A stretch of 64,000 nucleotides of DNA from Alphaproteobacteria bacterium (GTDB taxonomy: Bacteria > Pseudomonadota > Alphaproteobacteria > Acetobacterales > Acetobacteraceae). The notes under the pieces are model-generated. The model was not told where the DNA came from, searched no databases, and saw nothing but the letters and a program-made list of their open reading frames with translations. The DNA lies in NCBI GenBank assembly GCA_020850755.1, contig JADZEB010000025.1, positions 9,546-73,545 of the forward strand, in the 5' to 3' direction. Within the stretch, counting starts at the first letter, position 1, and every line of letters begins with the position of its first letter. A program made the position numbers and the translations under genes. Positions 1 to 64,000 of this stretch are shown here, piece after piece.

Positions 1-679
1 CGTTCACCAGGATGTCGGTCGCGGCCAGGGCCTGCGTCGTCGGCGGCCAGGCGGCCACCACCGCGCCCGGCACGCTCGCCGCCGCCTGCGCCGCGGCCAG
101 GATGGTGCGGTTGCTGAGCGCGACCCGCGCCCCGCCGCCGGCAAGCGCCGCGGCGATCGCCCGGCCGGTGGCGCCGCAGCCCAGCACCATCACCCGCCGC
201 CCGGACAGGTCGCCGGCCTCGGCCCGCAGCGCGGCGAGCGCGGCATGGCCGTCGCTGTTCGCGCCTTCGACCCCGAGCGGCGTGCGATAGAGCGCATTCA
301 CCGCCCCGGCGGCGTGCGCGACCGGATCTATCCGCGCGAGCAGGCGCGCGACGCGTCCCTTGTGCGGCACCGCCACCGCGCCGCCCAGGAAGCGCGGGTC
401 GGCATGGAGCGCTTCGACCAGCGCCGGCAGCGCCGCCGCCTGCACGTCGAAGGGCAGCATCGCCGCATCCATGCCGAGCGCGGCGAACGCGGCATCCCAG
501 AGGCGCGGAGAGCGCGCCCCGCGCGAGGGGCACGCACCGATGATCGCCGCATAGCGCGCCGTGCGCAGATGGACGCGATTGTCGAGCAGCCGCGCGAACA
601 GCTGCTCATGAACCCGCTCGTCCTGGCAATCCTCGCGCAGCGGGGCAGGCGCGGCCAGCATGGGCCCGGCGGCCGGCAT
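1..679 (-). CDS. Shikimate dehydrogenase-family (AroE-like) NAD(P)-dependent oxidoreductase; 3' end runs off the window
   Basis: Absent from the ORF track because it has no stop inside the window. Manual minus-strand translation from ATG 679-677 gives MPAAGPMLAAP...YAAIIGACPSRGARSPRLWDAAF...GGAVAVPHKGRVARLL...AGAVNALYR...GANSDGHAALAAL...LSGRRVMVLGCGATGRAIAAALAGGGARVALSNRT... This shows the K/N/D substrate-site motifs and the glycine-rich Rossmann loop of shikimate/quinate dehydrogenases. The ATG lies 3 nt after the stop of the upstream gene. Confidence 0.6.
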   Translation of the reverse strand, partial: MPAAGPMLAAPAPLREDCQDERVHEQLFARLLDNRVHLRTARYAAIIGACPSRGARSPRLWDAAFAALGMDAAMLPFDVQAAALPALVEALHADPRFLGGAVAVPHKGRVARLLARIDPVAHAAGAVNALYRTPLGVEGANSDGHAALAALRAEAGDLSGRRVMVLGCGATGRAIAAALAGGGARVALSNRTILAAAQAAASVPGAVVAAWPPTTQALAATDILVN

Positions 680-682
680 GGC

Positions 683-1594
683 CTAGGCCGCCTCGCGAAG
701 GTCGGGCCTGACCTGGCGGCCGAGCGCATGCGCGATCCGGTCGAGATCACGCATAAGCCGCGAGAAGGCGGCATAGTCGATCGCCTGCAGCGGATCCACC
801 GCCGCCCTCGCCGGCTCGGGATGCACTTCCAGCATCACCCCGTCGGCGCCCGCCGCGACCGACGCTAGCGCCAGCGGCGCGACCCACTCGCGCCAGAAGG
901 TCGCGTGCGAGGGATCGGTGATGACCGGCAGGTGCGTCACCTCGCGCGCCGCCGGCACCACCTGCAGATCGAGCAGGAAGCGCGAGGTGGCGCGGTGCGT
1001 GTGCGGGGCGCTGATGCCGCGCTCGCACAGCACGACATTGTGGTTGCCCTCGACCATGATGTACTCCGCCGCGCCCAGCCAGTCGCGCAGCGACGCGCCG
1101 AAATGCCGCTTGAGCAGGATTGGCTTGCCCGTGCGCGCCGCCGCCGTGAGCAGCGGGTAGTTCTGCATGTTGCGCGCGCCGATCTGGACCATGTCGGCAA
1201 CCGCGCACACACCCGGAAGCTGCGCCTCGCTCATCACCTCGGTGACGACGAGAAGTCCGGTCTCGGCGCGTGCCTCGGCCAGCCAGCCAAGCGCCTCGGC
1301 GCCCGGCTCGAAATAGCTCGCGCTGCGATAGGGGAAGGTCAGCGGCTTGAAGGCACCGCCGCGCAGGAGGCTCGCGCCATGTGCCTTGGCCGTGCGCGCG
1401 ATATCCAGGATCAGCGCGCGGCTTTCGACCGTGTTCGGTCCCGCCATCACCGGCAACGTCTCGGCACCGAAGGCAACGCCGCCCACCTCGACGATGCTGC
1501 GATGGCCGGGATGTTTCGCCGCCGCGAGCGGGAACTTCGAGCGCATATCCTCCGCCGTGATGTCCTTGCCCGGCGCGGCATTCTCGATGGTCAT
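683..1594 (-). CDS. DAHP synthase / KDO8P synthase family (class I-beta-like) PEP-utilising aldolase, divergent active-site motifs
   Basis: 303-aa ORF with ATG start. Family motifs are LRGGAFKP, VQIGARNMQNYPLL, KPILLKR, AAEYI..GN..VVLCERGI, ITDPSH, GADGVMLEVHPEP. Atypical features are GPNTVES where metallo-enzymes have GPC..ES, and KPLT instead of KPRT. Confidence 0.7.
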   Translation of the reverse strand: MTIENAAPGKDITAEDMRSKFPLAAAKHPGHRSIVEVGGVAFGAETLPVMAGPNTVESRALILDIARTAKAHGASLLRGGAFKPLTFPYRSASYFEPGAEALGWLAEARAETGLLVVTEVMSEAQLPGVCAVADMVQIGARNMQNYPLLTAAARTGKPILLKRHFGASLRDWLGAAEYIMVEGNHNVVLCERGISAPHTHRATSRFLLDLQVVPAAREVTHLPVITDPSHATFWREWVAPLALASVAAGADGVMLEVHPEPARAAVDPLQAIDYAAFSRLMRDLDRIAHALGRQVRPDLREAA

Positions 1595-1600
1595 TGCGCG

Positions 1601-2746
1601 TCAGCCCTCCATGTATGCCGGTCGATGGTCCGGTGCGGTCTCCGGCGCGGCGGGATCGATGCCGAGCCGCGCCGAATGCGCCCGCTCGGCCAGCGTGACC
1701 CAAGCGCCGCGCTCCATGCTGGCGTAGAGCGCGTGCAGCAGTTGCAGCGACTTCGCCGCCTCGGCCACGGACACCGGCACGAGCGCCGGATCGCGCGCGC
1801 GCACCGCTGCCAGCATCGCGCGCAGGCAGCCGAGATGGCCGTTGCCATAGCCGTCGCGCACGACCTCGGAATGGGCGGCGCAGGCGGCATCGTCGGACGG
1901 ATCGCGTGCTGCCGGCTCCCACGCCTCCAGGCGGTTAAGCCCGACGCCGCCCACCCGCGCATAGGCGCCCTCGCCGACGATGGTCAGCGCCGCCTCGTGG
2001 TCCTGCGGGCGCGCCGCGGTGGTGGCCTCGATCGTGCCCATGGCACCCGAGGCGAAGCGCAGCACCGCCACGGCGGTGTCCTCGGCTTCCAGCCGGTTGA
2101 CGCGTGCCGCGCCATGCGCGCACACGGCCGCCACCGGCCCCATCAGCCATTGCAGCGCGTCGAGATGGTGGATCGCCTGCTGCGCCAGCACCCCGCCATC
2201 GAGCCGCCAGGTGCCGTGCCAGCCATCCTCGTAATAGGGCTGGCGGCGGCACCAGTGGACGCGCACCGAGCCGAGCACGGCGCGCCCGAAGCGCCCGCCA
2301 TCGATCGCCGCGCGCAGGAAGCGCAGCGGCGCGTTGAAGCGGTTCTGCTTGACCACGCCGAGCAGCGCGCCCACCCGCGCGGCCGCCTGCGCCATGCGCG
2401 TCGCGTCATCCGGGCGCAGGCAGACCGGCTTCTCCACCAGTACGGAGAGGCCCGCCTCGAGCAGCGCGTTGGCGTGGCCGGCATGGTTGCCGCTCTCGGT
2501 CAGCACGCAGACAAGGTCGGGGGCGTGCGCCGCAAGCCCGGCCATCTCCGCCACCGCCGCGCAGCCGAACTGTGCGACGAAGGGCGCCATGCGCTCGGGC
2601 CGGCGGTCGCACACGGCGACGAGCTCGGCCTCGGCGGCGAGCGCGCCTGCCAGGAGCTCGCGATAGCGCTGCGCGACGCGCCCGCAGCCGAGCAAGGCAA
2701 TACGCACGCGCGGGCCTGGCATGGGATCGAGCGGATCACGCGGCAT
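1601..2746 (-). CDS. Gfo/Idh/MocA family NAD(P)-dependent sugar oxidoreductase
   Basis: N-terminal Rossmann RIALLGCGRVAQRY, then the EKP motif (VLVEKPV) and a C-terminal alpha/beta domain. I chose start ATG 2746 because GGAGG lies 6 nt upstream. The longer ORF-track start 2872 would run through the upstream gene. Confidence 0.75.
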   Translation of the reverse strand: MPRDPLDPMPGPRVRIALLGCGRVAQRYRELLAGALAAEAELVAVCDRRPERMAPFVAQFGCAAVAEMAGLAAHAPDLVCVLTESGNHAGHANALLEAGLSVLVEKPVCLRPDDATRMAQAAARVGALLGVVKQNRFNAPLRFLRAAIDGGRFGRAVLGSVRVHWCRRQPYYEDGWHGTWRLDGGVLAQQAIHHLDALQWLMGPVAAVCAHGAARVNRLEAEDTAVAVLRFASGAMGTIEATTAARPQDHEAALTIVGEGAYARVGGVGLNRLEAWEPAARDPSDDAACAAHSEVVRDGYGNGHLGCLRAMLAAVRARDPALVPVSVAEAAKSLQLLHALYASMERGAWVTLAERAHSARLGIDPAAPETAPDHRPAYMEG

Positions 2747-3890
2747 GTCGCACCTCCGTGCTGGTGCGCGCAGCCGGACGCAGCGCCGGGTGCGGGCGGC
2801 CCCAGGCCAGTGCGCGATAGAGCGATGCGTGCAGGCTCGCGGTGCGCGCCGGATCGAACAGGGCCTCGACACGCCGGCGCGCGCGCGCGATCAGCGCCAC
2901 GCGCCCCAGCCCGGCGGTGGTGGCGCGGCGCAGCGCGGCAGCGAGCGCCCCGGCATCGCCCTGCGCCGCGAGATGGCCCTCGACCCCATCGGCGATCAGC
3001 TCGGCAGTGCCAGGCAGCCGCGATGCGACCACCGGCACGCCGAGCGCCATCGCTTCCACCGCCGCGAGCGGCAATCCCTCCCAGCGCGAGGGCAGCAGCA
3101 ACGCGCCGGCCCCGGCCAGCTTCGCGAGCAGGGTCTCGCGCGGCAGCGTGCCCAGCATCTCGATCCGGTCGGCGAGGCCCGCGCGCGCCGCCGCGCGCCG
3201 GAAGGCGGGGCCGAGGGGTCCGTCGCCGATCACCCGCATCCGGTAGCCGTCGCGGGCGAGACAGCCCAGCACCTCGATCGCCAGGAGCGGGTTCTTCTGC
3301 TCGACCAGCCGCCCGACGAAGGCGATCAGCCGCAGGTCGGGCACCCCGGCCGCCGGCAACGCGGGAAGTCCGATCGCGGCATGGCACACCGCCTGGGGTG
3401 TGGCGGCAGGCACGAGGCGCCAACAGCGCGCGATCGCGGCATCGGCGGCGCAGCAGAAGATCACGCCGGCGGCGGCACGCCCGATCGCGGCCTCGGCCAG
3501 CGCGCCGAGATGGCGCGTGCCCGCAGACTTCCCGGTGAAATGGTAGCCATGCACCGAATAGAGCATCGGCACCCGCAGGCGCAGGCGCGCGCCCAGCATC
3601 GCGAAGGCGGCGCGCCCGCCATGCGCATGCAGCAGCGCAGGCCGCAGCCCGTGCAGGCGGCGCGCGAGCGAGAGGGCGAGTGCGGGATCGAAGCGGCTGC
3701 GGAAGAAGCGCGCCGGGTGCACGATCACGCCCATGCGGGCCGCCTCGGCCGCGAGGTGCGAGTCCGCTTCTGTGAGCAGATGCGTCTCGATGCCGGCCTC
3801 GCGCGAGAGGCCCGCGAACAGCGCGAGCAGGTGCGTGGTGCAGCCGCCCGCCGCCCCGTCGGCCACCGCATGCAGGATGCGCAGCGTCAT
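2736..3890 (-). CDS. Glycosyltransferase, GT-B fold, GT4-like
   Basis: 384 aa. C-terminal signature LLLPSRWEGLPLAAVEAMALGVPVVAS..G..ELI (the E-x7-E region) is typical of GT4 retaining glycosyltransferases. The ATGA overlap at 3887-3890 couples it to the upstream gene. Confidence 0.8.
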   Translation of the reverse strand: MTLRILHAVADGAAGGCTTHLLALFAGLSREAGIETHLLTEADSHLAAEAARMGVIVHPARFFRSRFDPALALSLARRLHGLRPALLHAHGGRAAFAMLGARLRLRVPMLYSVHGYHFTGKSAGTRHLGALAEAAIGRAAAGVIFCCAADAAIARCWRLVPAATPQAVCHAAIGLPALPAAGVPDLRLIAFVGRLVEQKNPLLAIEVLGCLARDGYRMRVIGDGPLGPAFRRAAARAGLADRIEMLGTLPRETLLAKLAGAGALLLPSRWEGLPLAAVEAMALGVPVVASRLPGTAELIADGVEGHLAAQGDAGALAAALRRATTAGLGRVALIARARRRVEALFDPARTASLHASLYRALAWGRPHPALRPAARTSTEVRHAA

Positions 3891-4615
3891 GCCCCGCCTC
3901 CCGGCGCGGGGGCGCGCCGGTTGACGATGAAGCTCTTGCCGTGCCAGCCGAACAGGTGCCAGTCGACCAGCGCGATCCCGGGATGCGCGGCACGGAACTC
4001 GGCCAGCGCACGCTGCTCGCCGCGCGTCGCATCGCCCGCGAAGCAGAAATAGTCGTCGAAGCAGAGCACGGTGCCGGTTTGCAGATAGGGCACTAGCCAG
4101 GCCAGCGCATCGCGCGTGGATTCATAGAGGTCGCAGTCGATGAACACGAGCGCGGCGCGGCGCAGCGAAAGGCGCATGCGCAGGCCCTCGGTCAGGCTGT
4201 CGCGATAGAAGCCCGGCACGGCGGTGTAGCGCTCGCGCGGCACGCCCAGCGCGCGGGCGGCCTGCTCGAAGGTGGGCAAGTCCATCGCGAACTGGCCGCG
4301 CGCGAAGGTGCTGCCGGCATCGGGGCCGCGCGGATCGGGCAGACCGGCGAAGGAGTCGAACACATAGAGATGCCAGGGCAGCGCGAAGCGCCGCGCCACC
4401 TTCCAGGCCGCGGCGAAGCTGCGCGCGCGGCAGCAGCCGAATTCGAGATAGTCGCCCGCGATGCGGTTGGTGTGGATGAACTCCGCCGCCAGCCGGATCA
4501 TCGGCGCATAGGCGTGGTTGGAGCGCGCCGCCTGCGCCCGCTCGACCAGCCGGGCGAATCCCTGCCAGGCAGGGCGCACCGCACGGCGCCAGAGCGGAGC
4601 GGCGATCGCGCTCAT
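3887..4615 (-). CDS. TylF/MycF-like (macrocin O-methyltransferase family) SAM-dependent sugar O-methyltransferase
   Basis: 242 aa. GDYLEFGCCRARS (SAM loop), VFDSFAGLP and VFIDCDLYESTRDAL (metal-binding D-x-D-x-Y-E-S) resemble the TylF family. ATGA overlap with the upstream gene at 4612-4615. Confidence 0.7.
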   Translation of the reverse strand: MSAIAAPLWRRAVRPAWQGFARLVERAQAARSNHAYAPMIRLAAEFIHTNRIAGDYLEFGCCRARSFAAAWKVARRFALPWHLYVFDSFAGLPDPRGPDAGSTFARGQFAMDLPTFEQAARALGVPRERYTAVPGFYRDSLTEGLRMRLSLRRAALVFIDCDLYESTRDALAWLVPYLQTGTVLCFDDYFCFAGDATRGEQRALAEFRAAHPGIALVDWHLFGWHGKSFIVNRRAPAPGGGA

Positions 4616-5826
4616 GGCATCGCCGCCTCGGCAGCATGTGCCGGTTCGCGCGCAAGCAGGTCGTCATAGCCAAGCAGCCGGGCGCCGCAGTCGAGATAGG
4701 GCCCGGCCTGGCGGCGCACATCCTCCTCCCAGGCGGAGGCGATCAGCACGATGCGCGGCCGCAGGCGGCGTAGCATCCCCGGCGGCAGCACCGGATTGCC
4801 GGTCACGGCCAGGCGCTTGCCATGGTTGCGCGGATTGGGATCGACGCATGGCATCGCGGCATCGAAACCGCCGTCGATCGCATACTGCGTGGCGATCGCC
4901 CCGCTGCCCCAGAGGGCGATCCCGCCTGCGGCGGCGAGCGCGCGCAGGGCACGGCGATAGCGCGCGAAGCCCTGGGCGAAGCGCGCCAGCATCTCGGCCT
5001 GTGCCGCGTCATCCATCGCGGGCCGCACGACGGGCACGCTGCCGCCCGGCACGCGGCGGGCGAAGGCACACAGGAACGGGAAGCGCATGGGGCCGAACGC
5101 ATTCTCGATCCGCACGGCGTCGCCAAGCTCCGCCCCGCGCAGGCAGGCAAGCAGGCTCGCCGGCGCGAAGTAGCTCAGATGGTCGGCGTGGAACTCGGGC
5201 AGATAGCCGGCCGAGAGCGACCACTGGCTGTTCGGCACCTCGACATAGGCGAGCCCGCCCGGCGCCAGCAGCCGCGCCGCGTCGGCGAGGAAGTCGAGCG
5301 GTGCCGGCACATGCTCGAGCACGTGGCGGAGCACGATGGCATCGAAGCGCTCGGCGCCGAAGTCATCGGCGCGGAACGGCCGCAGATGCATCTCGATGCC
5401 GAACTCCTGCGCCCGCAACGCGACCGGCGACGGCTCCACCCCTGTCACGCGCAGGCCGCGATCGCGCAGCCGGAGCAGGAAACTGCCATCGAATGCGCCG
5501 ATCTCCAGCACGCGCGCCCCGCGCGGCAACTCGGTGGCGATGCGCGCGGCAACCGCATCGTTCCACGCAACCTGCGAGGGCGAGAGGGCGGGCGGTGTCT
5601 TGCCCTCATAGGCGGCGCCATAGAGGCGCGCGAGCAGGGGCTCGACCGGCCCGGCAAGATCGAGATGGCCCGAGACATGCCCGGTGCCGGGATCGCAGAC
5701 GAGGTCCATCGGCGCGACCGCATCGGGCGCCGGTGCGGCCGCGGGCTTGTTCGCGAGCGCGATCGCCGGCAGCCGCAGGAAGGGCACCAGCATCCGGCCA
5801 GTCAGGCGGCAGGGCAACCTGGTCAT
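4612..5826 (-). CDS. Class I SAM methyltransferase with C-terminal NDP-hexose C-methyltransferase-type domain (TylCIII-like)
   Basis: SAM loop VLEIGAFDGSFL and acidic loop RVTGVEPS, followed by RHVLEHVP..FL. The C-terminal block IALWGSGAIATQY..VDPNPRNHGKRLAVTGNPVLPP...IVLIASAWEEDV resembles the C-methyltransferase C-terminal domain. Start ATG 5826 gives an ATGA overlap with the upstream stop. The ORF-track N-terminus (to 6171) is Arg-rich junk overlapping the upstream gene. Confidence 0.65.
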   Translation of the reverse strand: MTRLPCRLTGRMLVPFLRLPAIALANKPAAAPAPDAVAPMDLVCDPGTGHVSGHLDLAGPVEPLLARLYGAAYEGKTPPALSPSQVAWNDAVAARIATELPRGARVLEIGAFDGSFLLRLRDRGLRVTGVEPSPVALRAQEFGIEMHLRPFRADDFGAERFDAIVLRHVLEHVPAPLDFLADAARLLAPGGLAYVEVPNSQWSLSAGYLPEFHADHLSYFAPASLLACLRGAELGDAVRIENAFGPMRFPFLCAFARRVPGGSVPVVRPAMDDAAQAEMLARFAQGFARYRRALRALAAAGGIALWGSGAIATQYAIDGGFDAAMPCVDPNPRNHGKRLAVTGNPVLPPGMLRRLRPRIVLIASAWEEDVRRQAGPYLDCGARLLGYDDLLAREPAHAAEAAMP

Positions 5827-7052
5827 GTCGCCTCGCGCGGATGCGGCAGCGCCGGCGCTGCGATCGCGCGGCCCGCGCCGGGACGCACCATGCGCAGCAA
5901 TGTGCGGTCTAGCCGCCGCCCGATCCGCTCGTGCCAGCGCCGCCAGCCGGACTGGTAGAGACGCCATTGCGCGCCGACCTCGGCACCGCCCGCGCCCGGC
6001 GGCCCGCCGACAGCGTGATCGGTACGATCGGCGACCCTGCCGCTGTCGAGCGCGGCGGCCACGCGCAGCCACACCGCATCGACCGAGGGCGCGGGGTGGG
6101 CGAGATAGTGCATCGGCGTGCCCATCATGTTCTGCCGCCGTGTCTCGGGCTCGGCCGAGGCATGGCCCCATTCGATCGTCGGCACGCCGAAGCCGAGCAT
6201 CACCAGCATCGCGCCCGAAAGCCCGCCCACCGCGAACCGGCAGCGCCGCGCCGCCGCCACCTGCAGGCCGAGCCGGCGCTCGTCGGGCACATGGATCAGG
6301 TCGATGGCACCGTGCGGCACCTCGCCTTCGGCGAACCAGCAGCCGCCCGGCTCGCCGATCACCACGACGCGCGGGCGTAACGGATGTTCGAGCAGCCGCG
6401 CGATGAGGTCGTGGTAGTTCTCCTCGGGCCAGTTCTTGTCCGGCCTGCGCCCGGTGCGCCGCCGCGGCAGCACGGCGACCGCCGGCCGGTCGCCCGCGAA
6501 CAGATCCGGCGCAATCGAGGACAGCATGTCCTCGTCGGCCGGATCGGTCTCGATCGGTCTCCAGAGCTGCACCTCGGGCTCGATGCGCAGGGTCACCGGC
6601 GCGGGCGAGAACCGTCCAAGCGGCGAGAACCAGGTGCCCCAGCTTCGCGCGGGATCGAACAGGCAGGTGAACAGGCCCGCCGGCGCCAGCGCCCTCCTGA
6701 ACGGCCCGACCTCGGCACGGTAGTAGGCGAGCAGCCGCTCATGATGCAGCGCCACGCAGCGCGCATAGGACGCACCGTCCGGTATGGCCGGCCAGTCGCC
6801 GAACCACTGGTCGCAAACATAGGCGTTGGCGGAGAGCCGCAGCTCGCGGAACCAGTCGGGATGCGCATGCACAGTGACGCCCCGGCCATAGAGCGGCGCG
6901 CGGCCCGGAAAGCTCGCGACATGGATGTCGTAGTCGCCAGCGGCTTCGGCGGCGAAGCGGCGGACATAGCCGGCGAAGAAGGACTGCTCCCAGCCGAACT
7001 CGCCGACGAAGGGACCGAACAGGATGGCGGGCTTGCGGGCCATGCGGCGCAC
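5823..7052 (-). CDS. Putative glycosyltransferase, GT9 (heptosyltransferase)-like GT-B fold; otherwise uncharacterised
   Basis: 409 aa. The weak resemblance to GT9 rests on RRPDKNWPEENYHDLIARLLE..PRVVVIGEPG and LQVAAARRCRFAVGGLSGAMLVMLGFGVPTI (compare K.WP...vvl.G and DSG..HlAaa.G.P). The start is ambiguous between GTG 7052 and ATG 7043, and neither has a clear SD. Confidence 0.4.
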   Translation of the reverse strand: MRRMARKPAILFGPFVGEFGWEQSFFAGYVRRFAAEAAGDYDIHVASFPGRAPLYGRGVTVHAHPDWFRELRLSANAYVCDQWFGDWPAIPDGASYARCVALHHERLLAYYRAEVGPFRRALAPAGLFTCLFDPARSWGTWFSPLGRFSPAPVTLRIEPEVQLWRPIETDPADEDMLSSIAPDLFAGDRPAVAVLPRRRTGRRPDKNWPEENYHDLIARLLEHPLRPRVVVIGEPGGCWFAEGEVPHGAIDLIHVPDERRLGLQVAAARRCRFAVGGLSGAMLVMLGFGVPTIEWGHASAEPETRRQNMMGTPMHYLAHPAPSVDAVWLRVAAALDSGRVADRTDHAVGGPPGAGGAEVGAQWRLYQSGWRRWHERIGRRLDRTLLRMVRPGAGRAIAAPALPHPREAT

Positions 7053-7057
7053 CGGGG

Positions 7058-8665
7058 CTAGAGGATCGCGCGCACGAAGCGCAGGAGGGCGGCGCGCGAG
7101 AGCGCCTCGCGATTGCCGACGATGGTGCAGGCGATCGCGCCGGCCGCCGCCGCGAGCAGGGCGGCCGCGATTCCGCGCAGCCGCGCCGCCCGGCAGAGAG
7201 TCAGCATCGCCAGCACCGCGTCGCCGGCGCCGACCGGATCGACGATCCGCGTGGCGAGCGCCGGCACGGCAGTGACGCCGCCTGCCTCGCCGAGGCCGAG
7301 GCCATGCCGCCCACGCGTGACGACCAGTTCGCGGCAGCCGAGCCGCGCGCCCAGCACAGGCCAGAGCGCGGCGAACTCCCCCTCGCGGCAGCCGACGGCA
7401 AGCCGGGCTTCGAGCTCGTCGATGCAGACCAGATCGGCGCCGCGATAGCGCGTCACCAGGTTGAAGCCGAAATTGGTGGAGTTGGTCTGCACGTTGAGCG
7501 CAACAAAGGGCAATGCCGGGCGCAGCGCGGCCCAGGCTTCGGGCCCCAGCAGGCCGTGGCCGAAATCGGCCCAGATCACCGCGTCGGCATGCGCGAGAGC
7601 CGCCGGCGGGCGGTCCACGACCTGGACCATGAAGGCGCGCGCGGCGGCGGCACCGTCATCGAGATGGGCGAGCTCGAACAGCTTCTGCGGCCGCTCATCC
7701 GTGCCCGCCCGATCCCCCGGCGGCGCGCCGGGGTTGAGCACGTTCGGATAGCCGCTGGCAAGATAACGGATCTTGTGCGGCGTGGTGCCATCCGGCACGA
7801 CCACCCAGTCCGCTCGCACATTGGCGGGCAGGCTCTCGGCCATCAGCGCATCGAAGCGCCAGTTGCGCTCGCCCCTCTGGGCGATCAGCGTCACCTCGCG
7901 CGCGAAGGCCCCCACATGGCGCGCGATCGCCGCCGCCCCGCCTGCCATCAGCTCCGTCCCGCGCCAGAGCGCGGATATGGCCGGCGATTTCGACGTCGTG
8001 CCGACCGGCGTGCAGGACAAGTATTCGTCCACGATCACATCGCCGCAGACACCGACCGAGAGCGCGGCGAAGCGATCTCCTATGATCTCCTCGATCTCGT
8101 CGCGCGAGGTCTCGCGCCGCACCCGGTCGAGGAAGGCGTGCGTCTCGGGCGGCAGGTCGAGCAGCCTGAAGGATCGCATCAGCGCGGATGATGAGTGCTT
8201 TTCGGTATCGGTAATGACCAGCCGCCCGCCATGCGTCTCGACCGCGGCCCGCTCGGACGCGAGCGCGGCATCGGCCTCGCCGGCAAGCGCCGCCGCATAG
8301 TCCGGGCCCTTGAAGTAGCAGTCGGGGCGAACGAGCGCGATCGCGCCGATAGCGGTCGCTTCCGCGGCGATGAACACCGCATCGACCGGTTCGAGCGCGG
8401 CGAGGAAGCCTGCCCGCGTCTCGGCATCGAACAATGGCCGGCCCGGCCCCTTGGCGATGAAGGCATCCGCCGTGAGCGAAACCACAAGGCAATCCACCTC
8501 GGCGCGGGCGGCGGCGAAATGCGCCAGATGCCCCGGATGGACGAGATCGAAGCAGCCATGGCAGAGCCCGATCCGCGCCCCTTGCGCGCGGCGGGCGGCA
8601 AGGTAGGCTTGCAGCCCCGCGGCATCGAACCGCTTGGCCGCGCGGCGCCGGCTGATCGCGTTCAT
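7058..8665 (-). CDS. Bifunctional nucleotidyltransferase / PfkB-family sugar kinase (HldE/RfaE-like, domains in reversed order)
   Basis: 535 aa. The N-terminus IGLCHGCFDLVHPGHLAHFAAAR..DCLVVSLTAD...RPLF..E.R is a cytidylyltransferase-fold HxGH motif like RfaE domain II. The C-terminal ~330 aa form a ribokinase/PfkB fold ending in DPVGAGDAVLA (the DxxGAGD anion hole). Confidence 0.75.
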   Translation of the reverse strand: MNAISRRRAAKRFDAAGLQAYLAARRAQGARIGLCHGCFDLVHPGHLAHFAAARAEVDCLVVSLTADAFIAKGPGRPLFDAETRAGFLAALEPVDAVFIAAEATAIGAIALVRPDCYFKGPDYAAALAGEADAALASERAAVETHGGRLVITDTEKHSSSALMRSFRLLDLPPETHAFLDRVRRETSRDEIEEIIGDRFAALSVGVCGDVIVDEYLSCTPVGTTSKSPAISALWRGTELMAGGAAAIARHVGAFAREVTLIAQRGERNWRFDALMAESLPANVRADWVVVPDGTTPHKIRYLASGYPNVLNPGAPPGDRAGTDERPQKLFELAHLDDGAAAARAFMVQVVDRPPAALAHADAVIWADFGHGLLGPEAWAALRPALPFVALNVQTNSTNFGFNLVTRYRGADLVCIDELEARLAVGCREGEFAALWPVLGARLGCRELVVTRGRHGLGLGEAGGVTAVPALATRIVDPVGAGDAVLAMLTLCRAARLRGIAAALLAAAAGAIACTIVGNREALSRAALLRFVRAIL

Positions 8666-8692
8666 GGCATCCTGCCCTGACGAATGGCTCGA

Positions 8693-9601
8693 CTAGAGGT
8701 TGCCCGCCGCCACCGCATGGCGGAGATCGATCCAGGGTCGCCAGGCAAGCAGGCTGGCCGCCTTGCGCGTGTCGGCGTGCGTGATGCGCGCCTCGCCCGG
8801 TCGCTCGGGCGCATGGTCCCACTCGCTCGAGAACAGGCGCGCGACGTCCTTCACGCTGAATGTGTCGCCGGTGCCGATGTTGAACACGTCGTCCTCGATG
8901 TCATAGGCCTCCATCGCGTTCAGGTTGGCGCGCGCCACATCGCGCACATGCACGAAGTCGCGCCGCTGCTCGCCATCTCCGGTCACGGTCAGGCGCTCGC
9001 CCTTGCGGCTCTTGTGGTGGAAGATGCCGACCACCGAGCTGTAGGCGTTGAAGGGACTCTCCGCGGCATAGCTGCGCGGGCCGAACACGTTGAAGTAGCG
9101 CAGCGCCACGACCGTGATGCCCAGCCGGGGCCCAAGCAGCATCGCGTAGCGCTCGGCGCCGTATTTCTGCAGCGCATAGGGGCTGAGCGGGTCGATCGGC
9201 GCCGTTTCCGGCGTGGGCAGCACGGCCGGCGTGCCATAGACCGCCGAGGAGGAGGACAGCACCAGGCGCTTGATGCCGGTCGCGCGCATCGCCTGCATCA
9301 CATGCACGGTGGCGCGCACATTGGCATCGTCATGCCCGATCGGATCGGCGAAGGAGGGCTGGATGCGCGGCAGGGCCGCAAGGTGGAACACGCCCGCCGC
9401 CCCCTCCATCGCCGCGGCCAGCGCCGTGCTTGGCGATCGCGCGAGGTCGTGGCGCAGCACGCAGACATCGTTGGGCAGGTTCTCGCGCCGGCCGGTGGAG
9501 AAATTGTCCACGACCACCACCTTGTGGTCGGCCTCGCGGAGAAGCTCGACCACATGCGAACCGATGAAGCCGGCCCCGCCGGTAACGACATACTTCGCCA
9601 T
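8693..9601 (-). CDS. NAD-dependent sugar-nucleotide epimerase/dehydratase (extended SDR, GalE/HldD-like)
   Basis: MAKYVVTGGAGFIGSHVV (the GxxGxxG motif), SSSAVYG, and the catalytic YxxxK in YALQKYGAE. Start ATG 9601 has GGGGAG upstream. The ORF-track start 9790 would overlap the upstream gene. Confidence 0.8.
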   Translation of the reverse strand: MAKYVVTGGAGFIGSHVVELLREADHKVVVVDNFSTGRRENLPNDVCVLRHDLARSPSTALAAAMEGAAGVFHLAALPRIQPSFADPIGHDDANVRATVHVMQAMRATGIKRLVLSSSSAVYGTPAVLPTPETAPIDPLSPYALQKYGAERYAMLLGPRLGITVVALRYFNVFGPRSYAAESPFNAYSSVVGIFHHKSRKGERLTVTGDGEQRRDFVHVRDVARANLNAMEAYDIEDDVFNIGTGDTFSVKDVARLFSSEWDHAPERPGEARITHADTRKAASLLAWRPWIDLRHAVAAGNL

Positions 9602-9635
9602 GACTGGCTCCCCTGTCTTTCCCCTGTTGAGCGGA

Positions 9636-10763
9636 TCACGCCGCCGCGCGCGCGCGGCCGAGCACGGCCTCGGCCACGTCGAGCGCATCGCGGATGGCGT
9701 CTGGAATGCCCTTGTACTGGAACGAGCCATGCCGCCCGATCGAGTGGAAATCGGCCGGGAACATCGCCTGGTACTGGGCGAAGCGTGCACGCTCGACCGC
9801 CGACTGCACCGGGTAGTAGCGCGAGGTCTCGTTCGGGAGCTCGATCCCGATCAGCGTGTGCGGCGAGGCGTGGCCGGTGATCTTCTTGAACTCGGTCACG
9901 CGCGTATAGGGCTCGTCGCCCGAGTAGTGGACCCAGGCGATGCCCTCCGGCAGTGCCTGGGCGACCGGCAGGACGAGCGGGATGAAGCTGCGCCCGGAAT
10001 AGCGCAGCCGGCCATAGGTGAAGCCGAACAGCGCATCGACCGGCAGGGTGTTGACGATGACATCGGCGGCCAGCACCCCGGCGCTGGTGTGGACCTCGCG
10101 GCGGGCGGAGTCGAATCGCGTCACCCGGGTCGAGGGCAGGAAGCGGGTGCCGGCGAGCGCCTTGGCGAAGAACCCGTTATAGCCGTCGGGCGCTTCCGGG
10201 TAGCCCTGGAACTGGTCCTGATAGAGGCGGACATCGCCCTCGCGAATGGGCGTGCCGCGATTGACCCACTCCCAGTTGGCGGCCAGGGCGCGGTTGGACT
10301 CGACCCCCCACATCTTGCGCGAGTAGCGATCGACGAACTTGCGGTAAAGGGTGGGGCCGATGGCATCCAGCCAGTAGGCCTCGAAATCCTCGGCGCGCGG
10401 GCGGCGGGCGCGGCAGGCGGCCAGCTCGGCCTCGATCGCGGCCGCGTCCGGCATGCGCGGGATGTCCGCGCCCTGCAATGGATAGTTGTAGAAGGCGCCG
10501 TCGGCGGCGACATAGGTCCAGGAGATCGTGTCGAAGCGGCGGATCGGCGTGAGCGCGGTCAGGGTGGCGATCACCGCCTCGTCGCGCGAGAAGAAGACGC
10601 GCGGGCCGAAGGTGTAGGGGTGGCCGCCATACCAGGCGGTACGGCAGCCACCCCCAGGCTCGGCGGCGGCCTCCAGGACCGTGGTCTCGAACCGATCCTT
10701 GAGCAGATGGGCGACGGTGCTCCCCGCAAACCCCGCGCCCAAGACTAGAAGCCGCTTTGCCAC
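9636..10763 (-). CDS. UDP-galactopyranose mutase-like FAD-dependent pyranose/furanose mutase
   Basis: The dinucleotide fold KRLLVLGAGFAGSTVA..L, then GGHPYTFGPRVFF, YSRKMWG and GRHGSFQYKGIPDAIRDA resemble the Glf family. I prefer GTG 10763, which has AGGGGGA 6 nt upstream, over the ORF-track GTG 10802, which sits inside the predicted -10 region. Confidence 0.7.
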   Translation of the reverse strand: MAKRLLVLGAGFAGSTVAHLLKDRFETTVLEAAAEPGGGCRTAWYGGHPYTFGPRVFFSRDEAVIATLTALTPIRRFDTISWTYVAADGAFYNYPLQGADIPRMPDAAAIEAELAACRARRPRAEDFEAYWLDAIGPTLYRKFVDRYSRKMWGVESNRALAANWEWVNRGTPIREGDVRLYQDQFQGYPEAPDGYNGFFAKALAGTRFLPSTRVTRFDSARREVHTSAGVLAADVIVNTLPVDALFGFTYGRLRYSGRSFIPLVLPVAQALPEGIAWVHYSGDEPYTRVTEFKKITGHASPHTLIGIELPNETSRYYPVQSAVERARFAQYQAMFPADFHSIGRHGSFQYKGIPDAIRDALDVAEAVLGRARAAA

Positions 10764-10793
10764 AGCGCATCCCCCTGCGTGCTGACATGCGGG

Positions 10794-10822
10794 GATATAC
10801 ACGTATAAGTTGTTTGTGACAA
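10794..10822 (-). promoter_or_regulatory. Sigma70-like promoter for the mutase-to-aroE-like genes (-35 TTGTCA, 17 nt spacer, -10 TATATC on the minus strand)
   Basis: The minus strand reads TTGTCA (10822-10817), then caaacaacttatacgtg, then TATATC (10799-10794). It sits in the only markedly AT-rich intergenic stretch of the cluster, about 30 nt upstream of the GTG/SD at 10763-10776. Confidence 0.4.
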
Positions 10823-10870
10823 GCGTGGAATACGGGGATAACCCCCAAAATTCCGCATCCGCAATAGAAA

Positions 10871-10882
10871 TTAACTAGTTAA
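10871..10882. promoter_or_regulatory. Perfect 12-bp palindrome TTAACTAGTTAA, a possible regulator binding site
   Basis: Read directly from the sequence. It lies 3 nt downstream of the gmhA stop and about 50 nt upstream of the -35 at 10817-10822. Confidence 0.35.
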
Positions 10883-10885
10883 TTA

Positions 10886-11485
10886 TCATACGATTAACAA
10901 TCGTTCCTCGAGTAGTTCGAGAATCGCGTGTCCAACCACCATATGTAGTTCCTGCACCCGTGCCGTCTCATCTGATGGGACAACCAGCGCAATGTCGCAC
11001 AGCGCCCGCGCGGGGCCACCATTGCCGCCCAGAAGCCCGACTGTGACAATTCCGGTCGCGCGGGCCATCTTGAGCGCCTCGATCACATTGGCCGAGCGGC
11101 CAGAGGTGGTCAGGGCGATCAGCAGGTCCCCCGCGCGACCCAGCCCCGAAAGTGGGCGGGCGAACACCTGGTCGAAACCGAAATCATTGCCCGCGGCCGA
11201 GAGCGCCGTCGCATCGCCCCCCAGCACCACCGCCGGCAGCGATCGCCTTACAACCTTTGCGCGAAGCCGGATCAGCAGTTCGGTGGCCAGATGCTGCGCA
11301 TCCGCGGCCGAGCCGCCATTGCCGCAGAAGAAGATCGTGCCCCCGGCGCGCAGGCTACGCTCGGCTGCGCCGAGGATACCGAGCAGACGGTCCTCCTGCT
11401 CGGCAAAGAGCTGCGCCGTCAGCCGCGCCGCCTCGGCACCGATCTGCTTCAGCCGCGCCCGCTCGCTCGCCTGCCCGTCGCCCAT
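10886..11485 (-). CDS. gmhA: Phosphoheptose isomerase (sedoheptulose-7-phosphate isomerase), SIS domain
   Basis: FFCGNGGSAADAQHLATEL, ...ALTTSGRSANVIEAL, ...GLLGGNGG, ...VPSDETARVQELHMVVGH are classic GmhA/SIS motifs. ATG 11485 has AGGAG 10 nt upstream. The ORF-track start 11509 is a TTG. Confidence 0.8.
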   Translation of the reverse strand: MGDGQASERARLKQIGAEAARLTAQLFAEQEDRLLGILGAAERSLRAGGTIFFCGNGGSAADAQHLATELLIRLRAKVVRRSLPAVVLGGDATALSAAGNDFGFDQVFARPLSGLGRAGDLLIALTTSGRSANVIEALKMARATGIVTVGLLGGNGGPARALCDIALVVPSDETARVQELHMVVGHAILELLEERLLIV

Positions 11486-11539
11486 GCCCCGCGCGCTCCT
11501 GAACCACAAGCCAGACGCCCCTGCCCCCGCCGAGACGGG

Positions 11540-11568
11540 TTGGACAGGTCCCCGAGCCGGCTTATAGT
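11540..11568 (+). promoter_or_regulatory. Sigma70-like promoter (TTGGAC, 17 nt spacer, TATAGT) upstream of ATG 11608
   Basis: TTGGAC 11540-11545, a 17-nt spacer, then TATAGT 11563-11568. AAAGGA (SD) follows at 11597-11602 and ATG at 11608. Confidence 0.45.
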
Positions 11569-11607
11569 GCCGCCATCGCCATTTGGCGAGCCGATGAAAG
11601 GACGACC

Positions 11608-12375
11608 ATGAACGCGCAACCTCCCATCCGGGTCTTCTGGCAGCCTGGCTGAACCAGCTGCCTAAGGGTCAAGGAATTCCTCTCGGTCCGTGGGATCGAG
11701 TTCGACAGCGTAAACGTTCTCGCCGATCCGCAGGGGCTTGCCGACATGCGCAAGCTCGGGGCGCGTTCCGTGCCCGTTGTGTCGCGCGGGGACAAATTCA
11801 CTTTCGCCCAGAATATCAAGCACGTAATCGCCTTCCTCGACCTCAAGGAGGATGGCGGCCCGAAGCTTTCGCCGACCCAGCTGGTGGAGCGGATGAACGT
11901 GATCCTGGGCGCGGCACAGCGCTTCATCCGGCAGATGCCGGACGACAAGCTGGAAACCCTGCTTCCCAACCGCCCGCGGACCTATCGCGTGCTCGGCCAC
12001 CACCTGTTCCGGCTGACCGAGCATTTCGTCGAGTGCGCGCGCGATGGTGCGGCCATCGCCTATGACGGGCTGGTGGCCCCGCCGCCCGAGGACATGCGCA
12101 CATCGGCCGCGATCGCCGAGTACGGCGCCAATGTCGTCGGCCAGGTCAATGCCTGGTGGGCGCAGGAGAAGGACAAAACCGGCAAGCGGCCGGTGCAGAC
12201 CTATTACGGCCAGCAGGAGCTGCACGAGCTGATGGAGCGCACCACTTGGCACTCCGGCCAGCACGTCCGGCAATGGATGATGATGCTCGAGATGGCAGGC
12301 ATCAAGCCCGACCAGCCGCTCTCGGATGCCGACTTCGCCGGCCTGCCGATGCCGCAGAAGGTGTGGGACGAGTAG
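11608..12375 (+). CDS. Glutaredoxin-fold (UxxC) / DinB-YfiT-like fusion protein with in-frame TGA at 11650-11652; candidate selenoprotein, alternatively a recently disrupted gene
   Basis: ATG 11608 is in the same frame as the track ORF 11746-12375, and TGA 11650 is the only interruption. Translation is MNAQPPIRVFWQPG-[TGA]-TSCLRVKEFLSVRGIEFDSVNVLADPQGLADMRKLGARSVPVVSRGDKF... This is a beta1-CxxC-alpha1...cis-Pro(VP) thioredoxin-fold layout with the TGA at the first Cys position. The C-terminal part (HHLFRLTEH..., WHSGQH) is DinB-like. Confidence 0.5.
11682..11700 (+). other. RNA hairpin downstream of the in-frame UGA (candidate bacterial SECIS-like element)
   Basis: CUCGGUCC-GUG-GGAUCGAG forms an 8-bp stem (one G-U pair) with a 3-nt loop that starts with G. 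The stem begins 30 nt after the UGA and the loop 38 nt after it. Confidence 0.3.
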
Positions 12376-12408
12376 GCCGCCGCGACCGACCGATGCCGCA
12401 GAGCGAGC

Positions 12409-12443
12409 GGCCCCGCCTGGCAATCGGGCGGGGCCGTTTGCTT
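12409..12443 (+). terminator. Rho-independent terminator-like hairpin after the DinB-like gene
   Basis: GGCCCCGCC (12409-12417), a 9-nt loop, GGCGGGGCC (12427-12435), then GTTTGCTT. Confidence 0.55.
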
Positions 12444-12543
12444 GCCGCTCGTGCCCGGCTGGCCACAGCGCCAGGGCCGGGCGACACGGCCACGCCGGAT
12501 TGCCGCCATTGCCCGCCCACGGCTAGGCTTGCGCCAGCGCAGC

Positions 12544-12607
12544 GCCTGCCGCCAAGCGAAGCCTGCCGCCAAGCGAAGCCTGCCGCCAAGCGAAGCCTGC
12601 CGCCAAG
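12544..12607. repeat. 17-bp tandem repeat GCCTGCCGCCAAGCGAA, 3 full copies plus a 13-nt partial
   Basis: Perfect copies at 12544-12560, 12561-12577 and 12578-12594, plus a partial copy at 12595-12607. It is intergenic and ends 6 nt before ATG 12613. Confidence 0.9.
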
Positions 12608-12612
12608 GGGAC

Positions 12613-13386
12613 ATGCCCATGCCGAAACGCCACGCCGCAGACGCCCGGACGAAGGCCAGCGCCAACCCCGTCGCGATGGGGCGCGGCCGCCCTGTCTATG
12701 GCGCCTCGGTCGGCATTCTCGTGCTCGATACGCGGTTCATGCGCTTCCCGGGCGATATCGGCAACGCCGCCACCTGGGACTTCCCGGTCCACTACAAGAT
12801 GGTGGTGGGTGCAACGCCCGTCCGGGTGGTGGACCAGCAGGGCAAGGGGCTCCTGCCCGCCTTCATCGCCGCGGCCGAGGAGCTGATCGCGCTCGGCTGC
12901 GACGGCATCACCACCACCTGCGGCTTCCTGTCGCTTTTCCACGAGCCGCTGCGCGACGCCTTGCCGGTGCCGGTCTGCACCTCCAGCCTGTTGCAGATCC
13001 CGATGGTGCAAAGCCTGCTGCCGCGCGGCAAGCGCGTCGGCGTGCTGACCTTCAGCAAGCCCTCGCTGACCGAGCGGCACTTCACCTCGGTCGGCGTCGA
13101 TCCCACCCTGCCGGTGCAGGGCCTGCCCGAGGGCGGCGTCTTCCACCGCTCCTTCCCGGCGGGCGACCACACCGTGCCGTTCGCAGCCTATGTGCCCGAG
13201 ATCATGCAGTCGGCCCGCGCGCTATTGAAGCGCCACCCCGAGGTGGGCGCGATCGTATCCGAATGCACCAACATGCCGCCCTACTCCGCCATGATCCAGC
13301 AGGAGCTTGGCGTGCCGGTGTTCGACATGGTCAACCTGGTGCGCTGGTTCCAGGGCGGGCTGCGGCCGAGGAACTACGGCAACTGA
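12613..13386 (+). CDS. Asp/Glu/hydantoin racemase superfamily protein
   Basis: ILVLDTRF..FPGDIGN, ...GCDGITTTCGFL, ...GAIVSECTNMPPY. The two Cys-containing half-site motifs (TCGF and ECTN) are typical of this superfamily. Start ATG 12613 was chosen because the ORF-track 5' extension translates the tandem repeat. Confidence 0.65.
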   Translation: MPMPKRHAADARTKASANPVAMGRGRPVYGASVGILVLDTRFMRFPGDIGNAATWDFPVHYKMVVGATPVRVVDQQGKGLLPAFIAAAEELIALGCDGITTTCGFLSLFHEPLRDALPVPVCTSSLLQIPMVQSLLPRGKRVGVLTFSKPSLTERHFTSVGVDPTLPVQGLPEGGVFHRSFPAGDHTVPFAAYVPEIMQSARALLKRHPEVGAIVSECTNMPPYSAMIQQELGVPVFDMVNLVRWFQGGLRPRNYGN

Positions 13387-13437
13387 CAGCAAGGCGAGAG
13401 CAGACGGGACAGAGCCCCGCCCCTACTCCACCGCCAC

Positions 13438-14745
13438 CTACTCCACCGCCTTGCCGTAAGGAACGTTGCGCCCGCCATAGCGGCGCACGCGGATATTGGC
13501 CTGCTCGGCATGGCCGACAAAGCCCTCGAGCATGCACAGGCGCGAGCAATAGGCGCCGATCATGGCCGAGGCCTTGTCGCTGAGCACCTTCTGGTAGGTC
13601 ACGGTCTTCATGAACTTGCCGACCCAGAGCCCGCCCGTGTAACGCGCCGCCTTCATCGTCGGCAGGGTGTGGTTTGTGCCGATGACCTTGTCGCCATAGG
13701 AGACGTTGGTGCGCGGCCCCAGGAACAAGGCGCCGTAATTGGTCATCTCGCGCAGGAAGCGTTCATCGTCGCTGGTCATCACCTGCACATGCTCGCTGGC
13801 GATGCGGTCGGCCTCGCGGATCATCTCGGCATGGTCCGCGCACAGGATCACCTCGCCATAGTCGCGCCAGGCCGTGCCCGCGATCGCGGCGGTGGGCAGG
13901 ATACGCAGGAGCCTCTCCACCTCGGCCATGGTCTCGCGCGCGAGCTTCTCCGAGTTCGTCAGCAAGATCGCGGGCGAGGTCGGGCCGTGCTCGGCCTGGC
14001 CGAGCAGGTCGGTGGCGCAGATCTCGCCATCGACCGTCTCGTCGGCGATGATCAGGGTTTCGGTCGGGCCGGCGAGCAGATCGATGCCGACGCGACCGAA
14101 AAGCTGTCGCTTGGCTTCCGCGACATAGGCGTTGCCGGGGCCAACCAGCATGTCCACCCGCGGGATGGTCTCGGTGCCGAGCGCCATCGCCCCCACCGCC
14201 TGCACGCCGCCCAGGCAGTAGATCACGTCGGCCCCGGCCAGATGCTGAGCGGCCACGATCGCGGGCGCGGGCCGGCCCTGATAAGGCGGCGCGCAGGTGG
14301 CCACGCGCGGCACACCGGCCACCTTTGCCGTGATCACCGACATGTGCGCCGAGGCGAGCAGCGGATACTTGCCGCCGGGCACGTAGCAGCCGACCGAATT
14401 CACCGGGATGTTGCGGTGCCCGAGCACGATGCCGGGCATCGTCTCCACCTCGATATCCTTCAGCGCCGCCTTCTGGTGCGCGGCGAAGTTGCGCACCTGC
14501 GCCTGGGCGAAGCGGATATCCTCCAACTCGCGCGCCGACAATTCGGACAGGCAGGCGCGGATCTCCGCATCCGTCAGGCGATAGTCGCTCCGCTCCCAGC
14601 CGTCGAAGCGCACCGACATCTCGCGCACCGCCGCATCCCCGCGCGCGGCGATGTCCGCAAGCAGATCCTCCACCACCCTGCGCACGCGGTCATTGACCGC
14701 GTCCTTGTCCGACTGTGCGATCGATTGCTTGAACCAGCGCGCCAT
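13438..14745 (-). CDS. Histidinol dehydrogenase family NAD-dependent dehydrogenase (HisD paralogue-like)
   Basis: 435 aa from ATG 14745. [18 protein letters not shown], ...[15 protein letters not shown], ...[26 protein letters not shown], ...GQAEHGP, ...[15 protein letters not shown] are HisD signatures. Confidence 0.8.
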
Positions 14746-14949
14746 CAATGCGTTCTCTCCCGTTGGTCCGGTAGCGGGGCACAAGGCTTGCCAGGATCCG
14801 CGGCGAATGCAAGCGGCAGGCTGCGGGACACGGCCCTTCCGGGCGGAACGGAACGGTGGCACAATAATTTCAGCAGGCGCTCAACAAGCACCAAGATCGC
14901 GACCCGGACCGCACCAAGCAGGGCCGCACAACCCAGGAGGGAGGAAACC

Positions 14950-16530
14950 ATGAAGCGACGCGAGCTCTTGGCCGGCGCGGCAGCCCTTGGCACGGGCGCG
15001 GCGCTCGGCATCGGCCCCGGCGCCACGCGCGCCCAGCAGGCCCCTCGCCTGGCCGCGCAGCAGGCGGCGCGGGTGGCGGTGGGTGTCGATGACATCCGCA
15101 CCGTCGATCCGCATTTCTCGATCGGCGTCGGCGAGCAGCCGATCAACAGCGCTGTCTATGAAGGGCTGGCGCGTTTCCCCGACGGGCTGATCACCGGCGA
15201 GAACCTCCAGCCGAGCCTGGCCGAGCGCTGGGAATCCTCGCCCGACCGCAAGACCTGGACTTTCCATCTGCGCCGTGGCGTCGAGTGGCATCACGGCAAC
15301 GGGCCATTCACCTCGGCCGATGTGGTGTTCTCGCTCGATCGCGTGCGCGGGCGCGAGGCCGGCTCGCCCTTCCGCAACACCCTGGCCGACGTGGAAAGCG
15401 TGCGCGCGGTGGACGCGCATACGGTCGAGGTGAAGCTCAAGAACGCTGATGCGGGCTTCCCGGGCCTGCTGGTGAACTATGCCGCCGGCTATCTCGTCTG
15501 CAAGAAGGCGATCGAGAGCGGCGTCGATCTGCGCACGCGCCCGATCGGCACGGGGCCGTTCCGCGCCCTGACCTACCGCCCGCGCGAGAGCTTCACGCTC
15601 GAACGCAACCCGAACTACTGGGGCGGGCGCCCGGCGCTTGATCAGATCGTCGTGCAGTTCATGTCGGATGCCAGCACGCGCGAACTGGCATTGCGCGGGG
15701 GCGAGTTGCACGCGATCGAGATCGCGGCGCGACAGGACGCGGTCGATCGCATGCGGCGCGCGCGCTTCCATGTCGATCTCACCGCGCCGGCGAACATGTT
15801 CACGGTGCATTTCAACACCAGTATGCAGCCCTTCGGCGACATCCGCGTTCGCCGCGCCCTCTCGCACGCCACCAACCGCGACGAGTTGCTGGCCTTCCTT
15901 GGCCGCGACGTCTCCCAGCCCGAGTTCAGTCCGCTGCCGACCGGCTATACCGGCCATACCACCGATGTGGCGCGCTACGAGTTCAACCTCGACCGCGCAC
16001 GCGCCCTGCTGGCGGAAGCGGGGCTCTCGGGCGGCGTGACGCTGAACACACCGGTAAGCAACAATGCGATCTACCTGCCGCCGATGCAGGTGATCCAGGA
16101 GCAGTGGAAGAAGGTCGGCGTCAACCTCGAGCTGCGCGTGGTGGACCATCCCACCTATCACCGCCTGATCCGCGAGAATGTGGCGCCGGTGGTGATCTAC
16201 GGCGCCTACCGCTATCCGCTCACGGGGCGGCTCTATTTCGACCAGTTCTACCACTCCGCGGCGATCATCGGCCGGCCGACTGCGATCACCAACTTCTCGC
16301 ACTTCACTGGCGCTGACGCCGAGATCGAGGCGGCGCGCTTCGAAACGGATGCCGAGCGCCAGAAGCAGCTCTGGGCAACGGTGCAGAAGAAGATCATGGA
16401 GCAGGCGATGGCGATCCCGCTGTTCACGCGCGCCTATGCCATGGCGCGCTCGACCAAGCTCGACATGGGCCACGAGCAGAAGAGCTGGTCCTTCTATACC
16501 TTCACGCACAGGTCGCGGATCCTGGCCTAG
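14950..16530 (+). CDS. ABC transporter substrate-binding protein, family 5 (peptide/nickel/opine type), Tat signal
   Basis: MKRRELLAGAAALGTGAALG is a twin-arginine leader, with GGAGGGAGGA upstream. The mature part looks SBP_bac_5-like (WTFHLRRGVEWHHGNGPFTSADVVFS). Confidence 0.85.
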   Translation: MKRRELLAGAAALGTGAALGIGPGATRAQQAPRLAAQQAARVAVGVDDIRTVDPHFSIGVGEQPINSAVYEGLARFPDGLITGENLQPSLAERWESSPDRKTWTFHLRRGVEWHHGNGPFTSADVVFSLDRVRGREAGSPFRNTLADVESVRAVDAHTVEVKLKNADAGFPGLLVNYAAGYLVCKKAIESGVDLRTRPIGTGPFRALTYRPRESFTLERNPNYWGGRPALDQIVVQFMSDASTRELALRGGELHAIEIAARQDAVDRMRRARFHVDLTAPANMFTVHFNTSMQPFGDIRVRRALSHATNRDELLAFLGRDVSQPEFSPLPTGYTGHTTDVARYEFNLDRARALLAEAGLSGGVTLNTPVSNNAIYLPPMQVIQEQWKKVGVNLELRVVDHPTYHRLIRENVAPVVIYGAYRYPLTGRLYFDQFYHSAAIIGRPTAITNFSHFTGADAEIEAARFETDAERQKQLWATVQKKIMEQAMAIPLFTRAYAMARSTKLDMGHEQKSWSFYTFTHRSRILA

Positions 16531-16568
16531 CGGAGAGGGCCGGGCCGAAGGCGGGCGGCGCAAGGCCG

Positions 16569-17510
16569 ATGTGGAGCTACGCGCTGAAGCGGCTGCTCTC
16601 GGCGGTCGTGATCATGTGGGCGGTGGCGACGCTGGTGTTCCTCGCCATGCGGATCATCCCTGCCGACCCGGCCGAGGTGGTGCTGGGCGACCAGGCCTCG
16701 CAGGAGGCGCTGGCCGCCTTCCGCGCCCGCACCGGCCTCGACCGGCCGCTGCTCGCCCAGTATCTCGATTTCTTCGCAGGCGTGGTGCACGGCGATCTCG
16801 GCCGCTCGCTGATCACCAACGCCCCGATCGCCGAGCAGATCTGGGCGGTGTTTCCCTACACCCTCTCGCTCGCCTTCGCCTCGCTCGCCGTTGGCACGCT
16901 GATCGGCGTGCCGCTCGGGGTCTGGACCGCCGTGCGACGCGGCGGCTGGATCGACTTCCTCGGCCGCATCTTCGCGCTGACGGGATTCTCCTTCCCGGCT
17001 TTCTATCTCGGCATCGTGCTGCTGCTGATCTTCTCGGTATGGCTCGGCTGGACGCCGATCATCCATTCGATCCGCGGGGGCGGCTGGCACGAGCATCTCG
17101 GCAAGCTGGTGCTGCCGGCGCTCAGCCTCGGGCTGATCCAGGCGGCCTATATCACGCGGCTGACTCGCTCGGCGATGCTGGAAGCACTCGGCCAGGACTG
17201 GGTGCGCACCGCCTATGCCAAGGGCCTGCCCGACCGGGTCGTCTACTACAAGCATGTGCTGCGCAACATCATGATCCCGGTGGTAACCGCGATGGGCCTA
17301 TACACCGGCACGATCCTGGGCGGGGCGGTGCTGACCGAGACCGTGTTCAACCGCCCCGGTCTGGGCAAGCTCCTGGTCGGTGCGATCGCGCAGCGCGACT
17401 ACACTCTGATCCAGTCCGGGCTGATGGTGTTCGCATTCATCATCCTGCTGGTCAACCTGCTGGTCGATCTCAGCTACGCCCTGTTCGATCCGCGGGTGAA
17501 GTATGAGTGA
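16569..17510 (+). CDS. ABC transporter permease (DppB/OppB-like)
   Basis: LKRLL..V..L...T.VF...R..PGDP N-terminus, EAA-type loop and RDY..IQ C-terminal motif. Confidence 0.85.
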   Translation: MWSYALKRLLSAVVIMWAVATLVFLAMRIIPADPAEVVLGDQASQEALAAFRARTGLDRPLLAQYLDFFAGVVHGDLGRSLITNAPIAEQIWAVFPYTLSLAFASLAVGTLIGVPLGVWTAVRRGGWIDFLGRIFALTGFSFPAFYLGIVLLLIFSVWLGWTPIIHSIRGGGWHEHLGKLVLPALSLGLIQAAYITRLTRSAMLEALGQDWVRTAYAKGLPDRVVYYKHVLRNIMIPVVTAMGLYTGTILGGAVLTETVFNRPGLGKLLVGAIAQRDYTLIQSGLMVFAFIILLVNLLVDLSYALFDPRVKYE

Positions 17511-18459
17511 GGCCGCCGCCGCGCGCGACGCGGCCCCCTCGCCCGACAGCGCCGCCACCGCTGCTGCTGCCCCCACGGCGGCCATTGCCGATGCGCCGCC
17601 AAGTATGCTCGGCGCGCTGGTCCAGGCTCTGCGCGCCGATCCGGGCGCCGCGGCCGGCTGCCTCGTCATCCTGTTGTTCGCGCTTGCCGCCCTGCTCGCG
17701 CCCTGGATCGCGCCCTACGACCCGACCAGCCAGAACATCGCCCGCGCCATGCAGGGACCGAGTGCGGCGTACTGGCTCGGCACCGACGAGTTCGGGCGCG
17801 ATCTGCTGAGCCGCATCATCCATGGCGCGCGCCCGGCCCTGCTCGTGGGCGTGTTCTCGGTCGTCGTCTCGGTCGCGATCGGCGTGCCGATCGGCATGCT
17901 GGCGGGCTACCACATGGGCTGGATCGACCGCGTGGTGGGCTGGGGCGTGGACATCATGCTGGCGCTCCCCTCGCTCCTGTTCGCGCTGATGATCGTCGCC
18001 CTGCTCGGCCCCTCCACCGGCGTGCTGGTGGTGGCGATCGGCATCTCGCACGTGCCGATCTTCGTCCGCCTCGCGCGCGGCTCGACGCTGGTCGTGCGCG
18101 GCCTCGAATATGTCTCGCAGGCGCGCTCCTTCGGCGCGTCCGACTTCCACATCCTGCGCCGCCATGTGCTGCCCAACATCGTCGGGCCGCTGATCATCAT
18201 GGCCACGCTCTCGATCGCCGGCGCCATCCGCGAGGAGGCGAGCCTGTCCTTCCTCGGGCTTGGCGTGCAGGCCCCGCAACCTTCCTGGGGCAACCTGATC
18301 CGCGACGGTGTCGCCGAGGTGCTGGAGGCACCGCAGCTTGCGATCCTGCCCGGGATTGCACTGACGCTGGCCGTGCTCGCCTTCAACATGGTGGGCGATG
18401 CGCTGCGCGACATGCTCGACCCGCGCGACCTCACCGCCGCGACCAGCAAGAAACACTGA
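17503..18459 (+). CDS. ABC transporter permease (DppC/OppC-like)
   Basis: LGTDEFGRDLLSRIIHGAR motif and six TM segments. It overlaps the upstream stop by 8 nt. Confidence 0.85.
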   Translation: MSEAAAARDAAPSPDSAATAAAAPTAAIADAPPSMLGALVQALRADPGAAAGCLVILLFALAALLAPWIAPYDPTSQNIARAMQGPSAAYWLGTDEFGRDLLSRIIHGARPALLVGVFSVVVSVAIGVPIGMLAGYHMGWIDRVVGWGVDIMLALPSLLFALMIVALLGPSTGVLVVAIGISHVPIFVRLARGSTLVVRGLEYVSQARSFGASDFHILRRHVLPNIVGPLIIMATLSIAGAIREEASLSFLGLGVQAPQPSWGNLIRDGVAEVLEAPQLAILPGIALTLAVLAFNMVGDALRDMLDPRDLTAATSKKH

Positions 18460-18480
18460 GACGACGCAAAGGAGAAACGC

Positions 18481-19956
18481 ATGCGCATCGCGATTGCCGG
18501 CCTCAGCCTGGAATCCGTGAGCTTCCTGCCGATCGAGACCACGATCGAGGATTTCCGCCGTACCGAGGCATCCGGCCCGACCCTGGTCGAGCGCTACCGC
18601 GGCACCAACACCGTGCCCGGCGGCTTTATCGCCGTGTGCGAGCGCGCGGGCGCGGAGATCGTGCCGATCCTGCGCGCCGAGGGCGGCGCCGCCGGTCCCG
18701 CCGCCGACGATGCCTTCGTCCACTATTCCGACCGCATCTGCGCCGGGCTCAAGGCTGCGGGCAGGCTCGATGGCGTGCTCCTCAACTTGCACGGCGCGAT
18801 GGCGACACCGACGCGGCTCGATCCCGACCGCGAGCTGGCCGAGCGCGTGCGCGGCGTGATCGGGCGCAAGGTGCCGCTGGTGGTGGCGCTTGACTATCAC
18901 GCCAACATTGACGCTTCGCTGCTGGAGCAGGCCGATGCCGTGTTCGGCTACCACTACTCGCCGCATGTGGACATGGGCGAGACCGGCGAACGCGCCGCGA
19001 ACTGCATGGTGCGCATGCTCAAGGGCGAGATCCACCCGACCTGCGCCCTGGTCAAGCCTGGCGTGATGGTGCCGAGCATCTTCAGCGCCACGACCCTGTC
19101 GCCGCTCTCCGACATCGTGGCGGAATCGCTGCGCATGGCGAAGGAATCGCCGCGCTACCTCGATGTGTCGGTATTCGCGGGCTTCTCCTATGCCGACGTG
19201 CCGAATTGCGGCTTCTCGGTGCTGGCCGTCTCGGACAATGATCCCAAGGCGGCGCAGGAGGCGGCCGAGCGCCTGTCGCGGCGCGTCTGGAACGAGCGGC
19301 ACGCGCTGATGCATCGCGAGCTGGTGCTCGGTCTCGAAGCCGGCGTTGCGCGCGCGCTTTCCGGCGCCAAGTCGGCGAAGAAGCCGATCGTCATCCTGGA
19401 GCATGCCGACCGGATGAACGATTCCACCCATGTGCTGCGCGCGCTGCTCGGACGCAGCAACGGCGTGCGCGTGGCCGTGCCGCATCTCTGGGACCCGGTG
19501 GCGGCGGCCGAGGCGGTGCGCGCGGGCCAGGGTGCCACGGTCACGCTCGATGCCGGCGGCCGCTCCTCGGACGGGGCCGGCGGCACGGTGCGGCTGACCG
19601 GCAAGGTGCTGTTCGCGGGCGACAAGTCCTATCGCACCACCGGCCCGATGGGTCGCGGCAACCTGGTCAAGCTAGGCCCCACGGCGGTGATCGACACCGG
19701 TGATGTCGTGGTCTGGCTCACCTCCACCCAGCGCACCGCGATCGACGAGGATTGCTTCATCCAGTTCGGCATGAAGGCCGGCGATTTCGGCATCATCGTG
19801 CTGCGCTCGAAGACGCATTTCCGCGCCGTCTACGAGCCGATCGCCGAGGAGATCCTGATCGTCGACACCCCCGACTGGGGGCCGGCCGACCTCTCCACCC
19901 TGCCCTACCGGCATGTGCGCACCGATCGGGTCTTTCCCTTCACCGACCGGAAATAG
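18481..19956 (+). CDS. M81 family metallopeptidase (MlrC/microcystinase C-like)
   Basis: MRIAIAGLSLESVSF..., LLNLHGAM, ..DYHAN.., a C-terminal MlrC-like domain, and 491 aa total length. Confidence 0.7.
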   Translation: MRIAIAGLSLESVSFLPIETTIEDFRRTEASGPTLVERYRGTNTVPGGFIAVCERAGAEIVPILRAEGGAAGPAADDAFVHYSDRICAGLKAAGRLDGVLLNLHGAMATPTRLDPDRELAERVRGVIGRKVPLVVALDYHANIDASLLEQADAVFGYHYSPHVDMGETGERAANCMVRMLKGEIHPTCALVKPGVMVPSIFSATTLSPLSDIVAESLRMAKESPRYLDVSVFAGFSYADVPNCGFSVLAVSDNDPKAAQEAAERLSRRVWNERHALMHRELVLGLEAGVARALSGAKSAKKPIVILEHADRMNDSTHVLRALLGRSNGVRVAVPHLWDPVAAAEAVRAGQGATVTLDAGGRSSDGAGGTVRLTGKVLFAGDKSYRTTGPMGRGNLVKLGPTAVIDTGDVVVWLTSTQRTAIDEDCFIQFGMKAGDFGIIVLRSKTHFRAVYEPIAEEILIVDTPDWGPADLSTLPYRHVRTDRVFPFTDRK

Positions 19957-19959
19957 GCG

Positions 19960-21018
19960 ATGGCCGGACCCGGCAACGGCGCATCAGCCAGCGCCCAGGA
20001 CAGCGCAGCGCCGCTCCTGTCGGTGCGCGATCTGCGGGTCGCGTTCGATACGCGGCGCGGGCGCGTCGTTGCGGTGGACGGGATCAGCTTCGACCTGGAC
20101 GAGGGCGAGACGCTCGGCATCGTGGGCGAGTCCGGCTGCGGGAAGAGCGTCACCGCGCTGTCCGTGCTGCGGCTGGCCGGGCGCGCGGCGCACATCCTGT
20201 CGGGCTCGATCCGGCTGGCCGGGCGCGACCTGCTGACCGTCTCCGATGCGGAAATCCAGGCCGTGCGCGGGGGCGAGGTGGGCATGGTGTTCCAGGAACC
20301 CATGACCAGCCTCAACCCCGTTTTCACCGTGGGCGAGCAGATCGCCGAGCCGCTGATGCGCCATCGCCGCCTGTCGCGGCGCGCCGCACTCGACCGCGCC
20401 GCCGAACTGCTCGACAAGGTGGGCATCCCGACGCCGCGCGCGCGCCTGGCAAGCTACCCGCACGAACTGTCGGGCGGGATGCGCCAGCGGGTGATGATCG
20501 CGATGGCGCTCTCCTGCCAGCCGCGGCTCCTGATTGCGGACGAGCCCACCACGGCGCTCGACGTGACGGTGCAGGCGCAGATCCTGGAGCTGCTCGCCGG
20601 CCTGCAGCAGGAGTTCGGCACGGCGATCATGCTGATCACGCATGATCTCGGCGTGGTGGCCGAGTTCGCCCGCCGCGCCGTGGTGATGTATGCCGGGCGC
20701 ATCGTCGAGCAGGCCGAGGTCGGTGCCCTGTTCGAGCGGCCCCTGCACCCCTACACCGAGGGGCTGCTCGCCAGCATCCCGCCGATGGAGGAGGACCTGG
20801 ACAGCCTGCGCACGATCGAGGGCACGGTGCCGAGCCCGCACGCCATGCCGCCAGGCTGCCGCTTCGCCCCGCGCTGTGCCGCGGTGCGGCCGGCCTGCCG
20901 CACGATCGATCCGCCCTTGCTGGCACTCGCGCCCGGCCACCAGGCCGCCTGCATCGCCCATGCCGATTACCGCTTGCCGGCCGGTTCCGGCCAGGCGCAC
21001 GCGGACACCCCGGCATGA
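19960..21018 (+). CDS. ABC transporter ATP-binding protein (DppD/OppD-like)
   Basis: Walker A GESGCGKS, signature LSGGMRQR, Walker [13 protein letters not shown], and a C-terminal oligopeptide-type extension with [10 protein letters not shown]. Confidence 0.85.
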
Positions 21019-21995
21019 GCGCGGCGTCGCCACCGCTCCTGGCCGTGGACGGGCTGGTCAAGCACTTCCCCATCCGCGGCGGCTTCATGGGGCTCGGCAC
21101 CAAGGGCGCGGTGCGGGCGGTGGACGGGGTGAGCTTCATCATAGCGGCGGGCGAGACGATGGGCCTGGTCGGCGAGAGCGGCTGCGGCAAGTCCACCACC
21201 GGGCGTCTGCTCGTGCGCCTGCTCGAACCCACCGCCGGGCGCATCCAGTTCGACGGCACCGACATCGCCGCGCTCGGCCCGCGCCAGCTTCGCCCGCTGC
21301 GCCGGCACTTCCAGATCATCGCGCAGGACCCCTATGGCTCGCTCAATCCGCGCATGCGGGTGGAGGATATCCTGCGCGAGCCGATGCGCATTGCCGGGCT
21401 GAAGGACACGGAACAGGGCGAGCGGGTGGCGCGCCTGCTTGACCACGTCGGGCTTGCCGCGGGCCACGCCACGCGCTTCCCGCACGAGTTCTCGGGCGGG
21501 CAGCGCCAGCGCATCGCCATCGCGCGCGCCCTCACCTTGCGGCCACGCTTCATCGTCTGCGACGAGCCCGTGTCCGCCCTCGACGTGTCGGTGCAGGCGC
21601 AGATCATCAACCTGCTGCGCGAGTTGCAGCGCGAGATGGGGCTCGCCTACCTGTTCGTCTCGCACGACCTGTCGGTGGTGCGCCACATCGCCGACCGGGT
21701 GGCAGTGATGTATCTCGGCCGCATCGTCGAGCTGGCGCCGAAGCGCCGGCTGTTCGCGGCGCCCCGCCATCCCTACACCCAGGCGCTGCTGTCGGCCGTG
21801 CCGGTGCCGCGCCCGGCGCGGAAGCGCCAGCGCATCATGCTGGCGGGCGACGTGCCGAACCCCGCCGCGCCGCCACCCGGCTGCCGTTTCCATACGCGCT
21901 GCGCCCGCGCGGCCGATGTCTGCCGCGCGCAGGACCCATCCTTGCAGCAGGACACCGAGGGCCGTGCCGTGGCCTGCCATTTCCCCGATCCCTGA
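21015..21995 (+). CDS. ABC transporter ATP-binding protein (DppF/OppF-like)
   Basis: [36 protein letters not shown] and [14 protein letters not shown] overlap with the upstream gene. Confidence 0.85.
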
Positions 21996-22030
21996 GCCGC
22001 AAGGCGGATCGGCCGCGCGGGCGGTGTGGC

Positions 22031-22405
22031 TCAGGGCTTGATGCCGCGCGCCTCCGCCTCGCCCTTCCAGCGCGACAGGCTCCTGCCAACGCGCAGATCA
22101 TCGCGCATCGCGTTCGGTCGCACGCGGGCCATCACCAGCGCCATGAACAGGAGCGGCCCGAAGGCATAGGCCCAGGGCGCGCTCTCGGGCAGCCAGCCGA
22201 TCGCCTGCACGCCCCAGACCAGCAGGAAGCCGAGGCCCCAGACCGGCATCACCGGCACCAGGAAGGCCATGATGCGCCGCTCGCGCTCGCGCAGCAGCAG
22301 GCGATAATGCTGCTCGTTGCCGTCGAGCCGCTCGGCCGCCTCCAGCACCTCGAGCGCGGCCAGCACGGGCGGGGAAAGTCCGTCATAGGGAAACAGGTCC
22401 TTCAT
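22031..22405 (-). CDS. Small hypothetical membrane protein (two predicted TM helices)
   Basis: 124 aa from ATG 22405, with hydrophobic stretches IMAFLVPVMPVWGLGFLLVWGV and WAYAFGPLLFMALVMA. No recognisable family. Confidence 0.4.
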   Translation of the reverse strand: MKDLFPYDGLSPPVLAALEVLEAAERLDGNEQHYRLLLRERERRIMAFLVPVMPVWGLGFLLVWGVQAIGWLPESAPWAYAFGPLLFMALVMARVRPNAMRDDLRVGRSLSRWKGEAEARGIKP

Positions 22406-22595
22406 GGCACCATCCTGTCCGCCGCCACTGGCAGGCGCAAGCGGCGCGCGCGCGGCCCGGACGGTGCCGAAAGGCATCGCACGGCCCCGGACGAGGCGCG
22501 AGAAGAAACATACCTTCCAAGGGTTTAACCGGCCCCGCGGCGTAACCATCTAATGCGTTTTGATATTGGATGCCTGCCGGAACGGATGCGTCGCG

Positions 22596-24410
22596 ATGCC
22601 TCACGATACCACGCTGATCTCGACCATTGTCGCCGGCCTGGCCCTGGCCTTCGTGTTCGGCGTGCTTGCCCACCGCCTGCGCCTGCCGCCCCTGCTCGGC
22701 TACCTGCTGGCGGGCATCGCGATAGGGCCGTTCACGCCAGGCTTCGTCGCCGACCAGTCGCTCGCCACGCAGCTGGCCGAGATCGGCGTCATCTTGCTGA
22801 TGTTCGGGGTCGGTCTGCATTTCTCCCTCAAGGACCTGCTGTCCGTGCGCGCCATCGCCGTTCCCGGTGCCGTGGTGCAGATCGCGGTTGCGACCCTGCT
22901 CGGGCTGGGACTGGCCCTGGCTATGGGCTGGAGCGTCGGCGCCGGGCTGGTGTTCGGCCTCGCCCTATCGGTTGCCAGCACGGTCGTGCTGCTGCGCGCC
23001 CTGCAGGAGCGCCACCTGATCGAGACCGAGCGCGGGCGCATCGCCGTGGGCTGGCTGATCGTCGAGGATATGGCGATGGTGGTGGCGCTCGTGCTGCTGC
23101 CCGCTCTCGCTCCCCTCTTTGGCGGCACCAGCCCAGCGGGCGCAGACCCGCTCGCGGCACGGCTCGGCCTCGGCCTTGGCGGCGTCCTGGCGGCAACCCT
23201 GCTCAAGGTCGTGCTGTTCGTGGTGTTCATGCTCGTGGTCGGCCGGCGTTTGGTGCCCTCTCTCCTGCACTATGTCGCCCATACCGGCTCGCGCGAATTG
23301 TTCCGTCTTGCCGTCCTGGCGATCGCGCTCGGCATTGCCTTCGGCGCGGCCGAGTTGTTCGGCGTGTCGCTGGCGCTCGGCGCCTTCTTTGCCGGCATGA
23401 TCCTGAGCGAGACACCCCTGAGCCAGCACGCGGCGCGGGAATCCCTGCCGCTGCGCGATGCCTTCGCGGTGCTGTTCTTCGTGTCCGTCGGCATGCTGTT
23501 CGACCCGGCCAGCCTATTGCGCCAGCCCTGGCCGATCCTGGCCACCCTGTTCATCATCGTGATCGGCAAGTCGGCGGCGGCTTTCCTGATCGTGGTCGCG
23601 TTCCGCCATCCGCCAGCGACCGCCCTGTTGATCTCGGCCAGCCTTGCGCAGATCGGGGAGTTCTCGTTCATCCTGGCCGAACTTGGCATCAAGCTGAATC
23701 TTCTGCCGACCGAAGCGCGCGACCTCATCCTGGGCGGGGCGATCCTGTCGATCCTGCTCAACCCGATGGCGTTCGCCGCTGCCGACCGCTTCGGCCCGCG
23801 GCAGGATCGCACGCATTCCGCGCCGACGCCGGGCCTCGCGCCCGCGCCGAGCGCTGGGCCACCCGCCCCCGGCACGCCGCACGACGCAACAGCCGAACCC
23901 ACCGCCGAACCCGCAGCGGCCCCGTCGGCCGTGCCCGCACCCAAGCTCGAGCCCGCCTTCCTGGAACGCACCTCGCTTTCGAACCACACCGTGCTGGTGG
24001 GCTATGGCCGCGTCGGTCGCCTGATCGGTGCCGAGCTGCGCGACCGGCGTGAGCCCTTCGTCGTGATCGAGGCCGCCGACGCACGGGTGACCAGCTTGCA
24101 GCAGGACGGGATTGACGCCATCGCCGGCAATGCCGCCCGCGCCGATGCGCTGGCGGCGGCCAATATCGCAGGCGCAAGGACCATCTTCGTTGCCATCCCG
24201 GAGGCGTTCGAGGCCGGCCAGGTGGTCGAACAGTCGCGCGCGGCCAACCCGAAGATCGCCATCATCGCCCGCGCCCATTCCGGCGCGGAAGTGGACCATC
24301 TGCGCGGCCTAGGCGCGGATTCGATCATCATGGGCGAACGCGAGATCGCGCGCGGCATGATCGAGGACTACCGCAGCCGCCAGGCCCAAGCCGACGCCTG
24401 GGACCCGTGA
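22596..24410 (+). CDS. CPA2 family monovalent cation:proton antiporter with C-terminal RCK/TrkA-N domain (YbaL/KefB-like)
   Basis: N-terminal Na/H-exchanger-type TM bundle (LPPLLGYLLAGIAIGP, ...GLHFSL, ...EFSFIL). C-terminal Rossmann HTVLVGYGRVGRLIG..L. Confidence 0.8.
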   Translation: MPHDTTLISTIVAGLALAFVFGVLAHRLRLPPLLGYLLAGIAIGPFTPGFVADQSLATQLAEIGVILLMFGVGLHFSLKDLLSVRAIAVPGAVVQIAVATLLGLGLALAMGWSVGAGLVFGLALSVASTVVLLRALQERHLIETERGRIAVGWLIVEDMAMVVALVLLPALAPLFGGTSPAGADPLAARLGLGLGGVLAATLLKVVLFVVFMLVVGRRLVPSLLHYVAHTGSRELFRLAVLAIALGIAFGAAELFGVSLALGAFFAGMILSETPLSQHAARESLPLRDAFAVLFFVSVGMLFDPASLLRQPWPILATLFIIVIGKSAAAFLIVVAFRHPPATALLISASLAQIGEFSFILAELGIKLNLLPTEARDLILGGAILSILLNPMAFAAADRFGPRQDRTHSAPTPGLAPAPSAGPPAPGTPHDATAEPTAEPAAAPSAVPAPKLEPAFLERTSLSNHTVLVGYGRVGRLIGAELRDRREPFVVIEAADARVTSLQQDGIDAIAGNAARADALAAANIAGARTIFVAIPEAFEAGQVVEQSRAANPKIAIIARAHSGAEVDHLRGLGADSIIMGEREIARGMIEDYRSRQAQADAWDP

Positions 24411-24509
24411 TGCAGCCCGTGCCGATGCTTCCTTGACAAAGGGCGAAATAGCATCACCATACCCCCAGTTCCTTTTGCTAGCGCAACGGGTACAAGGGAG
24501 GGGTTCACG

Positions 24510-26081
24510 ATGGCCTTCGGCACGCGTCTCAAGGGCCTGGGGGCCCTTGTCGGCCTGGTTCTCGCCGCCACCGCGGCGCAGCCGCCCGCCGCGCTGGATG
24601 GTGCCGGTGGCGCGGCGCTGGCGCAGCAGGCGCCCGGGAGCGTGCTGCGCATCCGCATCGGCTCGGACGTGACGAGCTTCGATCCGCACCGCCCCTCGAC
24701 GATCGAAAACACCAGCTTCTCGGTCCATGTCTATGACGGGCTGTTCGGCTACAATCTGCGCACGATGACGATCGAGCCCAGGCTGGTGCGCGAGTACAGC
24801 GTCAGCGAGGACGGCCTCACCTACACCTTCCATCTGCGCGAAGGCGTGCAGTTCCACCGCAATTTCGGCGAACTCACGGCCGAGGACGTGAAGTTCTCGT
24901 ATGAGCGGGTGCTCAACCCTGCCACGGCCTCGCCCTGGCGTGCGGATCTGCGCGCCATTGCCTCGATCACGACCGAGGGGAAGTACACGGTCGTGATCCG
25001 GCTGTCGGCACCGAATGCCAACTTCCTGCATGCCCTGACCAGCCGCAACCAGGCCCTGATCCTGAGCAAGCGCGCGATCGAGCAGATGGGCAATGACTGG
25101 GCGCTGAACCCTGTGGGCACCGGCGCCTACATGTTCGAGGCCTGGCGCCCGGGCGAGCGCGTTGTGTTGCGCGCCAACCCCAACTATTTCCGCGGCCGTT
25201 CGCCGATCGACCGGGTCGAACTCATGCTGATCCCGGAGGAGACCTCGGCCGAGATCGCGCTGCTCAACCGCGAGATCGACGTCTTCTTCGCCTTGCAGTC
25301 GCCGGAGATCATCCAGCGCCTGCAGGCGCGCAGCGGCGTGACGGTGGACAGCCGCCCGGCCCTGATCTCCTGCCACCTCGTGCTCAACAACACAGTCCGT
25401 CCGCTCAACGATGTGCGCGTGCGCCGCGCGATGGCCCATGCCGTCAATCGCGAGAGCCTGGTGCGCGATTTCTTCCGCGGCACCAAGGTGCTGACGGCGA
25501 CGCCGCTGACACCCGAGTACCAGGAATACACCACCGAGGTTCCGCAGTACCCCTATGATCCGGCCCGCGCGCGTGCGCTCCTGGCCGAGGCGGGGCTCGC
25601 CGGCGGCTTCGACTTCCACTATGTCACGGTGGCACTCGCGCCCTACGACCAGTTCCCGGTCGCGGTGGCCGAGGACCTCAAGGCCGTGGGCATCCGTGTC
25701 CGTCTCACCGTGATGGAGCGCGCCGCCTACGGTGCCGCGCGCGCCGCCGGCACCATCCCGAGCGCCACCACCTGCCCCTCGAACTCGCCCAACCCGGACA
25801 CGCTGCTGCGCGCGCTGGTGCACAGCGACGGCTTCCCGCCGGGCGTGAACACGGCTCGCTACAATGGCGCCGACGAACTGCTGAACGCGGCCCAGCGCGA
25901 GCGCGATCCGGCCAAGCGCGTCGATCTCTACCGCCAGGCGCAGCGCCAGATCATGACCGACGTGCCGCTGATCCCGCTCTATGCCGATCGCCTGTTCACC
26001 GCACGCCACAACGGCGTCGAGGGCGTGCTCACCTCCGCCGCCTTCTGGGTCGAGAGCTACGGCGCGACCGTGCGGCGGTGA
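24510..26081 (+). CDS. ABC transporter substrate-binding protein, family 5
   Basis: Signal peptide, then YTFHLREGVQFHRNFGELTAEDVKFSYERV, typical of SBP_bac_5. AAGGGAGGGG SD. Confidence 0.85.
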   Translation: MAFGTRLKGLGALVGLVLAATAAQPPAALDGAGGAALAQQAPGSVLRIRIGSDVTSFDPHRPSTIENTSFSVHVYDGLFGYNLRTMTIEPRLVREYSVSEDGLTYTFHLREGVQFHRNFGELTAEDVKFSYERVLNPATASPWRADLRAIASITTEGKYTVVIRLSAPNANFLHALTSRNQALILSKRAIEQMGNDWALNPVGTGAYMFEAWRPGERVVLRANPNYFRGRSPIDRVELMLIPEETSAEIALLNREIDVFFALQSPEIIQRLQARSGVTVDSRPALISCHLVLNNTVRPLNDVRVRRAMAHAVNRESLVRDFFRGTKVLTATPLTPEYQEYTTEVPQYPYDPARARALLAEAGLAGGFDFHYVTVALAPYDQFPVAVAEDLKAVGIRVRLTVMERAAYGAARAAGTIPSATTCPSNSPNPDTLLRALVHSDGFPPGVNTARYNGADELLNAAQRERDPAKRVDLYRQAQRQIMTDVPLIPLYADRLFTARHNGVEGVLTSAAFWVESYGATVRR

Positions 26082-26116
26082 GCACGCGGCACGCCCGGCC
26101 CTGACGGGGACCTCGG

Positions 26117-27052
26117 ATGCTGCGCTACGCGGCGAGCAGGCTGATCCTGGTCATTCCGACCGTGCTCGGCATGGTCACGATCGCCTTCTTCACGCTGCGC
26201 GCCCTGCCGGGCGATCCCGCCATCGCCATACTGGGCGAGTTCGCGACCGAGCAGGCACTGCAGGACCTGCGCGTCGCGCTCGGCCTCGACCAGCCGCTCT
26301 GGGTGCAGTTCGGCCGCTTCGTGCGCGGTCTCGTCGCCGGCGATCTCGGCCGCTCGGCGATCACGCGCCAACCGGCGATGCGCGAGGTGATGAGCGTGCT
26401 GCCGCCATCGCTGATGCTGGCCGGGTGCAGCGTTCTGATAGCGATCCTGGCCGGCCTGCCGATCGGCATGGTATCGGCGCTGCGGCAGGGAAGCTGGGTC
26501 GACTACCTGCTGATGGTTGTCACCATCAGCGGCATCAGCTTCCCGGTGTTCTGGATCGGGCTGATCATGATCGTGCTCTTCGCCCACACGATCAAGCTGT
26601 TCCCGGCCGTGGGCGCGGGTTCCCCTGGCGACCTGCTCAGCCAGGCCCATGCGATGGTGCTGCCGGCGATCGTGCTGGCGGCCGGGGGCACCGCCTATAT
26701 CGCGCGCCTGACGCGCTCGGCCATGCTGGAGATACTGCGCCAGGACTACATGCTGGTCGCCAAGGCCATGGGCATACGCGAGCGCCGCATCCTGTGGTAT
26801 GGCCTGCGCAATGCGCTGCCGCCGATCCTGGGCGTGATCGGCGTCACCTTCGCGGTGGCGATCGGCAACGCGATCCTGGTCGAGGTGGTGTTCTCCCGGC
26901 CCGGGCTCGGCTCGCTCATCATCAAGGCCACCTTCTCGCGCGACTACCAGCTCCTGCAGGCGGGGCTTCTGGTACTGTCGATCTCGGTGGTGCTGGTCAA
27001 CCTCGTGCTTGATCTGCTCTACCCGCTGGTCGATCCGCGCGTGAGGCGCTAG
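26117..27052 (+). CDS. ABC transporter permease (DppB-like)
   Basis: PGDP N-terminal motif, EAA loop (YI.RLTRSAMLE) and RDY..LQ. Confidence 0.85.
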   Translation: MLRYAASRLILVIPTVLGMVTIAFFTLRALPGDPAIAILGEFATEQALQDLRVALGLDQPLWVQFGRFVRGLVAGDLGRSAITRQPAMREVMSVLPPSLMLAGCSVLIAILAGLPIGMVSALRQGSWVDYLLMVVTISGISFPVFWIGLIMIVLFAHTIKLFPAVGAGSPGDLLSQAHAMVLPAIVLAAGGTAYIARLTRSAMLEILRQDYMLVAKAMGIRERRILWYGLRNALPPILGVIGVTFAVAIGNAILVEVVFSRPGLGSLIIKATFSRDYQLLQAGLLVLSISVVLVNLVLDLLYPLVDPRVRR

Positions 27053-27054
27053 CC

Positions 27055-27957
27055 ATGACCACCAGCGCCACCGCCGACGCTGCCCCCTCGCCCTCGCTCT
27101 GGATCCGCCTGCGGCGCACGCCCTATCTGCGCCACCGCGGCCTGATGACCGGCGTTGTCCTGACCGTACTGTTCGTGCTGGTGGCACTGCTCGGGCCGTT
27201 GCTCGCGCCCCACGATCCGCTCACCACCAACCTGCGCAACGCGCTTGCCCCGCCAGGCGCCGACTATCTGCTCGGCACCGACCGGTTCGGCCGCGACGTC
27301 TTCTCGCGCCTGCTGTTCGGCGCCCGCGCCTCGCTTCTGGTGGCGCTCTCGGTGGGCGCGATCTCGCTCACCTGCGGGGTGATCATCGGCACGGCGGCGG
27401 GCTTTGCCGGCGGCTGGACCGACCGCATCCTGCTCGGCCTGATCAACATCCTGCTCGCCTTCCCGGGCTTCCTGCTGGCGCTGGCCTTCGTCGCGGTCCG
27501 CGGCTCCTCGCTCGGCAATGTCATCGCCGCCGTGGCGATCGCCTACACGCCGCGCGTGGCGATCGTAATGCGCGCGGTGGTGATGACGATACGCCCGCGC
27601 CAGTTCATCGAGGCGAGCTACGCCATCGGCGTGCCGACACTGCGCATCGTCTGGAAGCATGTGCTGCCCAACAGCCTGCCGCCGGTGATCGTGGTGGCGA
27701 CCGTCTCGGCCGCCTTCGCCGTGCTGGCCGAGGCGGGCCTGAGCTTCCTCGGGCTCGGGGTGCAGCCGCCGGCGCCGACCTGGGGCAATGTCATCACCGA
27801 GGGCCGCCCCTTTCTCGTGTCGCATCCCTGGATCAGCCTCTCGGCCGGCGCCTCGATCGCCGCCGCGGTGACCGGCCTCAACCTGCTCGGCGATGGCGTG
27901 CGCGACACGCTCGATCCCTTCCTGCGCAACCAGACCAGCACCAACATCTTCAAGTAG
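27055..27957 (+). CDS. ABC transporter permease (DppC-like)
   Basis: LGTDRFGRDVFSRLLFGAR motif and six TM segments. Confidence 0.85.
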   Translation: MTTSATADAAPSPSLWIRLRRTPYLRHRGLMTGVVLTVLFVLVALLGPLLAPHDPLTTNLRNALAPPGADYLLGTDRFGRDVFSRLLFGARASLLVALSVGAISLTCGVIIGTAAGFAGGWTDRILLGLINILLAFPGFLLALAFVAVRGSSLGNVIAAVAIAYTPRVAIVMRAVVMTIRPRQFIEASYAIGVPTLRIVWKHVLPNSLPPVIVVATVSAAFAVLAEAGLSFLGLGVQPPAPTWGNVITEGRPFLVSHPWISLSAGASIAAAVTGLNLLGDGVRDTLDPFLRNQTSTNIFK

Positions 27958-27978
27958 CTACGCAAATGGCCGGCCGGG

Positions 27979-30135
<2,157 letters not shown>

Positions 30136-30159
30136 CGGGCCGGGCCGCCATGCATCCGC

Positions 30160-30975
30160 TCAGGCGCCGTGGCGGTCCCAGAAATCACCGATGCGCCCGT
30201 CGAATTCGGCGACGAAGGCGGGCGACTGGCGGAAGCTGTGCGGCACGCCCTTCATCACATGCACTTCGGCATGGCGGATGCCCTGCTTCTGCTCGAACAG
30301 CAGCCTGTCGCCGGTGATGTAGTCGGTTGCATCGCCGGTGATGAGCAGCGTCGGCGCCGTGATGCGAGGCAGCCGCTCGCGCACGTCATGGGCAAGGCAG
30401 GAGTCCATGAAGGCCAGATGTGCGTCGCGATGCGCCCGGATCGCCTGCCAGCCGCTGCCCAGGATCGCCGCCTCGTGCCTGTCCATGTAGTCGGGCGTGT
30501 AGCAGAGAGCGGCGGCCAGGCGCTGATAGGCCGGGAAGCCTGATTCGCGCAGCAGGTGCTGCATCGCCTCGATCTGGTAGCGCAGCATGACATCGCAGCG
30601 CGCCCAGCCCTGGTGCAGCACCAGCGAGGCGACGCGACCGGGTATCATGGTCGCGAGTTCCATCATCACGATCGCGCCCATGCCGCCGATGCCGATCAGG
30701 TGCGGCCGCTCCACGCCCTCGGCATCGATGATCGCGAGCAGGTCGCGGGCATAGATCGGCACCGAATGGCGGAACCCGTCGCTGGCCGGGCTTTTCCCGG
30801 TGTCACGGTAGTGGAATGTGGTGATCTGGCGGGTGGAGAGCGCGCGCGGCAGCGCCTCGGTGAAGTCGCGCGGGCCCGGCACGGTCCAGCCGGTGGCGCC
30901 GAAGATGCGCGTGCCACGGCCGGCATGCTCGTAGTGGAGCTTCAACACCTTGTCACGCGCGGGGGGCTTGGCCAT
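30160..30975 (-). CDS. Alpha/beta-hydrolase fold protein lacking the canonical nucleophile serine
   Basis: 271 aa with an overall abhydrolase layout (...HLIGIGGMGAIVMMELA..., ...LLITGDATDYI, ...GVPHSF). The nucleophile elbow reads G-I-G-G-M-G rather than G-x-S-x-G. Confidence 0.6.
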   Translation of the reverse strand: MAKPPARDKVLKLHYEHAGRGTRIFGATGWTVPGPRDFTEALPRALSTRQITTFHYRDTGKSPASDGFRHSVPIYARDLLAIIDAEGVERPHLIGIGGMGAIVMMELATMIPGRVASLVLHQGWARCDVMLRYQIEAMQHLLRESGFPAYQRLAAALCYTPDYMDRHEAAILGSGWQAIRAHRDAHLAFMDSCLAHDVRERLPRITAPTLLITGDATDYITGDRLLFEQKQGIRHAEVHVMKGVPHSFRQSPAFVAEFDGRIGDFWDRHGA

Positions 30976-31015
30976 GTGACTGTCCTTCCTGATCGCAGCC
31001 TCCGCTGCGCCGCTT

Positions 31016-32869
31016 TCAGCGCGCGGCCTTGCGGACCGGCAGGCGCATCACCGACGGATGCTTGGCATCCATGAACACGGCATTGCGCGCCGTGACCGCG
31101 CCGCGGATCTTGTCGAAGTCGGCGCCGGTGTTGGTGTTGACGTCGAACTGCGGGAAGCTGCTCGAGGAGATGTCGAGCCGGATGCGGTGGCCCGGGGCGA
31201 ACAGGTTGCTGATCACCATCGGGCCTAGCGTGATCTTGTAGACCTTGCCGGGCTCGATCAGCTCGCGCTTCAACCGGCCGTCGCGGTAGCTCATGCGCTG
31301 GATCTCCTCGACCAGTACCAGGGCGAATCCTTCCGGATAGTCCTGGTTCGGCGGGCACTCATCGACCAGCTTGGCGGTGAAATCGGTATCGACCGCCGAG
31401 GACCGCACCCAGAGATCGACATAGACATCCCCAGTGACTTCCAGCGCCTCCTTCAGCGGCTCGGTGCGGAAAACAAGCACATCGGGTCGGCTGGCGAGCG
31501 TGGCCCGGTCGCGCGTCAGGGCGAAGCCCTTCTGGCCGCGCTGGTCGTAGCCGCCGCCATGGATCAGGTTGCCGACATAACGCGGATTCTGCACCGCGCC
31601 GCCGATGGTCGGCACCGGGTCGGCCGGGTTGAAGACGTATTCGAGCGGCGCGACGGTGCCCTTGGCCAGCTTGGGCGTGAAGCCTCCATCGGCGCCGAGA
31701 TAGAGCTTCTCCTCCTTCGCATCGGGCGGCGGCCAGCTTTCGATCGCGCGCCAGTGCCCGCCATGCTGCATGCGGTTGTCGTAGTCGCGCAGGCCGGACC
31801 CGCCGCCCATGACGAAGACCTTGATGTCGGGCTCGTCCAGCATGCCCGTGTTCATGCCCTTCATGAACTGGTCAAACCAGCGCAGCCGGTAGTCGTTGAG
31901 GTTGATGTAGACATCGTTGCCGAAATTGGCGTTGCCGGCGAAGCGCTGCTCCATGAAGTCTTCCTGGTGCAGCCAGGGACCCACGATCAGCTGCGCGGGA
32001 GCCTTGTTGTTCTTGCGGAAGATGCGGTGTTTCTCGAAATTGCCCCAGGCATGGCGGTTGCCGTACCAGCTCGACGCCATCAGCAGCGGGATATCGGGAT
32101 AGTCGTCGATGAAGTCCTGGAGATTGGTCATCGGCGTCTGATAAAGCTTGGTGTAGTCGCCCTGGGTCGAGATATCGAAATACCAGCGCTCATAGCTCGG
32201 CGCGAGCGCGAGCGGCGTGGCGCCGGGGCGCAGCGGCAGCTTGCGGATCCAGTTGTCGATGTCGGCAAGATAGGCTTCCAGCGCGCGGCGCACCTCCGGG
32301 TTGGCGCGCGCCTCGTGGCCGCTGATCGCCATGCGGAAGACATAGGGCGCGAATATGCCCTCGGCGAAGGCGCCATTGTTGCGCAGTGTCCGCCGCCAGT
32401 AGTTGATCGAGCAGTCGAGCAGAACCTGCGTCGTCAGGTGCGGCGGCTGGCACACCGCCAGCGCCTGCTGGTTCGAGCCGGCGAAGGAGAGGCCCGTGGT
32501 GCCGACCTTGCCGTTCGACCAGGCCTGCTTCGCCACCCACTCCACCGTATCGTAGCCATCCAGCCCCTCGTGATGGGCGTTGTAGAAGTGGAACTCGCCT
32601 TCCGAATCATAGCGCCCGCGGCAATCGACCACGAACCAGTTGTAGCCGCGGGCCGCGAAGTACTGACCGCACTGCCACTGGAACTGCCGCGTGCGGTCGT
32701 AGGGCGTGCGTTCGAGAATGGTCGGGAACCTGCTGGGCAGCGGGCGGCCCTTGTCGTCCGCCGGGCGGTAGAGGTCCCCGGCGAGCGTGATCCCGTCGCG
32801 CATGGGCACGCGCAGATTGCCTGCGAACGCGACGCGATGGGCGATGAACGAACCTTGGCGACTGCTCAT
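31016..32869 (-). CDS. CocE/NonD family hydrolase (S15 X-Pro dipeptidyl-peptidase-like)
   Basis: LERTPYDR, VVDCRGRYDSEG, GTTGLSFAGSNQ (nucleophile elbow as in CocE GVSYLG) and a C-terminal jelly-roll region. ATG 32869 has GGGAGGGA upstream, and the ORF-track start 32905 is GTG. Confidence 0.75.
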   Translation of the reverse strand: MSSRQGSFIAHRVAFAGNLRVPMRDGITLAGDLYRPADDKGRPLPSRFPTILERTPYDRTRQFQWQCGQYFAARGYNWFVVDCRGRYDSEGEFHFYNAHHEGLDGYDTVEWVAKQAWSNGKVGTTGLSFAGSNQQALAVCQPPHLTTQVLLDCSINYWRRTLRNNGAFAEGIFAPYVFRMAISGHEARANPEVRRALEAYLADIDNWIRKLPLRPGATPLALAPSYERWYFDISTQGDYTKLYQTPMTNLQDFIDDYPDIPLLMASSWYGNRHAWGNFEKHRIFRKNNKAPAQLIVGPWLHQEDFMEQRFAGNANFGNDVYINLNDYRLRWFDQFMKGMNTGMLDEPDIKVFVMGGGSGLRDYDNRMQHGGHWRAIESWPPPDAKEEKLYLGADGGFTPKLAKGTVAPLEYVFNPADPVPTIGGAVQNPRYVGNLIHGGGYDQRGQKGFALTRDRATLASRPDVLVFRTEPLKEALEVTGDVYVDLWVRSSAVDTDFTAKLVDECPPNQDYPEGFALVLVEEIQRMSYRDGRLKRELIEPGKVYKITLGPMVISNLFAPGHRIRLDISSSSFPQFDVNTNTGADFDKIRGAVTARNAVFMDAKHPSVMRLPVRKAAR

Positions 32870-32981
32870 GGGTCCCTCCCGGCTGGGGTGGAGGCGCACC
32901 GGCACGGGTCGTTGCCCGGCCGTATCGACGCCAGTCTAGGCAGCTTGGTGCCATGCGTGAAGGGTCCGCGGTAACAGGGCC

Positions 32982-33002
32982 CCGGGCCGGTACGCGGCCC
33001 GG
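32982..33002 (-). terminator. GC hairpin just after the stop of the oxidoreductase gene (possible terminator or RNA-stability element, no U-tract)
   Basis: CCGGGCCG-GTACG-CGGCCCGG is a perfect 8-bp stem, located 5 nt from the stop at 33007. Confidence 0.3.
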
Positions 33003-33006
33003 CCAG

Positions 33007-34023
33007 TCAGCTGTCCTGCGTGTAGTGCGCCACACGCCGGATCTCGACCAGCACGTCGAGATCGCGCACGGAATCCGAAAGCGGCGAGTCATTGCCGCCC
33101 TTCCCGCGCAGGTGGCGCGCGAATGCGAGGAGCTGGTTGGTGTAGGGGCTGGCGCGCGGGCGCAGGATTTCCCGCCGCGTCTGCCCCGCGCGGTCGAACA
33201 GCGTCAGGCGCGGGAAGGCGTAGGGCCGGTGCGGATACCAGAGGTCGAGATGCAGCGCACCCGCCTCGCCATAGACCGAGATCGTCTCGCCGCATTCCAT
33301 GCCGCGCAGCTGGTGGTGCGAGGCGAGCACTGTGCCGAAGGACAGCGTGACGATACCGAGATTGTGGTCAGCCGCGCGATACACCGCGCCATGCACCGCC
33401 GTCACCTCGCCCAGCCAGAAGCGCAGCAGGTTGATGTGATGGATCGAGTTCTCGGCCAGCCAGTCGGGGCCGAGATCCTGCGGCGCGAGGGCGGGATCGG
33501 GCGGGGCCTTCTCGGCCGCCGCATAGGCGCGATAGACGCTCGGGAAGGCAAGCCGGCACTGGCTCACCGCCGCGCGCGGCGCACCGATCGCGCCTTCGGC
33601 CAGAAGCCGCCGCGCCTCGCGGCAATCATCATCGTAGCGCCGATGATAGCCGACCAGGCAGCGCACGCCGCTTGCCGCCACGGCGGCCACCGCCGCGCGC
33701 GCCTCGGCCAGGCTGTAGGCGACCGGCTTCTCGACCAGGATGTGCCGTCCCGCCGCCGCCGCCTGCGCGATCAGCGCGGCGTGGCTGCGCGGCGGCGTCG
33801 CCATCAGCACCGCATCGAAGGCGGCGCCGCGCAATGCATCGTCAAGCGTGGCGAAGCTCGGCGCGCCGAACGGCGCGGCCACGGCCCGTGCCCGGTCAGG
33901 GTCCGGATCGACCGTTGCCGCCACCGCAACTTCCGGCTGCGCGGTAAGCAGCGCCGGCACATGCTCGGCCTGGGTGATGTAGCCGCAGCCGATGAGCGCG
34001 ATCCTGATCGGGGGAGTAGACAT
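33007..34023 (-). CDS. Gfo/Idh/MocA family oxidoreductase
   Basis: IRIALIGCGYITQAEHVPAL Rossmann motif, ILVEKPV motif, 338 aa. Confidence 0.75.
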   Translation of the reverse strand: MSTPPIRIALIGCGYITQAEHVPALLTAQPEVAVAATVDPDPDRARAVAAPFGAPSFATLDDALRGAAFDAVLMATPPRSHAALIAQAAAAGRHILVEKPVAYSLAEARAAVAAVAASGVRCLVGYHRRYDDDCREARRLLAEGAIGAPRAAVSQCRLAFPSVYRAYAAAEKAPPDPALAPQDLGPDWLAENSIHHINLLRFWLGEVTAVHGAVYRAADHNLGIVTLSFGTVLASHHQLRGMECGETISVYGEAGALHLDLWYPHRPYAFPRLTLFDRAGQTRREILRPRASPYTNQLLAFARHLRGKGGNDSPLSDSVRDLDVLVEIRRVAHYTQDS

Positions 34024-34273
34024 CTCGCGGCGCTCCGTCCGGCGCGTGGAAGGGTTGATGCCGACCGGCAGCAGCCGTTTCCAGGCATGAAACCGCCGTG
34101 GATTTTCTCTCTAGGCACGTCGGCGCTGCCCTGTCTAATCTCGGTCGTTCCGATGTCGCATTGTCGTCGATGATGGTCCCGAGCGCCAGACGGCAACCAG
34201 GAGGACGGATGACGTTTTCAGATCGCGCAGGAGATCTGCGCCGCCCGATCTCCGCCGCTACCCGAGGCCGCAC

Positions 34274-36406
34274 ATGAGTGCATCGGCAGCATCACGCGGA
34301 CCCGGCTGCCGGATCGGCATCGATGTCGGCGGCACGTTCACCGATTTCGTGCTGGCCGACCTGCGCACCGGCGCGCTCACCCGCTACAAGGAAGCGAGCG
34401 TTCCCTCCGATCCGTCGCTTTCGGTCAAGCGCGGCCTGCCGGCGCTGCTCGCCAGGGCTGGCGCCAAGCCCGAGGATGTCGAGCTGATCGTCCACGGCAC
34501 CACGCTGCTCGTGAACGCGATCATCCAGCGTCGCGGCGCCAAGGTGGGCCTGGTCGTGTGCGAGGGCCATCGCGGCCTGCTGGAGATTGGGCGCGGGCGG
34601 CTGGCCAACACCTACGATCTCAAGATCACCAAGGAGGAGCCGCTGGTCCCGCGCAACCTGATCCTGGAGACCAAGGCCAGGATACGCGCGGACGGCAGCA
34701 TCGTCACGCGGCCCGAGCCGGGCGAGATCGCGGCGATCGCCGCACGCTTCCGCGCCGAGGGCGTGGAATCGGTGACCGTCGTCCTGCTGCACGCCTATGC
34801 CCATCCGGCGATGGAACGGGAGGTAGCGGCCGAGCTGCGCCGGCACATGCCCGACATTCCGGTGTCGGAATCGGCGCAGATCTGGCCCGAGCGGCGCGAG
34901 TTCGAGCGCTCGCTGGTGGCGATCATGAACGCCTATGTCCAGCCGATCATGGACAGCTACCTGACCCGCCTGACCGAGCGGGTGGCGAGCCTCGGCATCT
35001 CGGCACCGATCTACATCACCGCGTCGAATGGCGGCACGCTGAGCGTGGATACCACGCGCGACAGGCCGATCGAGACGATCCTCTCCGGCCCCGCCTCGGG
35101 CGTGGTCGCGGCCATGCGCGCGGCCGCCGGTCACGGCCGGATCATCACGGTGGACATGGGCGGCACCAGCGCCGATGTCGCCGTGACGCTCGGCACCGAG
35201 CCCGAATACACCACGCTGACCCATGTCGGCGACTTCCCGCTGGTGCTGCCGGTGGTGAATGTCTCGGCGATTGGCGCGGGCGGCGGCTCGATCGTATGGG
35301 TCGATCCGCAGGGCGTATTGAAGGTCGGGCCGCGCAGCGCCGGCGCCGATCCAGGCCCGGCCTGCTACGGCCGCGGCGGCCAGGATGCGACCATCACGGA
35401 CTGCTATCTCGCGGTCGGCCTGATCGACCCAGACCAGTTCCTGGGCGGGCGGATGCGGCTCGACCGCGCGGCGGCAGAGGCGGCGCTGGCGCGCATCGCC
35501 GGGCGTGCGGGCTTCACAGGCCCGGACGCCGTCCTGCGCGTGGCGGAAGCGGCGCTTCGCGTCGCCACCGCGCTGATGTCGACCGAACTCTACAAGAGCC
35601 TCGCCCAGCGCGGGATGGACCCGCAGGGTTTCTCGCTGATGGCCTTCGGCGGTGCGGGCCCCACGCACAGCACGCTGCTCGCCGCCGAGGCGCGGCTGGA
35701 AACGGTGATCATTCCGGCGGCACCGGCGACCTTCTGCGCCATGGGTGCGATCCTGGCCGATGTGAAGCGCGACTATGTGCGCTCGGAGCATCTGGAGCTG
35801 GCGCACGGTCCTGCGGCCCTCGCACGCCTGAAGACGATCTTCGCCGAACTCGCCCAGCAGGGGCATTGCTGGATCACGCGCGAGGGCGACCTGCTCGGCA
35901 AGCCGGAATTCGTGGCCAGCTGCGACATGCGCTATGCCGGCCAGGCTTTCGACCTGTCGGTGGCAGTGCCCGAGGCGCTGCGCCTTGCCCCCGACGCGAC
36001 AGAGCTCGCCGAGTTGTTCCACAAGGCGCATGAGCGCACCTACGGCTTCCGCGACCCCGACAGCGCGATCGAGATAACGACCGAACGCGTGCGCGTTGTG
36101 GGCAGGATCCCGCCGATCGCGCTGCCGGCGGTGCGGCGCGATCTTGCCGGCCCGCCCGTGGCGGCCGCCTCCCGCCGCGTCTATCACGAGGGCAGGATGC
36201 TGGACGTGCCGGTATTCGATCGCGCCACGCTCGGCGCCGCCCAGCCCGTGGTGGGCCCGGCGATCGTCGAGCAGGATGATTGCACGAGCTGGGTTGCGCC
36301 AGGATGGGCCGGGGCACTCGACGAGATTGGCAATCTGGTCCTTCGCGCCGAGCACGATGGCGCCGGCACAACGAAGCGCGACGCGCACGAAGTCGCGCTG
36401 GCATGA
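34274..36406 (+). CDS. Hydantoinase/oxoprolinase family protein, A subunit (HyuA-like)
   Basis: RIGIDVGGTFTDFV, ...TVDMGGTSADV, ...IGAGGGSI are ASKHA-fold phosphate loops typical of Hydantoinase_A. 710 aa. Confidence 0.8.
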   Translation: MSASAASRGPGCRIGIDVGGTFTDFVLADLRTGALTRYKEASVPSDPSLSVKRGLPALLARAGAKPEDVELIVHGTTLLVNAIIQRRGAKVGLVVCEGHRGLLEIGRGRLANTYDLKITKEEPLVPRNLILETKARIRADGSIVTRPEPGEIAAIAARFRAEGVESVTVVLLHAYAHPAMEREVAAELRRHMPDIPVSESAQIWPERREFERSLVAIMNAYVQPIMDSYLTRLTERVASLGISAPIYITASNGGTLSVDTTRDRPIETILSGPASGVVAAMRAAAGHGRIITVDMGGTSADVAVTLGTEPEYTTLTHVGDFPLVLPVVNVSAIGAGGGSIVWVDPQGVLKVGPRSAGADPGPACYGRGGQDATITDCYLAVGLIDPDQFLGGRMRLDRAAAEAALARIAGRAGFTGPDAVLRVAEAALRVATALMSTELYKSLAQRGMDPQGFSLMAFGGAGPTHSTLLAAEARLETVIIPAAPATFCAMGAILADVKRDYVRSEHLELAHGPAALARLKTIFAELAQQGHCWITREGDLLGKPEFVASCDMRYAGQAFDLSVAVPEALRLAPDATELAELFHKAHERTYGFRDPDSAIEITTERVRVVGRIPPIALPAVRRDLAGPPVAAASRRVYHEGRMLDVPVFDRATLGAAQPVVGPAIVEQDDCTSWVAPGWAGALDEIGNLVLRAEHDGAGTTKRDAHEVALA

Positions 36407-36422
36407 CGATGCACGCGGCCCC

Positions 36423-37310
36423 ATGACCACCGCCGCCGCCCTCGCCCCGCTGCGCCAGCCGCGCGTCTTTCCATTCGGCATCCGCCTCCTGATGCTGCCG
36501 GCCGCCTTCGTGCTGGTGGCCGTGTTCGTCGTGCCGATGGTCTACTTCCTGGGCCAGAGCCTGGACGCGCCGGCGGGACAGCGCGGCCTCAGCCTCGCCC
36601 ACTACCGCGAGGTGCTGAGCGACGCCTATTACTGGCAGCTTGCCTGGAACAGCTTTACGCTCGGCGCGATGGTCACTGTCATCACGCTGGCGATCGCCTA
36701 TCCGGCCGCGCTCGTGATGGCCGAGGCACGCGGCACGAAGCTGTTCGCCATCATTGCCGTGGCCACCTTCTCGCCCCTGCTCACCAGCGTGATCATCCGC
36801 TCCTATGGCTGGCTCTATGTCCTGTCCGATCGCGGCGTGGTGAACTGGTTCCTGGTCACGCTCGGCATTCTCGATGCACCGGTCCGGCTGATCTTCAACT
36901 GGACCGGCACGGTCATCGCGATGGTGCATCTCGAGATGCCGTTCATGATGTTCCCGATCCTGTCGGTGCTGCTCCAGCAGCCGCCCGTGCTGCGGGAAGC
37001 GGCACAGGATCTCGGTGCCTCGTCCTTGCAGACCTGGCTGCGCGTGACCCTGCCGCTGTCGCTGCCGGGCATTGTCGCAGGTTGCCAGATCGTGTTCGCG
37101 ACCTCGATCAGCGCCTTTGCCTCGCCAACCATCCTGGGCGGGGGACGCGTGCGCGTGCTGCCGGTCTCGATCTATGGCAGCATCCAGGGGCTGGAGTGGC
37201 CGGTCGGTGCCGTGCAGGCGGTGATGCTGCTCGCGCTGTCGCTGATTCTGGTCGGCGTCTTCACGCGCGCGCTTCGTACCCGTGCGCGCTTCGGCGGGGG
37301 GCCGCGATGA
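36423..37310 (+). CDS. ABC transporter permease (PotB-like, polyamine/opine type)
   Basis: Six TM segments with an EAA-type loop (EAAQDLGASSLQTWLRVTLPL). ATG 36423. Confidence 0.8.
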   Translation: MTTAAALAPLRQPRVFPFGIRLLMLPAAFVLVAVFVVPMVYFLGQSLDAPAGQRGLSLAHYREVLSDAYYWQLAWNSFTLGAMVTVITLAIAYPAALVMAEARGTKLFAIIAVATFSPLLTSVIIRSYGWLYVLSDRGVVNWFLVTLGILDAPVRLIFNWTGTVIAMVHLEMPFMMFPILSVLLQQPPVLREAAQDLGASSLQTWLRVTLPLSLPGIVAGCQIVFATSISAFASPTILGGGRVRVLPVSIYGSIQGLEWPVGAVQAVMLLALSLILVGVFTRALRTRARFGGGPR

Positions 37311-38119
37311 GCCCGAGAGCCTGGCGCCGCACCGGTTACGTCTATATCGCGGCCTTCCTGTGCTTCATGGCCGCGCCGCTGTTCTTCATCCTGGTCAACT
37401 CGTTCAACGACGCGGCCTACAGCGTGTTCCCGCCGCCGGCCCTGTCGCTGCGCTGGTACCACAACCTGTTCACAGTGACCGAGTTCTGGCTGGCGCTGCG
37501 CAATTCGCTGATCATCGCGCTGGTCTCGGCCGCACTTGCGCTGATGCTCGGCATGGGCGTGGCGCTCGCGCTGGTGCGCGGCGGCTGGGCGCAGCGCGAG
37601 GTCATCCAGTCCCTGTTCCTGAGCCCGCTGCTTGTGCCCCGCGTGGTGATCGGGGTGGCCGTGTTCATGGCCGCGATCCGTGCCGCGCTCTATCCCTCGC
37701 TCACGAGCACGATCCTCGCGCATACGGTGCTGCTGCTGCCCTATGTCACCTCGATCCTGGTGGCCAACCTGCTGCAGGTGCGCCGCGTGCAGGAGGAGGC
37801 CGCGATGGACCTCGGCGCCAACGCCTGGCAGACCTTCCGACTGGCGACCGTGCCGCAGATCTCCAAGGGGTTCCTGGTGGCGGCGATCTTCGCCTTCATC
37901 GTCTCCTTCGACGAGTTCGACATCGCCCTGTTCCTCTCGCGCAGCGAGAACATGACGCTTCCGGTGCGCATGTATCTGTACATGCAGGAACAGGAGAACC
38001 CGACCATGGCCGCCATGTCCACGCTGCTGATCGGCCTGATGGTGCTGCTTGTCATTACGATCACGCGCATGTCGCGCGGGACCAATCTTCTGTCCATACT
38101 CATGCGACGGGGACACTGA
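37307..38119 (+). CDS. ABC transporter permease (PotC-like)
   Basis: EEAAMDLGANAWQTFRLATVP loop and six TM segments. ATGA overlap with the upstream gene. Confidence 0.8.
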   Translation: MSPRAWRRTGYVYIAAFLCFMAAPLFFILVNSFNDAAYSVFPPPALSLRWYHNLFTVTEFWLALRNSLIIALVSAALALMLGMGVALALVRGGWAQREVIQSLFLSPLLVPRVVIGVAVFMAAIRAALYPSLTSTILAHTVLLLPYVTSILVANLLQVRRVQEEAAMDLGANAWQTFRLATVPQISKGFLVAAIFAFIVSFDEFDIALFLSRSENMTLPVRMYLYMQEQENPTMAAMSTLLIGLMVLLVITITRMSRGTNLLSILMRRGH

Positions 38120-38187
38120 ACTGGCACGCTCATGCCGCACCGCACTCGACCGGGGCGACCCCCAACCAAACAACAGAGGAGGCTGAC

Positions 38188-39330
38188 ATGACCACGCAAG
38201 ACAGGAACGCCGACGACCCGGCCCGCCGGAAGCTGATCACGCGCCGAGCCTTCGTCGAGCGTGCACTGGCGCTCGGGGTATCGGCGCCCGCCGCTGCCAC
38301 GCTTGCCGGAACGCTTGGCTTCCCGATGACAGTCGCCGCGGCCGAGGAACTCGCGCTCAGCTTCTTCGTCTTTGCCGGCGGCACGCAAAGCGTGATCCCG
38401 CGCCGCGTTGCCGCCGCCTACCAGCAACGCAACGCCAACACCAAGATCGAGATCTATGAGTCCAGCAACGCCGCCACCTACCCGTTGATGAAGGCGGCAC
38501 GGCAGGCGAATCCCGACCGGCCGCTGGTCAATTTCGGCTACTTCAACGTCGCCACCACGGCGCAAGGGGATGCCGATGACATGTGGGACTCGCTTGATCC
38601 CGCGCGCATCCCGAACCTCAACAATGTCCTGCCGAACCTGCGCCGCCCCCAGAACAAGGGCGCGGCCTTCTGCGTCTCGCCGGTCGGCATCGTCTACAAC
38701 CGCCAGCATGTGCGCACGCCGCCCACCTCGTGGCTGGAGATCTTCACCGATCCGGCCTATCGCGGCCGCGTCGTCGGCTTCGACTATTCCTGGCAGTATT
38801 CCGGCGTCATCCCGGCGGTGCTGCTGAACGGCGGCGACCTGACCAAGCCCGAGGCCGGATTCCGCTTCCTGGCCGAACGCGCCTCGCAATACCTCACGCT
38901 CGTGCCCGGCACGCAGCAGGCGATCAACCTGTTCGCCAGCGGCCAGGGCTGGATCTGCATCTTCTCCAAGGGCATCCAGATGCAGATGACACGCGCCGGC
39001 GCCAATGTCGGCTTCGCCATCCCGAAGGAGGGGGTGATGGTGATCCCGCTCTACCTGCAGATCGTCAAGGGCACGCGCCCGGAGCAGCGCGCGGTAGCCG
39101 AGCGGATCATCAACGAGCTCCTCTCGCCCGAGCGCGTCGCCGAATACTGCATCAGCGAGGGCTACGCCCCCGGCACCACGGGCGTGACGCTGCCTCCGGA
39201 GATGGCAGCCGAACCCGCCTTCCAGGCCAGCACCATCGCCAATGCGATGAACGTGGACTGGGCCGAGCTTGGCCGCCAGGACGCCGCCTACCGGCGGCTC
39301 TGGGACCGGATGGTCAAGACCCGCCTCTAG
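38188..39330 (+). CDS. ABC transporter periplasmic substrate-binding protein (PotD/family 1-like), Tat signal
   Basis: GAGGAGG SD. The leader is ITRRAFVERALALGVSAPAAATLAG. 380 aa. Confidence 0.75.
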   Translation: MTTQDRNADDPARRKLITRRAFVERALALGVSAPAAATLAGTLGFPMTVAAAEELALSFFVFAGGTQSVIPRRVAAAYQQRNANTKIEIYESSNAATYPLMKAARQANPDRPLVNFGYFNVATTAQGDADDMWDSLDPARIPNLNNVLPNLRRPQNKGAAFCVSPVGIVYNRQHVRTPPTSWLEIFTDPAYRGRVVGFDYSWQYSGVIPAVLLNGGDLTKPEAGFRFLAERASQYLTLVPGTQQAINLFASGQGWICIFSKGIQMQMTRAGANVGFAIPKEGVMVIPLYLQIVKGTRPEQRAVAERIINELLSPERVAEYCISEGYAPGTTGVTLPPEMAAEPAFQASTIANAMNVDWAELGRQDAAYRRLWDRMVKTRL

Positions 39331-39338
39331 CCGAATAC

Positions 39339-39366
39339 GCCGGCCGCTCCGCGCGGGGCGGCCGGC
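39339..39366 (+). terminator. Intra-operon GC hairpin after the binding-protein gene (attenuator or mRNA-stabilising element)
   Basis: GCCGGCCGC (39339-39347) pairs with GCGGCCGGC (39358-39366), followed by TTCC. Confidence 0.35.
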
Positions 39367-39393
39367 TTCCGCCCGCCGACCGAGGTTGTCCGC

Positions 39394-41400
39394 ATGCCAC
39401 TAGATCCCGTGACGCTTGGCATCCTGAGCCACAAGTTCAGCGCCGCCACTGACGAGATGACTCTCAACCTCAAGCGCGCCTCGCGCTCGGTCTATGTCAA
39501 GGAGGCGGCCGATTTCGGCACCGGCCTGGTTGATCTCGAAGGGCACATCTTCGCCTTCCCGGCCTCTACCAGCGTCAGCGCGATCGAGCGCGAATGCGGC
39601 GCCACCATCGCCGCGGTGCCCGATCTTGCCGATGGCGATGTCATCATCACCAACGACCCCTACCGTTCGCGCGGGCTTGCCACCCACCTGCCCGACCTGC
39701 ACATCGTGCAGCCCTATTTCCACGACGGGCGCATCATCGCCTATGGCTGGTGCTTCATCCATTTCATGGACATGGGCGGGCGCGTGCCGGCCAGCATCTC
39801 ACCCTCCAACTCCGAGATCTTCCAGGAGGGGCTGATCGTGCCGCCCTGCAAGATCGTCAAGCGCGGGCGGATCGACCAGGAGATCCTCGCCATCATCGCC
39901 GCCAACTGCCGCACGCCGCACCAGAACGTCGCCGACATCAAGGCGATGCTGGGCGCGCTCGGCACCGGGCGCAAGCGCATCGCCGACATCATCGGCCAGC
40001 ACGGCATCGCCGAGTTCGAGGCCGCGCGCCAGGAGGTGCAGGACTATGCCGCGGCCAAGGCGCGCGCGGTGCTCCGCCGCATCCCGGATGGTGTCTATGA
40101 TTTCTGGGACTATATGGACGATGATCTCGTCACCGGTATTCCGGTGCGCTTCCGCGTGCGCATGACGGTGAAGGATGGCGAGATCGAGGTCGACACCTCC
40201 GGCACCGATCCGCAGGTTCGCGCCGCCTTCAACCTGCCCACGCACGGCTTCCGCCATCCCTGGCTTGCGGTGCGGCTGACGCAGTTCATGCTCACCTATG
40301 ACCGCAGCCTGCCGCTGAACTACGGCATGTATCGCCACATCAAGGCCGTCAACCCGCCGGGCACCGTGCTGAACGCCGAGTTTCCCGATGCGGTCGGCGT
40401 GCGCCACTCCTCGGCGCATCGCTACAATGACGCGCTCAGCGGGGCGATGATGAAGGCCTGCCCCGACCTGATGCCGGCGCCGACCTCGGGCGTGATCGTG
40501 CCGATCGTGCTGGCGGAACTGGACGAGCGCGGCGGGCGCAATGTCACGGTGGTGGAACCGCTGGTCGGCGGGCGCGGCGCATGCCACGGGCTCGACGGCA
40601 CGGATGCGCGCGACAATTCCGCCGCCAATCTCAGCAACCATCCGGTCGAGACCATCGAGGCCGAGATCGGCGCCATGATCCGCCGCTACGATGTGCGCTG
40701 CGATTCGGGCGGCCCCGGCGAGTGGCGCGGCGGCGTCGGCCAGATCGTCGCCATCGAGATCCTGCGCGACAACAGCATGCTGCTTGCCCGCGGCATGGAC
40801 CGCATGCGCTTCATCGCCTGGGGCTATGATGGCGGCGCGCCCTCGGCCCCGCTGCGACTGATCGTCAACCAGGGCCGGCCGGACGAGCGCGAGTACGGCA
40901 AGATCGACGAGCTCCTGCTCAAGGCCGGCGACACGGTGACCTTCCTCTCGCCCGGCGGGGGCGGCTATGGCGATCCCTATCGCCGCGCGCCCGAGGCGGT
41001 GGAGCGCGATGTGCGGCTCGGCTTCGTCAGCCGCGAGGCCGCGGCACGCGACTACGGCGTTGTGATTGCAGAGGACGGCACCGTCGATGCCGCCGCAACG
41101 GCAGCGCGCCGCGACCGGCGCATGGCCGCGACGCAGCCTGACGGCTTCGATTTCGGCCCCGAGCGCCGCGCCTGGGAGGCCGTGTTCGACGACGCCACCA
41201 TGCTGGAGCTCAACCGGCGCCTCGGGCGGCTGCCGAAGCCGCAGCGCCAGCCGCTGCGCCGGCGCATCTTCGATGCGGTCGCGCCCGAGCTCGGCGCGCG
41301 CGCGCGCATCCGCTTCGCCGATGCCTTCGCCGACACCGATGCCGCGCGCCGGCGCCTTGCCGATGCGATGAAAGCGATCCTGCCTCCGGAGGCGGCCTGA
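39394..41400 (+). CDS. Hydantoinase B/oxoprolinase family protein (HyuB-like)
   Basis: MPLDPVTLGILSHKF....E.....R...S..VKEA.DF, ...ITNDPY....THLPD are classic Hydantoinase_B N-terminal motifs. 668 aa. Confidence 0.8.
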   Translation: MPLDPVTLGILSHKFSAATDEMTLNLKRASRSVYVKEAADFGTGLVDLEGHIFAFPASTSVSAIERECGATIAAVPDLADGDVIITNDPYRSRGLATHLPDLHIVQPYFHDGRIIAYGWCFIHFMDMGGRVPASISPSNSEIFQEGLIVPPCKIVKRGRIDQEILAIIAANCRTPHQNVADIKAMLGALGTGRKRIADIIGQHGIAEFEAARQEVQDYAAAKARAVLRRIPDGVYDFWDYMDDDLVTGIPVRFRVRMTVKDGEIEVDTSGTDPQVRAAFNLPTHGFRHPWLAVRLTQFMLTYDRSLPLNYGMYRHIKAVNPPGTVLNAEFPDAVGVRHSSAHRYNDALSGAMMKACPDLMPAPTSGVIVPIVLAELDERGGRNVTVVEPLVGGRGACHGLDGTDARDNSAANLSNHPVETIEAEIGAMIRRYDVRCDSGGPGEWRGGVGQIVAIEILRDNSMLLARGMDRMRFIAWGYDGGAPSAPLRLIVNQGRPDEREYGKIDELLLKAGDTVTFLSPGGGGYGDPYRRAPEAVERDVRLGFVSREAAARDYGVVIAEDGTVDAAATAARRDRRMAATQPDGFDFGPERRAWEAVFDDATMLELNRRLGRLPKPQRQPLRRRIFDAVAPELGARARIRFADAFADTDAARRRLADAMKAILPPEAA

Positions 41401-42491
41401 TGGCCGAGCGGGCAGGCAGCGCTGCGCCCGGCCAGGCCGCGGTCGATTTGGCCGGCGTTTCGCGCCGCTATGGCGATGTAGACGCCGTCGCGGACGTGTC
41501 GTTGCGGATCGAGGAAGGCGAGTTCTTCTCGCTTCTCGGACCATCCGGCTGCGGCAAGTCCACCACGCTGCGCATGATCGGCGGCTTCGAGGTGCCCACC
41601 AGCGGCGAGATCCGCATCCGCGGCGTGGCGATGAACAGTGTCCCGCCGCACCGCCGCCCGACCAACATGGTCTTCCAGCAGCTCGGCCTTTTCCCGCACC
41701 TGACCGTGTTCGACAATGTCGCCTTCGGCCTGCGGCTGGCGAAGGTGCCGCGCGCCGAGATCACGCGGCGCGTCGCCCGCCAGCTCGAGATCGTCAATCT
41801 GGCCGGCTTCGAGCGCCGCTACCCGGACCAGCTTTCCGGCGGCCAGCAGCAGCGCGTGGCGATCGCGCGCGCGCTGACCAACGAACCCTCGGTGCTCCTG
41901 CTCGACGAACCGCTCGGCGCGCTCGATCTCAGGTTGCGCCAGAAGATGCAGATCGAGTTGAAGGAGATCCAGCGCCGGCTGAACACGACCTTCATCTACG
42001 TCACGCACGACCAGGGCGAAGCCTTCGCCATGTCCGATCGCATCGGCATCATGAACCATGGCAGGCTGGAACAGGTGGATACGCCCAGGGCGATCTATCA
42101 CCGCCCGGCCACCGAGTTCGTCGCCGACTTCGTTGGCGAGACCAATCTCGTGCGCGGCAAGGTGACGCGCCGATCCGGCGACACGATGATCGTCGCCGCG
42201 CTCGGCCTTGAGGTTCCGCTCGTTGCCAGCAGCGTCAGCCCTGGCGAGAGCGTCACCCTGTCCATCCGGCCCGAGCATGTGCGCCTGTCGCGGATCCAGC
42301 GCGGCGCGCCCGGCATGGTCACGATACGCGGTGCGACCTTCCAGGGGTCCTTCATCCATTACGCGCTGGAGACGCCATCGGGAGAGACGATCAGCGCGCG
42401 CGTGATCGATGGCGATGCCAGCGACAACCTCAAGCCCGGTGATGGCGCCGACATCCAGTTCGCTGTCGAGCAGGTTCGTATCATGGGCTAG
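41400..42491 (+). CDS. ABC transporter ATP-binding protein (PotA-like, with C-terminal TOBE-like domain)
   Basis: [24 protein letters not shown] and [11 protein letters not shown]. The start overlaps the hyuB stop by 1 nt (TGATG). Confidence 0.85.
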
Positions 42492-42540
42492 GCTAGGCTA
42501 GGCTAGGCTAGGCTAGGCTAGGCTGGGCTAGGGTAGGCTG
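42486..42540. repeat. Pentanucleotide microsatellite (GGCTA)7 plus 4 degenerate units
   Basis: Seven perfect GGCTA units span 42486-42520, followed by GGCTG, GGCTA, GGGTA, GGCTG. The TAG stop of the PotA-like gene (42489-42491) spans the junction of units 1 and 2. Confidence 0.9.
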
Positions 42541-42574
42541 GCCACGGCTCCGTCCCTGCACCTGGGCACGACCA

Positions 42575-43333
42575 ATGCTCGAACCGGTGAGGCACAGCTA
42601 TCGCGCGACCTACCGCCGCAGCGCCTATGTCATGCTCGCGCTGCTCGGCGTGCTGCTGCTGTCCGGGATGGCGCTGGTGTGGCTCCTGACGCTGCCGGGA
42701 GCCGTCCAGGAGGAGGCGGTTCTGGCGATTGGCGGTATCGCCATCCTGTCGGTGCTTGCGGTCATGATCACCGGCTTTCGTACCCATTGCTGGACGCTCG
42801 GCGCCGATCGACTGCACATCGAGGAGCGGCCGATGGTTCCATTCACCGGCTTCGCGCGCAGGGCCGAGCTCCCGCTTCGCGAGGTCGCCGCACTGCGTCA
42901 GGTCGAGAGTGGCGTCGAGCGGCTGATCGAGATCGGAACGCGCAACGGGGCGGTGTTTCGCCTGCCGCAGGCCCGCACCGCCGGCCCGAGAGGTGTGGGC
43001 GTGCCGGATGTCACGGGGTTCTCGGCGTTCGAACGGGAGTTGCTCGCGCGCATCGCCGCCGCGCAGGCGGCCCCCCTCGCCGTCCAGCAGGGTCTGAGCT
43101 TCTGGAACACGTTGCCGGGCCTTGCCTTCCTGGCGCTGATGGTCCTGATCGCGACGGCCATCGCCGGACTGACGGGCTACGCCATCTGGGGCGGGATGAC
43201 GCTCCGGCATGCGGCGATGCAGGGAGCGGCCATCGCGTTGCTGCTGCCCTTCGGTGCCGCCTATCTGCTCGTCAAGGCGGCGAGGCGTCGCGCGCGCGTT
43301 CTCGGCCTGCGCAAGCACCAACCCCACCCTTGA
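42575..43333 (+). CDS. Hypothetical membrane protein (2+2 TM helices flanking a soluble domain)
   Basis: 252 aa. TM pairs are at VMLALLGVLLLSGMALVWLL / AIGGIAILSVLAVMITGF and GLAFLALMVLIATAIAGL / AIALLLPFGAAYLLV. No family recognised. Confidence 0.45.
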   Translation: MLEPVRHSYRATYRRSAYVMLALLGVLLLSGMALVWLLTLPGAVQEEAVLAIGGIAILSVLAVMITGFRTHCWTLGADRLHIEERPMVPFTGFARRAELPLREVAALRQVESGVERLIEIGTRNGAVFRLPQARTAGPRGVGVPDVTGFSAFERELLARIAAAQAAPLAVQQGLSFWNTLPGLAFLALMVLIATAIAGLTGYAIWGGMTLRHAAMQGAAIALLLPFGAAYLLVKAARRRARVLGLRKHQPHP

Positions 43334-43417
43334 AGTGCGCGCGGGCGGTGCCCGGCACAGGGCGCGATGCCGCGCGGAACGGCTTGGAACCGGCCGCAGT
43401 CCTGCTAGGCTCGAACC

Positions 43418-44614
43418 ATGACAGCAACGACACGCCCGCACATGGCGCCAACCTGCGAGCCCGCCTGGTCGCTGGTCTGCGAGCTCTGCGGCCGGGCCTA
43501 CCCCGCCTTCGCCGCCTGCACCGGCTGCCCCGATTGCGCGCGGGCTGGCCGCGCTGGCGTGCTCGAAGTGTCGGGGTGTCTTCCGCGTCGCGGCGACCCT
43601 GGCGCGCTGACCCTCGGCGAGGGCCGCACACCGCTGGTCGAGGCGCCGGCGATCGCGCGGCGGCTCGGCCTTGCCCGCCTCCACTTCAAGATCGAGGGCA
43701 CGAACCCGACCGGTTCCTACAAGGACCGCTATGTCGCGGCCACGCTGAACGCGATCCTGCCCTTCGGCGTCCGGCGCATCGTCGTGTCGTCCACCGGCAA
43801 TCTGGGCGTCGCCGCGGTGGCCTATGCGGCGGCGGCCGGGCTGCCCTGCCTCTTCCTGGCTGCCGCCGGCCTGCCCGGCGCAGCGCTGATCCAGGCCCAG
43901 TCGCACGGGGCCACGGTGGTGATGACCGACCCCGTGCGGCGCCATGTCGTGTTCGAGCACGCAGCCCTGCATCGCGGCTGGTTCCCGATCGGGCTGCGCA
44001 TGCCGCGGCGCATCAGCAATCCCTTCGGGGTCGAGGGCTATCGCGGCATCGCCGAGGAAGTGCTGGCTGATCTCGGCCAGCCGCCGGATGCGGTGCTGTT
44101 TCCATCGGCACGCGGCAACGGCCTGTTCGGCGCCTGGCTCGGCTTCCGCGACCGGCCCGGCACCAGGCCGCGCATGATCGCCTGCCAGCCCGACACGGCG
44201 AACTCCCTGGAGGCAAGCCTGCGCGGGGGGCTGGACGTTCCGGCCGAGCTGCCGCCCTCGGACAGCGTTGCCTTCTCCACGCGCGAAACGACCGCGGATG
44301 TGATGGCGCTGCGCGCGATCCGCGCCTCGGGCGGCACGGCGGTTTCCGCCAGCGATGCCGAGATCCTCGCCGCCCAGGCAGACCTCGCGCGCGCCGGCCT
44401 GTTCGTCGAGCCATCCTCGGCGCTGCCGCTCGCCTGCCTGCCCCGCCTCATCGCTTCCGGCGCCCTCCGGCGCGATGCGGCGGTGGTCTGCGTGCTCACG
44501 GCAAGCGGCGTGCGCTGGGCCGAGCATCTGCCGGGCCTACCGCCGGTGCCGAGGATCGACCCGACGGCGGAGGCACTCGATCGTTTCCTCTCCGAGGCCG
44601 GACTGGCCGATTGA
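43418..44614 (+). CDS. Threonine synthase-like PLP-dependent enzyme (Trp-synthase beta superfamily) with N-terminal Cys-rich zinc-ribbon
   Basis: KIEGTNPTGSYKDRY (PLP-lysine motif), SSTGNLG, and the N-terminal cluster CELCG...CTGCPDC. Confidence 0.7.
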   Translation: MTATTRPHMAPTCEPAWSLVCELCGRAYPAFAACTGCPDCARAGRAGVLEVSGCLPRRGDPGALTLGEGRTPLVEAPAIARRLGLARLHFKIEGTNPTGSYKDRYVAATLNAILPFGVRRIVVSSTGNLGVAAVAYAAAAGLPCLFLAAAGLPGAALIQAQSHGATVVMTDPVRRHVVFEHAALHRGWFPIGLRMPRRISNPFGVEGYRGIAEEVLADLGQPPDAVLFPSARGNGLFGAWLGFRDRPGTRPRMIACQPDTANSLEASLRGGLDVPAELPPSDSVAFSTRETTADVMALRAIRASGGTAVSASDAEILAAQADLARAGLFVEPSSALPLACLPRLIASGALRRDAAVVCVLTASGVRWAEHLPGLPPVPRIDPTAEALDRFLSEAGLAD

Positions 44615-44685
44615 CATGATGTGCAAGAGCCTGCCGGCTGGGTTGGCCACGGCCCTGCCTGCAGCGGACAGCAACGGGGGGTCCC

Positions 44686-45459
44686 ATGCTGCTTGAAGGA
44701 CACGGCGCGCTGGTGACCGGAGGCGCCGGCCGTCTTGGCCGCGCCATCGCGGCTACCTTCCTGCGCGAGGGGGCGCGGGTTGTCGTCGCGGACCGCGACG
44801 CCGAACGGCTTTCCGCGGTGGCGCGCGACCTTGATGTCGCCGCGACCCATGGCGATGTCGCCAGCGCGGCGGATGCCGCACGCATGGTCGCCGAGGCCGA
44901 GGCGGCGCGCGGGCCGATCGACCTGCTGGTGAATGCGCACGGCATCTTCCCGAACCGTGCTTTCCTGGACCAGACGCCGGAGGGCTGGGACGCCCCCTTC
45001 GCCATCAATGTCCGCGGCAGCATGCTGATGTGCCAGGAACTGGCGCGGCGTTGGATCGCGGGCGGGGTGAAGGGCGCGATCGTGAACATCTCCTCCGGCG
45101 CCTCACGATCCGCGCGCGCGGGCAGCGCGCCCTATGCGGCATCGAAGGCGGCGCTGAACATGATGGCCGAGGTTCTGGCGATCGAGCTCGGGCCGCATGG
45201 CATTCGCGTCAACAACGTCCTGCCGGCGCTGATCCTTGACGAAGTCGTGGCCGAGGAGAGTCCCGATCGCCACCCCTATGCCAACATGATGCTGAAGGCG
45301 ACGCCGCTCGGACGGCTAGGCATCCCGTCCGACGTGGCCGAGGCGGCCGCCTTCCTTGCTTCCGATCGAGCGTGCTGGATCACAGGCGCGATGCTGGAGG
45401 TGACGGGCGGCTCGCATTGCGGGCGCACCCACATGCCCATGTCCGGCAACATGCGCTAG
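44686..45459 (+). CDS. Short-chain dehydrogenase/reductase (classical SDR)
   Basis: TGGAGRLG, NISS and YAASKAAL (YxxxK). Confidence 0.85.
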   Translation: MLLEGHGALVTGGAGRLGRAIAATFLREGARVVVADRDAERLSAVARDLDVAATHGDVASAADAARMVAEAEAARGPIDLLVNAHGIFPNRAFLDQTPEGWDAPFAINVRGSMLMCQELARRWIAGGVKGAIVNISSGASRSARAGSAPYAASKAALNMMAEVLAIELGPHGIRVNNVLPALILDEVVAEESPDRHPYANMMLKATPLGRLGIPSDVAEAAAFLASDRACWITGAMLEVTGGSHCGRTHMPMSGNMR

Positions 45460-45462
45460 CTG

Positions 45463-46476
45463 ATGACCGCGTTCACCATCATCGGCGCTGGGGCGGTCGG
45501 GGCCATCGTCGGCGTGCATCTGGCGCGCGCGGGGCACAGGGTGTGCTTCGTCGAGGCCAACCGCCCCCATGTCGAGGCCGTGCGTGCGCACGGCCTGCGG
45601 CTGCTCGGTGCCACAGACGCACTGATCCGCCCCGAGATCCTGCTGCCCGACGAAGTGCAAGGACCGCTCGGCCAGGTGCTGCTCGCGGTGAAGGCACGCC
45701 ACACGCTGGAAGCCCTGGCTCCGCTAGCGCCGATGCTGTCGCCCGATGGATATGTCGTCTCGCTGCAGAACGGGCTGGAGGAATACCGCATCGCGGCACT
45801 GCTCGGCGCCGGCCGCACCATCGGTGGGTTCCTCACCTTCGGCGGCCACTGGCGGGCTCCCGGCGAGGTGGTCTATGGCGGCCCCGGAACCTTCCGCGTC
45901 GGCGAGATCGACGGCACCATTCGCCCTCGCACCCTTGCGCTGCGTGATGCGCTGATGGCAGTGCAGCCGGTCGAGGCGACAGCCAACATCTTCGGCTTCC
46001 TGTGGGGCAAGCTGGCGCTGCTGGCGATCTACTTCGCCACCGCGCTCACCGACAGCGACGTGACCGCACTCTATGCCGAGCCGCGCTGGCGGACATTGTT
46101 CGGCCGCCTCGCCGGCGAGGTCGCCGCCGTGGCGGCGGCAAAGGGTGTGGCGATCGAACCCTTCGATGGCTTCGATGCGCGGGTGTTCGGTCCTGATGCA
46201 CCGCACGATCCCGCCGGCGCCGAGCGGGCCTGGGCCGGGCAGATGCGCTACTGGAGCCGGCATGCTGGCAACCGCACCGGCATCTGGCGCGACCTCGCCC
46301 AGCACCGCCGCAGGACCGAGGTCGAACAGTTGCTGGGCGAGGTCGTCGTGATCGCCGACTCTATCGGCTGCCCCGTCCCGCGCCTGCGCTGCCTCGTGGG
46401 CCAGATCCGCGAGATCGAGGACGGACACCGCGGCCAGGCAGCCCACAACCTTGCCGAGCTGGACCAGCCGACATGA
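45463..46476 (+). CDS. 2-dehydropantoate 2-reductase family (PanE/ApbA-like) oxidoreductase
   Basis: FTIIGAGAVGAIVG..L, ...LLAVKA, ..LQNG.., ..WGKL.. and a C-terminal ApbA_C-like segment. Confidence 0.75.
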   Translation: MTAFTIIGAGAVGAIVGVHLARAGHRVCFVEANRPHVEAVRAHGLRLLGATDALIRPEILLPDEVQGPLGQVLLAVKARHTLEALAPLAPMLSPDGYVVSLQNGLEEYRIAALLGAGRTIGGFLTFGGHWRAPGEVVYGGPGTFRVGEIDGTIRPRTLALRDALMAVQPVEATANIFGFLWGKLALLAIYFATALTDSDVTALYAEPRWRTLFGRLAGEVAAVAAAKGVAIEPFDGFDARVFGPDAPHDPAGAERAWAGQMRYWSRHAGNRTGIWRDLAQHRRRTEVEQLLGEVVVIADSIGCPVPRLRCLVGQIREIEDGHRGQAAHNLAELDQPT

Positions 46477-46589
46477 CTCGCCTCCCCCTCCTGCCCGGGC
46501 TTCATGGACGCCTGCGGATTGCCAAGCACATCGGCATGGCGCATGGTTGTTCCGCGATAACAACCAATAGGCACGACGGAGGCTGTCCC

Positions 46590-47579
46590 ATGCGAGTCAC
46601 CCTGCCGCGTATCTCGCGCCGCCTGGCAATCACCGCCGTGGTGGCAGGCCTTGCCTTCTCGCCGGGCGTCGGCGCCGCACAGTCGCTCGAATGGAGCGCC
46701 GGATCTGTCGGTGGCAGCTGGTTCACCATCGTCACCGGGCTTGCCAACCTGGTGATGGAGAAGAATCCGGATATCCGCCTGCGCATCACGCCGGGCGGCG
46801 GGCGCGACAACCCGACCAAGGTCCAGGGCGGCGTGTCGCAGATCGGCATGGGCATCGACTTCCTCGCCGCCGCGGCGATGAAGGGCGAGGACCCCTACAA
46901 CCAGCGCCACGACAAGCTGCGCTCGATCGGCGGCGGCTGGAGCCCCGCGCCCTTCCACGTCGTGCGCGCGGCCACCGCCCCGGCCGATCTGCGCGAGGCG
47001 ATGACGCGCCCCAACCTGCGTATCGGCACCACCCCGCGCGCCACCTCGGAGGAGCTGACTCTGCGCCGGACGCTGGAGTTCTACGGCAGTTCGTATGAGC
47101 GGGTGCGCCAGCAGGGCGGCAGCGCGATCTCGGTCTCCTACAGCGATCTCACCGCCGCCTTCATCGACGGGCGGATCGACTATTTCTGGGGCGCGGCCGG
47201 CCTGCCTTCCGGCGCGGTCGCCGAGATCGCCGAGGGTCGCCGCGCGGCGGTGCTGATGCCGATGCCGCGCGACCTGATGGAGCATCTGCAGAAGACCTTC
47301 GGCTACGGCATCGGCGAGATCCCGGCCGGCACCTATCCGCGCCTGCAATCGGGCGCGGTGCCGGTGACCTCGCTGGAAGCGATCATCATGGTGTCCGCCG
47401 ACGTGCCGGCCGATTTCGTCTACCGCTTCACCCGCACGCTCCTGGAAAACCGCGGCCGCTTCACCCAGATCCATGCCAGCATGAAGGACTTCAACCCGGG
47501 CACGGCGTGGCGGAACCAGCCCGTGCCGCTGCATCCGGGCGCAGAGCGCGCCTATCGCGAACTCGGGTTCATGCGCTGA
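46590..47579 (+). CDS. TAXI family TRAP transporter solute receptor
   Basis: Signal peptide, then AGSVGGSWFTIVTGLANL and GGGRDNPTKVQGGVSQIGMG, typical of TAXI (TRAP-associated) receptors. GACGGAGG SD. Confidence 0.75.
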   Translation: MRVTLPRISRRLAITAVVAGLAFSPGVGAAQSLEWSAGSVGGSWFTIVTGLANLVMEKNPDIRLRITPGGGRDNPTKVQGGVSQIGMGIDFLAAAAMKGEDPYNQRHDKLRSIGGGWSPAPFHVVRAATAPADLREAMTRPNLRIGTTPRATSEELTLRRTLEFYGSSYERVRQQGGSAISVSYSDLTAAFIDGRIDYFWGAAGLPSGAVAEIAEGRRAAVLMPMPRDLMEHLQKTFGYGIGEIPAGTYPRLQSGAVPVTSLEAIIMVSADVPADFVYRFTRTLLENRGRFTQIHASMKDFNPGTAWRNQPVPLHPGAERAYRELGFMR

Positions 47580-47622
47580 TCGGGACGCGGCCGACCAGCC
47601 ACGCGGCGAGGCTTGGCGGGGC

Positions 47623-49506
47623 GTGCGCGCACTTTCAGGCGGGCTGAAAACGGCGCTGTCCGCCTGGGCGGCGGCGGCGGCGGCGCTGCACCTCTACTAT
47701 GCCGGTCACGGCTTCCCCGAGCCGCTCCAGCAGCGGGCGATGCACCTGCTGCTGTTCGTGCCGCTGGTCTTCCTGCTCTATCCGGCGCGCGCTGCCTCGC
47801 CGCAGCATCGGCCCTCGGGGCCGGACTGGCTCTGCGCTGTCGCCGCCGTGCTCCCCAACGCCTATATCTGGTTCAACACCGATATCATCTATGACCGCGT
47901 CGAGTTCGTGACACCGGTCACGGACCTCGAGTTCGCGCTCGGCATCGCCGCCACCGCGCTGGTGATCGAGGCGATCCGCCGCGCGGTGACGCCGATCCTG
48001 GCCGCGATCGTGGTGCTGTCGCTGCTCTACATGGTGGTGTGCGAATACCTGCCGGGGCTCTGGCATTATCGCGACGTGCCGCCGCGCCAGATCATCGAGA
48101 CCATGTACCTGATCAACGGCAGCGGGCTCTACGGCACGCTGACCGGCATCTCGGCCTCGATCGTCGCGGTGTTCCTGGTGTTCGGCACCTTCGTGCAAGG
48201 CAGCGGCATGGGCCGGCTGTTCAACAATTTCGGCCTGGTCGTGGCCGGGCGCCTTTCCGGTGGGCCGGCCAAGGTGGCGGTGATCAGCTCCTGCCTGTTC
48301 GGCACGATCTCTGGCTCCTCGGTGGCCAACGTGGTCACCACCGGGGCAATCACCATCCCGATGATGAAGCGGCTCGGCTTCCGCCCGGCCTTCGCCGGCG
48401 CGGTCGAGGCGACATCGAGCGTGGGCGGGGCCATCATGCCGCCGATCATGGGGGCGGCCGCCTTCGTCATGGCCGAGATCATCTCGGTGCCCTACAGCGA
48501 GATCATCATCGCCGCCGCCCTGCCGGCTGTCCTCTACTACGCCTCGATCCTGATGGCGGTGCATTTCGAGGCCCAGCGGCTCGGCCTCAAGGGCATGGCG
48601 GCGGAGGATGTGCCGCATCCACGCGTGCTGCTGGCCGACGCGCACCTGGTATTGCCGATCGTCGTGCTGGTCGTGCTGATGATGCAGCGCTGGTCCACCT
48701 ACTATGCCGCCTATGTCTCGGCACTGGCGATGATCGTGGTTTCATGGCTGCGCGCGGGCACACGCATGAGCCCGCGCGCGGTGTTCCACTCGCTCGCCGA
48801 GGCCGGCACATCGATCGCGATCCTGGCCGTGGCGGTGGCGGGAGCGGGCATGATCTCCGCCGCCTTCACGGTCACCGGCACCTTCGTCGCCTTCTCCGCG
48901 ATCATCCAGACGACCGCGGGGGACTCGCTCTTGCTTCTCGGCCTCCTGCTGATGGTGTTCTGCCTGATCCTCGGCATGGGCGTGCCGACGACACCCGCCT
49001 ACATCATCACTGCAGCGATCGGGGGGCCGCTGCTGGCCCGGCACGGAATCCCGCCCATTGCTGCGCACCTGTTCATCTTCTACTTCGCCGTGCTGGCAGA
49101 TGCGACGCCACCTGTCGCCGTCGCCTCCTATGCCGCGGCGGCGATCGCCAAGGCAAGCCCGATGCTGACCGGCATTTTCGCCGCGCGGCTGGCGGTGGGC
49201 GGCTTCGTCTGCGGCATCGGATTCCTCTACGAGCCGGCGCTGATCCTTGCCGCCCCGCTGGCGGAGATCCTGTTCGTCGTCATGGCCATGGCGCTCGGCT
49301 TGTTTCTCGTAAACGCAGCGCTGGCCGGCCATGTCGGCGTGCCGCTTCCGTTCTGGATGCGCGCACCGGCCCTGCCGCTCGGCCTGTTCTGCGCGCTTGC
49401 CCATGGCTGGCCGGAATGGCAGCGTGCCGCGGCCGCGATCGTTGCGCTCGGAACCGGCGTCGCATGGATGCGCCTTCACGGGCGCAGATCACGCCTGCCC
49501 TGCTGA
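47623..49506 (+). CDS. TRAP transporter fused (4TM/12TM) permease, TAXI-type
   Basis: 627 aa, very hydrophobic, immediately downstream of the TAXI receptor. GTG start. Confidence 0.7.
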   Translation: MRALSGGLKTALSAWAAAAAALHLYYAGHGFPEPLQQRAMHLLLFVPLVFLLYPARAASPQHRPSGPDWLCAVAAVLPNAYIWFNTDIIYDRVEFVTPVTDLEFALGIAATALVIEAIRRAVTPILAAIVVLSLLYMVVCEYLPGLWHYRDVPPRQIIETMYLINGSGLYGTLTGISASIVAVFLVFGTFVQGSGMGRLFNNFGLVVAGRLSGGPAKVAVISSCLFGTISGSSVANVVTTGAITIPMMKRLGFRPAFAGAVEATSSVGGAIMPPIMGAAAFVMAEIISVPYSEIIIAAALPAVLYYASILMAVHFEAQRLGLKGMAAEDVPHPRVLLADAHLVLPIVVLVVLMMQRWSTYYAAYVSALAMIVVSWLRAGTRMSPRAVFHSLAEAGTSIAILAVAVAGAGMISAAFTVTGTFVAFSAIIQTTAGDSLLLLGLLLMVFCLILGMGVPTTPAYIITAAIGGPLLARHGIPPIAAHLFIFYFAVLADATPPVAVASYAAAAIAKASPMLTGIFAARLAVGGFVCGIGFLYEPALILAAPLAEILFVVMAMALGLFLVNAALAGHVGVPLPFWMRAPALPLGLFCALAHGWPEWQRAAAAIVALGTGVAWMRLHGRRSRLPC

Positions 49507-49572
49507 CCCCACCTGCAGCGCCTTGCCCTCCGGCTCATCGCACTGCATGGTCCCGGCGCGAGCGCCAACCAG

Positions 49573-51120
49573 TCACGCGCCGGGATCGGGCTCGAAGCGA
49601 ATGCCCTGGGCCAGCGGCAACTGGCGCGAATAGTTGATGGTGTTGGTCGCGCGTCGCATATAGGCCTTCCAGGAATCGCTGCCTGCCTCGCGCCCGCCGC
49701 CGGTCTCCTTTTCGCCGCCGAAGGCGCCGCCGATCTCGGCCCCGCTCGGCCCGATATTGACATTGACGATGCCGCAATCGCTGCCGGTGGCCGACATGAA
49801 CCGCTCCGCCTCGCGTAGATCGGTGGTGAAGATCGAGGAGGCGAGCCCCTGCGGCACGGCATTGTGCATGGCGATCGCCTGGTCGAGTTCGCGGTAACGC
49901 ATCACATAGAGGATCGGAGCGAAGGTCTCGTGGCAGACGATCTCGGGCTGCGACGGCATCTCCACCAGGGCCGGCCGAGCATAGTAGGCGTTCGGATGCT
50001 CCGCGGCGAGCATGCGCTCCCCGCCCGAAACGACGCCGCCCGCCGCCCTGGCCGCGGCCAGCGCCGCGCCCATCGCCTCGAAGGCGCGCGCATCGACCAG
50101 CGGCCCGACCAGGGTGGCGGGCGCCAGCGGGTGGCCGATGGCGATCTGGCCATAGGCGCGCTTGAGGCGGGCCACCAGCGCGTCATGCACATCCTCGTGC
50201 ACGATCAGGCGACGCAGGCTCGTGCAGCGCTGCCCGGCGGTGCCCACGGCAGCGAACAGGATGGCGCGCACGGCGAGATCGAGATCGGCCGAGGGTGCCA
50301 CGATCATCGCATTGTTGCCGCCAAGCTCCAGCAGCACGCGGCCGAAGCGCTGTGCCACGCGCGGCCCGACGGCGCGGCCCATGCGCGTCGAGCCGGTGGC
50401 GCTGATCAGCGGCACGCGCGCATCATCGACCAGCGCCTGGCCGATGTCGGCCCCGCCGATGACAACGCTGCTCAGGCCCGCCGGCGCGTCGCCGAAACGC
50501 TGGATCGCGCGATCGAGCAGCGCCTGGCAGGCAAGCGCCGTGAGCGGGCTCTTCTCGGACGGCTTCCACACCAGCGCATTGCCGCAGGCAAGCGCGATCG
50601 CCGAGTTCCACGACCACACCGCGACCGGGAAGTTGAAGGCGCTAATGATCCCGCACACACCGAGCGGATGCCAGGTCTCCATCATGCGATGGCCAGGCCG
50701 CTCGGTGGCGATGGTCAGGCCGTAGAGCTGGCGCGACAGGCCCACGGCGAAGTCGCAGATGTCGATCATCTCCTGCACTTCGCCGAGGCCCTCCTGCAGG
50801 ATCTTGCCGGCCTCGATCGTCACCAGCCGGCCGAGATCGGCCTTGGCCGCGCGCAGCTCCTCGCCGAACAGGCGCACAAGCTCGCCCCGGCGCGGCGCCG
50901 GCACGCCGCGCCAGGCGCGGAAGGCGGCCTCGGCCGCGGCGATGGCGCGATCGAGCCCGGCGCGGTCGGTCTCCGGCACGGCGGCGATCTGCGCGCCGTC
51001 GATCGGCGAGCGCACGGAAAGCGTGCCGCCGGTATAGGCGGCGCCCGATACGCCCATGCGGGCAAGCAGCGAAGCGGCCTCGGCGGCGAGATCGGCGTTC
51101 GGGGCGGCGGCTATGGTCAT
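49573..51120 (-). CDS. Aldehyde dehydrogenase, ALDH7/piperideine-6-carboxylate (aminoadipate-semialdehyde) dehydrogenase-like
   Basis: GEVQEMIDICDFAVGLSRQLYG, ...FNFPVAVW.WN, ...KPSE, LELGGNNA and GTAGQRCTS (catalytic Cys). Confidence 0.8.
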   Translation of the reverse strand: MTIAAAPNADLAAEAASLLARMGVSGAAYTGGTLSVRSPIDGAQIAAVPETDRAGLDRAIAAAEAAFRAWRGVPAPRRGELVRLFGEELRAAKADLGRLVTIEAGKILQEGLGEVQEMIDICDFAVGLSRQLYGLTIATERPGHRMMETWHPLGVCGIISAFNFPVAVWSWNSAIALACGNALVWKPSEKSPLTALACQALLDRAIQRFGDAPAGLSSVVIGGADIGQALVDDARVPLISATGSTRMGRAVGPRVAQRFGRVLLELGGNNAMIVAPSADLDLAVRAILFAAVGTAGQRCTSLRRLIVHEDVHDALVARLKRAYGQIAIGHPLAPATLVGPLVDARAFEAMGAALAAARAAGGVVSGGERMLAAEHPNAYYARPALVEMPSQPEIVCHETFAPILYVMRYRELDQAIAMHNAVPQGLASSIFTTDLREAERFMSATGSDCGIVNVNIGPSGAEIGGAFGGEKETGGGREAGSDSWKAYMRRATNTINYSRQLPLAQGIRFEPDPGA

Positions 51121-51189
51121 GGCACGATCCTTCTCTCGGTCGGTGCTGGCTCCCGGCGAGTGCGCTCGGGGCCGCGCGGCTGAAGCGGG

Positions 51190-52305
51190 CTAGACGCGCG
51201 CGGCCTGGAGCCTGGCGCGCAGCTTCACCATCTCGGCATAGACGGTCTCGTAGTCGCGCACGGCAAAGCCGCGCGCGAGTTCGGGGCTGGCGGCGCCAAG
51301 CGCGGCAGCGAGCTTGCCGGTGTAGCGCACCATGCCGTCAGCGCCGACGACAAGCCCGTTCTCCTGCTCGAAGCGAGCGTTCCAGGCGATAGCCTCCTCG
51401 CGCGCGAGGCCGGCCGGCAGGTCGAGCGTCATGGCATTGCCGGTCCACAGCACCGGATAGCCGCCGGGCAGGCCGAGCGGCCCCGGCACATGGCCGCGCC
51501 AGGGCTTGCGCGTGGCGATGGCCACGATCAGCGGCACGCCGGCCGCGCCCGAGATCTCGATCGCGGGCTCGGGCGTGAGCTTCACGGCCGAGAAGCGGGC
51601 GAACACATCGGCCACTTCCGCGGCGCCGAGCCAGACGCGGGGCGCCATGCCCTTGCGCTCGGACGCCGCGCGACGCCAGACGCCGAGCGCCTGGTAGTGG
51701 GCCAACATGCGCAGATCGGGCATGCGCAGATCGGGCGCGCGCAGATCGGGCGCGCCCTGCCCGCTTGCGACCATGTGCCCAGCGAAGGCGTTGGCCAGGA
51801 TCGCGACATTGCCGGTGCCGCAGGTGACAGGCAGGCCGAGCGCACCCAGGATCGGGTTGACCACGTCCGGAAAGCAGCAATTGATGAACTGGCAGCCCGC
51901 CGGCAGGGCGGCCGCCACGCGCGCCGAGATCAGCGTCTGGAACAGGGCGGTGGCGCTCAGCCCGCCATCGGCGATGAGCTTGCTCCAGGCGTCGCCCGTG
52001 GTGGCGATCACCGCCGAGGTCTGGGTCGATGCCGCCTGCACCACGACCGCCGGCCTGGTGTCGGCCAGCACGCGCGCGATCTCCTCGCGTTGCAGCAGGT
52101 CGGCGGCGATGCCCGCGAAGCGCGCATTGCCGCCGAAGATCGCGGCGCGCGCATTGCCGGCCGTGACCAGCCAGGAGAGTCGCTCGGCATTGCGCCCCGC
52201 AACCGCGACGCGCACCGGCGCGGTGGTGGTGGCGGCGAGGTCGAAGGCGATGCGGGCGGCGAAACTGCCCGTGCCCAGAACCAGTATGTCTGCGGTGGCG
52301 GTCAT
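51190..52305 (-). CDS. Saccharopine dehydrogenase-like NAD(P)-binding protein (uncharacterised)
   Basis: N-terminal Rossmann ILVLGTGSFAARIA..L....VAVAGRN. The rest has no confident motif. It contains the in-frame PDLR repeat. Confidence 0.45.
   Translation of the reverse strand: MTATADILVLGTGSFAARIAFDLAATTTAPVRVAVAGRNAERLSWLVTAGNARAAIFGGNARFAGIAADLLQREEIARVLADTRPAVVVQAASTQTSAVIATTGDAWSKLIADGGLSATALFQTLISARVAAALPAGCQFINCCFPDVVNPILGALGLPVTCGTGNVAILANAFAGHMVASGQGAPDLRAPDLRMPDLRMLAHYQALGVWRRAASERKGMAPRVWLGAAEVADVFARFSAVKLTPEPAIEISGAAGVPLIVAIATRKPWRGHVPGPLGLPGGYPVLWTGNAMTLDLPAGLAREEAIAWNARFEQENGLVVGADGMVRYTGKLAAALGAASPELARGFAVRDYETVYAEMVKLRARLQAARV
51706..51750. repeat. 15-bp tandem repeat x3 inside a CDS (encodes PDLRA-PDLRM-PDLRM on the minus strand)
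   Basis: CATGCGCAGATCGGG at 51706-51720 and 51721-51735, and CGCGCGCAGATCGGG at 51736-51750. Confidence 0.9.
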
Positions 52306-52344
52306 GGCTGCTCCCCTGGCTGCGCCCCCATGGGCGCGTCCGGT

Positions 52345-53199
52345 TCAGGCAAGCTCGGTCGGCCCGGCCTGCGACAAGGCCTGCGCTGCGGCGGTGACGA
52401 GGGGCGCGAAACGCTCCTCGGCTTCGGCGGCCTCCGCGCGAAGCCGGGACACACCGACGCTGATCGCACCCAGCACCTCGCCGCGGCGGCCGAGCACAGC
52501 GGCGGCAAGCGAGATGTCGTTCGGGTATATCTCCTCGATCGCGATGGCGTAGCCCTGGCGCGCGCTGCGCTCGCGCTTGGCGAGCAGGTCGGGCAGGCGC
52601 CATACGGTCTGGGGCGTGTAGGGCCTGCGCTCGCACCGGCGCAGGATCGCCTGCGCCTGATCAGCGGGCAATCGCGACAGCATCGCCATGCCCGGGGCGG
52701 TGCAATAGGCCGGCAAGCGCGAGCCCACCATCACATCCGTGTTCAGCATGTGGCGGCTCATGAAGCGCGAGACATACACGATGTCGGTATCGTCCAGGAC
52801 CGTCAGGCTGACCGTCTCCTCCGTCGCGCGGCTGAGATGCATCAGATAGGGGAAGGCGCGTTCGGCCAGAGCGCTGCTGCGCAGATAGTGATAGCCGAGG
52901 TCGAGCACACGGATGGCGAGGGCGAAACGCTTGGTTTCCGGATCCTTGCGCAGATAGCCGAGCCGCTCGAGCGTGTGGGTGAAGCGCTGCGCGGCGCTCT
53001 TGTCCAGATCGGTGGCGGCGGCGATCTGTGCAAGGCTCATGCTTCGGCGGCCAGCGCCAAACGCCCTCAGTACGCGGAACGCCTTCTCGATCGAGCGGAC
53101 ATAGAGGGGATCGTCCTCGCGCGCCTTGGGCCCCGTCGCTGCCGAGGCTTTGGTCCTCCGCGCTGCCACTGATGCTGCGCGCAAGGCGCGCCCGCTCAT
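52345..53199 (-). CDS. IclR family transcriptional regulator
   Basis: SIEKAFRVLRAF....MSLAQIAAATDLDKSAAQRFTHTLERLGYL (winged HTH), followed by an IclR effector domain (..GMAMLS, ..GYAI...E). ATG 53199. Confidence 0.8.
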   Translation of the reverse strand: MSGRALRAASVAARRTKASAATGPKAREDDPLYVRSIEKAFRVLRAFGAGRRSMSLAQIAAATDLDKSAAQRFTHTLERLGYLRKDPETKRFALAIRVLDLGYHYLRSSALAERAFPYLMHLSRATEETVSLTVLDDTDIVYVSRFMSRHMLNTDVMVGSRLPAYCTAPGMAMLSRLPADQAQAILRRCERRPYTPQTVWRLPDLLAKRERSARQGYAIAIEEIYPNDISLAAAVLGRRGEVLGAISVGVSRLRAEAAEAEERFAPLVTAAAQALSQAGPTELA

Positions 53200-53334
53200 C
53201 GACGTGGCCTCTCGCCCGCGGGCCCTGCGGCGGCAGCCTGGTATCGTGGTGGGCGTCGCTGCATCATCACCCCTTGCCGAGTAAGGCTGAACACGCATTG
53301 ACACGCTGGGGGTGCCAAGGCAAGCTGTTTCTAG

Positions 53335-53359
53335 AATACAACGTATTGTATTGCAATAC
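53335..53359. promoter_or_regulatory. Operator-like array AATAC-aac-GTATT-GTATT-gc-AATAC (includes the perfect 12-bp palindrome GTATTGCAATAC)
   Basis: Read directly from the sequence. It sits in an AT-rich patch of the IclR/enoyl-CoA-hydratase divergent intergenic region, 22 nt upstream of ATG 53381 and next to TAGAAT (53332-53337). Confidence 0.45.
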
Positions 53360-53380
53360 GCCATAACGGGAGGGCGCGCG

Positions 53381-54160
53381 ATGTCTGGTACCATCGTCAC
53401 CGAGATCAGGGCGCGCATCGCCGTGATCCGGCTCAACCGCCCCGATGTTCTCAATGCGTGGCACGCCGCCATGCGCGCCGAGCTGATGTCTGCGCTGAAC
53501 CGCTGCGAGGCCGATGCGGCGGTGCGCGCGATCGTGCTCACCGGCACCGGCGATCGCGCCTTCGGCGCCGGCCAGGACCTGAACGAGACCAAGACCTTCG
53601 ACCCCGACCGCGCCGAGGAATGGATCGGCGAATGGCGGGACCTCTATGGCCGCATCCGCGGCCTGTCGAAGCCGCTGGTGGTGGCGCTCAACGGCCTCGC
53701 CGCCGGCTCGGCCTTCCAGGTGGCGCTCCTGGGCGACATCCGCATCGGCCATCCCGGCGTGACCATGGGCCAGCCCGAGATCAATTCCGGCATCGCCAGC
53801 ACGCTCGGCCCCTGGATCATGCGCGAGATGATCGGCATCGCCCGCACCATCGACCTGACGCTCACCGGCCGCATGATGGATGCCGATGAATGCTTCCGCA
53901 TCGGCCTGATCAACCGGCTGGTGGCGGCCGAGCGCGTGCTGCCCGAGGCGCTGGCGCTGGCCGCTGAGCTGGCCGACAAGCCGCCGCTCGCCATGCGGCT
54001 GAACAAGGAGCGCTTCCGCGAGATGACCGAGGATGGCTTCCAGGACGCATTGCGCGCGGGCGTGCGCAACCAGCGCATCGCCTATGGCAGCGGCGAACCC
54101 GCGCGCATGATGGAACAGTTCCTCGCCGAACGAGCCGCGCGCAAGGGCAAGGCGGGCTAG
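53381..54160 (+). CDS. Enoyl-CoA hydratase/isomerase (crotonase) family protein
   Basis: IAVIRLNRPDVLNA, ...TGTGDRAFGAGQDL, ...KPLVVALNGLAAG. Confidence 0.85.
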   Translation: MSGTIVTEIRARIAVIRLNRPDVLNAWHAAMRAELMSALNRCEADAAVRAIVLTGTGDRAFGAGQDLNETKTFDPDRAEEWIGEWRDLYGRIRGLSKPLVVALNGLAAGSAFQVALLGDIRIGHPGVTMGQPEINSGIASTLGPWIMREMIGIARTIDLTLTGRMMDADECFRIGLINRLVAAERVLPEALALAAELADKPPLAMRLNKERFREMTEDGFQDALRAGVRNQRIAYGSGEPARMMEQFLAERAARKGKAG

Positions 54161-54166
54161 CCGATC

Positions 54167-55771
54167 ATGGCCGGCGACCTGCCCGGCACCGCCCATCGCG
54201 TGCCGCCCCACCGCGCACCAACGGCCGCCGCCGACGGTTATGACGGCTTCCTCGGCCTGCTCGCGGCCCAGGCCAGCGCAGAGCCCGGGCGCCTGTTTGC
54301 CCGCTTCGAGGGCGAGGCGCTGACGCTCGGCATGCTCGCGGCCCGCTCCGATGCCCTTGCCTCCGGCTTGCGTGCCCAGGGCATAGCGCGCGGCGATCGC
54401 GTCGCCGTGATGCTGCGCAACAGCCCGGCCGCCATCGTCACGATATTGGCGCTGGCCAAGTGCGGCGCGATCTGGGTGCCGGTGAACGTGGCACAGCTTG
54501 GCGAGGGGCTGAAATACATCATCGGCCACAGCGATCCGCGCCTGATCATCGCCGCCGCCGACCTCGAGCCCGTCCTGCGCGATTGCGGAGCCGCGCTGCC
54601 GCCGCTGCTCCTGTCGCACGGCGCGGCGGGGCGGGCGGGCTCGCTCGAAAGCCTGATCGCCACCGAGGCCGCCTTCGACGAGCCGCACCCGGCGGCCGAC
54701 GACACGCTGGCGATCAACTACACCTCCGGCACCACCGGCCCGCCCAAGGGCGTCTTGGTGACGCATCGCATGCTGCGCCTCTGCGGCGAAGCGGTGGCCT
54801 TCGTCGCCGACGTGGCCGATGGCGACATCATGTTCCAGTGGGAGCCACTGTTCCACATCGGCGGCTCGCAGATGCTGATGATCCCGCTGTTGCGCCGCGC
54901 GCGGCTGGAAATGGTCGAGCGCTTCAGTGCCAGCCGCTTCTGGGATGATGTCGCCGCCAGCGGGGCCACGCACATCCACTATCTCGGCGGCGTGATCCAG
55001 ATCCTGCTCAAGCAGGATCCCGCCCCGCATGATCGCGCGCACCGGGTGCGCATCGCCTGGGGCGGCGGCTGCCCGCCCGATGCCTGGCGCCCCTTCGAAG
55101 AACGCTTCGGCCTGCAGATCCGCGAATGCTACGGCATGACCGAGGCATCCTCGATCACCACCTGCAATGTCGAGGGCATCCTGGGCGCGGTCGGCCGGCC
55201 GGTGCCCTGGTTCACGGTCGCACTGCTCGACCCCGAGGGCCGGCCCGTGCAGGGCGAGGCGCAAGGCGAGATCGTCGTGCGCACCAGCCTGCCCGGCGCC
55301 ATCTTCCGCGGCTATTTCCGCAACCCCGAGGCGACCGCGCGCGCGCTCCGCGACGGCGCGCTCTACACCGGCGATCTCGGCTCCTGGGGACCGGCGGGCG
55401 AGATGCGCTTCCACGGCCGCATGACCGATTCCATGCGCTGCCGCGGCGAGAATGTCTCGGCCTGGGAGATCGAGCATGTGGCCGCCACGCACCCGGCGGT
55501 GGCGGATTGCGCGGTGATCGGCGTTGCCGCCGAGATCGGCGAGCAGGACATCAAGCTGTTCGTCCAGCCCAAGCCCGGCGCGCCGCTCGCTCCCGCCTCG
55601 CTCTCCGCATGGCTCGGCCAGCGCCTCGCCCCATACCAGAACCCGCGCTACATCGCGATCGTGCCCGAGTTCGAGCGCACGCCGAGCCAGCGCATCATGA
55701 AGCACAAGCTTTCCCGAAGCCTCGGCGATTGCTGGGACCGCAGCGCCGCCGTGACAGCAGCCAGACGCTAG
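54167..55771 (+). CDS. AMP-dependent acyl-CoA synthetase/ligase (ANL superfamily)
   Basis: INYTSGTTGPPKGV (AMP-binding motif I), ..YGMTE, ..YTGDLG and ..KLSR at the C-terminus. Confidence 0.8.
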   Translation: MAGDLPGTAHRVPPHRAPTAAADGYDGFLGLLAAQASAEPGRLFARFEGEALTLGMLAARSDALASGLRAQGIARGDRVAVMLRNSPAAIVTILALAKCGAIWVPVNVAQLGEGLKYIIGHSDPRLIIAAADLEPVLRDCGAALPPLLLSHGAAGRAGSLESLIATEAAFDEPHPAADDTLAINYTSGTTGPPKGVLVTHRMLRLCGEAVAFVADVADGDIMFQWEPLFHIGGSQMLMIPLLRRARLEMVERFSASRFWDDVAASGATHIHYLGGVIQILLKQDPAPHDRAHRVRIAWGGGCPPDAWRPFEERFGLQIRECYGMTEASSITTCNVEGILGAVGRPVPWFTVALLDPEGRPVQGEAQGEIVVRTSLPGAIFRGYFRNPEATARALRDGALYTGDLGSWGPAGEMRFHGRMTDSMRCRGENVSAWEIEHVAATHPAVADCAVIGVAAEIGEQDIKLFVQPKPGAPLAPASLSAWLGQRLAPYQNPRYIAIVPEFERTPSQRIMKHKLSRSLGDCWDRSAAVTAARR

Positions 55772-55821
55772 GACGAGGCGCGGCAGCCATCCCCGATCGC
55801 ATCATCGCCACGGAGTTGCCC

Positions 55822-57780
55822 ATGTCTGCCGACCAGTTCAAGCATCTCCTGTCGCCGATCACGATCGGCAATGTGCAGATCCGCAACCGCTCCCTGTCCA
55901 CCGCGCATGGCACGGGCTTCGCCGTCGCGGGCAAGGTCTCCGACCGGCTGATCGCCTACCATGTCGAGCGCGCGCGCGGCGGCATCGGCCTGATCATCAT
56001 GGAGGCTACCTCGGTCGATACCTCCACGGTCGGGGCCGGCTTGAGCGGCTCCTATCTGCGCAATGCCGATGACAGCGTGATCCCCGGCTACAGGCAGCTC
56101 TCGGCCGCCGTGCATGCCGAGGGAGCGAAGATCTTCAGCATGCTGTCGCATTCGGGGCGCAACACCTCGATGGCGGCCGATGGCGCGCCGGCGCTCGCCC
56201 CCTCGCCGATCCCGATGGACCGCACCCGCGACATCCCCCACGAGCTCGAGGAGGACGAGATCGCCGCCCTGGTCGCGGCCTTCGGCGCCGCCGCGCGGCG
56301 CTGCCGTGAAGGCGGGCTCGATGGCGTCGAGCTCTCCTACACCCATGGCAACCTGGTGCAGTCATTCATCTCGCCACTCTCGAATAAGCGGACGGACCGC
56401 TATGGCGGCTCGGAGGAGAACCGGCTGCGTTTCGCCCGCGAGGTTCTGGAAGCCACCCGCGCGGCAGTGGGGCGCGACTTCGCGCTTGGCGTGCGCTTCA
56501 GCGCGACCGAGCTCGTGCCCGGCGGCTACGAGCTCGCCGACGGCATCCGCTACGCCCAGATGATGGTCGAGTGGGGCCAGTGCGACTTCATCGACATCAG
56601 CGCCGGCTCGAACGCCAGCATGTGGAGCCGTCCGATCCACTACCCGACCCTGTTCTCGCCCGAGAAGCCGCTCGTGCCCTATGCGCGCGAGGTGAAGAAG
56701 GTCGTCGGTGTGCCGGTGATGTGCATCGGCAAGATCACCGACCCGGCCGAGGCGGAATCCATCATCGCCGCGGGCGATGCCGACATGGTCGGCATGACGC
56801 GCGCGCACATTGCCGAGCCGGCGATCATCCGCAAGATCAGCGAGGGGCGCAACGAGGATGCCCGGCCCTGCATCCACGCCAACGAGGGCTGCTTCGGGCG
56901 CAAGCAGCGCGTGGGCGACCTCGCCTGCGTGTTCAACCCGCGCACGGGCCGCGAGCACAAATGGGAGCGCATGCGCCCCGTCGGCGCGCACAAATCGGTG
57001 ATGATCATCGGCGGCGGGCCGGCCGGGCTCGAGGCGGCACGGGTCGCAGCCAAGCGCGGCCACGACGTCGTGCTGCACGAACGCACGGACTCGCTCGGCG
57101 GGCAGGTCAAGCTCCTCAGCCGCACGCCCTACCGCTCCGACTACATGGTGATCGTGAAGTGGCTGGAGCGCCAGGCGCGCAAGGCCGGTACGCTCGTGCG
57201 CCTGAACAGCGAGGTCACGGCCGAGGCGGTGCTGGCGGCCAACCCCGATGTGGTGATCGTCGCCACCGGGGCCGAGGATGCGCGCCCCGAGGTGCCGGGC
57301 GTGAACGGGCCGGGCGTGGTCAGCGCGCGCCAGCTTCTCGCCGGCGCCAATGTCGGCAAGCGCGTGGTGGTAGGCGACTGGGACGGGCGCAACATGGGCA
57401 TGTCGGTGGCCGAGGCGCTGGCCCAGCGCGGCCACGAGGTCGAGATCGTCAGCAACACCTTCTATATCGGCCAGGATGCCGAACTGATGATCTGGCGGCC
57501 GAGCTATGACCGGCTGATGAAGCTCGGCGTGCGCATGTCCGCGCTCGAGGACATCGTCGCGATCGAGCCGGGGCGCGTCGCCACCGAACGCTCCGACGGC
57601 AGCAAGCGCACGATCGAGACCGACAGCGTGGTGGTCTGCACCAAGGGGCGCGCCGAGCGCGGGCTGTGGCGCGCGCTCAAGGGCCGCGTGAAGAGCCTGC
57701 ACGCGATCGGCGATTGCTGGGCGCCGCGCCAACTCGAACAGGCGATCTTCGAGGGTGCACGCGTGGGGCGTGACATCTAG
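55822..57780 (+). CDS. Old-yellow-enzyme-type NADH:flavin oxidoreductase fused to FAD/NAD(P)-binding domain (2,4-dienoyl-CoA reductase-like)
   Basis: The N-terminal TIM barrel shows LLSPITIGNVQIRNR, ..HSGR, ..GLDGVELSYTHG.L..F.SP..N.R.D.YGGS.ENR. The Cys cluster region is CIHANEGC....C, then VMIIGGGPAGLEAA. Confidence 0.8.
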   Translation: MSADQFKHLLSPITIGNVQIRNRSLSTAHGTGFAVAGKVSDRLIAYHVERARGGIGLIIMEATSVDTSTVGAGLSGSYLRNADDSVIPGYRQLSAAVHAEGAKIFSMLSHSGRNTSMAADGAPALAPSPIPMDRTRDIPHELEEDEIAALVAAFGAAARRCREGGLDGVELSYTHGNLVQSFISPLSNKRTDRYGGSEENRLRFAREVLEATRAAVGRDFALGVRFSATELVPGGYELADGIRYAQMMVEWGQCDFIDISAGSNASMWSRPIHYPTLFSPEKPLVPYAREVKKVVGVPVMCIGKITDPAEAESIIAAGDADMVGMTRAHIAEPAIIRKISEGRNEDARPCIHANEGCFGRKQRVGDLACVFNPRTGREHKWERMRPVGAHKSVMIIGGGPAGLEAARVAAKRGHDVVLHERTDSLGGQVKLLSRTPYRSDYMVIVKWLERQARKAGTLVRLNSEVTAEAVLAANPDVVIVATGAEDARPEVPGVNGPGVVSARQLLAGANVGKRVVVGDWDGRNMGMSVAEALAQRGHEVEIVSNTFYIGQDAELMIWRPSYDRLMKLGVRMSALEDIVAIEPGRVATERSDGSKRTIETDSVVVCTKGRAERGLWRALKGRVKSLHAIGDCWAPRQLEQAIFEGARVGRDI

Positions 57781-57797
57781 CGTCCAAGCCGCGAGGC

Positions 57798-57826
57798 TTA
57801 CATTGTCGTTGCGTGGTCGATATATT
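57798..57826 (+). promoter_or_regulatory. Sigma70-like promoter (TTACAT, 17 nt spacer, TATATT) for the downstream ABC operon
   Basis: TTACAT 57798-57803, a 17-nt spacer, TATATT 57821-57826. It lies about 60 nt upstream of ATG 57889, which is preceded by AAGGGAGG. Confidence 0.4.
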
Positions 57827-57888
57827 TGTTCCCCAATCCGGAACGGATCGGCACGAAACAGGAACGAGAACAGCAAAGGGAGGCTTCG

Positions 57889-59538
57889 ATGACCAGCATA
57901 GTGCGCAATACCGAAAACGGATCCGCGGGCGCCCACCCCGCCGCGGCGGCCGCCGGGTCGCAACAGGCCGGGCGCCTGAGCCGACGCGGCGTGCTGCTGG
58001 CTGCCGCGGCGATGGGTATAGCCCTTGCACCAGCACGTGGCGTCGCGCAGGGCTCCGCGGCACGCACGAACCTGCTCACGGTTGCGCTGCCAAACGACCC
58101 GCCAACACTCGATCCCACCACGAACACGAACAACGTCACCTCGATCATCACGCAGAACGTGTTCGAGACCCTTTACACCTACGATGCGGCCTGGAACATC
58201 GTGCCGATGCTGGCCGATGGCGCACCAACCTTCGCCGACGATGGCAAGCGCGTCGGCATCCGCCTCCGCGCCGGGGTGAAGTTCCACGACGGCAGCACCA
58301 TGAGTGCGGCCGACGTGGTCGCCTCGCTCGAACGCTTCCTCAAGCTCTCCCCGCGCGGAGGACAGAGCATGGCGCGCATCACGGATGGCGTCACGGCCAC
58401 AGGCCCGCTCGCGATCGAGATCCGATTGAAGTCGCCCTATGCGCCGCTGCTGCAGATGCTGTCCTTCTTCAGCGCCGCGCCCGCGATCCTGCCCGAGGCG
58501 AAGGCCAAGGGCGCGATGGGCGGGCCTCTTGCCGCCATCGGCGACTATATCGGCACGGGCCCATACCGGCTGGTGGAGCGGCGTGCCGACCAGTATGTGC
58601 GCCTCGAGAGGTTCGCCGACTACTCCGCGCTGAGCACCGCCCCCTCGGGCTATGCCGGCAAGCGCTCGGCGCTGGTCAACGAGGTGCGGTTCATACCCGT
58701 GCCGAATGCCAACACCCGCGTGCAGAGCGTGCTTTCCGGCCAGTATCTGGTCGCCGACGGTCTCAGCACCGAGCTCTACAACGAGATCAAGGCCAACCCG
58801 AACGTCGAGCCGATGGTGGTCGACAATGGCGGCTGGCTCCTGTTCGTCATGAATATGCGCCAGGGGCTTGGCACGAATGCCGGCATCCGTCGCGCTGTGC
58901 AGGCCGCACTCGACCCCGAAAGCATGCTGCTGGCCGGCTTCGGCTCGCCGCAGTTCTTCAAGGCCAACAGCTCGATCTATCCCGAGGGGACGGTGTTCCA
59001 CTCGCGCGAGGGCGCACAGCTCTATGCCCAGAAGAACCCGCAGCGAGCGCGCCAGCTTCTGGCCCAGGCCGGCTACCGCAACGAGCCGTTCCGTATCCTC
59101 ACCGGCACCCAGTACGACTTCATCTACAAGGGTGCCCTGGTGGCGGCCGAGAATTTGCGCGCGGCCGGCATGAATGTGCGCGTCGATGTGATGGACTGGG
59201 CCGCGGTGCTGGAGAAGCGCTACGACGCCTCGGTCTGGGACTGCTTCCTCACGCTGCACAATTTCGTACCCGAGCCGAGCCTTATCGCGACCTTCAATCC
59301 CGGCTTCGCAGGTTGGTGGGACACCGAGCAGAAGCGCGCTGCCCTCGGCCGCTTCAACTCGACCTTCGATCCGGCGCAGCGTGCCGTGGCGTGGAACGAC
59401 CTGCACCGGATCATGGCCGAGGATGCCGCCAATCTGCTGATCGGAACCTATTTCGGCCTGCGCGCCTACAACAAGCGGGTGGAGGGAGTGCAGCCCTTGC
59501 TGCAGGCTCCGTTCTGGAACGTCTCGATCAAGTCGTAG
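57889..59538 (+). CDS. ABC transporter substrate-binding protein, family 5, Tat signal
   Basis: The leader is LSRRGVLLAAAAMGIALAPARG. RLRAGVKFHDGSTMSAADVVASLERF is typical of SBP_bac_5. Confidence 0.85.
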   Translation: MTSIVRNTENGSAGAHPAAAAAGSQQAGRLSRRGVLLAAAAMGIALAPARGVAQGSAARTNLLTVALPNDPPTLDPTTNTNNVTSIITQNVFETLYTYDAAWNIVPMLADGAPTFADDGKRVGIRLRAGVKFHDGSTMSAADVVASLERFLKLSPRGGQSMARITDGVTATGPLAIEIRLKSPYAPLLQMLSFFSAAPAILPEAKAKGAMGGPLAAIGDYIGTGPYRLVERRADQYVRLERFADYSALSTAPSGYAGKRSALVNEVRFIPVPNANTRVQSVLSGQYLVADGLSTELYNEIKANPNVEPMVVDNGGWLLFVMNMRQGLGTNAGIRRAVQAALDPESMLLAGFGSPQFFKANSSIYPEGTVFHSREGAQLYAQKNPQRARQLLAQAGYRNEPFRILTGTQYDFIYKGALVAAENLRAAGMNVRVDVMDWAAVLEKRYDASVWDCFLTLHNFVPEPSLIATFNPGFAGWWDTEQKRAALGRFNSTFDPAQRAVAWNDLHRIMAEDAANLLIGTYFGLRAYNKRVEGVQPLLQAPFWNVSIKS

Positions 59539-59559
59539 GCAGCACCAACGGACCGATCG

Positions 59560-60510
59560 ATGTTTCGCGCGGTATCGAACCGGCTGGGCAGCATCGCCAC
59601 GGTGATGTTCATCGTCGCCACGGTGGTGTTCGTGATCTCACGGGTGATTCCGGGGGATCCCGCGAGCGTCGTTCTCGGAGCTGCCGCGACACAGGACGAG
59701 ATCGCGCGGCTGCGGATCGATTGGGGGCTGGATAAGCCCCTGATCGTTCAGTATGTCGCCTTTCTCGGCCAGCTGATCCGGCTTGATTTCGGCACGTCGC
59801 TGTTCCTCGGCCAGCCGGTCGCAGCGGCGATGCTCGAGCGCGCCGAGCTCACCATCAGCCTCTGCATCCTCGCCACCCTGATCTCGGTGCTGTTCGGCAT
59901 GCCGCTTGGCATCCTGGCCGGCGCGCGGCGCGACGGGCTGTTCGACCGGCTGGGCTCGGCCCTGGCAATCCTCGGCGCTAGCCTGCCCTCCTTCTGGGTC
60001 GGGCTCATCCTGATCCGCTTCCTTGCCGTCGATCTCGGCTGGTTCCCGGTCTCGGGGTGGGGCGGGCCGGAGGCGGGCTGGGCGGAACGGCTGCACCATC
60101 TCATCCTGCCAGGCGTGGTGCTGTCGCTACCCAATGCCGTGCTGCTCCTGCGCATCACGCGCACCAGCATGATCGACGTGATGTCGCAGGACTATATCCG
60201 CACCGCGCGCGCCAAGGGCCTTGGGCCCTCGGTGGTGATCCTCCGCCATGCGCTGCGCAACGCCCTACTGCCCGTTGTCACCGTGATCGGGCTCACCGCC
60301 GCGCTGATGATCGGGCGCACAGTCGTCACCGAGACCGTGTTCGGCCTGCCGGGCATAGGCAATCTTGTCGTGCAGGCGGTGCTCAGGCGCGACTATCCGG
60401 TGCTCCAGGGTGTGCTGATGACAGTCGCCGGCCTCTATGTCGTGATCAACCTGATCGTCGATCTGCTCTATCGCTGGATCGATCCGCGCGTGCGCGGGAG
60501 CTTGCAATGA
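59560..60510 (+). CDS. ABC transporter permease (DppB-like)
   Basis: VIPGDP motif, YIRTARAKGL loop and RDYPVLQG. Confidence 0.85.
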   Translation: MFRAVSNRLGSIATVMFIVATVVFVISRVIPGDPASVVLGAAATQDEIARLRIDWGLDKPLIVQYVAFLGQLIRLDFGTSLFLGQPVAAAMLERAELTISLCILATLISVLFGMPLGILAGARRDGLFDRLGSALAILGASLPSFWVGLILIRFLAVDLGWFPVSGWGGPEAGWAERLHHLILPGVVLSLPNAVLLLRITRTSMIDVMSQDYIRTARAKGLGPSVVILRHALRNALLPVVTVIGLTAALMIGRTVVTETVFGLPGIGNLVVQAVLRRDYPVLQGVLMTVAGLYVVINLIVDLLYRWIDPRVRGSLQ

Positions 60511-61322
60511 TCCGCGATCTGCTGGAGCGGCGGAAGCTCGTGCTGCTCGCGATACTCCTGCTTGCCGCAATGCTTGCCGCCTCCTGGTTCTCGGGCGCCG
60601 ACCCGCAGCGGATCAATATCGTCCAGCGCCTGAAGCCGCCCTCCTTCGTGAACCTTTTCGGCACCGACGATTTCGGCCGCGACGTCTTCGCGCGCGTGGC
60701 GCATGGCGCACGCATGTCGCTGCTCATCGGCCTGCTTGTCACCATCGTGGCATCGCTGATCGGCGCCGCGCTCGGGCTGCTTGCGGGCTTCTTCCGACGG
60801 CTCGATGCGGCCTTGTCGCGCGTTCTCGACGCGCTCATGTCCTTCCCCGACATCCTGCTTGCCATCGCATTGATGGCGGCGTTCGGCCCGAGCCTGTTCA
60901 ACGTCGTGCTCGCGCTGGGCCTTGCCTACTCTCCGCGTATCGGGCGCGTGGTGCGCGCAGGCACCCTCGCCCTCCGCCAGGCACCCTATATCGAGGCGGC
61001 AACGGCCATGGGCGCATCCAGCCTGCGTCTGCTTGTGGTGCATGTGCTGCCGAACGTGATGCCGCTCCTCCTGGTCCAGGGCACCTTCGTTTTCGCCTTC
61101 GCGCTGCTGACGGAATCCGCGCTTTCCTTCCTGGGCACCGGCGTGCCGCCCGAGGTGCCGACCCTCGGCAACATGATCGCCTCGAGCCAGCTCTATTTCC
61201 GCTCGGCGGCCTGGACCATGCTGTTCCCGGGTGCCGCTATTGCGCTTGCGGTGCTGAGCCTGCAGGTCATCGGCGACTGGCTCCGGGACACGCTCGACCC
61301 CATCCTGCGGAACGTGCGCTGA
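60507..61322 (+). CDS. ABC transporter permease (DppC-like)
   Basis: FGTDDFGRDVFARVAHGAR motif. ATGA overlap with the upstream gene. Confidence 0.85.
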   Translation: MIRDLLERRKLVLLAILLLAAMLAASWFSGADPQRINIVQRLKPPSFVNLFGTDDFGRDVFARVAHGARMSLLIGLLVTIVASLIGAALGLLAGFFRRLDAALSRVLDALMSFPDILLAIALMAAFGPSLFNVVLALGLAYSPRIGRVVRAGTLALRQAPYIEAATAMGASSLRLLVVHVLPNVMPLLLVQGTFVFAFALLTESALSFLGTGVPPEVPTLGNMIASSQLYFRSAAWTMLFPGAAIALAVLSLQVIGDWLRDTLDPILRNVR

Positions 61323-62326
61323 TGGGGGACACCACGGTGCTCGCGGTCGAGAACCTCTCGGTCGAGTTCCGCTCGCGCCGGCGCATCGTGCGCGCCGTAT
61401 CGGATGTCAGCTTCACGCTCAAGGCCGGGCGCACCTTCGCCCTCGTGGGCGAGTCCGGGTCGGGCAAGTCGGTGACCAGCCTGGCGATCATGCGCCTGCT
61501 CGCGGCCCCGGCCGGGCGCATCACCGGGGGCAGCGTCACGCTGCATGCGCCGGACGGGCCGCTCGCGCTCACCGCGCTCAGCGAGCGCGCCATGCGCGCG
61601 GTGCGCGGGCGGCAGATCGCGATGATCTTCCAGGAGCCCATGACCAGCCTCAACCCACTGTTCACGGTGGGCGACCAGATCGCCGAGGTTGCGCGCCATC
61701 ATCTCGGCACCTCGCGCGCAGAGGCGTTCAAGGGCGCCGTTGCGCTGCTCGACCGCGTCGGCATCCCGGCCGCGGCGCATCGCGCGCATGCCTATCCGCA
61801 CGAGCTTTCGGGGGGCATGCGCCAGCGTGCGATGATCGCGATGGCGCTCGCCTGCAAGCCGCTGGTGATGATTGCCGACGAACCCACCACCGCGCTCGAC
61901 GTCACCGTCCAGGCGCAGATGCTGGAGTTGATCCGCGAGTTGCAGGATGAAACCGGCATGGCAGTGCTGTTCATCACCCACAATCTCGGCGTCGTGGCCG
62001 AGATCGCGAGCGAGGTCGCGGTGATGTATGGCGGACAGATCGTCGAGCGGGGCGAGGCTGGGGCGATCTTCGCGGCGCCACGCCATCCCTACACCCGCGG
62101 CCTGCTCGACAGCCTGCCGCCCGAGATCGATTCCAACATGCCTGTGCGGGCCCCGCTCAAGGCGATACCGGGATCCGTGGTCGATCTCGCCGCGCTGCCG
62201 CCCGGCTGCCGTTTCGCGCCCCGTTGCGCCTGGCGTCAGCCCCGCTGCGAGACGGGCGCGATCGCACTCGACGCCGACCCCGCCAACCGGCTGGTCCGCT
62301 GCGTCCGCGCGCAGGAGGTGGCATGA
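61322..62326 (+). CDS. ABC transporter ATP-binding protein (DppD-like)
   Basis: [27 protein letters not shown] and [10 protein letters not shown]. Confidence 0.85.
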
Positions 62327-63309
62327 CCGACCTGCTTAGCGTCGAGGGTCTGCGCAAGGAATTCGCGATCCCGCAGCCCGGGCTGTTCGGCACTACCGTG
62401 CGCTTTGCCGCCGTGGACAATGTCAGCTTCACCATCGGCCGCGGCGAGGTGCTCGGGCTGGTGGGCGAATCCGGCAGCGGCAAGACCACGGTCGGACGCT
62501 GCATCGTCGGCCTCGCCCGGCCTGAGGGCGGGCGCATGCTGTTCGACGGCGAGGACCTTGCCACCCTCTCCGGTGTCGCCCGGCACCGCGTCCGTCGGCG
62601 CATCCAGATCGTGTTCCAGGACCCCTTCTCAAGCCTCAATCCGCGCCTGCGCGTCGGCCGCACGGTGGCCGAGCCGATGGTCATCCACGGCCTTTGCGTC
62701 TCGCGCACCGAGCGGCGGGAACGCGTGCGCGCGTTGCTGGCGGAAGTGGGGCTGCCCCCGGATGCCGAGCATCGCTTCCCGCATGAATTCTCGGGCGGGC
62801 AGCGCCAGCGCATCGGCATCGCCCGCGCGCTCGCGGCCGAGCCCGACCTGATCATCGCCGACGAGCCGGTCTCCGCGCTCGACGTGTCAGTTCAGGCGCA
62901 GGTGCTCAACCTGCTGGCGGAGCTTCAGGCGAGGCACGCGCTCTCGATCCTGTTCATCTCGCACGATCTCGATGTGGTGCGCCATCTCTGCGATCGGGTT
63001 CTGGTGATGTATGCCGGCCGCCTTGTGGAGGTCGGGCCGAGCGCCGATCTCGTCCGCCATCCCGCACATCCCTACACACGCGCGCTGCTTTCGGCCGTGC
63101 CACGCCGCACGACCAAGGCTCAGGGCGGACGTATCGTGCTTTCCGGGGAGATTCCAAGCCCGCTTGCCCCGCCCTCGGGCTGCATCTTCCGCACCCGCTG
63201 CCCGAAGGCCGTGGCCGCCTGCGCAGAGGCGGTCCCGCCGCTGGCCGAGGTGGCAGCCGGGCGGCTTGCCGCCTGCTCCAACCCCGCCGCCCTGTTCGCC
63301 ACCGACTGA
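62323..63309 (+). CDS. ABC transporter ATP-binding protein (DppF-like)
   Basis: [36 protein letters not shown] and PSGCIFRTRC. ATGA overlap with the upstream gene. Confidence 0.85.
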   Translation: MTDLLSVEGLRKEFAIPQPGLFGTTVRFAAVDNVSFTIGRGEVLGLVGESGSGKTTVGRCIVGLARPEGGRMLFDGEDLATLSGVARHRVRRRIQIVFQDPFSSLNPRLRVGRTVAEPMVIHGLCVSRTERRERVRALLAEVGLPPDAEHRFPHEFSGGQRQRIGIARALAAEPDLIIADEPVSALDVSVQAQVLNLLAELQARHALSILFISHDLDVVRHLCDRVLVMYAGRLVEVGPSADLVRHPAHPYTRALLSAVPRRTTKAQGGRIVLSGEIPSPLAPPSGCIFRTRCPKAVAACAEAVPPLAEVAAGRLAACSNPAALFATD

Positions 63310-63329
63310 CCGCACGCACCGGAGCCCGC

Positions 63330-63689
63330 ATGACAGCACCACCCCGAGAGCCGCCAGGAACCGAGCAGGCGGGAGCGCGCGCGGGTCGCGCGCGCTGGGT
63401 GCGCGTGGCGCGCTTCACCGGCGTGCCGGTGCGCGTCAGCGTCGATGGAATCGCTCACGAGGCGCATGCCGGCGAAAGCGTGCTATCCGCCGTGCTTGCG
63501 GTGCTCGGCCATGCGCGGCTGAACGAGTTCGATGGCGGCAAGCGCGCCGGCTTCTGCGTGATGGGCGCGTGCCAGGATTGCTGGGTCTGGGTCGATGGCG
63601 GCCGGCGCGTGCGCGGCTGCGGCACGGAAGTGGCCGAGGGAATGGCGATCTCCACCTCCGCACCGCGCCTGGAGGCGGCCGATGGCTAG
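63330..63689 (+). CDS. (2Fe-2S)-binding protein, HcnA / opine-oxidase small subunit / sarcosine-oxidase-alpha N-terminal-like
   Basis: 119 aa with the FCVMGACQDCWVWVDG....GC cysteine pattern (C-x4-C-x2-C...C). Confidence 0.65.
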   Translation: MTAPPREPPGTEQAGARAGRARWVRVARFTGVPVRVSVDGIAHEAHAGESVLSAVLAVLGHARLNEFDGGKRAGFCVMGACQDCWVWVDGGRRVRGCGTEVAEGMAISTSAPRLEAADG

Positions 63690-64000
63690 GGCGGTCATTG
63701 TCGGCGCCGGGCCAGCCGGCATCACTGCCGCAGCGACGCTGGCCGCACGCGGTGTCGATGTCGTGCTGATCGAGGAGGGACGGCGCGGCGGCGGGCAAGG
63801 CTATCGCGCTGCGCCACCCGGACTCGACCTGCCGATGAGGCGGCTCCTTGGCGGCGATCTCGCCGCCTGGAGGCGCATCCAGGCGCGGTTCGTCGCCCTC
63901 ACCATGCCCATGAAGGGCCTGCATGAGCGTTTCCCGGGCTTCGCCGGGCAGGTGGAATTCCGCCCCGGCACGCTCGCCTGGAACATCGCCGACAGTGTCG
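63682..64000 (+). CDS. FAD/NAD(P)-binding oxidoreductase (HcnB / opine oxidase subunit A-like), 5' part only
   Basis: Absent from the ORF track because it has no stop in the window. Manual translation gives MARAVIVGAGPAGITAAATLAARGVDVVLIEEGRRGGGQ..., a GxGxxG dinucleotide fold followed by an acidic residue. The start overlaps the upstream stop (ATGGCTAG). Confidence 0.6.
   Translation, partial: MARAVIVGAGPAGITAAATLAARGVDVVLIEEGRRGGGQGYRAAPPGLDLPMRRLLGGDLAAWRRIQARFVALTMPMKGLHERFPGFAGQVEFRPGTLAWNIADSV

Follow-up and report, generated by a model that had tools for sequence, protein, structure and literature searches.

An eleven-gene surface-sugar operon with a divergent DAH7PS-like aldolase in an alphaproteobacterial contig

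We analysed a stretch of 64,000 nucleotides (hereafter the window) from an uncultured alphaproteobacterium and found an eleven-gene surface-sugar operon at positions 2..11485, with all open reading frames (ORFs) on the minus strand. Its genes are listed below from the first, G11, to the last, G1, which is cut by the window edge.

10886..11485, minus strand: G11, the operon's first gene, GmhA-like sedoheptulose-7-P isomerase, 199 aa (Pfam SIS_2, 1.7e-19)
10764..10885, minus strand: AT-rich 122-nt spacer between G11 and G10 (46% GC vs 71% GC for the operon)
9636..10763, minus strand: G10, UDP-galactopyranose-mutase (UGM)-family FAD enzyme, 375 aa (Pfam GLF, PF03275, 1.1e-27, and NAD_binding_8)
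8693..9601, minus strand: G9, GalE-type extended SDR, 302 aa (Pfam Epimerase, 1.2e-53)
7058..8665, minus strand: G8, bifunctional enzyme of 535 aa with a nucleotidyltransferase half at the N terminus and a PfkB-type sugar kinase half at the C terminus (Pfam CTP_transf_like, 35-162; PfkB, 407-520)
5823..7052, minus strand: G7, rare GT-B fold protein, 406-409 aa, start probably the ATG at 7043 (fold search)
4612..5826, minus strand: G6, TcaB9/TylC3-type sugar C-methyltransferase-like protein, 404 aa (Pfam Methyltransf_23, 6.8e-24)
3887..4615, minus strand: G5, TylF-family O-methyltransferase-like protein, 242 aa (Pfam TylF, 1.2e-15, and Methyltransf_24)
2736..3890, minus strand: G4, GT4 (GT-B) glycosyltransferase, 384 aa (Pfam Glycos_transf_1, 1.2e-29, and Glyco_transf_4)
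1601..2746, minus strand: G3, Gfo/Idh/MocA NAD(P) oxidoreductase of module B, 381 aa (Pfam GFO_IDH_MocA N- and C-terminal domains)
683..1594, minus strand: G2, DAH7PS-like PEP aldolase of the KPLTFP/AGPN clade, core of module B, 303 aa (Pfam DAHP_synth_1, 2.7e-52)
2..679, minus strand: G1, AroE-like dehydrogenase of module B, cut by the window edge (Pfam Shikimate_dh_N, 4.7e-14, and Shikimate_DH)

The eleven genes are genuine coding frames, given GC3 of 0.76-0.91 against GC2 of 0.49-0.59 in all of them. They are joined by ATGA overlaps at 3887-3890, 4612-4615 and 5823-5826 and by an 11-nt overlap of G3 and G4 (ATGCCGCGTGA, at 2736-2746), and the other intergenic gaps measure 3, 6, 5, 27, 34 and 122 nt. 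An earlier interpretation made from the letters alone (the sequence-only reading) had given the same coordinates, overlaps and gaps for G1-G11, save for the start of G7: public annotation gives 406 aa for this protein (P0121) and the homologue alignment has an invariant Met4, both favouring an ATG at 7043, which widens the G8-G7 gap from 5 to 14 nt. The spacer holds a perfect 16-bp palindrome (AATTAACTAGTTAATT, at 10869-10884) and gave no Rfam match. It also contains the promoter-like element TTGTCA-N17-TATATC at 10794-10822 on the minus strand; its function as a promoter is plausible but not shown, as a generic promoter scan did not flag it because its -10 hexamer does not end in T. To the right of 11.5 kb lie metabolism and transport genes unrelated to the operon, and the reported absence of a GmhB-type phosphatase, flippase, polymerase and exporter was borne out across all 64,000 nt.

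All eleven family assignments proposed earlier were reproduced with Pfam or NCBIfam, or by searches of PDB sequences or of folds. G4-G11 (module A) are inferred to form a nucleotide-heptose set. The GmhA call for G11 is supported by NCBIfam gmhA (TIGR00441, 158 bits, cutoff 209), its top NCBIfam matches being phosphoheptose isomerases without exception, and a SIS_2 gene was found with G8 homologues in relatives. The halves of G8, called a heptose kinase/nucleotidyltransferase, match cytidylyltransferase-like PDB 5x9q (residues 21-167) and heptose-7-P kinase 4e84 (405-513), with NCBIfam scores of 95 bits for rfaE_dom_II and 85 bits for rfaE_dom_I; about 100 database clusters have the same architecture, and one sequence (P0200) is a triple fusion of SIS_2, nucleotidyltransferase and kinase. 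The SDR epimerase/dehydratase proved to be GalE-type: G9 scored 173 bits with GalE TIGR01179 and 107 bits with heptose_epim, both under cutoff, and its best PDB matches are 4-epimerases (6wjb, 4zrm, WbgU and WbpP), so that an NDP-sugar C4 epimerase/oxidoreductase is predicted. The Glf-like mutase G10, confirmed by PF03275, best matches Deinococcus radiodurans UGM (3hdq, 2.3e-26), scores 90 bits with TIGR00031 (cutoff 304), and has homologues of 59-65% identity adjoining G8/G9 homologues in two loci (L084 and L085); we predict an NDP-heptopyranose/furanose mutase. Since G8, G10 and G11 each fall below NCBIfam equivalog cutoffs, their heptose specificity is likely on sequence grounds, not established.

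For G6, described earlier as a TylCIII-like C-methyltransferase, the best PDB match was D-mycarose 3-C-methyltransferase 4rv9 (2.5e-11, residues 99-385 aligned), followed by TcaB9 (3ndi) and sugar 3-C-methyltransferase 5t64. Its homologues (391-407 aa) occur in a 27.8-kb JGI contig, L084 and L085, and a TylF gene adjoins the one in the 27.8-kb contig; the TylF-like and GT4 calls for G5 and G4 were likewise upheld. G7 belongs to no family in Pfam or NCBIfam (its GT9 score is just 16 bits, E 0.0076) and has only 7 word-sharing relatives in a database of 5.8 billion clusters; a profile search returned 76 representatives at E<1e-30. The top Foldseek PDB matches of its AF2 model (pLDDT 75.9, pTM 0.77) were GT9 protein 3tov, WaaC 2h1h, WaaF 1psw and TibC, so the GT9-like call holds at fold level only, and G7 is predicted to be a heptosyltransferase-like glycosyltransferase.

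Module B comprises G3, G2 and G1, whose assignment to the Gfo/Idh/MocA, divergent DAHPS/KDO8PS and AroE-like families also stood. G2 best matches Pyrococcus furiosus DAH7PS (1zco, 5e-65), but has lost two hallmarks of canonical DAH7PS: AGPC is AGPN, and KPR(T/S)SP (KPRTSP in 1zco) is KPLTFP. AGPN and KPL(T/S)F are common to all of its 120 best database hits. K83, R141, K162, R163, E191, R192, H230, H258 and D267 are invariant in the KPL-type and canonical groups alike. In an alignment of 160 sequences drawn from 165 loci (35 KPL-type, from 34 loci plus G2; 125 canonical), the nearest neighbour is always of the same type, and the two types cluster apart. The KPL clade also carries an extra arginine (R90) inserted directly after the motif. 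We propose that G2 would condense PEP with a probably non-phosphorylated aldehyde, the PEP-binding and catalytic residues that it has in common with canonical DAH7PS being kept, the aldose pocket remodelled and the metal-ligand Cys replaced by Asn. R90 could rebuild a phosphate or carboxylate site, and in view of this insertion a non-phosphorylated acceptor is not proven.

G3 best matches PDB 3q2k (9e-67) and 3q2i (2e-62). Its nearest solved relatives use UDP-sugars as substrates, so that G3 may act before the condensation, not after it as we prefer. The window covers the 226 N-terminal residues of G1, and its edge cuts off a further 75 aa or so. G1 scored far below cutoff with every NCBIfam aroE model; PDB matches include shikimate/quinate dehydrogenase 3tnl and 5-ketofructose reductase 7cok. 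Its clade has GARSP instead of the AroE loop (HSLSP in 3tnl, the best match). The catalytic pair of AroE consists of the Lys and Asp of conserved motifs, and both motifs (PHK/PYK and NTDG) are kept in the G1 alignment.

We further examined gene neighbourhoods in the 165 fetched loci and found AroE-like, Gfo/Idh/MocA, GT2-like and CTP_transf_3 (PseF/KdsB-family) genes in the company of the KPLTFP form. When only loci flanked by 3 kb or more on each side were counted, KPL-type genes (n = 17) had CTP_transf_3 in 15/17, AroE-like and GT2-like genes in 13/17 each, and Gfo/Idh/MocA in 12/17, whereas canonical DAH7PS (n = 68) was almost never linked to these genes (one AroE-like neighbour, none of the others). 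The KPLTFP/AGPN sequences are a distinct, context-linked clade, mislabelled as an aromatic-amino-acid enzyme. The linkage was seen in SAR11, Prochlorococcus, CPR bacteria, Methylomirabilota and Rhodospirillales, and gene order differs among SAR11, Prochlorococcus, Ilumatobacteraceae, Uhrbacteria, Saccharibacteria, Methylomirabilota and Rhodospirillales. Some KPL genes are orphan or paired only with an AroE-like gene (Azospirillum halopraeferens, L081; Magnetofaba, L166). Thalassobaculum fulvum KCTC 42651 is an example of a cultured bacterium that carries the module. The cytidylyltransferases score best with PseF and next with KdsB, and no conserved phosphatase was found in the module B loci inspected. 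A lack of synteny between DAHPS-like/AroE-like homologues and sugar genes had been named beforehand as refuting; they are syntenic in many phyla. Nor are these homologues canonical enzymes of the aromatic pathway. Module B is a widespread, unstudied gene set, for which no paper was found in the literature open to search (subscription journals were mostly outside it).

Besides the window, the 27.8-kb contig, L082 and L085 combine modules A and B, and L086 and L170/L171 do so in part (in L170/L171 as a SIS_2 gene at the module B end). The pairing recurs in at least five metagenomic clusters beyond the window, some of them partial, with Wzx, Wzy and Wzz genes near. The module A set in relatives (SIS_2, G8-type fusion, GLF, GalE-like SDR and ~400-aa TcaB9-like methyltransferase, with or without a G7 homologue) was found in the 27.8-kb contig, L082, L084 and L085. 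In L084, NeuB, 2-epimerase and CTP_transf_3 genes take module B's place; this replacement and the frequent company of CTP_transf_3 with the trio independently support the earlier ulosonic-acid idea, of which Dha in particular remains a speculative option. The proposed series of steps held for gene content, not as one linear pathway, the operon being two separable modules. In the closest relatives, GT2-like, nucleotidyltransferase-like and CTP_transf_3 genes follow the AroE-like gene, with Wzy and Wzx near, consistent with the suspicion that the cluster continues beyond position 1. The window itself has no CTP_transf_3 gene; its presence, like that of a flippase, polymerase and GmhB for this operon, is inferred from relatives.

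From the gene structure, family and fold membership, active-site substitutions and cross-phylum linkage observed here, we put at roughly 60% the probability of the whole best explanation. In this reading, positions 1-11,485 hold the promoter-proximal part of an O-antigen/capsule-type cell-surface glycan operon, whose unknown product combines a heptose, methylated and possibly furanosidic, with a CMP-activated 3-deoxy-ulosonic acid from a new synthase clade. Substrates, products and reaction order of all enzymes are inferred, there being no biochemical or glycan-composition data for any member. The operon would provide both activated sugars and part of the set of transferases. G11 would convert sedoheptulose-7-P to heptose-7-P, which the G8 kinase half would phosphorylate at C1; once the 7-phosphate had been removed by a GmhB whose gene lies elsewhere, the nucleotidyltransferase half would yield NDP-heptose. 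G9 and G10 may then alter C4, by epimerisation or oxidation, and convert the ring to the smaller furanose form, G6 and G5 adding a C-methyl branch and an O-methyl group, and GT9-fold G7 and GT4 G4 would transfer sugars. Module B, completed by genes that should lie directly left of the window, would make the CMP-activated 3-deoxy-2-ulosonic acid, probably a sialic-acid-like acidic sugar as judged from inferred chemistry: a PseF/KdsB-family cytidylyltransferase would activate the G2-derived product, and G3 and G1 would tailor it by oxidising and then re-reducing a ring hydroxyl.

Several known systems resemble parts of this scheme. G8 has the domains of HldE in reversed order (an HldC-HldA fusion), and the G9/G10 pair parallels the GalE and Glf route to UDP-Galf. 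Heptofuranoses and predicted GDP-heptopyranose mutases are described for Campylobacter jejuni HS:10 and HS:41 (PMC10680097). The 5-ketofructose reductase 7cok, a shikimate-DH-family enzyme that reduces a keto-sugar, is a precedent for the role proposed for AroE-like G1. The tailoring by G3 and G1 is likened to the ElaA/ElaC pair acting on CMP-legionaminic acid, a system in which the CTP-transferase ElaB works with the Gfo/Idh/MocA oxidase ElaA and the reductase ElaC to epimerise CMP-Leg5,7Ac2 (PMC13656337).

We compared G2, the DAH7PS-like protein of the operon, with type I-beta DAH7PS, the TIM-barrel family to which it belongs (PF00793, DAHP_synth_1, 2.7e-52; E = 5e-65 against P. furiosus DAH7PS 1zco, and 5e-65 to 5e-62 over the set 1zco, 1rzm and 1vs1). 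Relative to the P. furiosus enzyme, AGPC has become AGPN and KPRTSP has become KPLTFP, and all of the 120 best database matches of G2 (64-100% identity) carried AGPN together with KPL(T/S)F. In established DAH7PS/KDO8PS structures the KPRTSP loop is the E4P phosphate site, and the Cys of AGPC is a metal ligand, whose change to Asn separates metal-independent from metal-dependent KDO8PS. G2 scored 284 bits against TIGR01361 (cutoff 268), 86.6 bits against the KDO8P synthase model TIGR01362 (cutoff 314), with the motif KPLTF rather than KANRS, and 229 bits against the NCBIfam model BagF/FevY, far under its cutoff. The public name of G2-type proteins in both NCBI and JGI is 3-deoxy-7-phosphoheptulonate synthase.

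GTDB representative genomes and JGI metagenomes were scanned with G2, and 165 loci were fetched (a few via context look-ups). Among these, 34 were KPL-type, with KPLTFP where canonical DAH7PS has KPR(T/S)SP (the metal-ligand position is Asn in 28 of them and Cys in 6); the canonical loci had a KPR(T/S)-type motif and Cys in all aligned sequences. Identity-based clustering of a 160-sequence alignment from the fetched loci, which is not a tree, placed the KPL and canonical types apart, and the nearest neighbour of every sequence was of its own type. The discriminating columns (KPL/canonical) were L85/R, F87/S, E96/G, S168/T, D171/E, P197/F, F233/G and P268/G, the first two separating the groups at 100%/98-100%. 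An insertion bearing R90 was a further discriminator (KPLTFP carries a 3-residue insertion), and the canonical DPSHxxG reads DPSHxxF in the clade. K83, R141, K162, R163, E191, R192, H230, H258 and D267 were invariant in both groups; this is the PEP-binding and catalytic set, conserved in G2. KDO8P synthases are split into metal-dependent and metal-independent forms, a split that the Cys/Asn division inside the KPLTFP clade mirrors at the level of aligned residues. Cys is kept by a minority of the clade (L007, L019, L062, L103, L110, L125 and L082). Judged from sequence alone, G2 is not a canonical DAHP synthase, in keeping with the sequence-only reading, which had called it a divergent DAHPS/KDO8PS-family enzyme.

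Gene linkage was counted in loci whose flanks each reached 3 kb or more, taking neighbours within 5.5 kb (17 KPL-type and 68 canonical loci). CTP_transf_3, a PseF/KdsB-family cytidylyltransferase gene, accompanied the KPL gene in 15/17 loci, AroE-like and GT2-like genes did so in 13/17 each and Gfo/Idh/MocA genes in 12/17, versus 0, 1, 0 and 0 of the canonical loci for CTP_transf_3, AroE-like, GT2-like and Gfo/Idh/MocA, respectively. The synteny of the DAHPS-like and AroE-like genes with glycan-type genes held in KPL loci and was near-absent from canonical ones, a context that speaks against DAHP formation from PEP and E4P for the shikimate pathway. The KPL-type hosts included Pelagibacteraceae single-cell genomes, a Prochlorococcus single-cell genome, Ilumatobacteraceae, Candidatus Uhrbacteria, Saccharibacteria, Methylomirabilota, and Thalassobaculum with other Rhodospirillales. 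The gene order of module B (in the window G1-G3: AroE-like, DAH7PS-like and Gfo/Idh/MocA) varied among these lineages, which argues for functional coupling over inherited synteny. In the closest relatives CTP_transf_3 lies downstream of the AroE-like gene; it is absent from the window, which ends within G1. The module cytidylyltransferases scored best against PseF and second against KdsB, and no phosphatase was conserved in module B loci. Exceptions were Azospirillum halopraeferens, whose KPL gene is an orphan, and Magnetofaba, with the aldolase-dehydrogenase pair only, both without CTP_transf_3. For the high-GC loci L005, L006, L081 and L082, genes were taken from tblastn and precomputed gene tables, greedy longest-ORF calls being unreliable.

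The GT2-like protein frequently carried a second nucleotidyltransferase-like domain in fusion (454-471 aa in total) and shared 41-66% identity across phyla. Such conservation exceeds what a polymer-specific glycosyltransferase would be expected to show, and the protein may therefore be a pathway enzyme.

GT2-like fusion proteins in fetched relative loci
L001, 7560-8924: GT2-like fusion
L004, 7574-8938: GT2-like fusion
L062, 10921-12330: GT2-like fusion
L085, 19925-21340: GT2-like fusion
L172, 7540-8922: GT2-like fusion

G1 is a shikimate-dehydrogenase-family protein that scored only 73-84 bits with aroE models whose cutoffs are 200-295. In the AroE-like partners a GARSP loop takes the place of the SxS carboxylate-binding loop of AroE, and the aligned Lys and Asp motifs, the AroE catalytic pair, are kept. 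G3 matched 3q2k (E = 9e-67) and 3q2i (2e-62), which we take to be WlbA UDP-GlcNAcA 3-dehydrogenases. The reference given for WlbA in PMC13656337 is Thoden & Holden 2011.

In L003 (Pelagibacteraceae SAG AG-430-B09, 5538-10888), PseI (394 bits) and PseF (264 bits) lie directly upstream of a Gfo/Idh/MocA, AroE-like and KPLTFP-aldolase trio, with an HMGL-like aldolase, an ATP-grasp protein and an aminotransferase also near. As PseI and PseF adjoin the trio, module B is interleaved with a pseudaminic-acid locus in SAR11. The idea that the KPLTFP enzyme replaces PseI was rejected, since L003 has a full-scoring PseI beside the trio. In Methylomirabilota (L167-L169, 11477-14200), two sulfotransferase genes were located just downstream of the module, following Wzx, CTP_transf_3, Gfo/Idh/MocA, aldolase and AroE-like genes; this gene content hints at a sulfated glycan in these carriers.

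We tentatively propose, with a probability of roughly 0.45, that the KPLTFP clade is a third, unrecognised bacterial ulosonic-acid synthase family beside KdsA and NeuB/PseI/LegI, with metal-independent (Asn) as well as metal-dependent (Cys) members. Acting with its fixed partners, namely AroE-like, Gfo/Idh/MocA and GT2-like proteins and a cytidylyltransferase-like protein or two, the clade would make an undescribed CMP-activated acidic surface sugar, of undefined chain length and stereochemistry, in SAR11, Prochlorococcus, CPR bacteria, Methylomirabilota and Rhodospirillales, and its genes would be mis-annotated as aromatic-amino-acid enzymes. The product might instead be a small 2-keto-3-deoxy/hydroxy acid or a cyclitol-like acid rather than a CMP-ulosonic acid, serving as a non-carbohydrate glycan substituent or used elsewhere, with the neighbouring cytidylyltransferases serving other sugars (pseudaminic or legionaminic acid). 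The L003 CTP_transf_3 is indeed a bona fide PseF equivalog beside a PseI equivalog, but a second GT2+CTP_transf_3 pair occurs further along the same locus. A NeuB/aminotransferase/acetyltransferase set lies near the module in L172, and CTP_transf_3 is missing at the Magnetofaba and Azospirillum loci, whereas many of the 15/17 loci that have it show no NeuB nearby (L001, L004, L019, L062, L167 and L170). AroE-family enzymes normally act on carbocyclic acids, yet dehydroquinate-synthase-like cyclases were never part of the module among the loci examined. A non-glycosidic small-acid product is improbable, and it cannot be excluded.

Module A (G4-G11, the nucleotide-heptose set) and module B were found together in at least four independent clusters. 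A 27.8-kb JGI/NCBI contig contains both, and the module B half was present again in L170 and L171, with Wzy and Wzx.

Gene content of related clusters (G numbers denote homologues of the operon proteins)
27.8-kb contig, module B: Gfo/Idh/MocA, KPL aldolase (P0011), AroE-like, 155-aa protein, GT2, 218-aa protein, CTP_transf_3, SIS_2
27.8-kb contig, other genes: GT1, Wzx, GmhB-like HAD, G7 and G6 homologues, TylF, GLF, SDR, G8 homologue
L085: Wzz, SIS_2, GLF, SDR, G8, Wzy, G7, G6, flippase, CTP_transf_3, GT2+CTP_transf_3, Gfo/Idh/MocA to contig end
L082: G8, SIS_2, G7, GLF, SDR, Gfo/Idh/MocA, KPLTFP aldolase cut by contig end
L084 (Deltaproteobacteria MAG GCA_017302715.1), 1-16000: G8 homologue 49%, GLF 65%, SDR 45%, G6-like 38%, SIS_2

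In L084, NeuB, UDP-GlcNAc 2-epimerase and CTP_transf_3 stand in place of the KPLTFP module; this locus has no G7 homologue, and GT61 and an ABC transporter are present. The swap is the best indication of module B taking the place of a ulosonic-acid pathway, and as an inference from gene content it remains a hint. The two modules might also form a single pathway, in which the module A heptose, or a nucleotide-free derivative, would be the aldehyde condensed with PEP by the DAH7PS-like enzyme, giving a ten-carbon 3-deoxy-ulosonic acid or carbocyclic higher sugar that is then CMP-activated. Their recurrence together speaks for this, as does the SIS_2 gene that overlaps the CTP_transf_3 end in the 27.8-kb contig and in L170/L171; the acceptor pocket of G2 is remodelled, more hydrophobic and without the conserved phosphate-binding Arg/Ser, making a free aldose possible. 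In L086, homologues of G8 and G11 lie no more than 10 kb from the KPL gene, but any heptose-module gene was found within 10 kb in only 1/17 well-flanked KPL loci. Moreover, module B occurs alone in the SAR11, Prochlorococcus, CPR and Methylomirabilota loci, module A is paired with a classical NeuB module in L084, and a GT9-fold transferase belongs to module A itself, implying transfer of the heptose as it stands. One C7 + C3 pathway is therefore disfavoured, and we regard both the condensation and its ten-carbon product as quite doubtful.

Among the module A proteins, G11 matched SIS_2 at 1.7e-19 and TIGR00441 (gmhA) at 158 bits (cutoff 209), its best matches all being GmhA. G8 carries a nucleotidyltransferase domain (residues 13-167, with a CTP_transf_like match) followed by a PfkB kinase (~350-520), the opposite order to HldE. 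Both HldE catalytic domains are present (rfaE_dom_II 95 bits and rfaE_dom_I 85 bits, each under cutoff; PRK11316 126 bits versus a cutoff of 521), and among solved structures the two halves come closest to 5x9q and the heptose-7-P kinase 4e84, respectively. In a 778-aa JGI protein (P0200), an SIS_2 (GmhA-like), a cytidylyltransferase-like and a PfkB kinase domain are naturally joined in one chain. Because it fuses all three, P0200 provides Rosetta-stone support for G11 and G8 acting in one pathway. G9 is a GalE-type 4-epimerase-like SDR that resembles neither HldD nor a 4,6-dehydratase, and G10 is a UGM-family flavoenzyme that scored 97.5 bits against PF03275 (GLF; cutoff 26), with NAD_binding_8 and a GAGFAGS motif present, and 90 bits against the UDP-Galp mutase equivalog TIGR00031 (cutoff 304). 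Pfam placed G5 in the TylF family and G4 in GT4.

G7, which bears the locus tag IT557_12515, received no family assignment (Pfam Glyco_transf_9 16 bits versus a cutoff of 22, E = 0.0076) and had only seven word-sharing relatives in a 5.8-billion-cluster protein database; by profile search its family comprised 76 representatives at E < 1e-30. Foldseek matched its AlphaFold model (pLDDT 75.9, pTM 0.77) to 3tov (E = 1.5e-6), 2h1h (WaaC; 1.8e-6) and 1psw (WaaF; 1.7e-5), with a probability of 1.00 each and TM-scores of only 0.40-0.50; GT9 structures ranked first, TibC too. The predicted fold is GT-B, closest to WaaC/WaaF.

G6 aligned with 4rv9 over residues 99-385 (E = 2.5e-11; methyltransferase and C-terminal domains), and, like 4rv9, its other solved relatives are sugar 3-C-methyltransferases (TcaB9 3ndi, and 5t64). 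Pfam Methyltransf_13 and Methyltransf_14 were undetected in G6 at E < 0.01, and residues 1-90 hold only two Cys, versus the four-Cys zinc site of TcaB9/TylC3-type enzymes. Antibiotic sugar pathways are the source of the solved proteins closest to G6 and of the Pfam family of G5, and DAHP synthase paralogues occur in natural-product clusters (e.g., BagF/FevY), so that the locus could be a secondary-metabolite cluster in which the DAHPS-like and AroE-like enzymes feed a shikimate-type aglycone while the TylF/TylC3-like methyltransferases modify a deoxysugar. However, the window was found to lack PKS, NRPS, cyclase and aminotransferase genes as well as 4,6- and 2,3-dehydratases, G2 is without the E4P-site residues needed for DAHP, and genes of the kind usual for surface polysaccharides (Wzx, Wzy_C, Wzz, MurJ-like and ABC, with Polysacc_synt too) occur in related clusters. 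This explanation is disfavoured and, in our estimate, very unlikely.

The GC content of the window is ~70%, and raw ORF lists were full of spurious frames for this reason; the true frame at each locus was picked by codon-position GC. All eleven minus-strand ORFs claimed by the sequence-only reading had coding-type composition (GC3 0.76-0.91, GC2 0.49-0.59), and the ATGA junctions and the 11-nt overlap that it described were recovered.

Junctions and sites within the operon (genes on the minus strand)
2736-2746: 11-nt gene overlap, ATGCCGCGTGA
3887-3890: ATGA start/stop overlap
4612-4615: ATGA start/stop overlap
5823-5826: ATGA start/stop overlap
7043: ATG, probable start of G7
10764-10885: 122-nt spacer between G11 and G10, 46% GC versus 71% for the operon, containing TTGTCA-N17-TATATC
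10869-10884: perfect 16-bp palindrome AATTAACTAGTTAATT, immediately past the G11 stop codon

Its gaps of 3, 6, 5, 27, 34 and 122 nt also stood, except between G8 and G7, where the gap becomes 14 nt if G7 starts at 7043. That start is probable, because G7 is annotated publicly with 406 aa and Met4 does not vary among the aligned homologues. The promoter-like element that it placed in the 122-nt spacer is only partly supported: TTGTCA-N17-TATATC is there, but a generic promoter/terminator scan of the minus strand gave nothing above background, including in this spacer. The palindrome could be a regulator binding site. No Rfam RNA element was detected in window positions 1-13000. GC content steps within the operon from 67.2% (G9-G11, 8693-11485) to 72.5% (G4-G8) and 73.4% (G1-G3) over 2-8665, a compositional step that could reflect assembly of the operon from differently derived parts. 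That G2 and G1 are an ordinary DAHP synthase and shikimate dehydrogenase merely adjoining a glycan operon, as the public names and the TIGR01361 score would imply, is scarcely credible when AGPN replaces the metal-ligand Cys and KPLTFP replaces KPR(T/S)SP, the 3- and 6-nt gaps and 11-nt overlap tie G1-G3 to G4, the CTP_transf_3, GT2-like and Gfo/Idh/MocA linkage is essentially exclusive to the KPL clade, G1 falls far below the aroE cutoffs with a changed substrate loop, and no aroB, aroD or aroK lies near G1-G3; a housekeeping aromatic unit is disfavoured on the same active-site, junction and linkage evidence.

Beyond 11.5 kb on the right, transcription is divergent and the genes have no relation to the operon (DinB-like, racemase-like, histidinol-dehydrogenase paralogue, peptide ABC transporters, hydantoinases, TRAP transport), and the right boundary of the cluster was set there on this basis. 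At the left end the cluster is cut by the window edge, G1 being without ~75 C-terminal residues. As previously noted for flippase and polymerase, neither these nor a chain-length regulator was found in 1-64000, and GmhB was likewise not found in the window by an approximate GmhB probe and a DxDGT motif scan, which is a weak negative only.

Features to the right of the operon
12442-21995: apparent peptide/amino-acid utilisation island adjoining the operon and unrelated to its glycan genes (PRK07475 Asp/Glu-racemase-like, histidinol-dehydrogenase paralogue with hisD 440 bits, M81/MlrC-like peptidase, Opp/Dpp-type ABC transporter genes)
33007-34110, minus strand: second Gfo/Idh/MocA oxidoreductase gene, unrelated to G3
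34139-36406 and 39331-41400: hydantoinase/oxoprolinase A and B genes beside it

For module A, we infer that an NDP-heptose is probably made from sedoheptulose-7-P. C4 epimerisation by G9 and then ring contraction by G10 are suggested because GalE-like and UGM-like genes are always adjacent, the conversion of UDP-Glc to UDP-Galp and UDP-Galf being the GalE/UGM precedent. Heptofuranoses are known in C. jejuni HS:10 and HS:41, where GDP-heptopyranose mutases are predicted (PMC10680097), and a CDP-sugar mutase has been characterised (PMC12369002). The sugar would then be C- and O-methylated and transferred by the GT9-fold G7 and the GT4 protein G4. If module B is a ulosonic-acid pathway as proposed, PEP would probably be condensed with a non-phosphorylated aldehyde, the resulting 3-deoxy-2-ulosonic acid would probably be CMP-activated, and the CMP-sugar would probably be oxidised by the Gfo/Idh/MocA enzyme before a stereo-inverting reduction by the AroE-like enzyme. 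An AroE-family reductase would fit naturally, because a pyranose 3-deoxy-2-ulosonic acid is, by our inference, nearly isosteric with quinate/dehydroquinate. The CTP-transferase, Gfo/Idh/MocA oxidase and reductase of ElaABC jointly epimerise CMP-legionaminic acid (PMC13656337). By analogy, ElaABC may be regarded as a direct precedent for the oxidise-then-re-reduce logic of module B. An alternative order is equally possible, in which the second nucleotidyltransferase-like domain, Gfo/Idh/MocA and GT2-like proteins may act ahead of the condensation, readying the aldose and freeing it from an NDP-sugar, as happens on the way to pseudaminic and legionaminic acid.

Within the limits of the literature searchable, we found no paper describing the KPLTFP clade or module B, and nothing on the module in literature on the C-methyltransferase/heptose/mutase combination or on heptulosaric acid. 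The operon as a whole is best read as a surface-glycan locus, a known type, and module B may represent a new ulosonic-acid synthase family. If so, the names 3-deoxy-7-phosphoheptulonate synthase and shikimate dehydrogenase are wrong for thousands of database entries, which would distort metabolic reconstructions, e.g., of aromatic-amino-acid autotrophy in streamlined marine bacteria. Surface glycans govern the interactions of ocean bacteria with phage and grazers, and a new acidic surface-sugar route would exist in some of the most abundant of these bacteria. The KPLTFP clade would also be a natural experiment in how the DAH7PS/KDO8PS scaffold shifts acceptor specificity and metal dependence. 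Furthermore, the operon and its relatives that couple module B to a C-methylated, possibly furanosidic heptose point to an undescribed glycan structure and give a defined enzyme set for in vitro reconstitution.

We further compared the operon with known systems. Like the HldE-type heptose pathway, the window encodes a GmhA-like isomerase and unites a PfkB-type kinase with a cytidylyltransferase-like nucleotidyltransferase in one protein, and the best solved relatives of each G8 half include a heptose-pathway enzyme; in contrast, the G8 domains are reversed, all scores of these heptose-type proteins are under equivalog cutoffs, no GmhB was found in the window, and the SDR is GalE-like rather than HldD-like. 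The C. jejuni HS:10/HS:41 capsule clusters (GDP-6-deoxy-heptofuranoses; PMC10680097, PMC12369002) share with it nucleotide-heptose synthesis from sedoheptulose-7-P, a UGM-family pyranose/furanose mutase, SDR tailoring, O-methylation and a surface polysaccharide locus. They use, however, a GDP route with the GHMP kinase HddA and HddC and 4,6-dehydratase chemistry, whereas the window has an HldE-type route, a C-methyltransferase, a GT9-fold transferase and no dehydratase. G6 resembles the TcaB9/TylC3/KijD1/MtmC-type sugar C-methyltransferases of antibiotic deoxysugar pathways in aligning over 99-385 with 4rv9, 3ndi and 5t64, and differs in lacking Methyltransf_13/_14, in having two N-terminal Cys instead of four and in its heptose rather than 2,6-dideoxyhexose context. 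With type I-beta DAH7PS (P. furiosus 1zco, T. maritima 1rzm, A. pernix 1vs1), G2 shares the TIM-barrel family, the PEP-binding residues and most catalytic residues, but its clade departs in the Cys-to-Asn change, KPLTFP with the 3-residue insertion, DPSHxxF and a glycan rather than aromatic-pathway context. As in the nonulosonic-acid/Kdo pathways (NeuB/PseI/LegI or KdsA with NeuA/PseF/KdsB), a PEP-dependent aldol-type synthase and CTP_transf_3 occur in glycan loci; module B, like the NeuB-type routes, is without a conserved phosphatase, and L084 has a NeuB module in the equivalent place. The G2 synthase, however, is neither NeuB-family nor KDO8PS and falls in a distinct type I-beta DAH7PS-like clade. 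In ElaABC, a CTP-transferase, a Gfo/Idh/MocA oxidase and a second NAD(P)H reductase invert one centre of a CMP-ulosonic acid (PMC13656337), and module B would fill the same three roles, except that its reductase is AroE-family, not SDR, and its ulosonic acid would come from a DAH7PS-like enzyme. The likeness of module B to ElaABC lies in enzyme roles, the best solved relatives of G3 being 3q2k and 3q2i.

Follow-up and report, generated by a model that had tools for sequence, protein, structure and literature searches.

The gene at 683..1594 on the minus strand of the window (the whole stretch of 64,000 nucleotides analysed) probably encodes an enzyme that condenses phosphoenolpyruvate (PEP) with an aldose. 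This predicted PEP aldolase would likely be metal-independent, and its product would be a 3-deoxy-2-ulosonic acid other than DAHP, activated with CMP for use in a surface glycan. Because the protein has lost the metal-site Cys and the phosphate-binding Arg of DAHP synthases (DAHPS), and because genes for sugar modification and activation lie alongside, an acidic surface sugar is its most likely product. The group to which it belongs, named here the KPL/HTH clade for its two hallmark loops, is a widespread offshoot of type I-beta DAHPS; similarity-based annotation assigns the gene to the opening step of aromatic amino-acid synthesis.

The reading frame is genuine, with an ATG start and a GGAGG motif 12 nt upstream. 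Its start lies 6 nt beyond the upstream stop codon, and that of the downstream gene 3 nt beyond the aldolase stop. The features of the left part of the window are as follows.

2..679, minus strand: shikimate-dehydrogenase-like (SDH-like) reductase, first 226 codons, translationally coupled to the aldolase; the full gene (329 aa, contig positions 9235-10224) extends beyond the window's left end
683..1594, minus strand: DAHP-synthase-like PEP aldolase, KPL/HTH clade, Asn type (303 aa), marked by Asn54, K83-P-L85-T-F87, inserted R90-S-x, inserted P-H198-T-H200-R201, RFL207LD, DPSH230-AT-F233-W234, E256 and V266-D267-P268
1601..2746, minus strand: WlbA-type Gfo/Idh/MocA dehydrogenase, 381 aa from the ATG at 2746
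2736..3890, minus strand: GT4 glycosyltransferase, operon context outside the conserved cassette
3887..4615, minus strand: TylF/Methyltransf_24-type O-methyltransferase, context
4612..5826, minus strand: class I SAM methyltransferase, context; likely start at the ATG at 5826, overlapping the stop of the upstream gene
5823..7052, minus strand: 409-aa protein without Pfam or NCBIfam match, context
7058..8665, minus strand: HldE-like bifunctional protein, nucleotidyltransferase domain followed by PfkB kinase domain, context (heptose activation)
8693..9601, minus strand: GalE-like SDR epimerase/dehydratase, context; start inferred at MAKYVVTGGAGFIG
9636..10763, minus strand: UDP-galactopyranose-mutase-like flavoenzyme, context
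10886..11509, minus strand: GmhA-like sedoheptulose-7-phosphate isomerase, context

Family and active-site residues

Profile comparisons give the aldolase 177.8 bits with Pfam DAHP_synth_1 and 284 bits with NCBIfam TIGR01361 (type I-beta DAHPS; cut-off 267.75). Models of KDO8P synthase (KDO8PS) score 87-90 bits, and TIGR01362, for which membership requires at least 314 bits, scores 86.6. Pfam NeuB (PF03102) reaches 19.3 bits, below its cut-off of 22.1, and no stretch of the protein passes. The AlphaFold model (pLDDT 91.4) has 1VS1, 1RZM and 1ZCO as best Foldseek matches and superposes on 1VS1 with TM 0.82/0.92 and an rmsd of 1.9 Å. The class I-beta DAHPS scaffold claimed in the first-pass annotation is borne out, and the motifs named there (LRGGAFKP, QIGARNMQN, LCERGI, DPSH, EVHPEP, GPNTVES, KPLTF and RFLLD) are all found. 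With the unregulated type I-beta DAHPS (A. pernix 1VS1, P. furiosus 1ZCO/4C1K and the T. maritima 1RZM core), to which it is 44-48% identical, the aldolase shares the (beta/alpha)8 fold, the PEP-binding Arg/Lys set, the metal-site His/Glu/Asp, the N-terminal hairpin region and the core-only architecture. KDO8P synthase (KdsA) belongs to the same superfamily and performs the same type of reaction, yet is just 23-29% identical. The NeuB/PseI/LegI synthases form an unrelated sequence family, and the aldolase lacks their antifreeze-like domain.

Residue correspondences were taken from HMMER alignments to solved DAHPS (1ZCO/4C1K and 1VS1), with high posterior marks on both sides. Asn54 (AAC, window 1433-1435) aligns under the Cys of AGPCS(I/V)ES, and Leu85 (CTG, 1340-1342) under the Arg of KPRTS, with Phe87 under the Ser. 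Both replacements had been proposed earlier from the sequence and are confirmed. A third proposed oddity, the change in an RNTLD-type motif, does not hold: RFLLD aligns under RFTLD and, since P. furiosus itself has RFTLD, the N-to-F difference is not diagnostic. The clade-specific change within this motif is Thr207 to Leu. Asn together with KPL(T/S)F occurs in all of the best 120 database homologues spanning the motifs (one of them without a KPL match) and in 59/59 clade members of the alignment. Among canonical relatives, Cys is found in 171/171 and Arg in 97%, whereas Leu is present in 100% of the Asn clade. The Asn/KPLTF combination is thus neither chance nor a sequencing error.

R78, K83, R141, K162, R192, H230, E256 and D267 are invariant or nearly so in both the clade and the canonical enzymes. 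In type I-beta DAHPS, the equivalents of R78 and K83 bind PEP, and a Cys, His, Glu and Asp bind the metal (PMC6362186). The aldolase keeps H230, E256 and D267 of the metal site and has Asn54 at the fourth ligand position. A Cys/Asn switch makes half of all KDO8P synthases metal-independent. Since Asn in place of the ligand Cys is this very switch, it is probable that the aldolase works without metal. Non-metallo KDO8PS are defined by this replacement of Cys by Asn, and KdsA shows the same natural Cys/Asn dichotomy at the matching position with His, Glu and Asp retained (PMC3052366). Sharing this feature does not make the aldolase a KDO8PS. Reported DAHPS are all metalloenzymes (PMC6362186, PMC6435475).

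The changes, several of them to bulky hydrophobic residues, extend through the acceptor site, whose loops were assigned from the alignment to solved DAHPS and from published residue roles; KPRT supplies the R and T that bind erythrose 4-phosphate (E4P) in the T. maritima complex (PMC6362186). In the aldolase, position 85 has L for R and position 87 has F for S, and a 3-aa insertion follows that brings in R90. A second 3-aa insertion, P-H-T-H-(R), lies in the beta6-alpha6 loop after CERG, and further replacements are T207L, G233F, S266V and G268P, so that RxTLD, DPSHxxG and SDG of DAHPS read RFLLD, DPSHATFW and VDP. Each of these changes is at least 90% conserved in the clade, against a different residue that is 60-100% conserved in the canonical enzymes. 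The corresponding loop of KdsA, KANRS, binds the phosphate of arabinose 5-phosphate, whereas the aldolase has KPLTF. Because the acceptor site is rebuilt, the acceptor would not be canonically bound E4P, nor the product the DAHP of the aromatic pathway. In the same loops the clade gains invariant Arg90, His198 and His200, as well as Arg201 in the Asn group. These residues could bind a phosphate or carboxylate placed differently, and E4P or another sugar phosphate may still be the acceptor in a shifted register.

Membership of the KPL/HTH clade was defined by KP(L/A)(T/S)F, by the 3-aa HTH insertion after CERG and by monophyly; the aldolase carries both marks. In a maximum-likelihood tree, the clade is monophyletic (support 100/98) and contains an Asn subclade (100/99) that includes the source aldolase. 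Cys forms are basal; Cys is the ancestral state of the clade and Asn arose a single time, only one Cys/Asn change being needed. The clade lies within the DAHPS I-beta radiation, separated from KDO8PS by a branch of length 2.16 with support 100. Twenty members from several phyla share a mean column identity of 79%, and none of their PEP-site or catalytic residues varies. Carriers include SAR11, Prochlorococcus, SAR86, Azospirillum and many metagenome-assembled genomes (MAGs). Orthologues occur in Denitromonas iodatirespirans IR-12, an Azospirillum sp., Prochlorococcus MIT 9302 and Pelagibacter HTCC9565, and Cys-type sisters lie at Acidobacteriota and Nitrospiraceae loci (L043/L044).

The cassette and the housekeeping enzymes

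In the source genome, the gene order is WlbA-like, aldolase, SDH-like, GT2-like and CMP-transferase. Neighbouring genes were counted within 9 kb of each locus by best-hit assignment to the source proteins. Of 36 Asn-type genes, 31 have the SDH-like partner in this range, 30 the Gfo dehydrogenase, 28 the CMP-transferase and 25 the GT2-like protein, nearly always adjacent and on the same strand. Of 41 canonical DAHPS loci, 6 have an SDH-like gene and none has any of the other three. Unlike canonical DAHPS, the KPL/HTH aldolase is found in glycan cassettes and not beside aro genes. No dehydroquinate synthase or dehydratase occurs in the cassette. Typical neighbours at other cassette loci are a flippase, GT4, sulfotransferases, NeuB and a DegT aminotransferase, NeuB-type genes adjoining the cassette in 13/43 loci. 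The source operon also includes GT4, GT2, phosphoglycosyl transferase, methyltransferase and heptose genes, and the 409-aa protein encoded there has one relative (35% identity), in a cassette locus of Planctomycetia (L039). An earlier reading of this region as a glycan operon rather than one for aromatic biosynthesis is thus supported, the genomic context pointing to a glycan sugar acid. It should be noted that the five genes are not an obligatory unit, since some carriers lack parts of it: in Magnetofaba, Magnetovibrio and one Thiotrichaceae MAG just the aldolase and the SDH-like gene are present, and A. halopraeferens has the aldolase gene alone, without cassette partners.

The partners suggest what the cassette does. 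The dehydrogenase at 1601-2746 is specifically homologous to WlbA: its score to PDB 3Q2K is 226 bits, whereas the next family reaches 72, and Foldseek aligns it with 'WlbA ... with NADH and UDP-GlcNAcA' at TM 0.83/0.91. It is most closely related to WlbA of B. pertussis and of C. violaceum, which are nucleotide-sugar C3'' dehydrogenases, and it is about 38-45% identical over its full length to WlbA/WbpB UDP-GlcNAcA 3-dehydrogenases. However, the cassette lacks three enzymes of the ManNAc3NAcA pathway, namely WlbC (aminotransferase), WlbB (acetyltransferase) and WlbD (epimerase). The SDH-like partner keeps the catalytic Lys, Asn, Asp and Gln motifs and has P-S-x-G-A-R-S-P as its N-terminal carboxylate loop. 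The 5-ketofructose reductase 7COK is among its best matches and offers a precedent for an SDH-family enzyme acting on a keto-sugar. The cytidylyltransferase is nearest to PseF/NeuA (123 bits to PseF, 110 bits to PDB NeuA). The GT2-like protein lacks the DxD metal motif and may be a transferase or a sugar-nucleotide hydrolase.

Housekeeping functions are covered elsewhere in the genome. The first-pass annotation had left open that the aldolase might be the only DAHPS; the source genome has, separately, a class II DAHPS (705 bits), a metal-type kdsA between pyrG and eno, and its own aroE. A canonical DAHPS is likewise present in each of six other carriers examined (7/7 with the source genome). 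Considering these separate enzymes and the finding of an aldolase ortholog in 0/40 related genomes, the aldolase is unlikely to be a housekeeping aromatic enzyme.

Proposed function and rival explanations

The analysis establishes the clade with its altered residues, the cassette and the existence of separate housekeeping enzymes; statements on catalytic activity, metal independence, order of steps, identity of the sugar and phosphorylation of the acceptor are inferences. With its PEP site and catalytic scaffold intact, the aldolase would form a 3-deoxy-2-ulosonic acid by condensing PEP with an aldehyde sugar. Its partners would be the WlbA-type dehydrogenase, the SDH-like keto-reductase, the DxD-less GT2-like protein and the PseF-like cytidylyltransferase, and the five proteins would build, tailor and CMP-activate an acidic sugar; the tailoring would most simply be an epimerisation by oxidation and then reduction. 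The surrounding operon (GT4, phosphoglycosyl transferase, methyltransferases and heptose genes) would place this sugar into a surface glycan. The proposed logic of sugar-nucleotide modification, PEP condensation and CMP activation is that of the NeuB/PseI/LegI pathways with NeuC/PseG and NeuA/PseF. The PseF/NeuA-like CMP-transferase is common to both, whereas the WlbA-like, SDH-like and DxD-less GT2 partners are foreign to the Neu, Pse and Leg pathways. CMP activation of the product for a glycan is also what is known for KdsA.

A bolder and more tentative proposal is that, next to KdsA and NeuB, the KPL/HTH clade represents a third line of ulosonic-acid synthases for glycans, of independent evolutionary origin, metal-free and using a free, non-phosphorylated rare aldose to form an undescribed acid. 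The WlbA-type, SDH-like and DxD-less GT2-like proteins would then turn a common UDP-sugar into the free rare aldose, which would be condensed with PEP to a higher ulosonic acid and CMP-activated. The acid would be C9 if derived from a hexose or C10 if derived from a heptose, as the heptose genes of the source operon would allow.

Could the aldolase nevertheless be a genuine DAHP synthase, using PEP and E4P for an extra shikimate-type branch dedicated to the cluster, in which the neighbouring AroE-like enzyme would act, or for a glycan containing 3-deoxy-arabino-heptulosonic acid? Type I-beta DAHPS is its best family match, with the cut-off of the equivalog-domain model TIGR01361 exceeded and 45-48% identity to solved DAHPS; a neighbouring gene belongs to the shikimate dehydrogenase family, and a phosphate site might be restored by the newly gained Arg and His. 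However, every clade member has Leu in place of the Arg that binds the phosphate of E4P and Phe in place of the neighbouring Ser. Neither dehydroquinate synthase nor dehydratase belongs to the cassette, the constant partners being a sugar-nucleotide dehydrogenase of WlbA type and a CMP-sugar synthetase, and all seven genomes examined already have a canonical DAHPS. This explanation is therefore unlikely. Still less probable is a second KDO8P-synthase-like enzyme forming Kdo for a capsule from PEP and arabinose 5-phosphate, which would have a parallel in the extra kdsA, kpsF and kpsU copies of group 2 capsule loci. In its favour are the Asn at the metal position, as typically seen in non-metallo KDO8PS (PMC3052366), the CMP-transferase of the cassette and the SIS-domain isomerases of the source cluster. 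Against this, the tree places the aldolase inside the DAHPS I-beta radiation, across the long, fully supported branch from KDO8PS; KPLTF stands in place of KANRS, and KDO8PS models score poorly. Moreover, the SIS proteins are of GmhA type, not KdsD/KpsF, and are not found in other cassettes, and the CMP-transferase resembles PseF/NeuA, not KdsB.

It might also be supposed that the cassette yields no glycan block but a small soluble compound, be it a secondary metabolite, an osmolyte or a cofactor-like acid. Some carriers have the aldolase and SDH-like pair beside a PhyH dioxygenase and a methyltransferase with no nearby glycosyltransferase (L007), and the gene of A. halopraeferens stands alone. 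We regard this as improbable, given that the CMP-sugar synthetase and GT2-like protein are adjacent in most loci, that the usual neighbours are polysaccharide genes and that the source operon itself holds glycosyltransferase, phosphoglycosyl transferase and heptose genes. The loss of a metal ligand and of a substrate-binding Arg could finally be taken as signs of a decayed, non-catalytic paralogue. Such decay is very hard to reconcile with the high column identity across phyla and the invariant PEP-site and catalytic residues, or with an intact frame, translational coupling and a confident model. Synthesis of a CMP-activated ulosonic acid for a surface glycan remains the preferred reading.

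Literature and significance

No description of a DAHPS-like enzyme with Asn or KPL, or of the cassette, was found in the searchable full-text literature. Heptulosaric acid (Dha) was considered as a product; the search returned only papers on plant RG-II, with no biosynthetic genes. Untargeted surveys of CMP-sugars already find unassigned higher ulosonic acids, and for Magnetospirillum the SugarBase preprint reports CMP-C10 ulosonic acids that are unassigned, naming no such genes (10.64898/2026.04.20.719630). The product of the cassette is probably a sugar acid not yet described chemically.

If the bolder proposal is correct, the aldolase would be the first enzyme of the DAHPS lineage to work naturally without a metal, and SAR11, Prochlorococcus and SAR86 would have an unrecognised surface sugar. 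In the clade, evolution would have replayed the KDO8PS metal switch a second time, independently, with a natural Cys-to-Asn form inside the DAHPS lineage and Cys-type sisters for comparison. SAR11, Prochlorococcus and SAR86 are among the commonest bacteria of the ocean, and the surface sugars of abundant marine bacteria matter for recognition by phages and grazers. The public names seen for clade members are all '3-deoxy-7-phosphoheptulonate synthase'. Because of this naming, metabolic reconstructions of SAR11, Prochlorococcus, SAR86, Azospirillum and many MAGs would miscount a glycan enzyme as a shikimate isozyme, and the SDH-like partner would likewise be counted as AroE.

Descent and active site of the aldolase

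The DAHPS-like, putative PEP-aldose condensing enzyme under study (hereafter the aldolase) is encoded at:

Window 683-1594, minus strand: aldolase open reading frame, 303 residues, DAHP_synth_1

The start codon is an ATG with GGAGG 12 nt upstream. The upstream gene's stop lies 6 nt before it; the downstream gene starts 3 nt past the aldolase stop. The protein scores 177.8 bits against Pfam DAHP_synth_1, 284 bits against TIGR01361, the NCBI type I-beta DAHPS model (cut-off 267.75), and only 87-90 bits against the KDO8PS models. Its AlphaFold model (pLDDT 91.4) superposes on 1VS1 with TM 0.82/0.92. On sequence grounds, the aldolase descends from type I-beta DAHPS.

Four side chains of type I-beta DAHPS, a Cys, a His, a Glu and an Asp, ligate the metal; PEP is bound by the Arg and Lys of LRGGAFK and, in the T. 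maritima complex, erythrose 4-phosphate (E4P) is bound by the Arg and Thr of KPRT (PMC6362186). The aldolase is 45-48% identical to the solved P. furiosus and A. pernix DAHP synthases in HMMER alignments, in which the sites in question are aligned unambiguously. The first-pass annotation had proposed, by eye, an Asn at the metal-Cys position and an Arg to Leu change in KPRT. Both are borne out, Asn54 lying under the Cys (AGP-N54-TVES against AGP-C-S(I/V)ES) and Leu85 under the Arg of KPRTS (GGAFKP-L85-T-F87-PY against GGAFKP-R-T-S-PY). Because the HMMER alignments are unambiguous and the model matches 1VS1, the by-eye alignment was right. The proposed change of RNTLD to RFLLD stands in part: the motif is present, but the Phe was overstated, P. 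furiosus having RFTLD, and the specific change is Thr207 to Leu. Two three-residue insertions were also found, R90-S-A after the KPLTF-PY stretch and one visible in CERGIS-APHTHR-ATSRFLLD versus CERGIRTFE---TATRFTLD. Further on, DPSHATFW aligns to DPSHPAGR and VDPLQ to SD(S/A)xQ. R78, K83, R141, K162, R192, H230, E256 and D267 are retained, and the metal Cys and the E4P-phosphate Arg are changed to Asn54 and Leu85. A Cys to Asn change at the metal position defines the metal-independent half of the KDO8P synthase family (PMC3052366).

Since it lacks two defining features of DAHPS, namely the Cys metal ligand and a KPR(T/S) loop, the aldolase should not be classified as a DAHP synthase. It is a new functional variant inside a known enzyme superfamily.

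The KPL/HTH clade and the distribution of the gene

In a search among 5.8 billion proteins, GPN was found in 120/120 best homologues and KPL(T/S)F in 119 of them, the remaining one not matching the KPL pattern. Among homologues from a library clustered at 50% identity, there is a score gap between >300 bits and ~260, the level at which the canonical KPRTS enzymes start. Sequences from named genomes fall into three cleanly separated classes: an Asn type (380-431 bits) with GPN, KPL(T/S)F, PHTH, RFLLD and DPSHATFW; a Cys type (310-349 bits) sharing the KPL and PHTH marks; and canonical enzymes (<=265 bits). In a careful maximum-likelihood tree with nine KdsA sequences as the root, support is 100/98 for the whole offshoot, named the KPL/HTH clade after its two hallmark loops, 100/99 for its Asn subclade and 100/89 for the latter together with its Cys sister; just one Cys/Asn change and one KPL/HTH gain are needed. 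In basal Cys members, KP(L/A)TF and the HTH insertion are present, but the R-S-x insertion and Phe233 are lacking; the Cys sister group has all marks but Asn, with Asp replacing Glu256. Remodelling of the clade, read from these sequences, looks stepwise. In the sister-group loci L040-L044 (Acidobacteriota, Gemmatimonadaceae, Nitrospiraceae), this metal-ligand Glu to Asp change occurs in 7/7 sequences; a NeuB-type synthase is found in every locus and two separate CTP_transf_3 genes in most.

Diagnostic positions were defined as those where conservation within the Asn clade is at least 90% and the residue differs from a canonical one that is itself 60-100% conserved. They comprise C54N, R85L, S87F, +R90, F94Y and G96E; T168S, E171D, E198H, +H200, +R201, T204S, N206F and T207L; and G233F, S266V and G268P. 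From the alignment to solved DAHPS and from what is published on the roles of KPRT and of the metal Asp, these changes would map to the beta2-alpha2, beta6-alpha6, beta7 and beta8 loops, on the acceptor side of the barrel. Together, they are predicted to abolish the canonical phosphate clamp, and they add hydrophobic bulk and new basic/His residues.

The aldolase is not the sole DAHPS of the genome under study, which also encodes a class II enzyme scoring 705 bits on contig 51. A kdsA of the metal type (GPCQIES, KANRTS), placed as usual between pyrG and eno, and a canonical aroE of 215 bits are present as well. A class II or class I-alpha DAHPS is also present in all six other carriers checked (Prochlorococcus MIT 9302, Pelagibacter HTCC9565, Denitromonas, two Azospirillum and Magnetofaba). 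No ortholog of the aldolase was found in 40 related genomes, 24 of them of the same family. In a quick tree, where the window aldolase branches first within the Asn subclade, phyla are intermixed, Prochlorococcus grouping with Pelagibacter, and Actinomycetota and Acidobacteriota lying among Proteobacteria. Given these separate canonical enzymes, the lack of orthologs in relatives and the mixing of phyla, the aldolase gene behaves as an accessory, horizontally moving gene rather than a housekeeping one.

Operon and partner proteins

As the first-pass annotation had claimed, the aldolase sits in a glycan operon. Along the minus strand, the operon encodes a GmhA-like protein, a Glf-like mutase, an SDR epimerase, an HldE-like protein with swapped domains, an unknown 409-aa protein, two methyltransferases, a GT4, a Gfo/Idh/MocA protein, the aldolase and an SDH-like protein. 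The contig extends beyond the left end of the window (locus L004), where the operon goes on, first with a GT2-like protein and a PseF-like cytidylyltransferase, then with a second GmhA-like protein, a phosphoglycosyl transferase and an ABC/HlyD exporter.

Window 1601-2746, minus strand: WlbA-type Gfo/Idh/MocA dehydrogenase, upstream of the aldolase
Window 7058-8665, minus strand: HldE-like bifunctional protein, cytidylyltransferase-like domain at residues 35-162, PfkB kinase domain at 407-520
L004 8007-8750, minus strand: GT2-like protein, cassette member

The domain order of the HldE-like protein is opposite to that of E. coli HldE. The 409-aa protein (window 5823-7052, minus strand) has no Pfam or NCBIfam match; a 35%-identical relative occurs in a cassette locus of a Planctomycetia MAG (L039). 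The two GmhA-like (sedoheptulose-7-phosphate isomerase) genes of the cluster (window 10886-11509 and L004 6587-7675, both minus strand, the latter listed with an over-extended N-terminus) score 158 and 114 bits, under the NCBIfam equivalog cut-off of 209. The glycan genes are immediately followed, on their own strand, by a C39-peptidase ABC transporter and an HlyD-type adaptor (L004 1625-5553, minus strand).

Of 36 Asn-type genes, 31 have an SDH-like gene within 9 kb, 30 have Gfo, 28 the CMP-transferase and 25 the GT2-like gene, usually in the order CMP-transferase, GT2-like, Gfo, aldolase, SDH-like. Gfo, CMP-transferase and GT2-like genes are found at 0/41 canonical DAHPS loci. NeuB-type synthases lie near 13/43 loci and DegT aminotransferases near 8/43. 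The cassette holds no phosphatase.

The Gfo/Idh/MocA protein scores 226 bits to PDB 3Q2K and 212 to 3Q2I, the next family reaching 72 bits. The top Foldseek matches of its model (pLDDT 92.8) are the WlbA dehydrogenase with NADH and UDP-GlcNAcA (TM 0.83/0.91). It is a close, specific homologue of WlbA, the UDP-GlcNAcA 3-dehydrogenase; WlbA/WbpB oxidises C-3'' of a UDP-sugar (PMC10622841). No other ManNAc3NAcA pathway genes are present alongside it. The GT2-like protein has S-A-H at the site of the D-C-D metal motif of chondroitin synthase, and S-x-H-C is invariant in 31/31 cassette copies. In other genomes it is mostly fused to a second, weak CTP_transf_3-like cytidylyltransferase domain (~450 aa in total); the present copy is unfused. 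It may be a CMP-sugar transferase or a sugar-nucleotide hydrolase. The SDH-like protein retains the catalytic Lys, Asn, Asp and Gln motifs, and its family already includes a keto-sugar reductase, the 5-ketofructose reductase 7COK.

Candidate reaction

The PEP site is intact and the acceptor site rebuilt, with Asn at the metal position and sugar-nucleotide and CMP-sugar enzymes alongside. The observation made in the first-pass annotation is confirmed and its interpretation is supported. We infer a metal-free condensation between PEP and an aldose that is not E4P bound in the canonical way, giving a 3-deoxy-2-ulosonic acid that would be CMP-activated; the aldolase would then have the same role in a CMP-sugar pathway as KdsA and NeuB. 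A full-text literature search found no description of the KPL/HTH clade or the cassette.

Two routes fit the partner genes. Following a Neu/Pse/Leg-like logic, the WlbA-like enzyme would oxidise a UDP-sugar at C-3'', the free sugar would be released, possibly by the DxD-less GT2-like protein acting as a hydrolase, and reduction by the SDH-like enzyme would precede PEP condensation and CMP activation. The acceptor would here be non-phosphorylated, which would account for both the lost Arg and the absence of a phosphatase. Alternatively, condensation would come first and CMP activation next, followed by epimerisation of the ulosonic acid at C-4 through oxidation and reduction. This position is equivalent to C-3'' of an aldose nucleotide and, like C-3 of dehydroshikimate, meta to the carboxylate. 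Since Arg and His residues were gained, the acceptor may carry an anionic group, either a phosphate elsewhere or a uronate carboxylate. The heptose-activation genes of the window operon allow, and do not show, a heptose-derived acceptor.

Alpha-hydroxy-acid enzymes recur next to the cassette in other genomes, namely a LarA-like racemase domain, a D-2-hydroxyacid dehydrogenase and an FMN-dependent alpha-hydroxy-acid dehydrogenase (loci L012 8676-10004, L046 5921-6862 and L023 14673-15698, all plus strand). These enzymes may modify the sugar acid or supply an acyl substituent.
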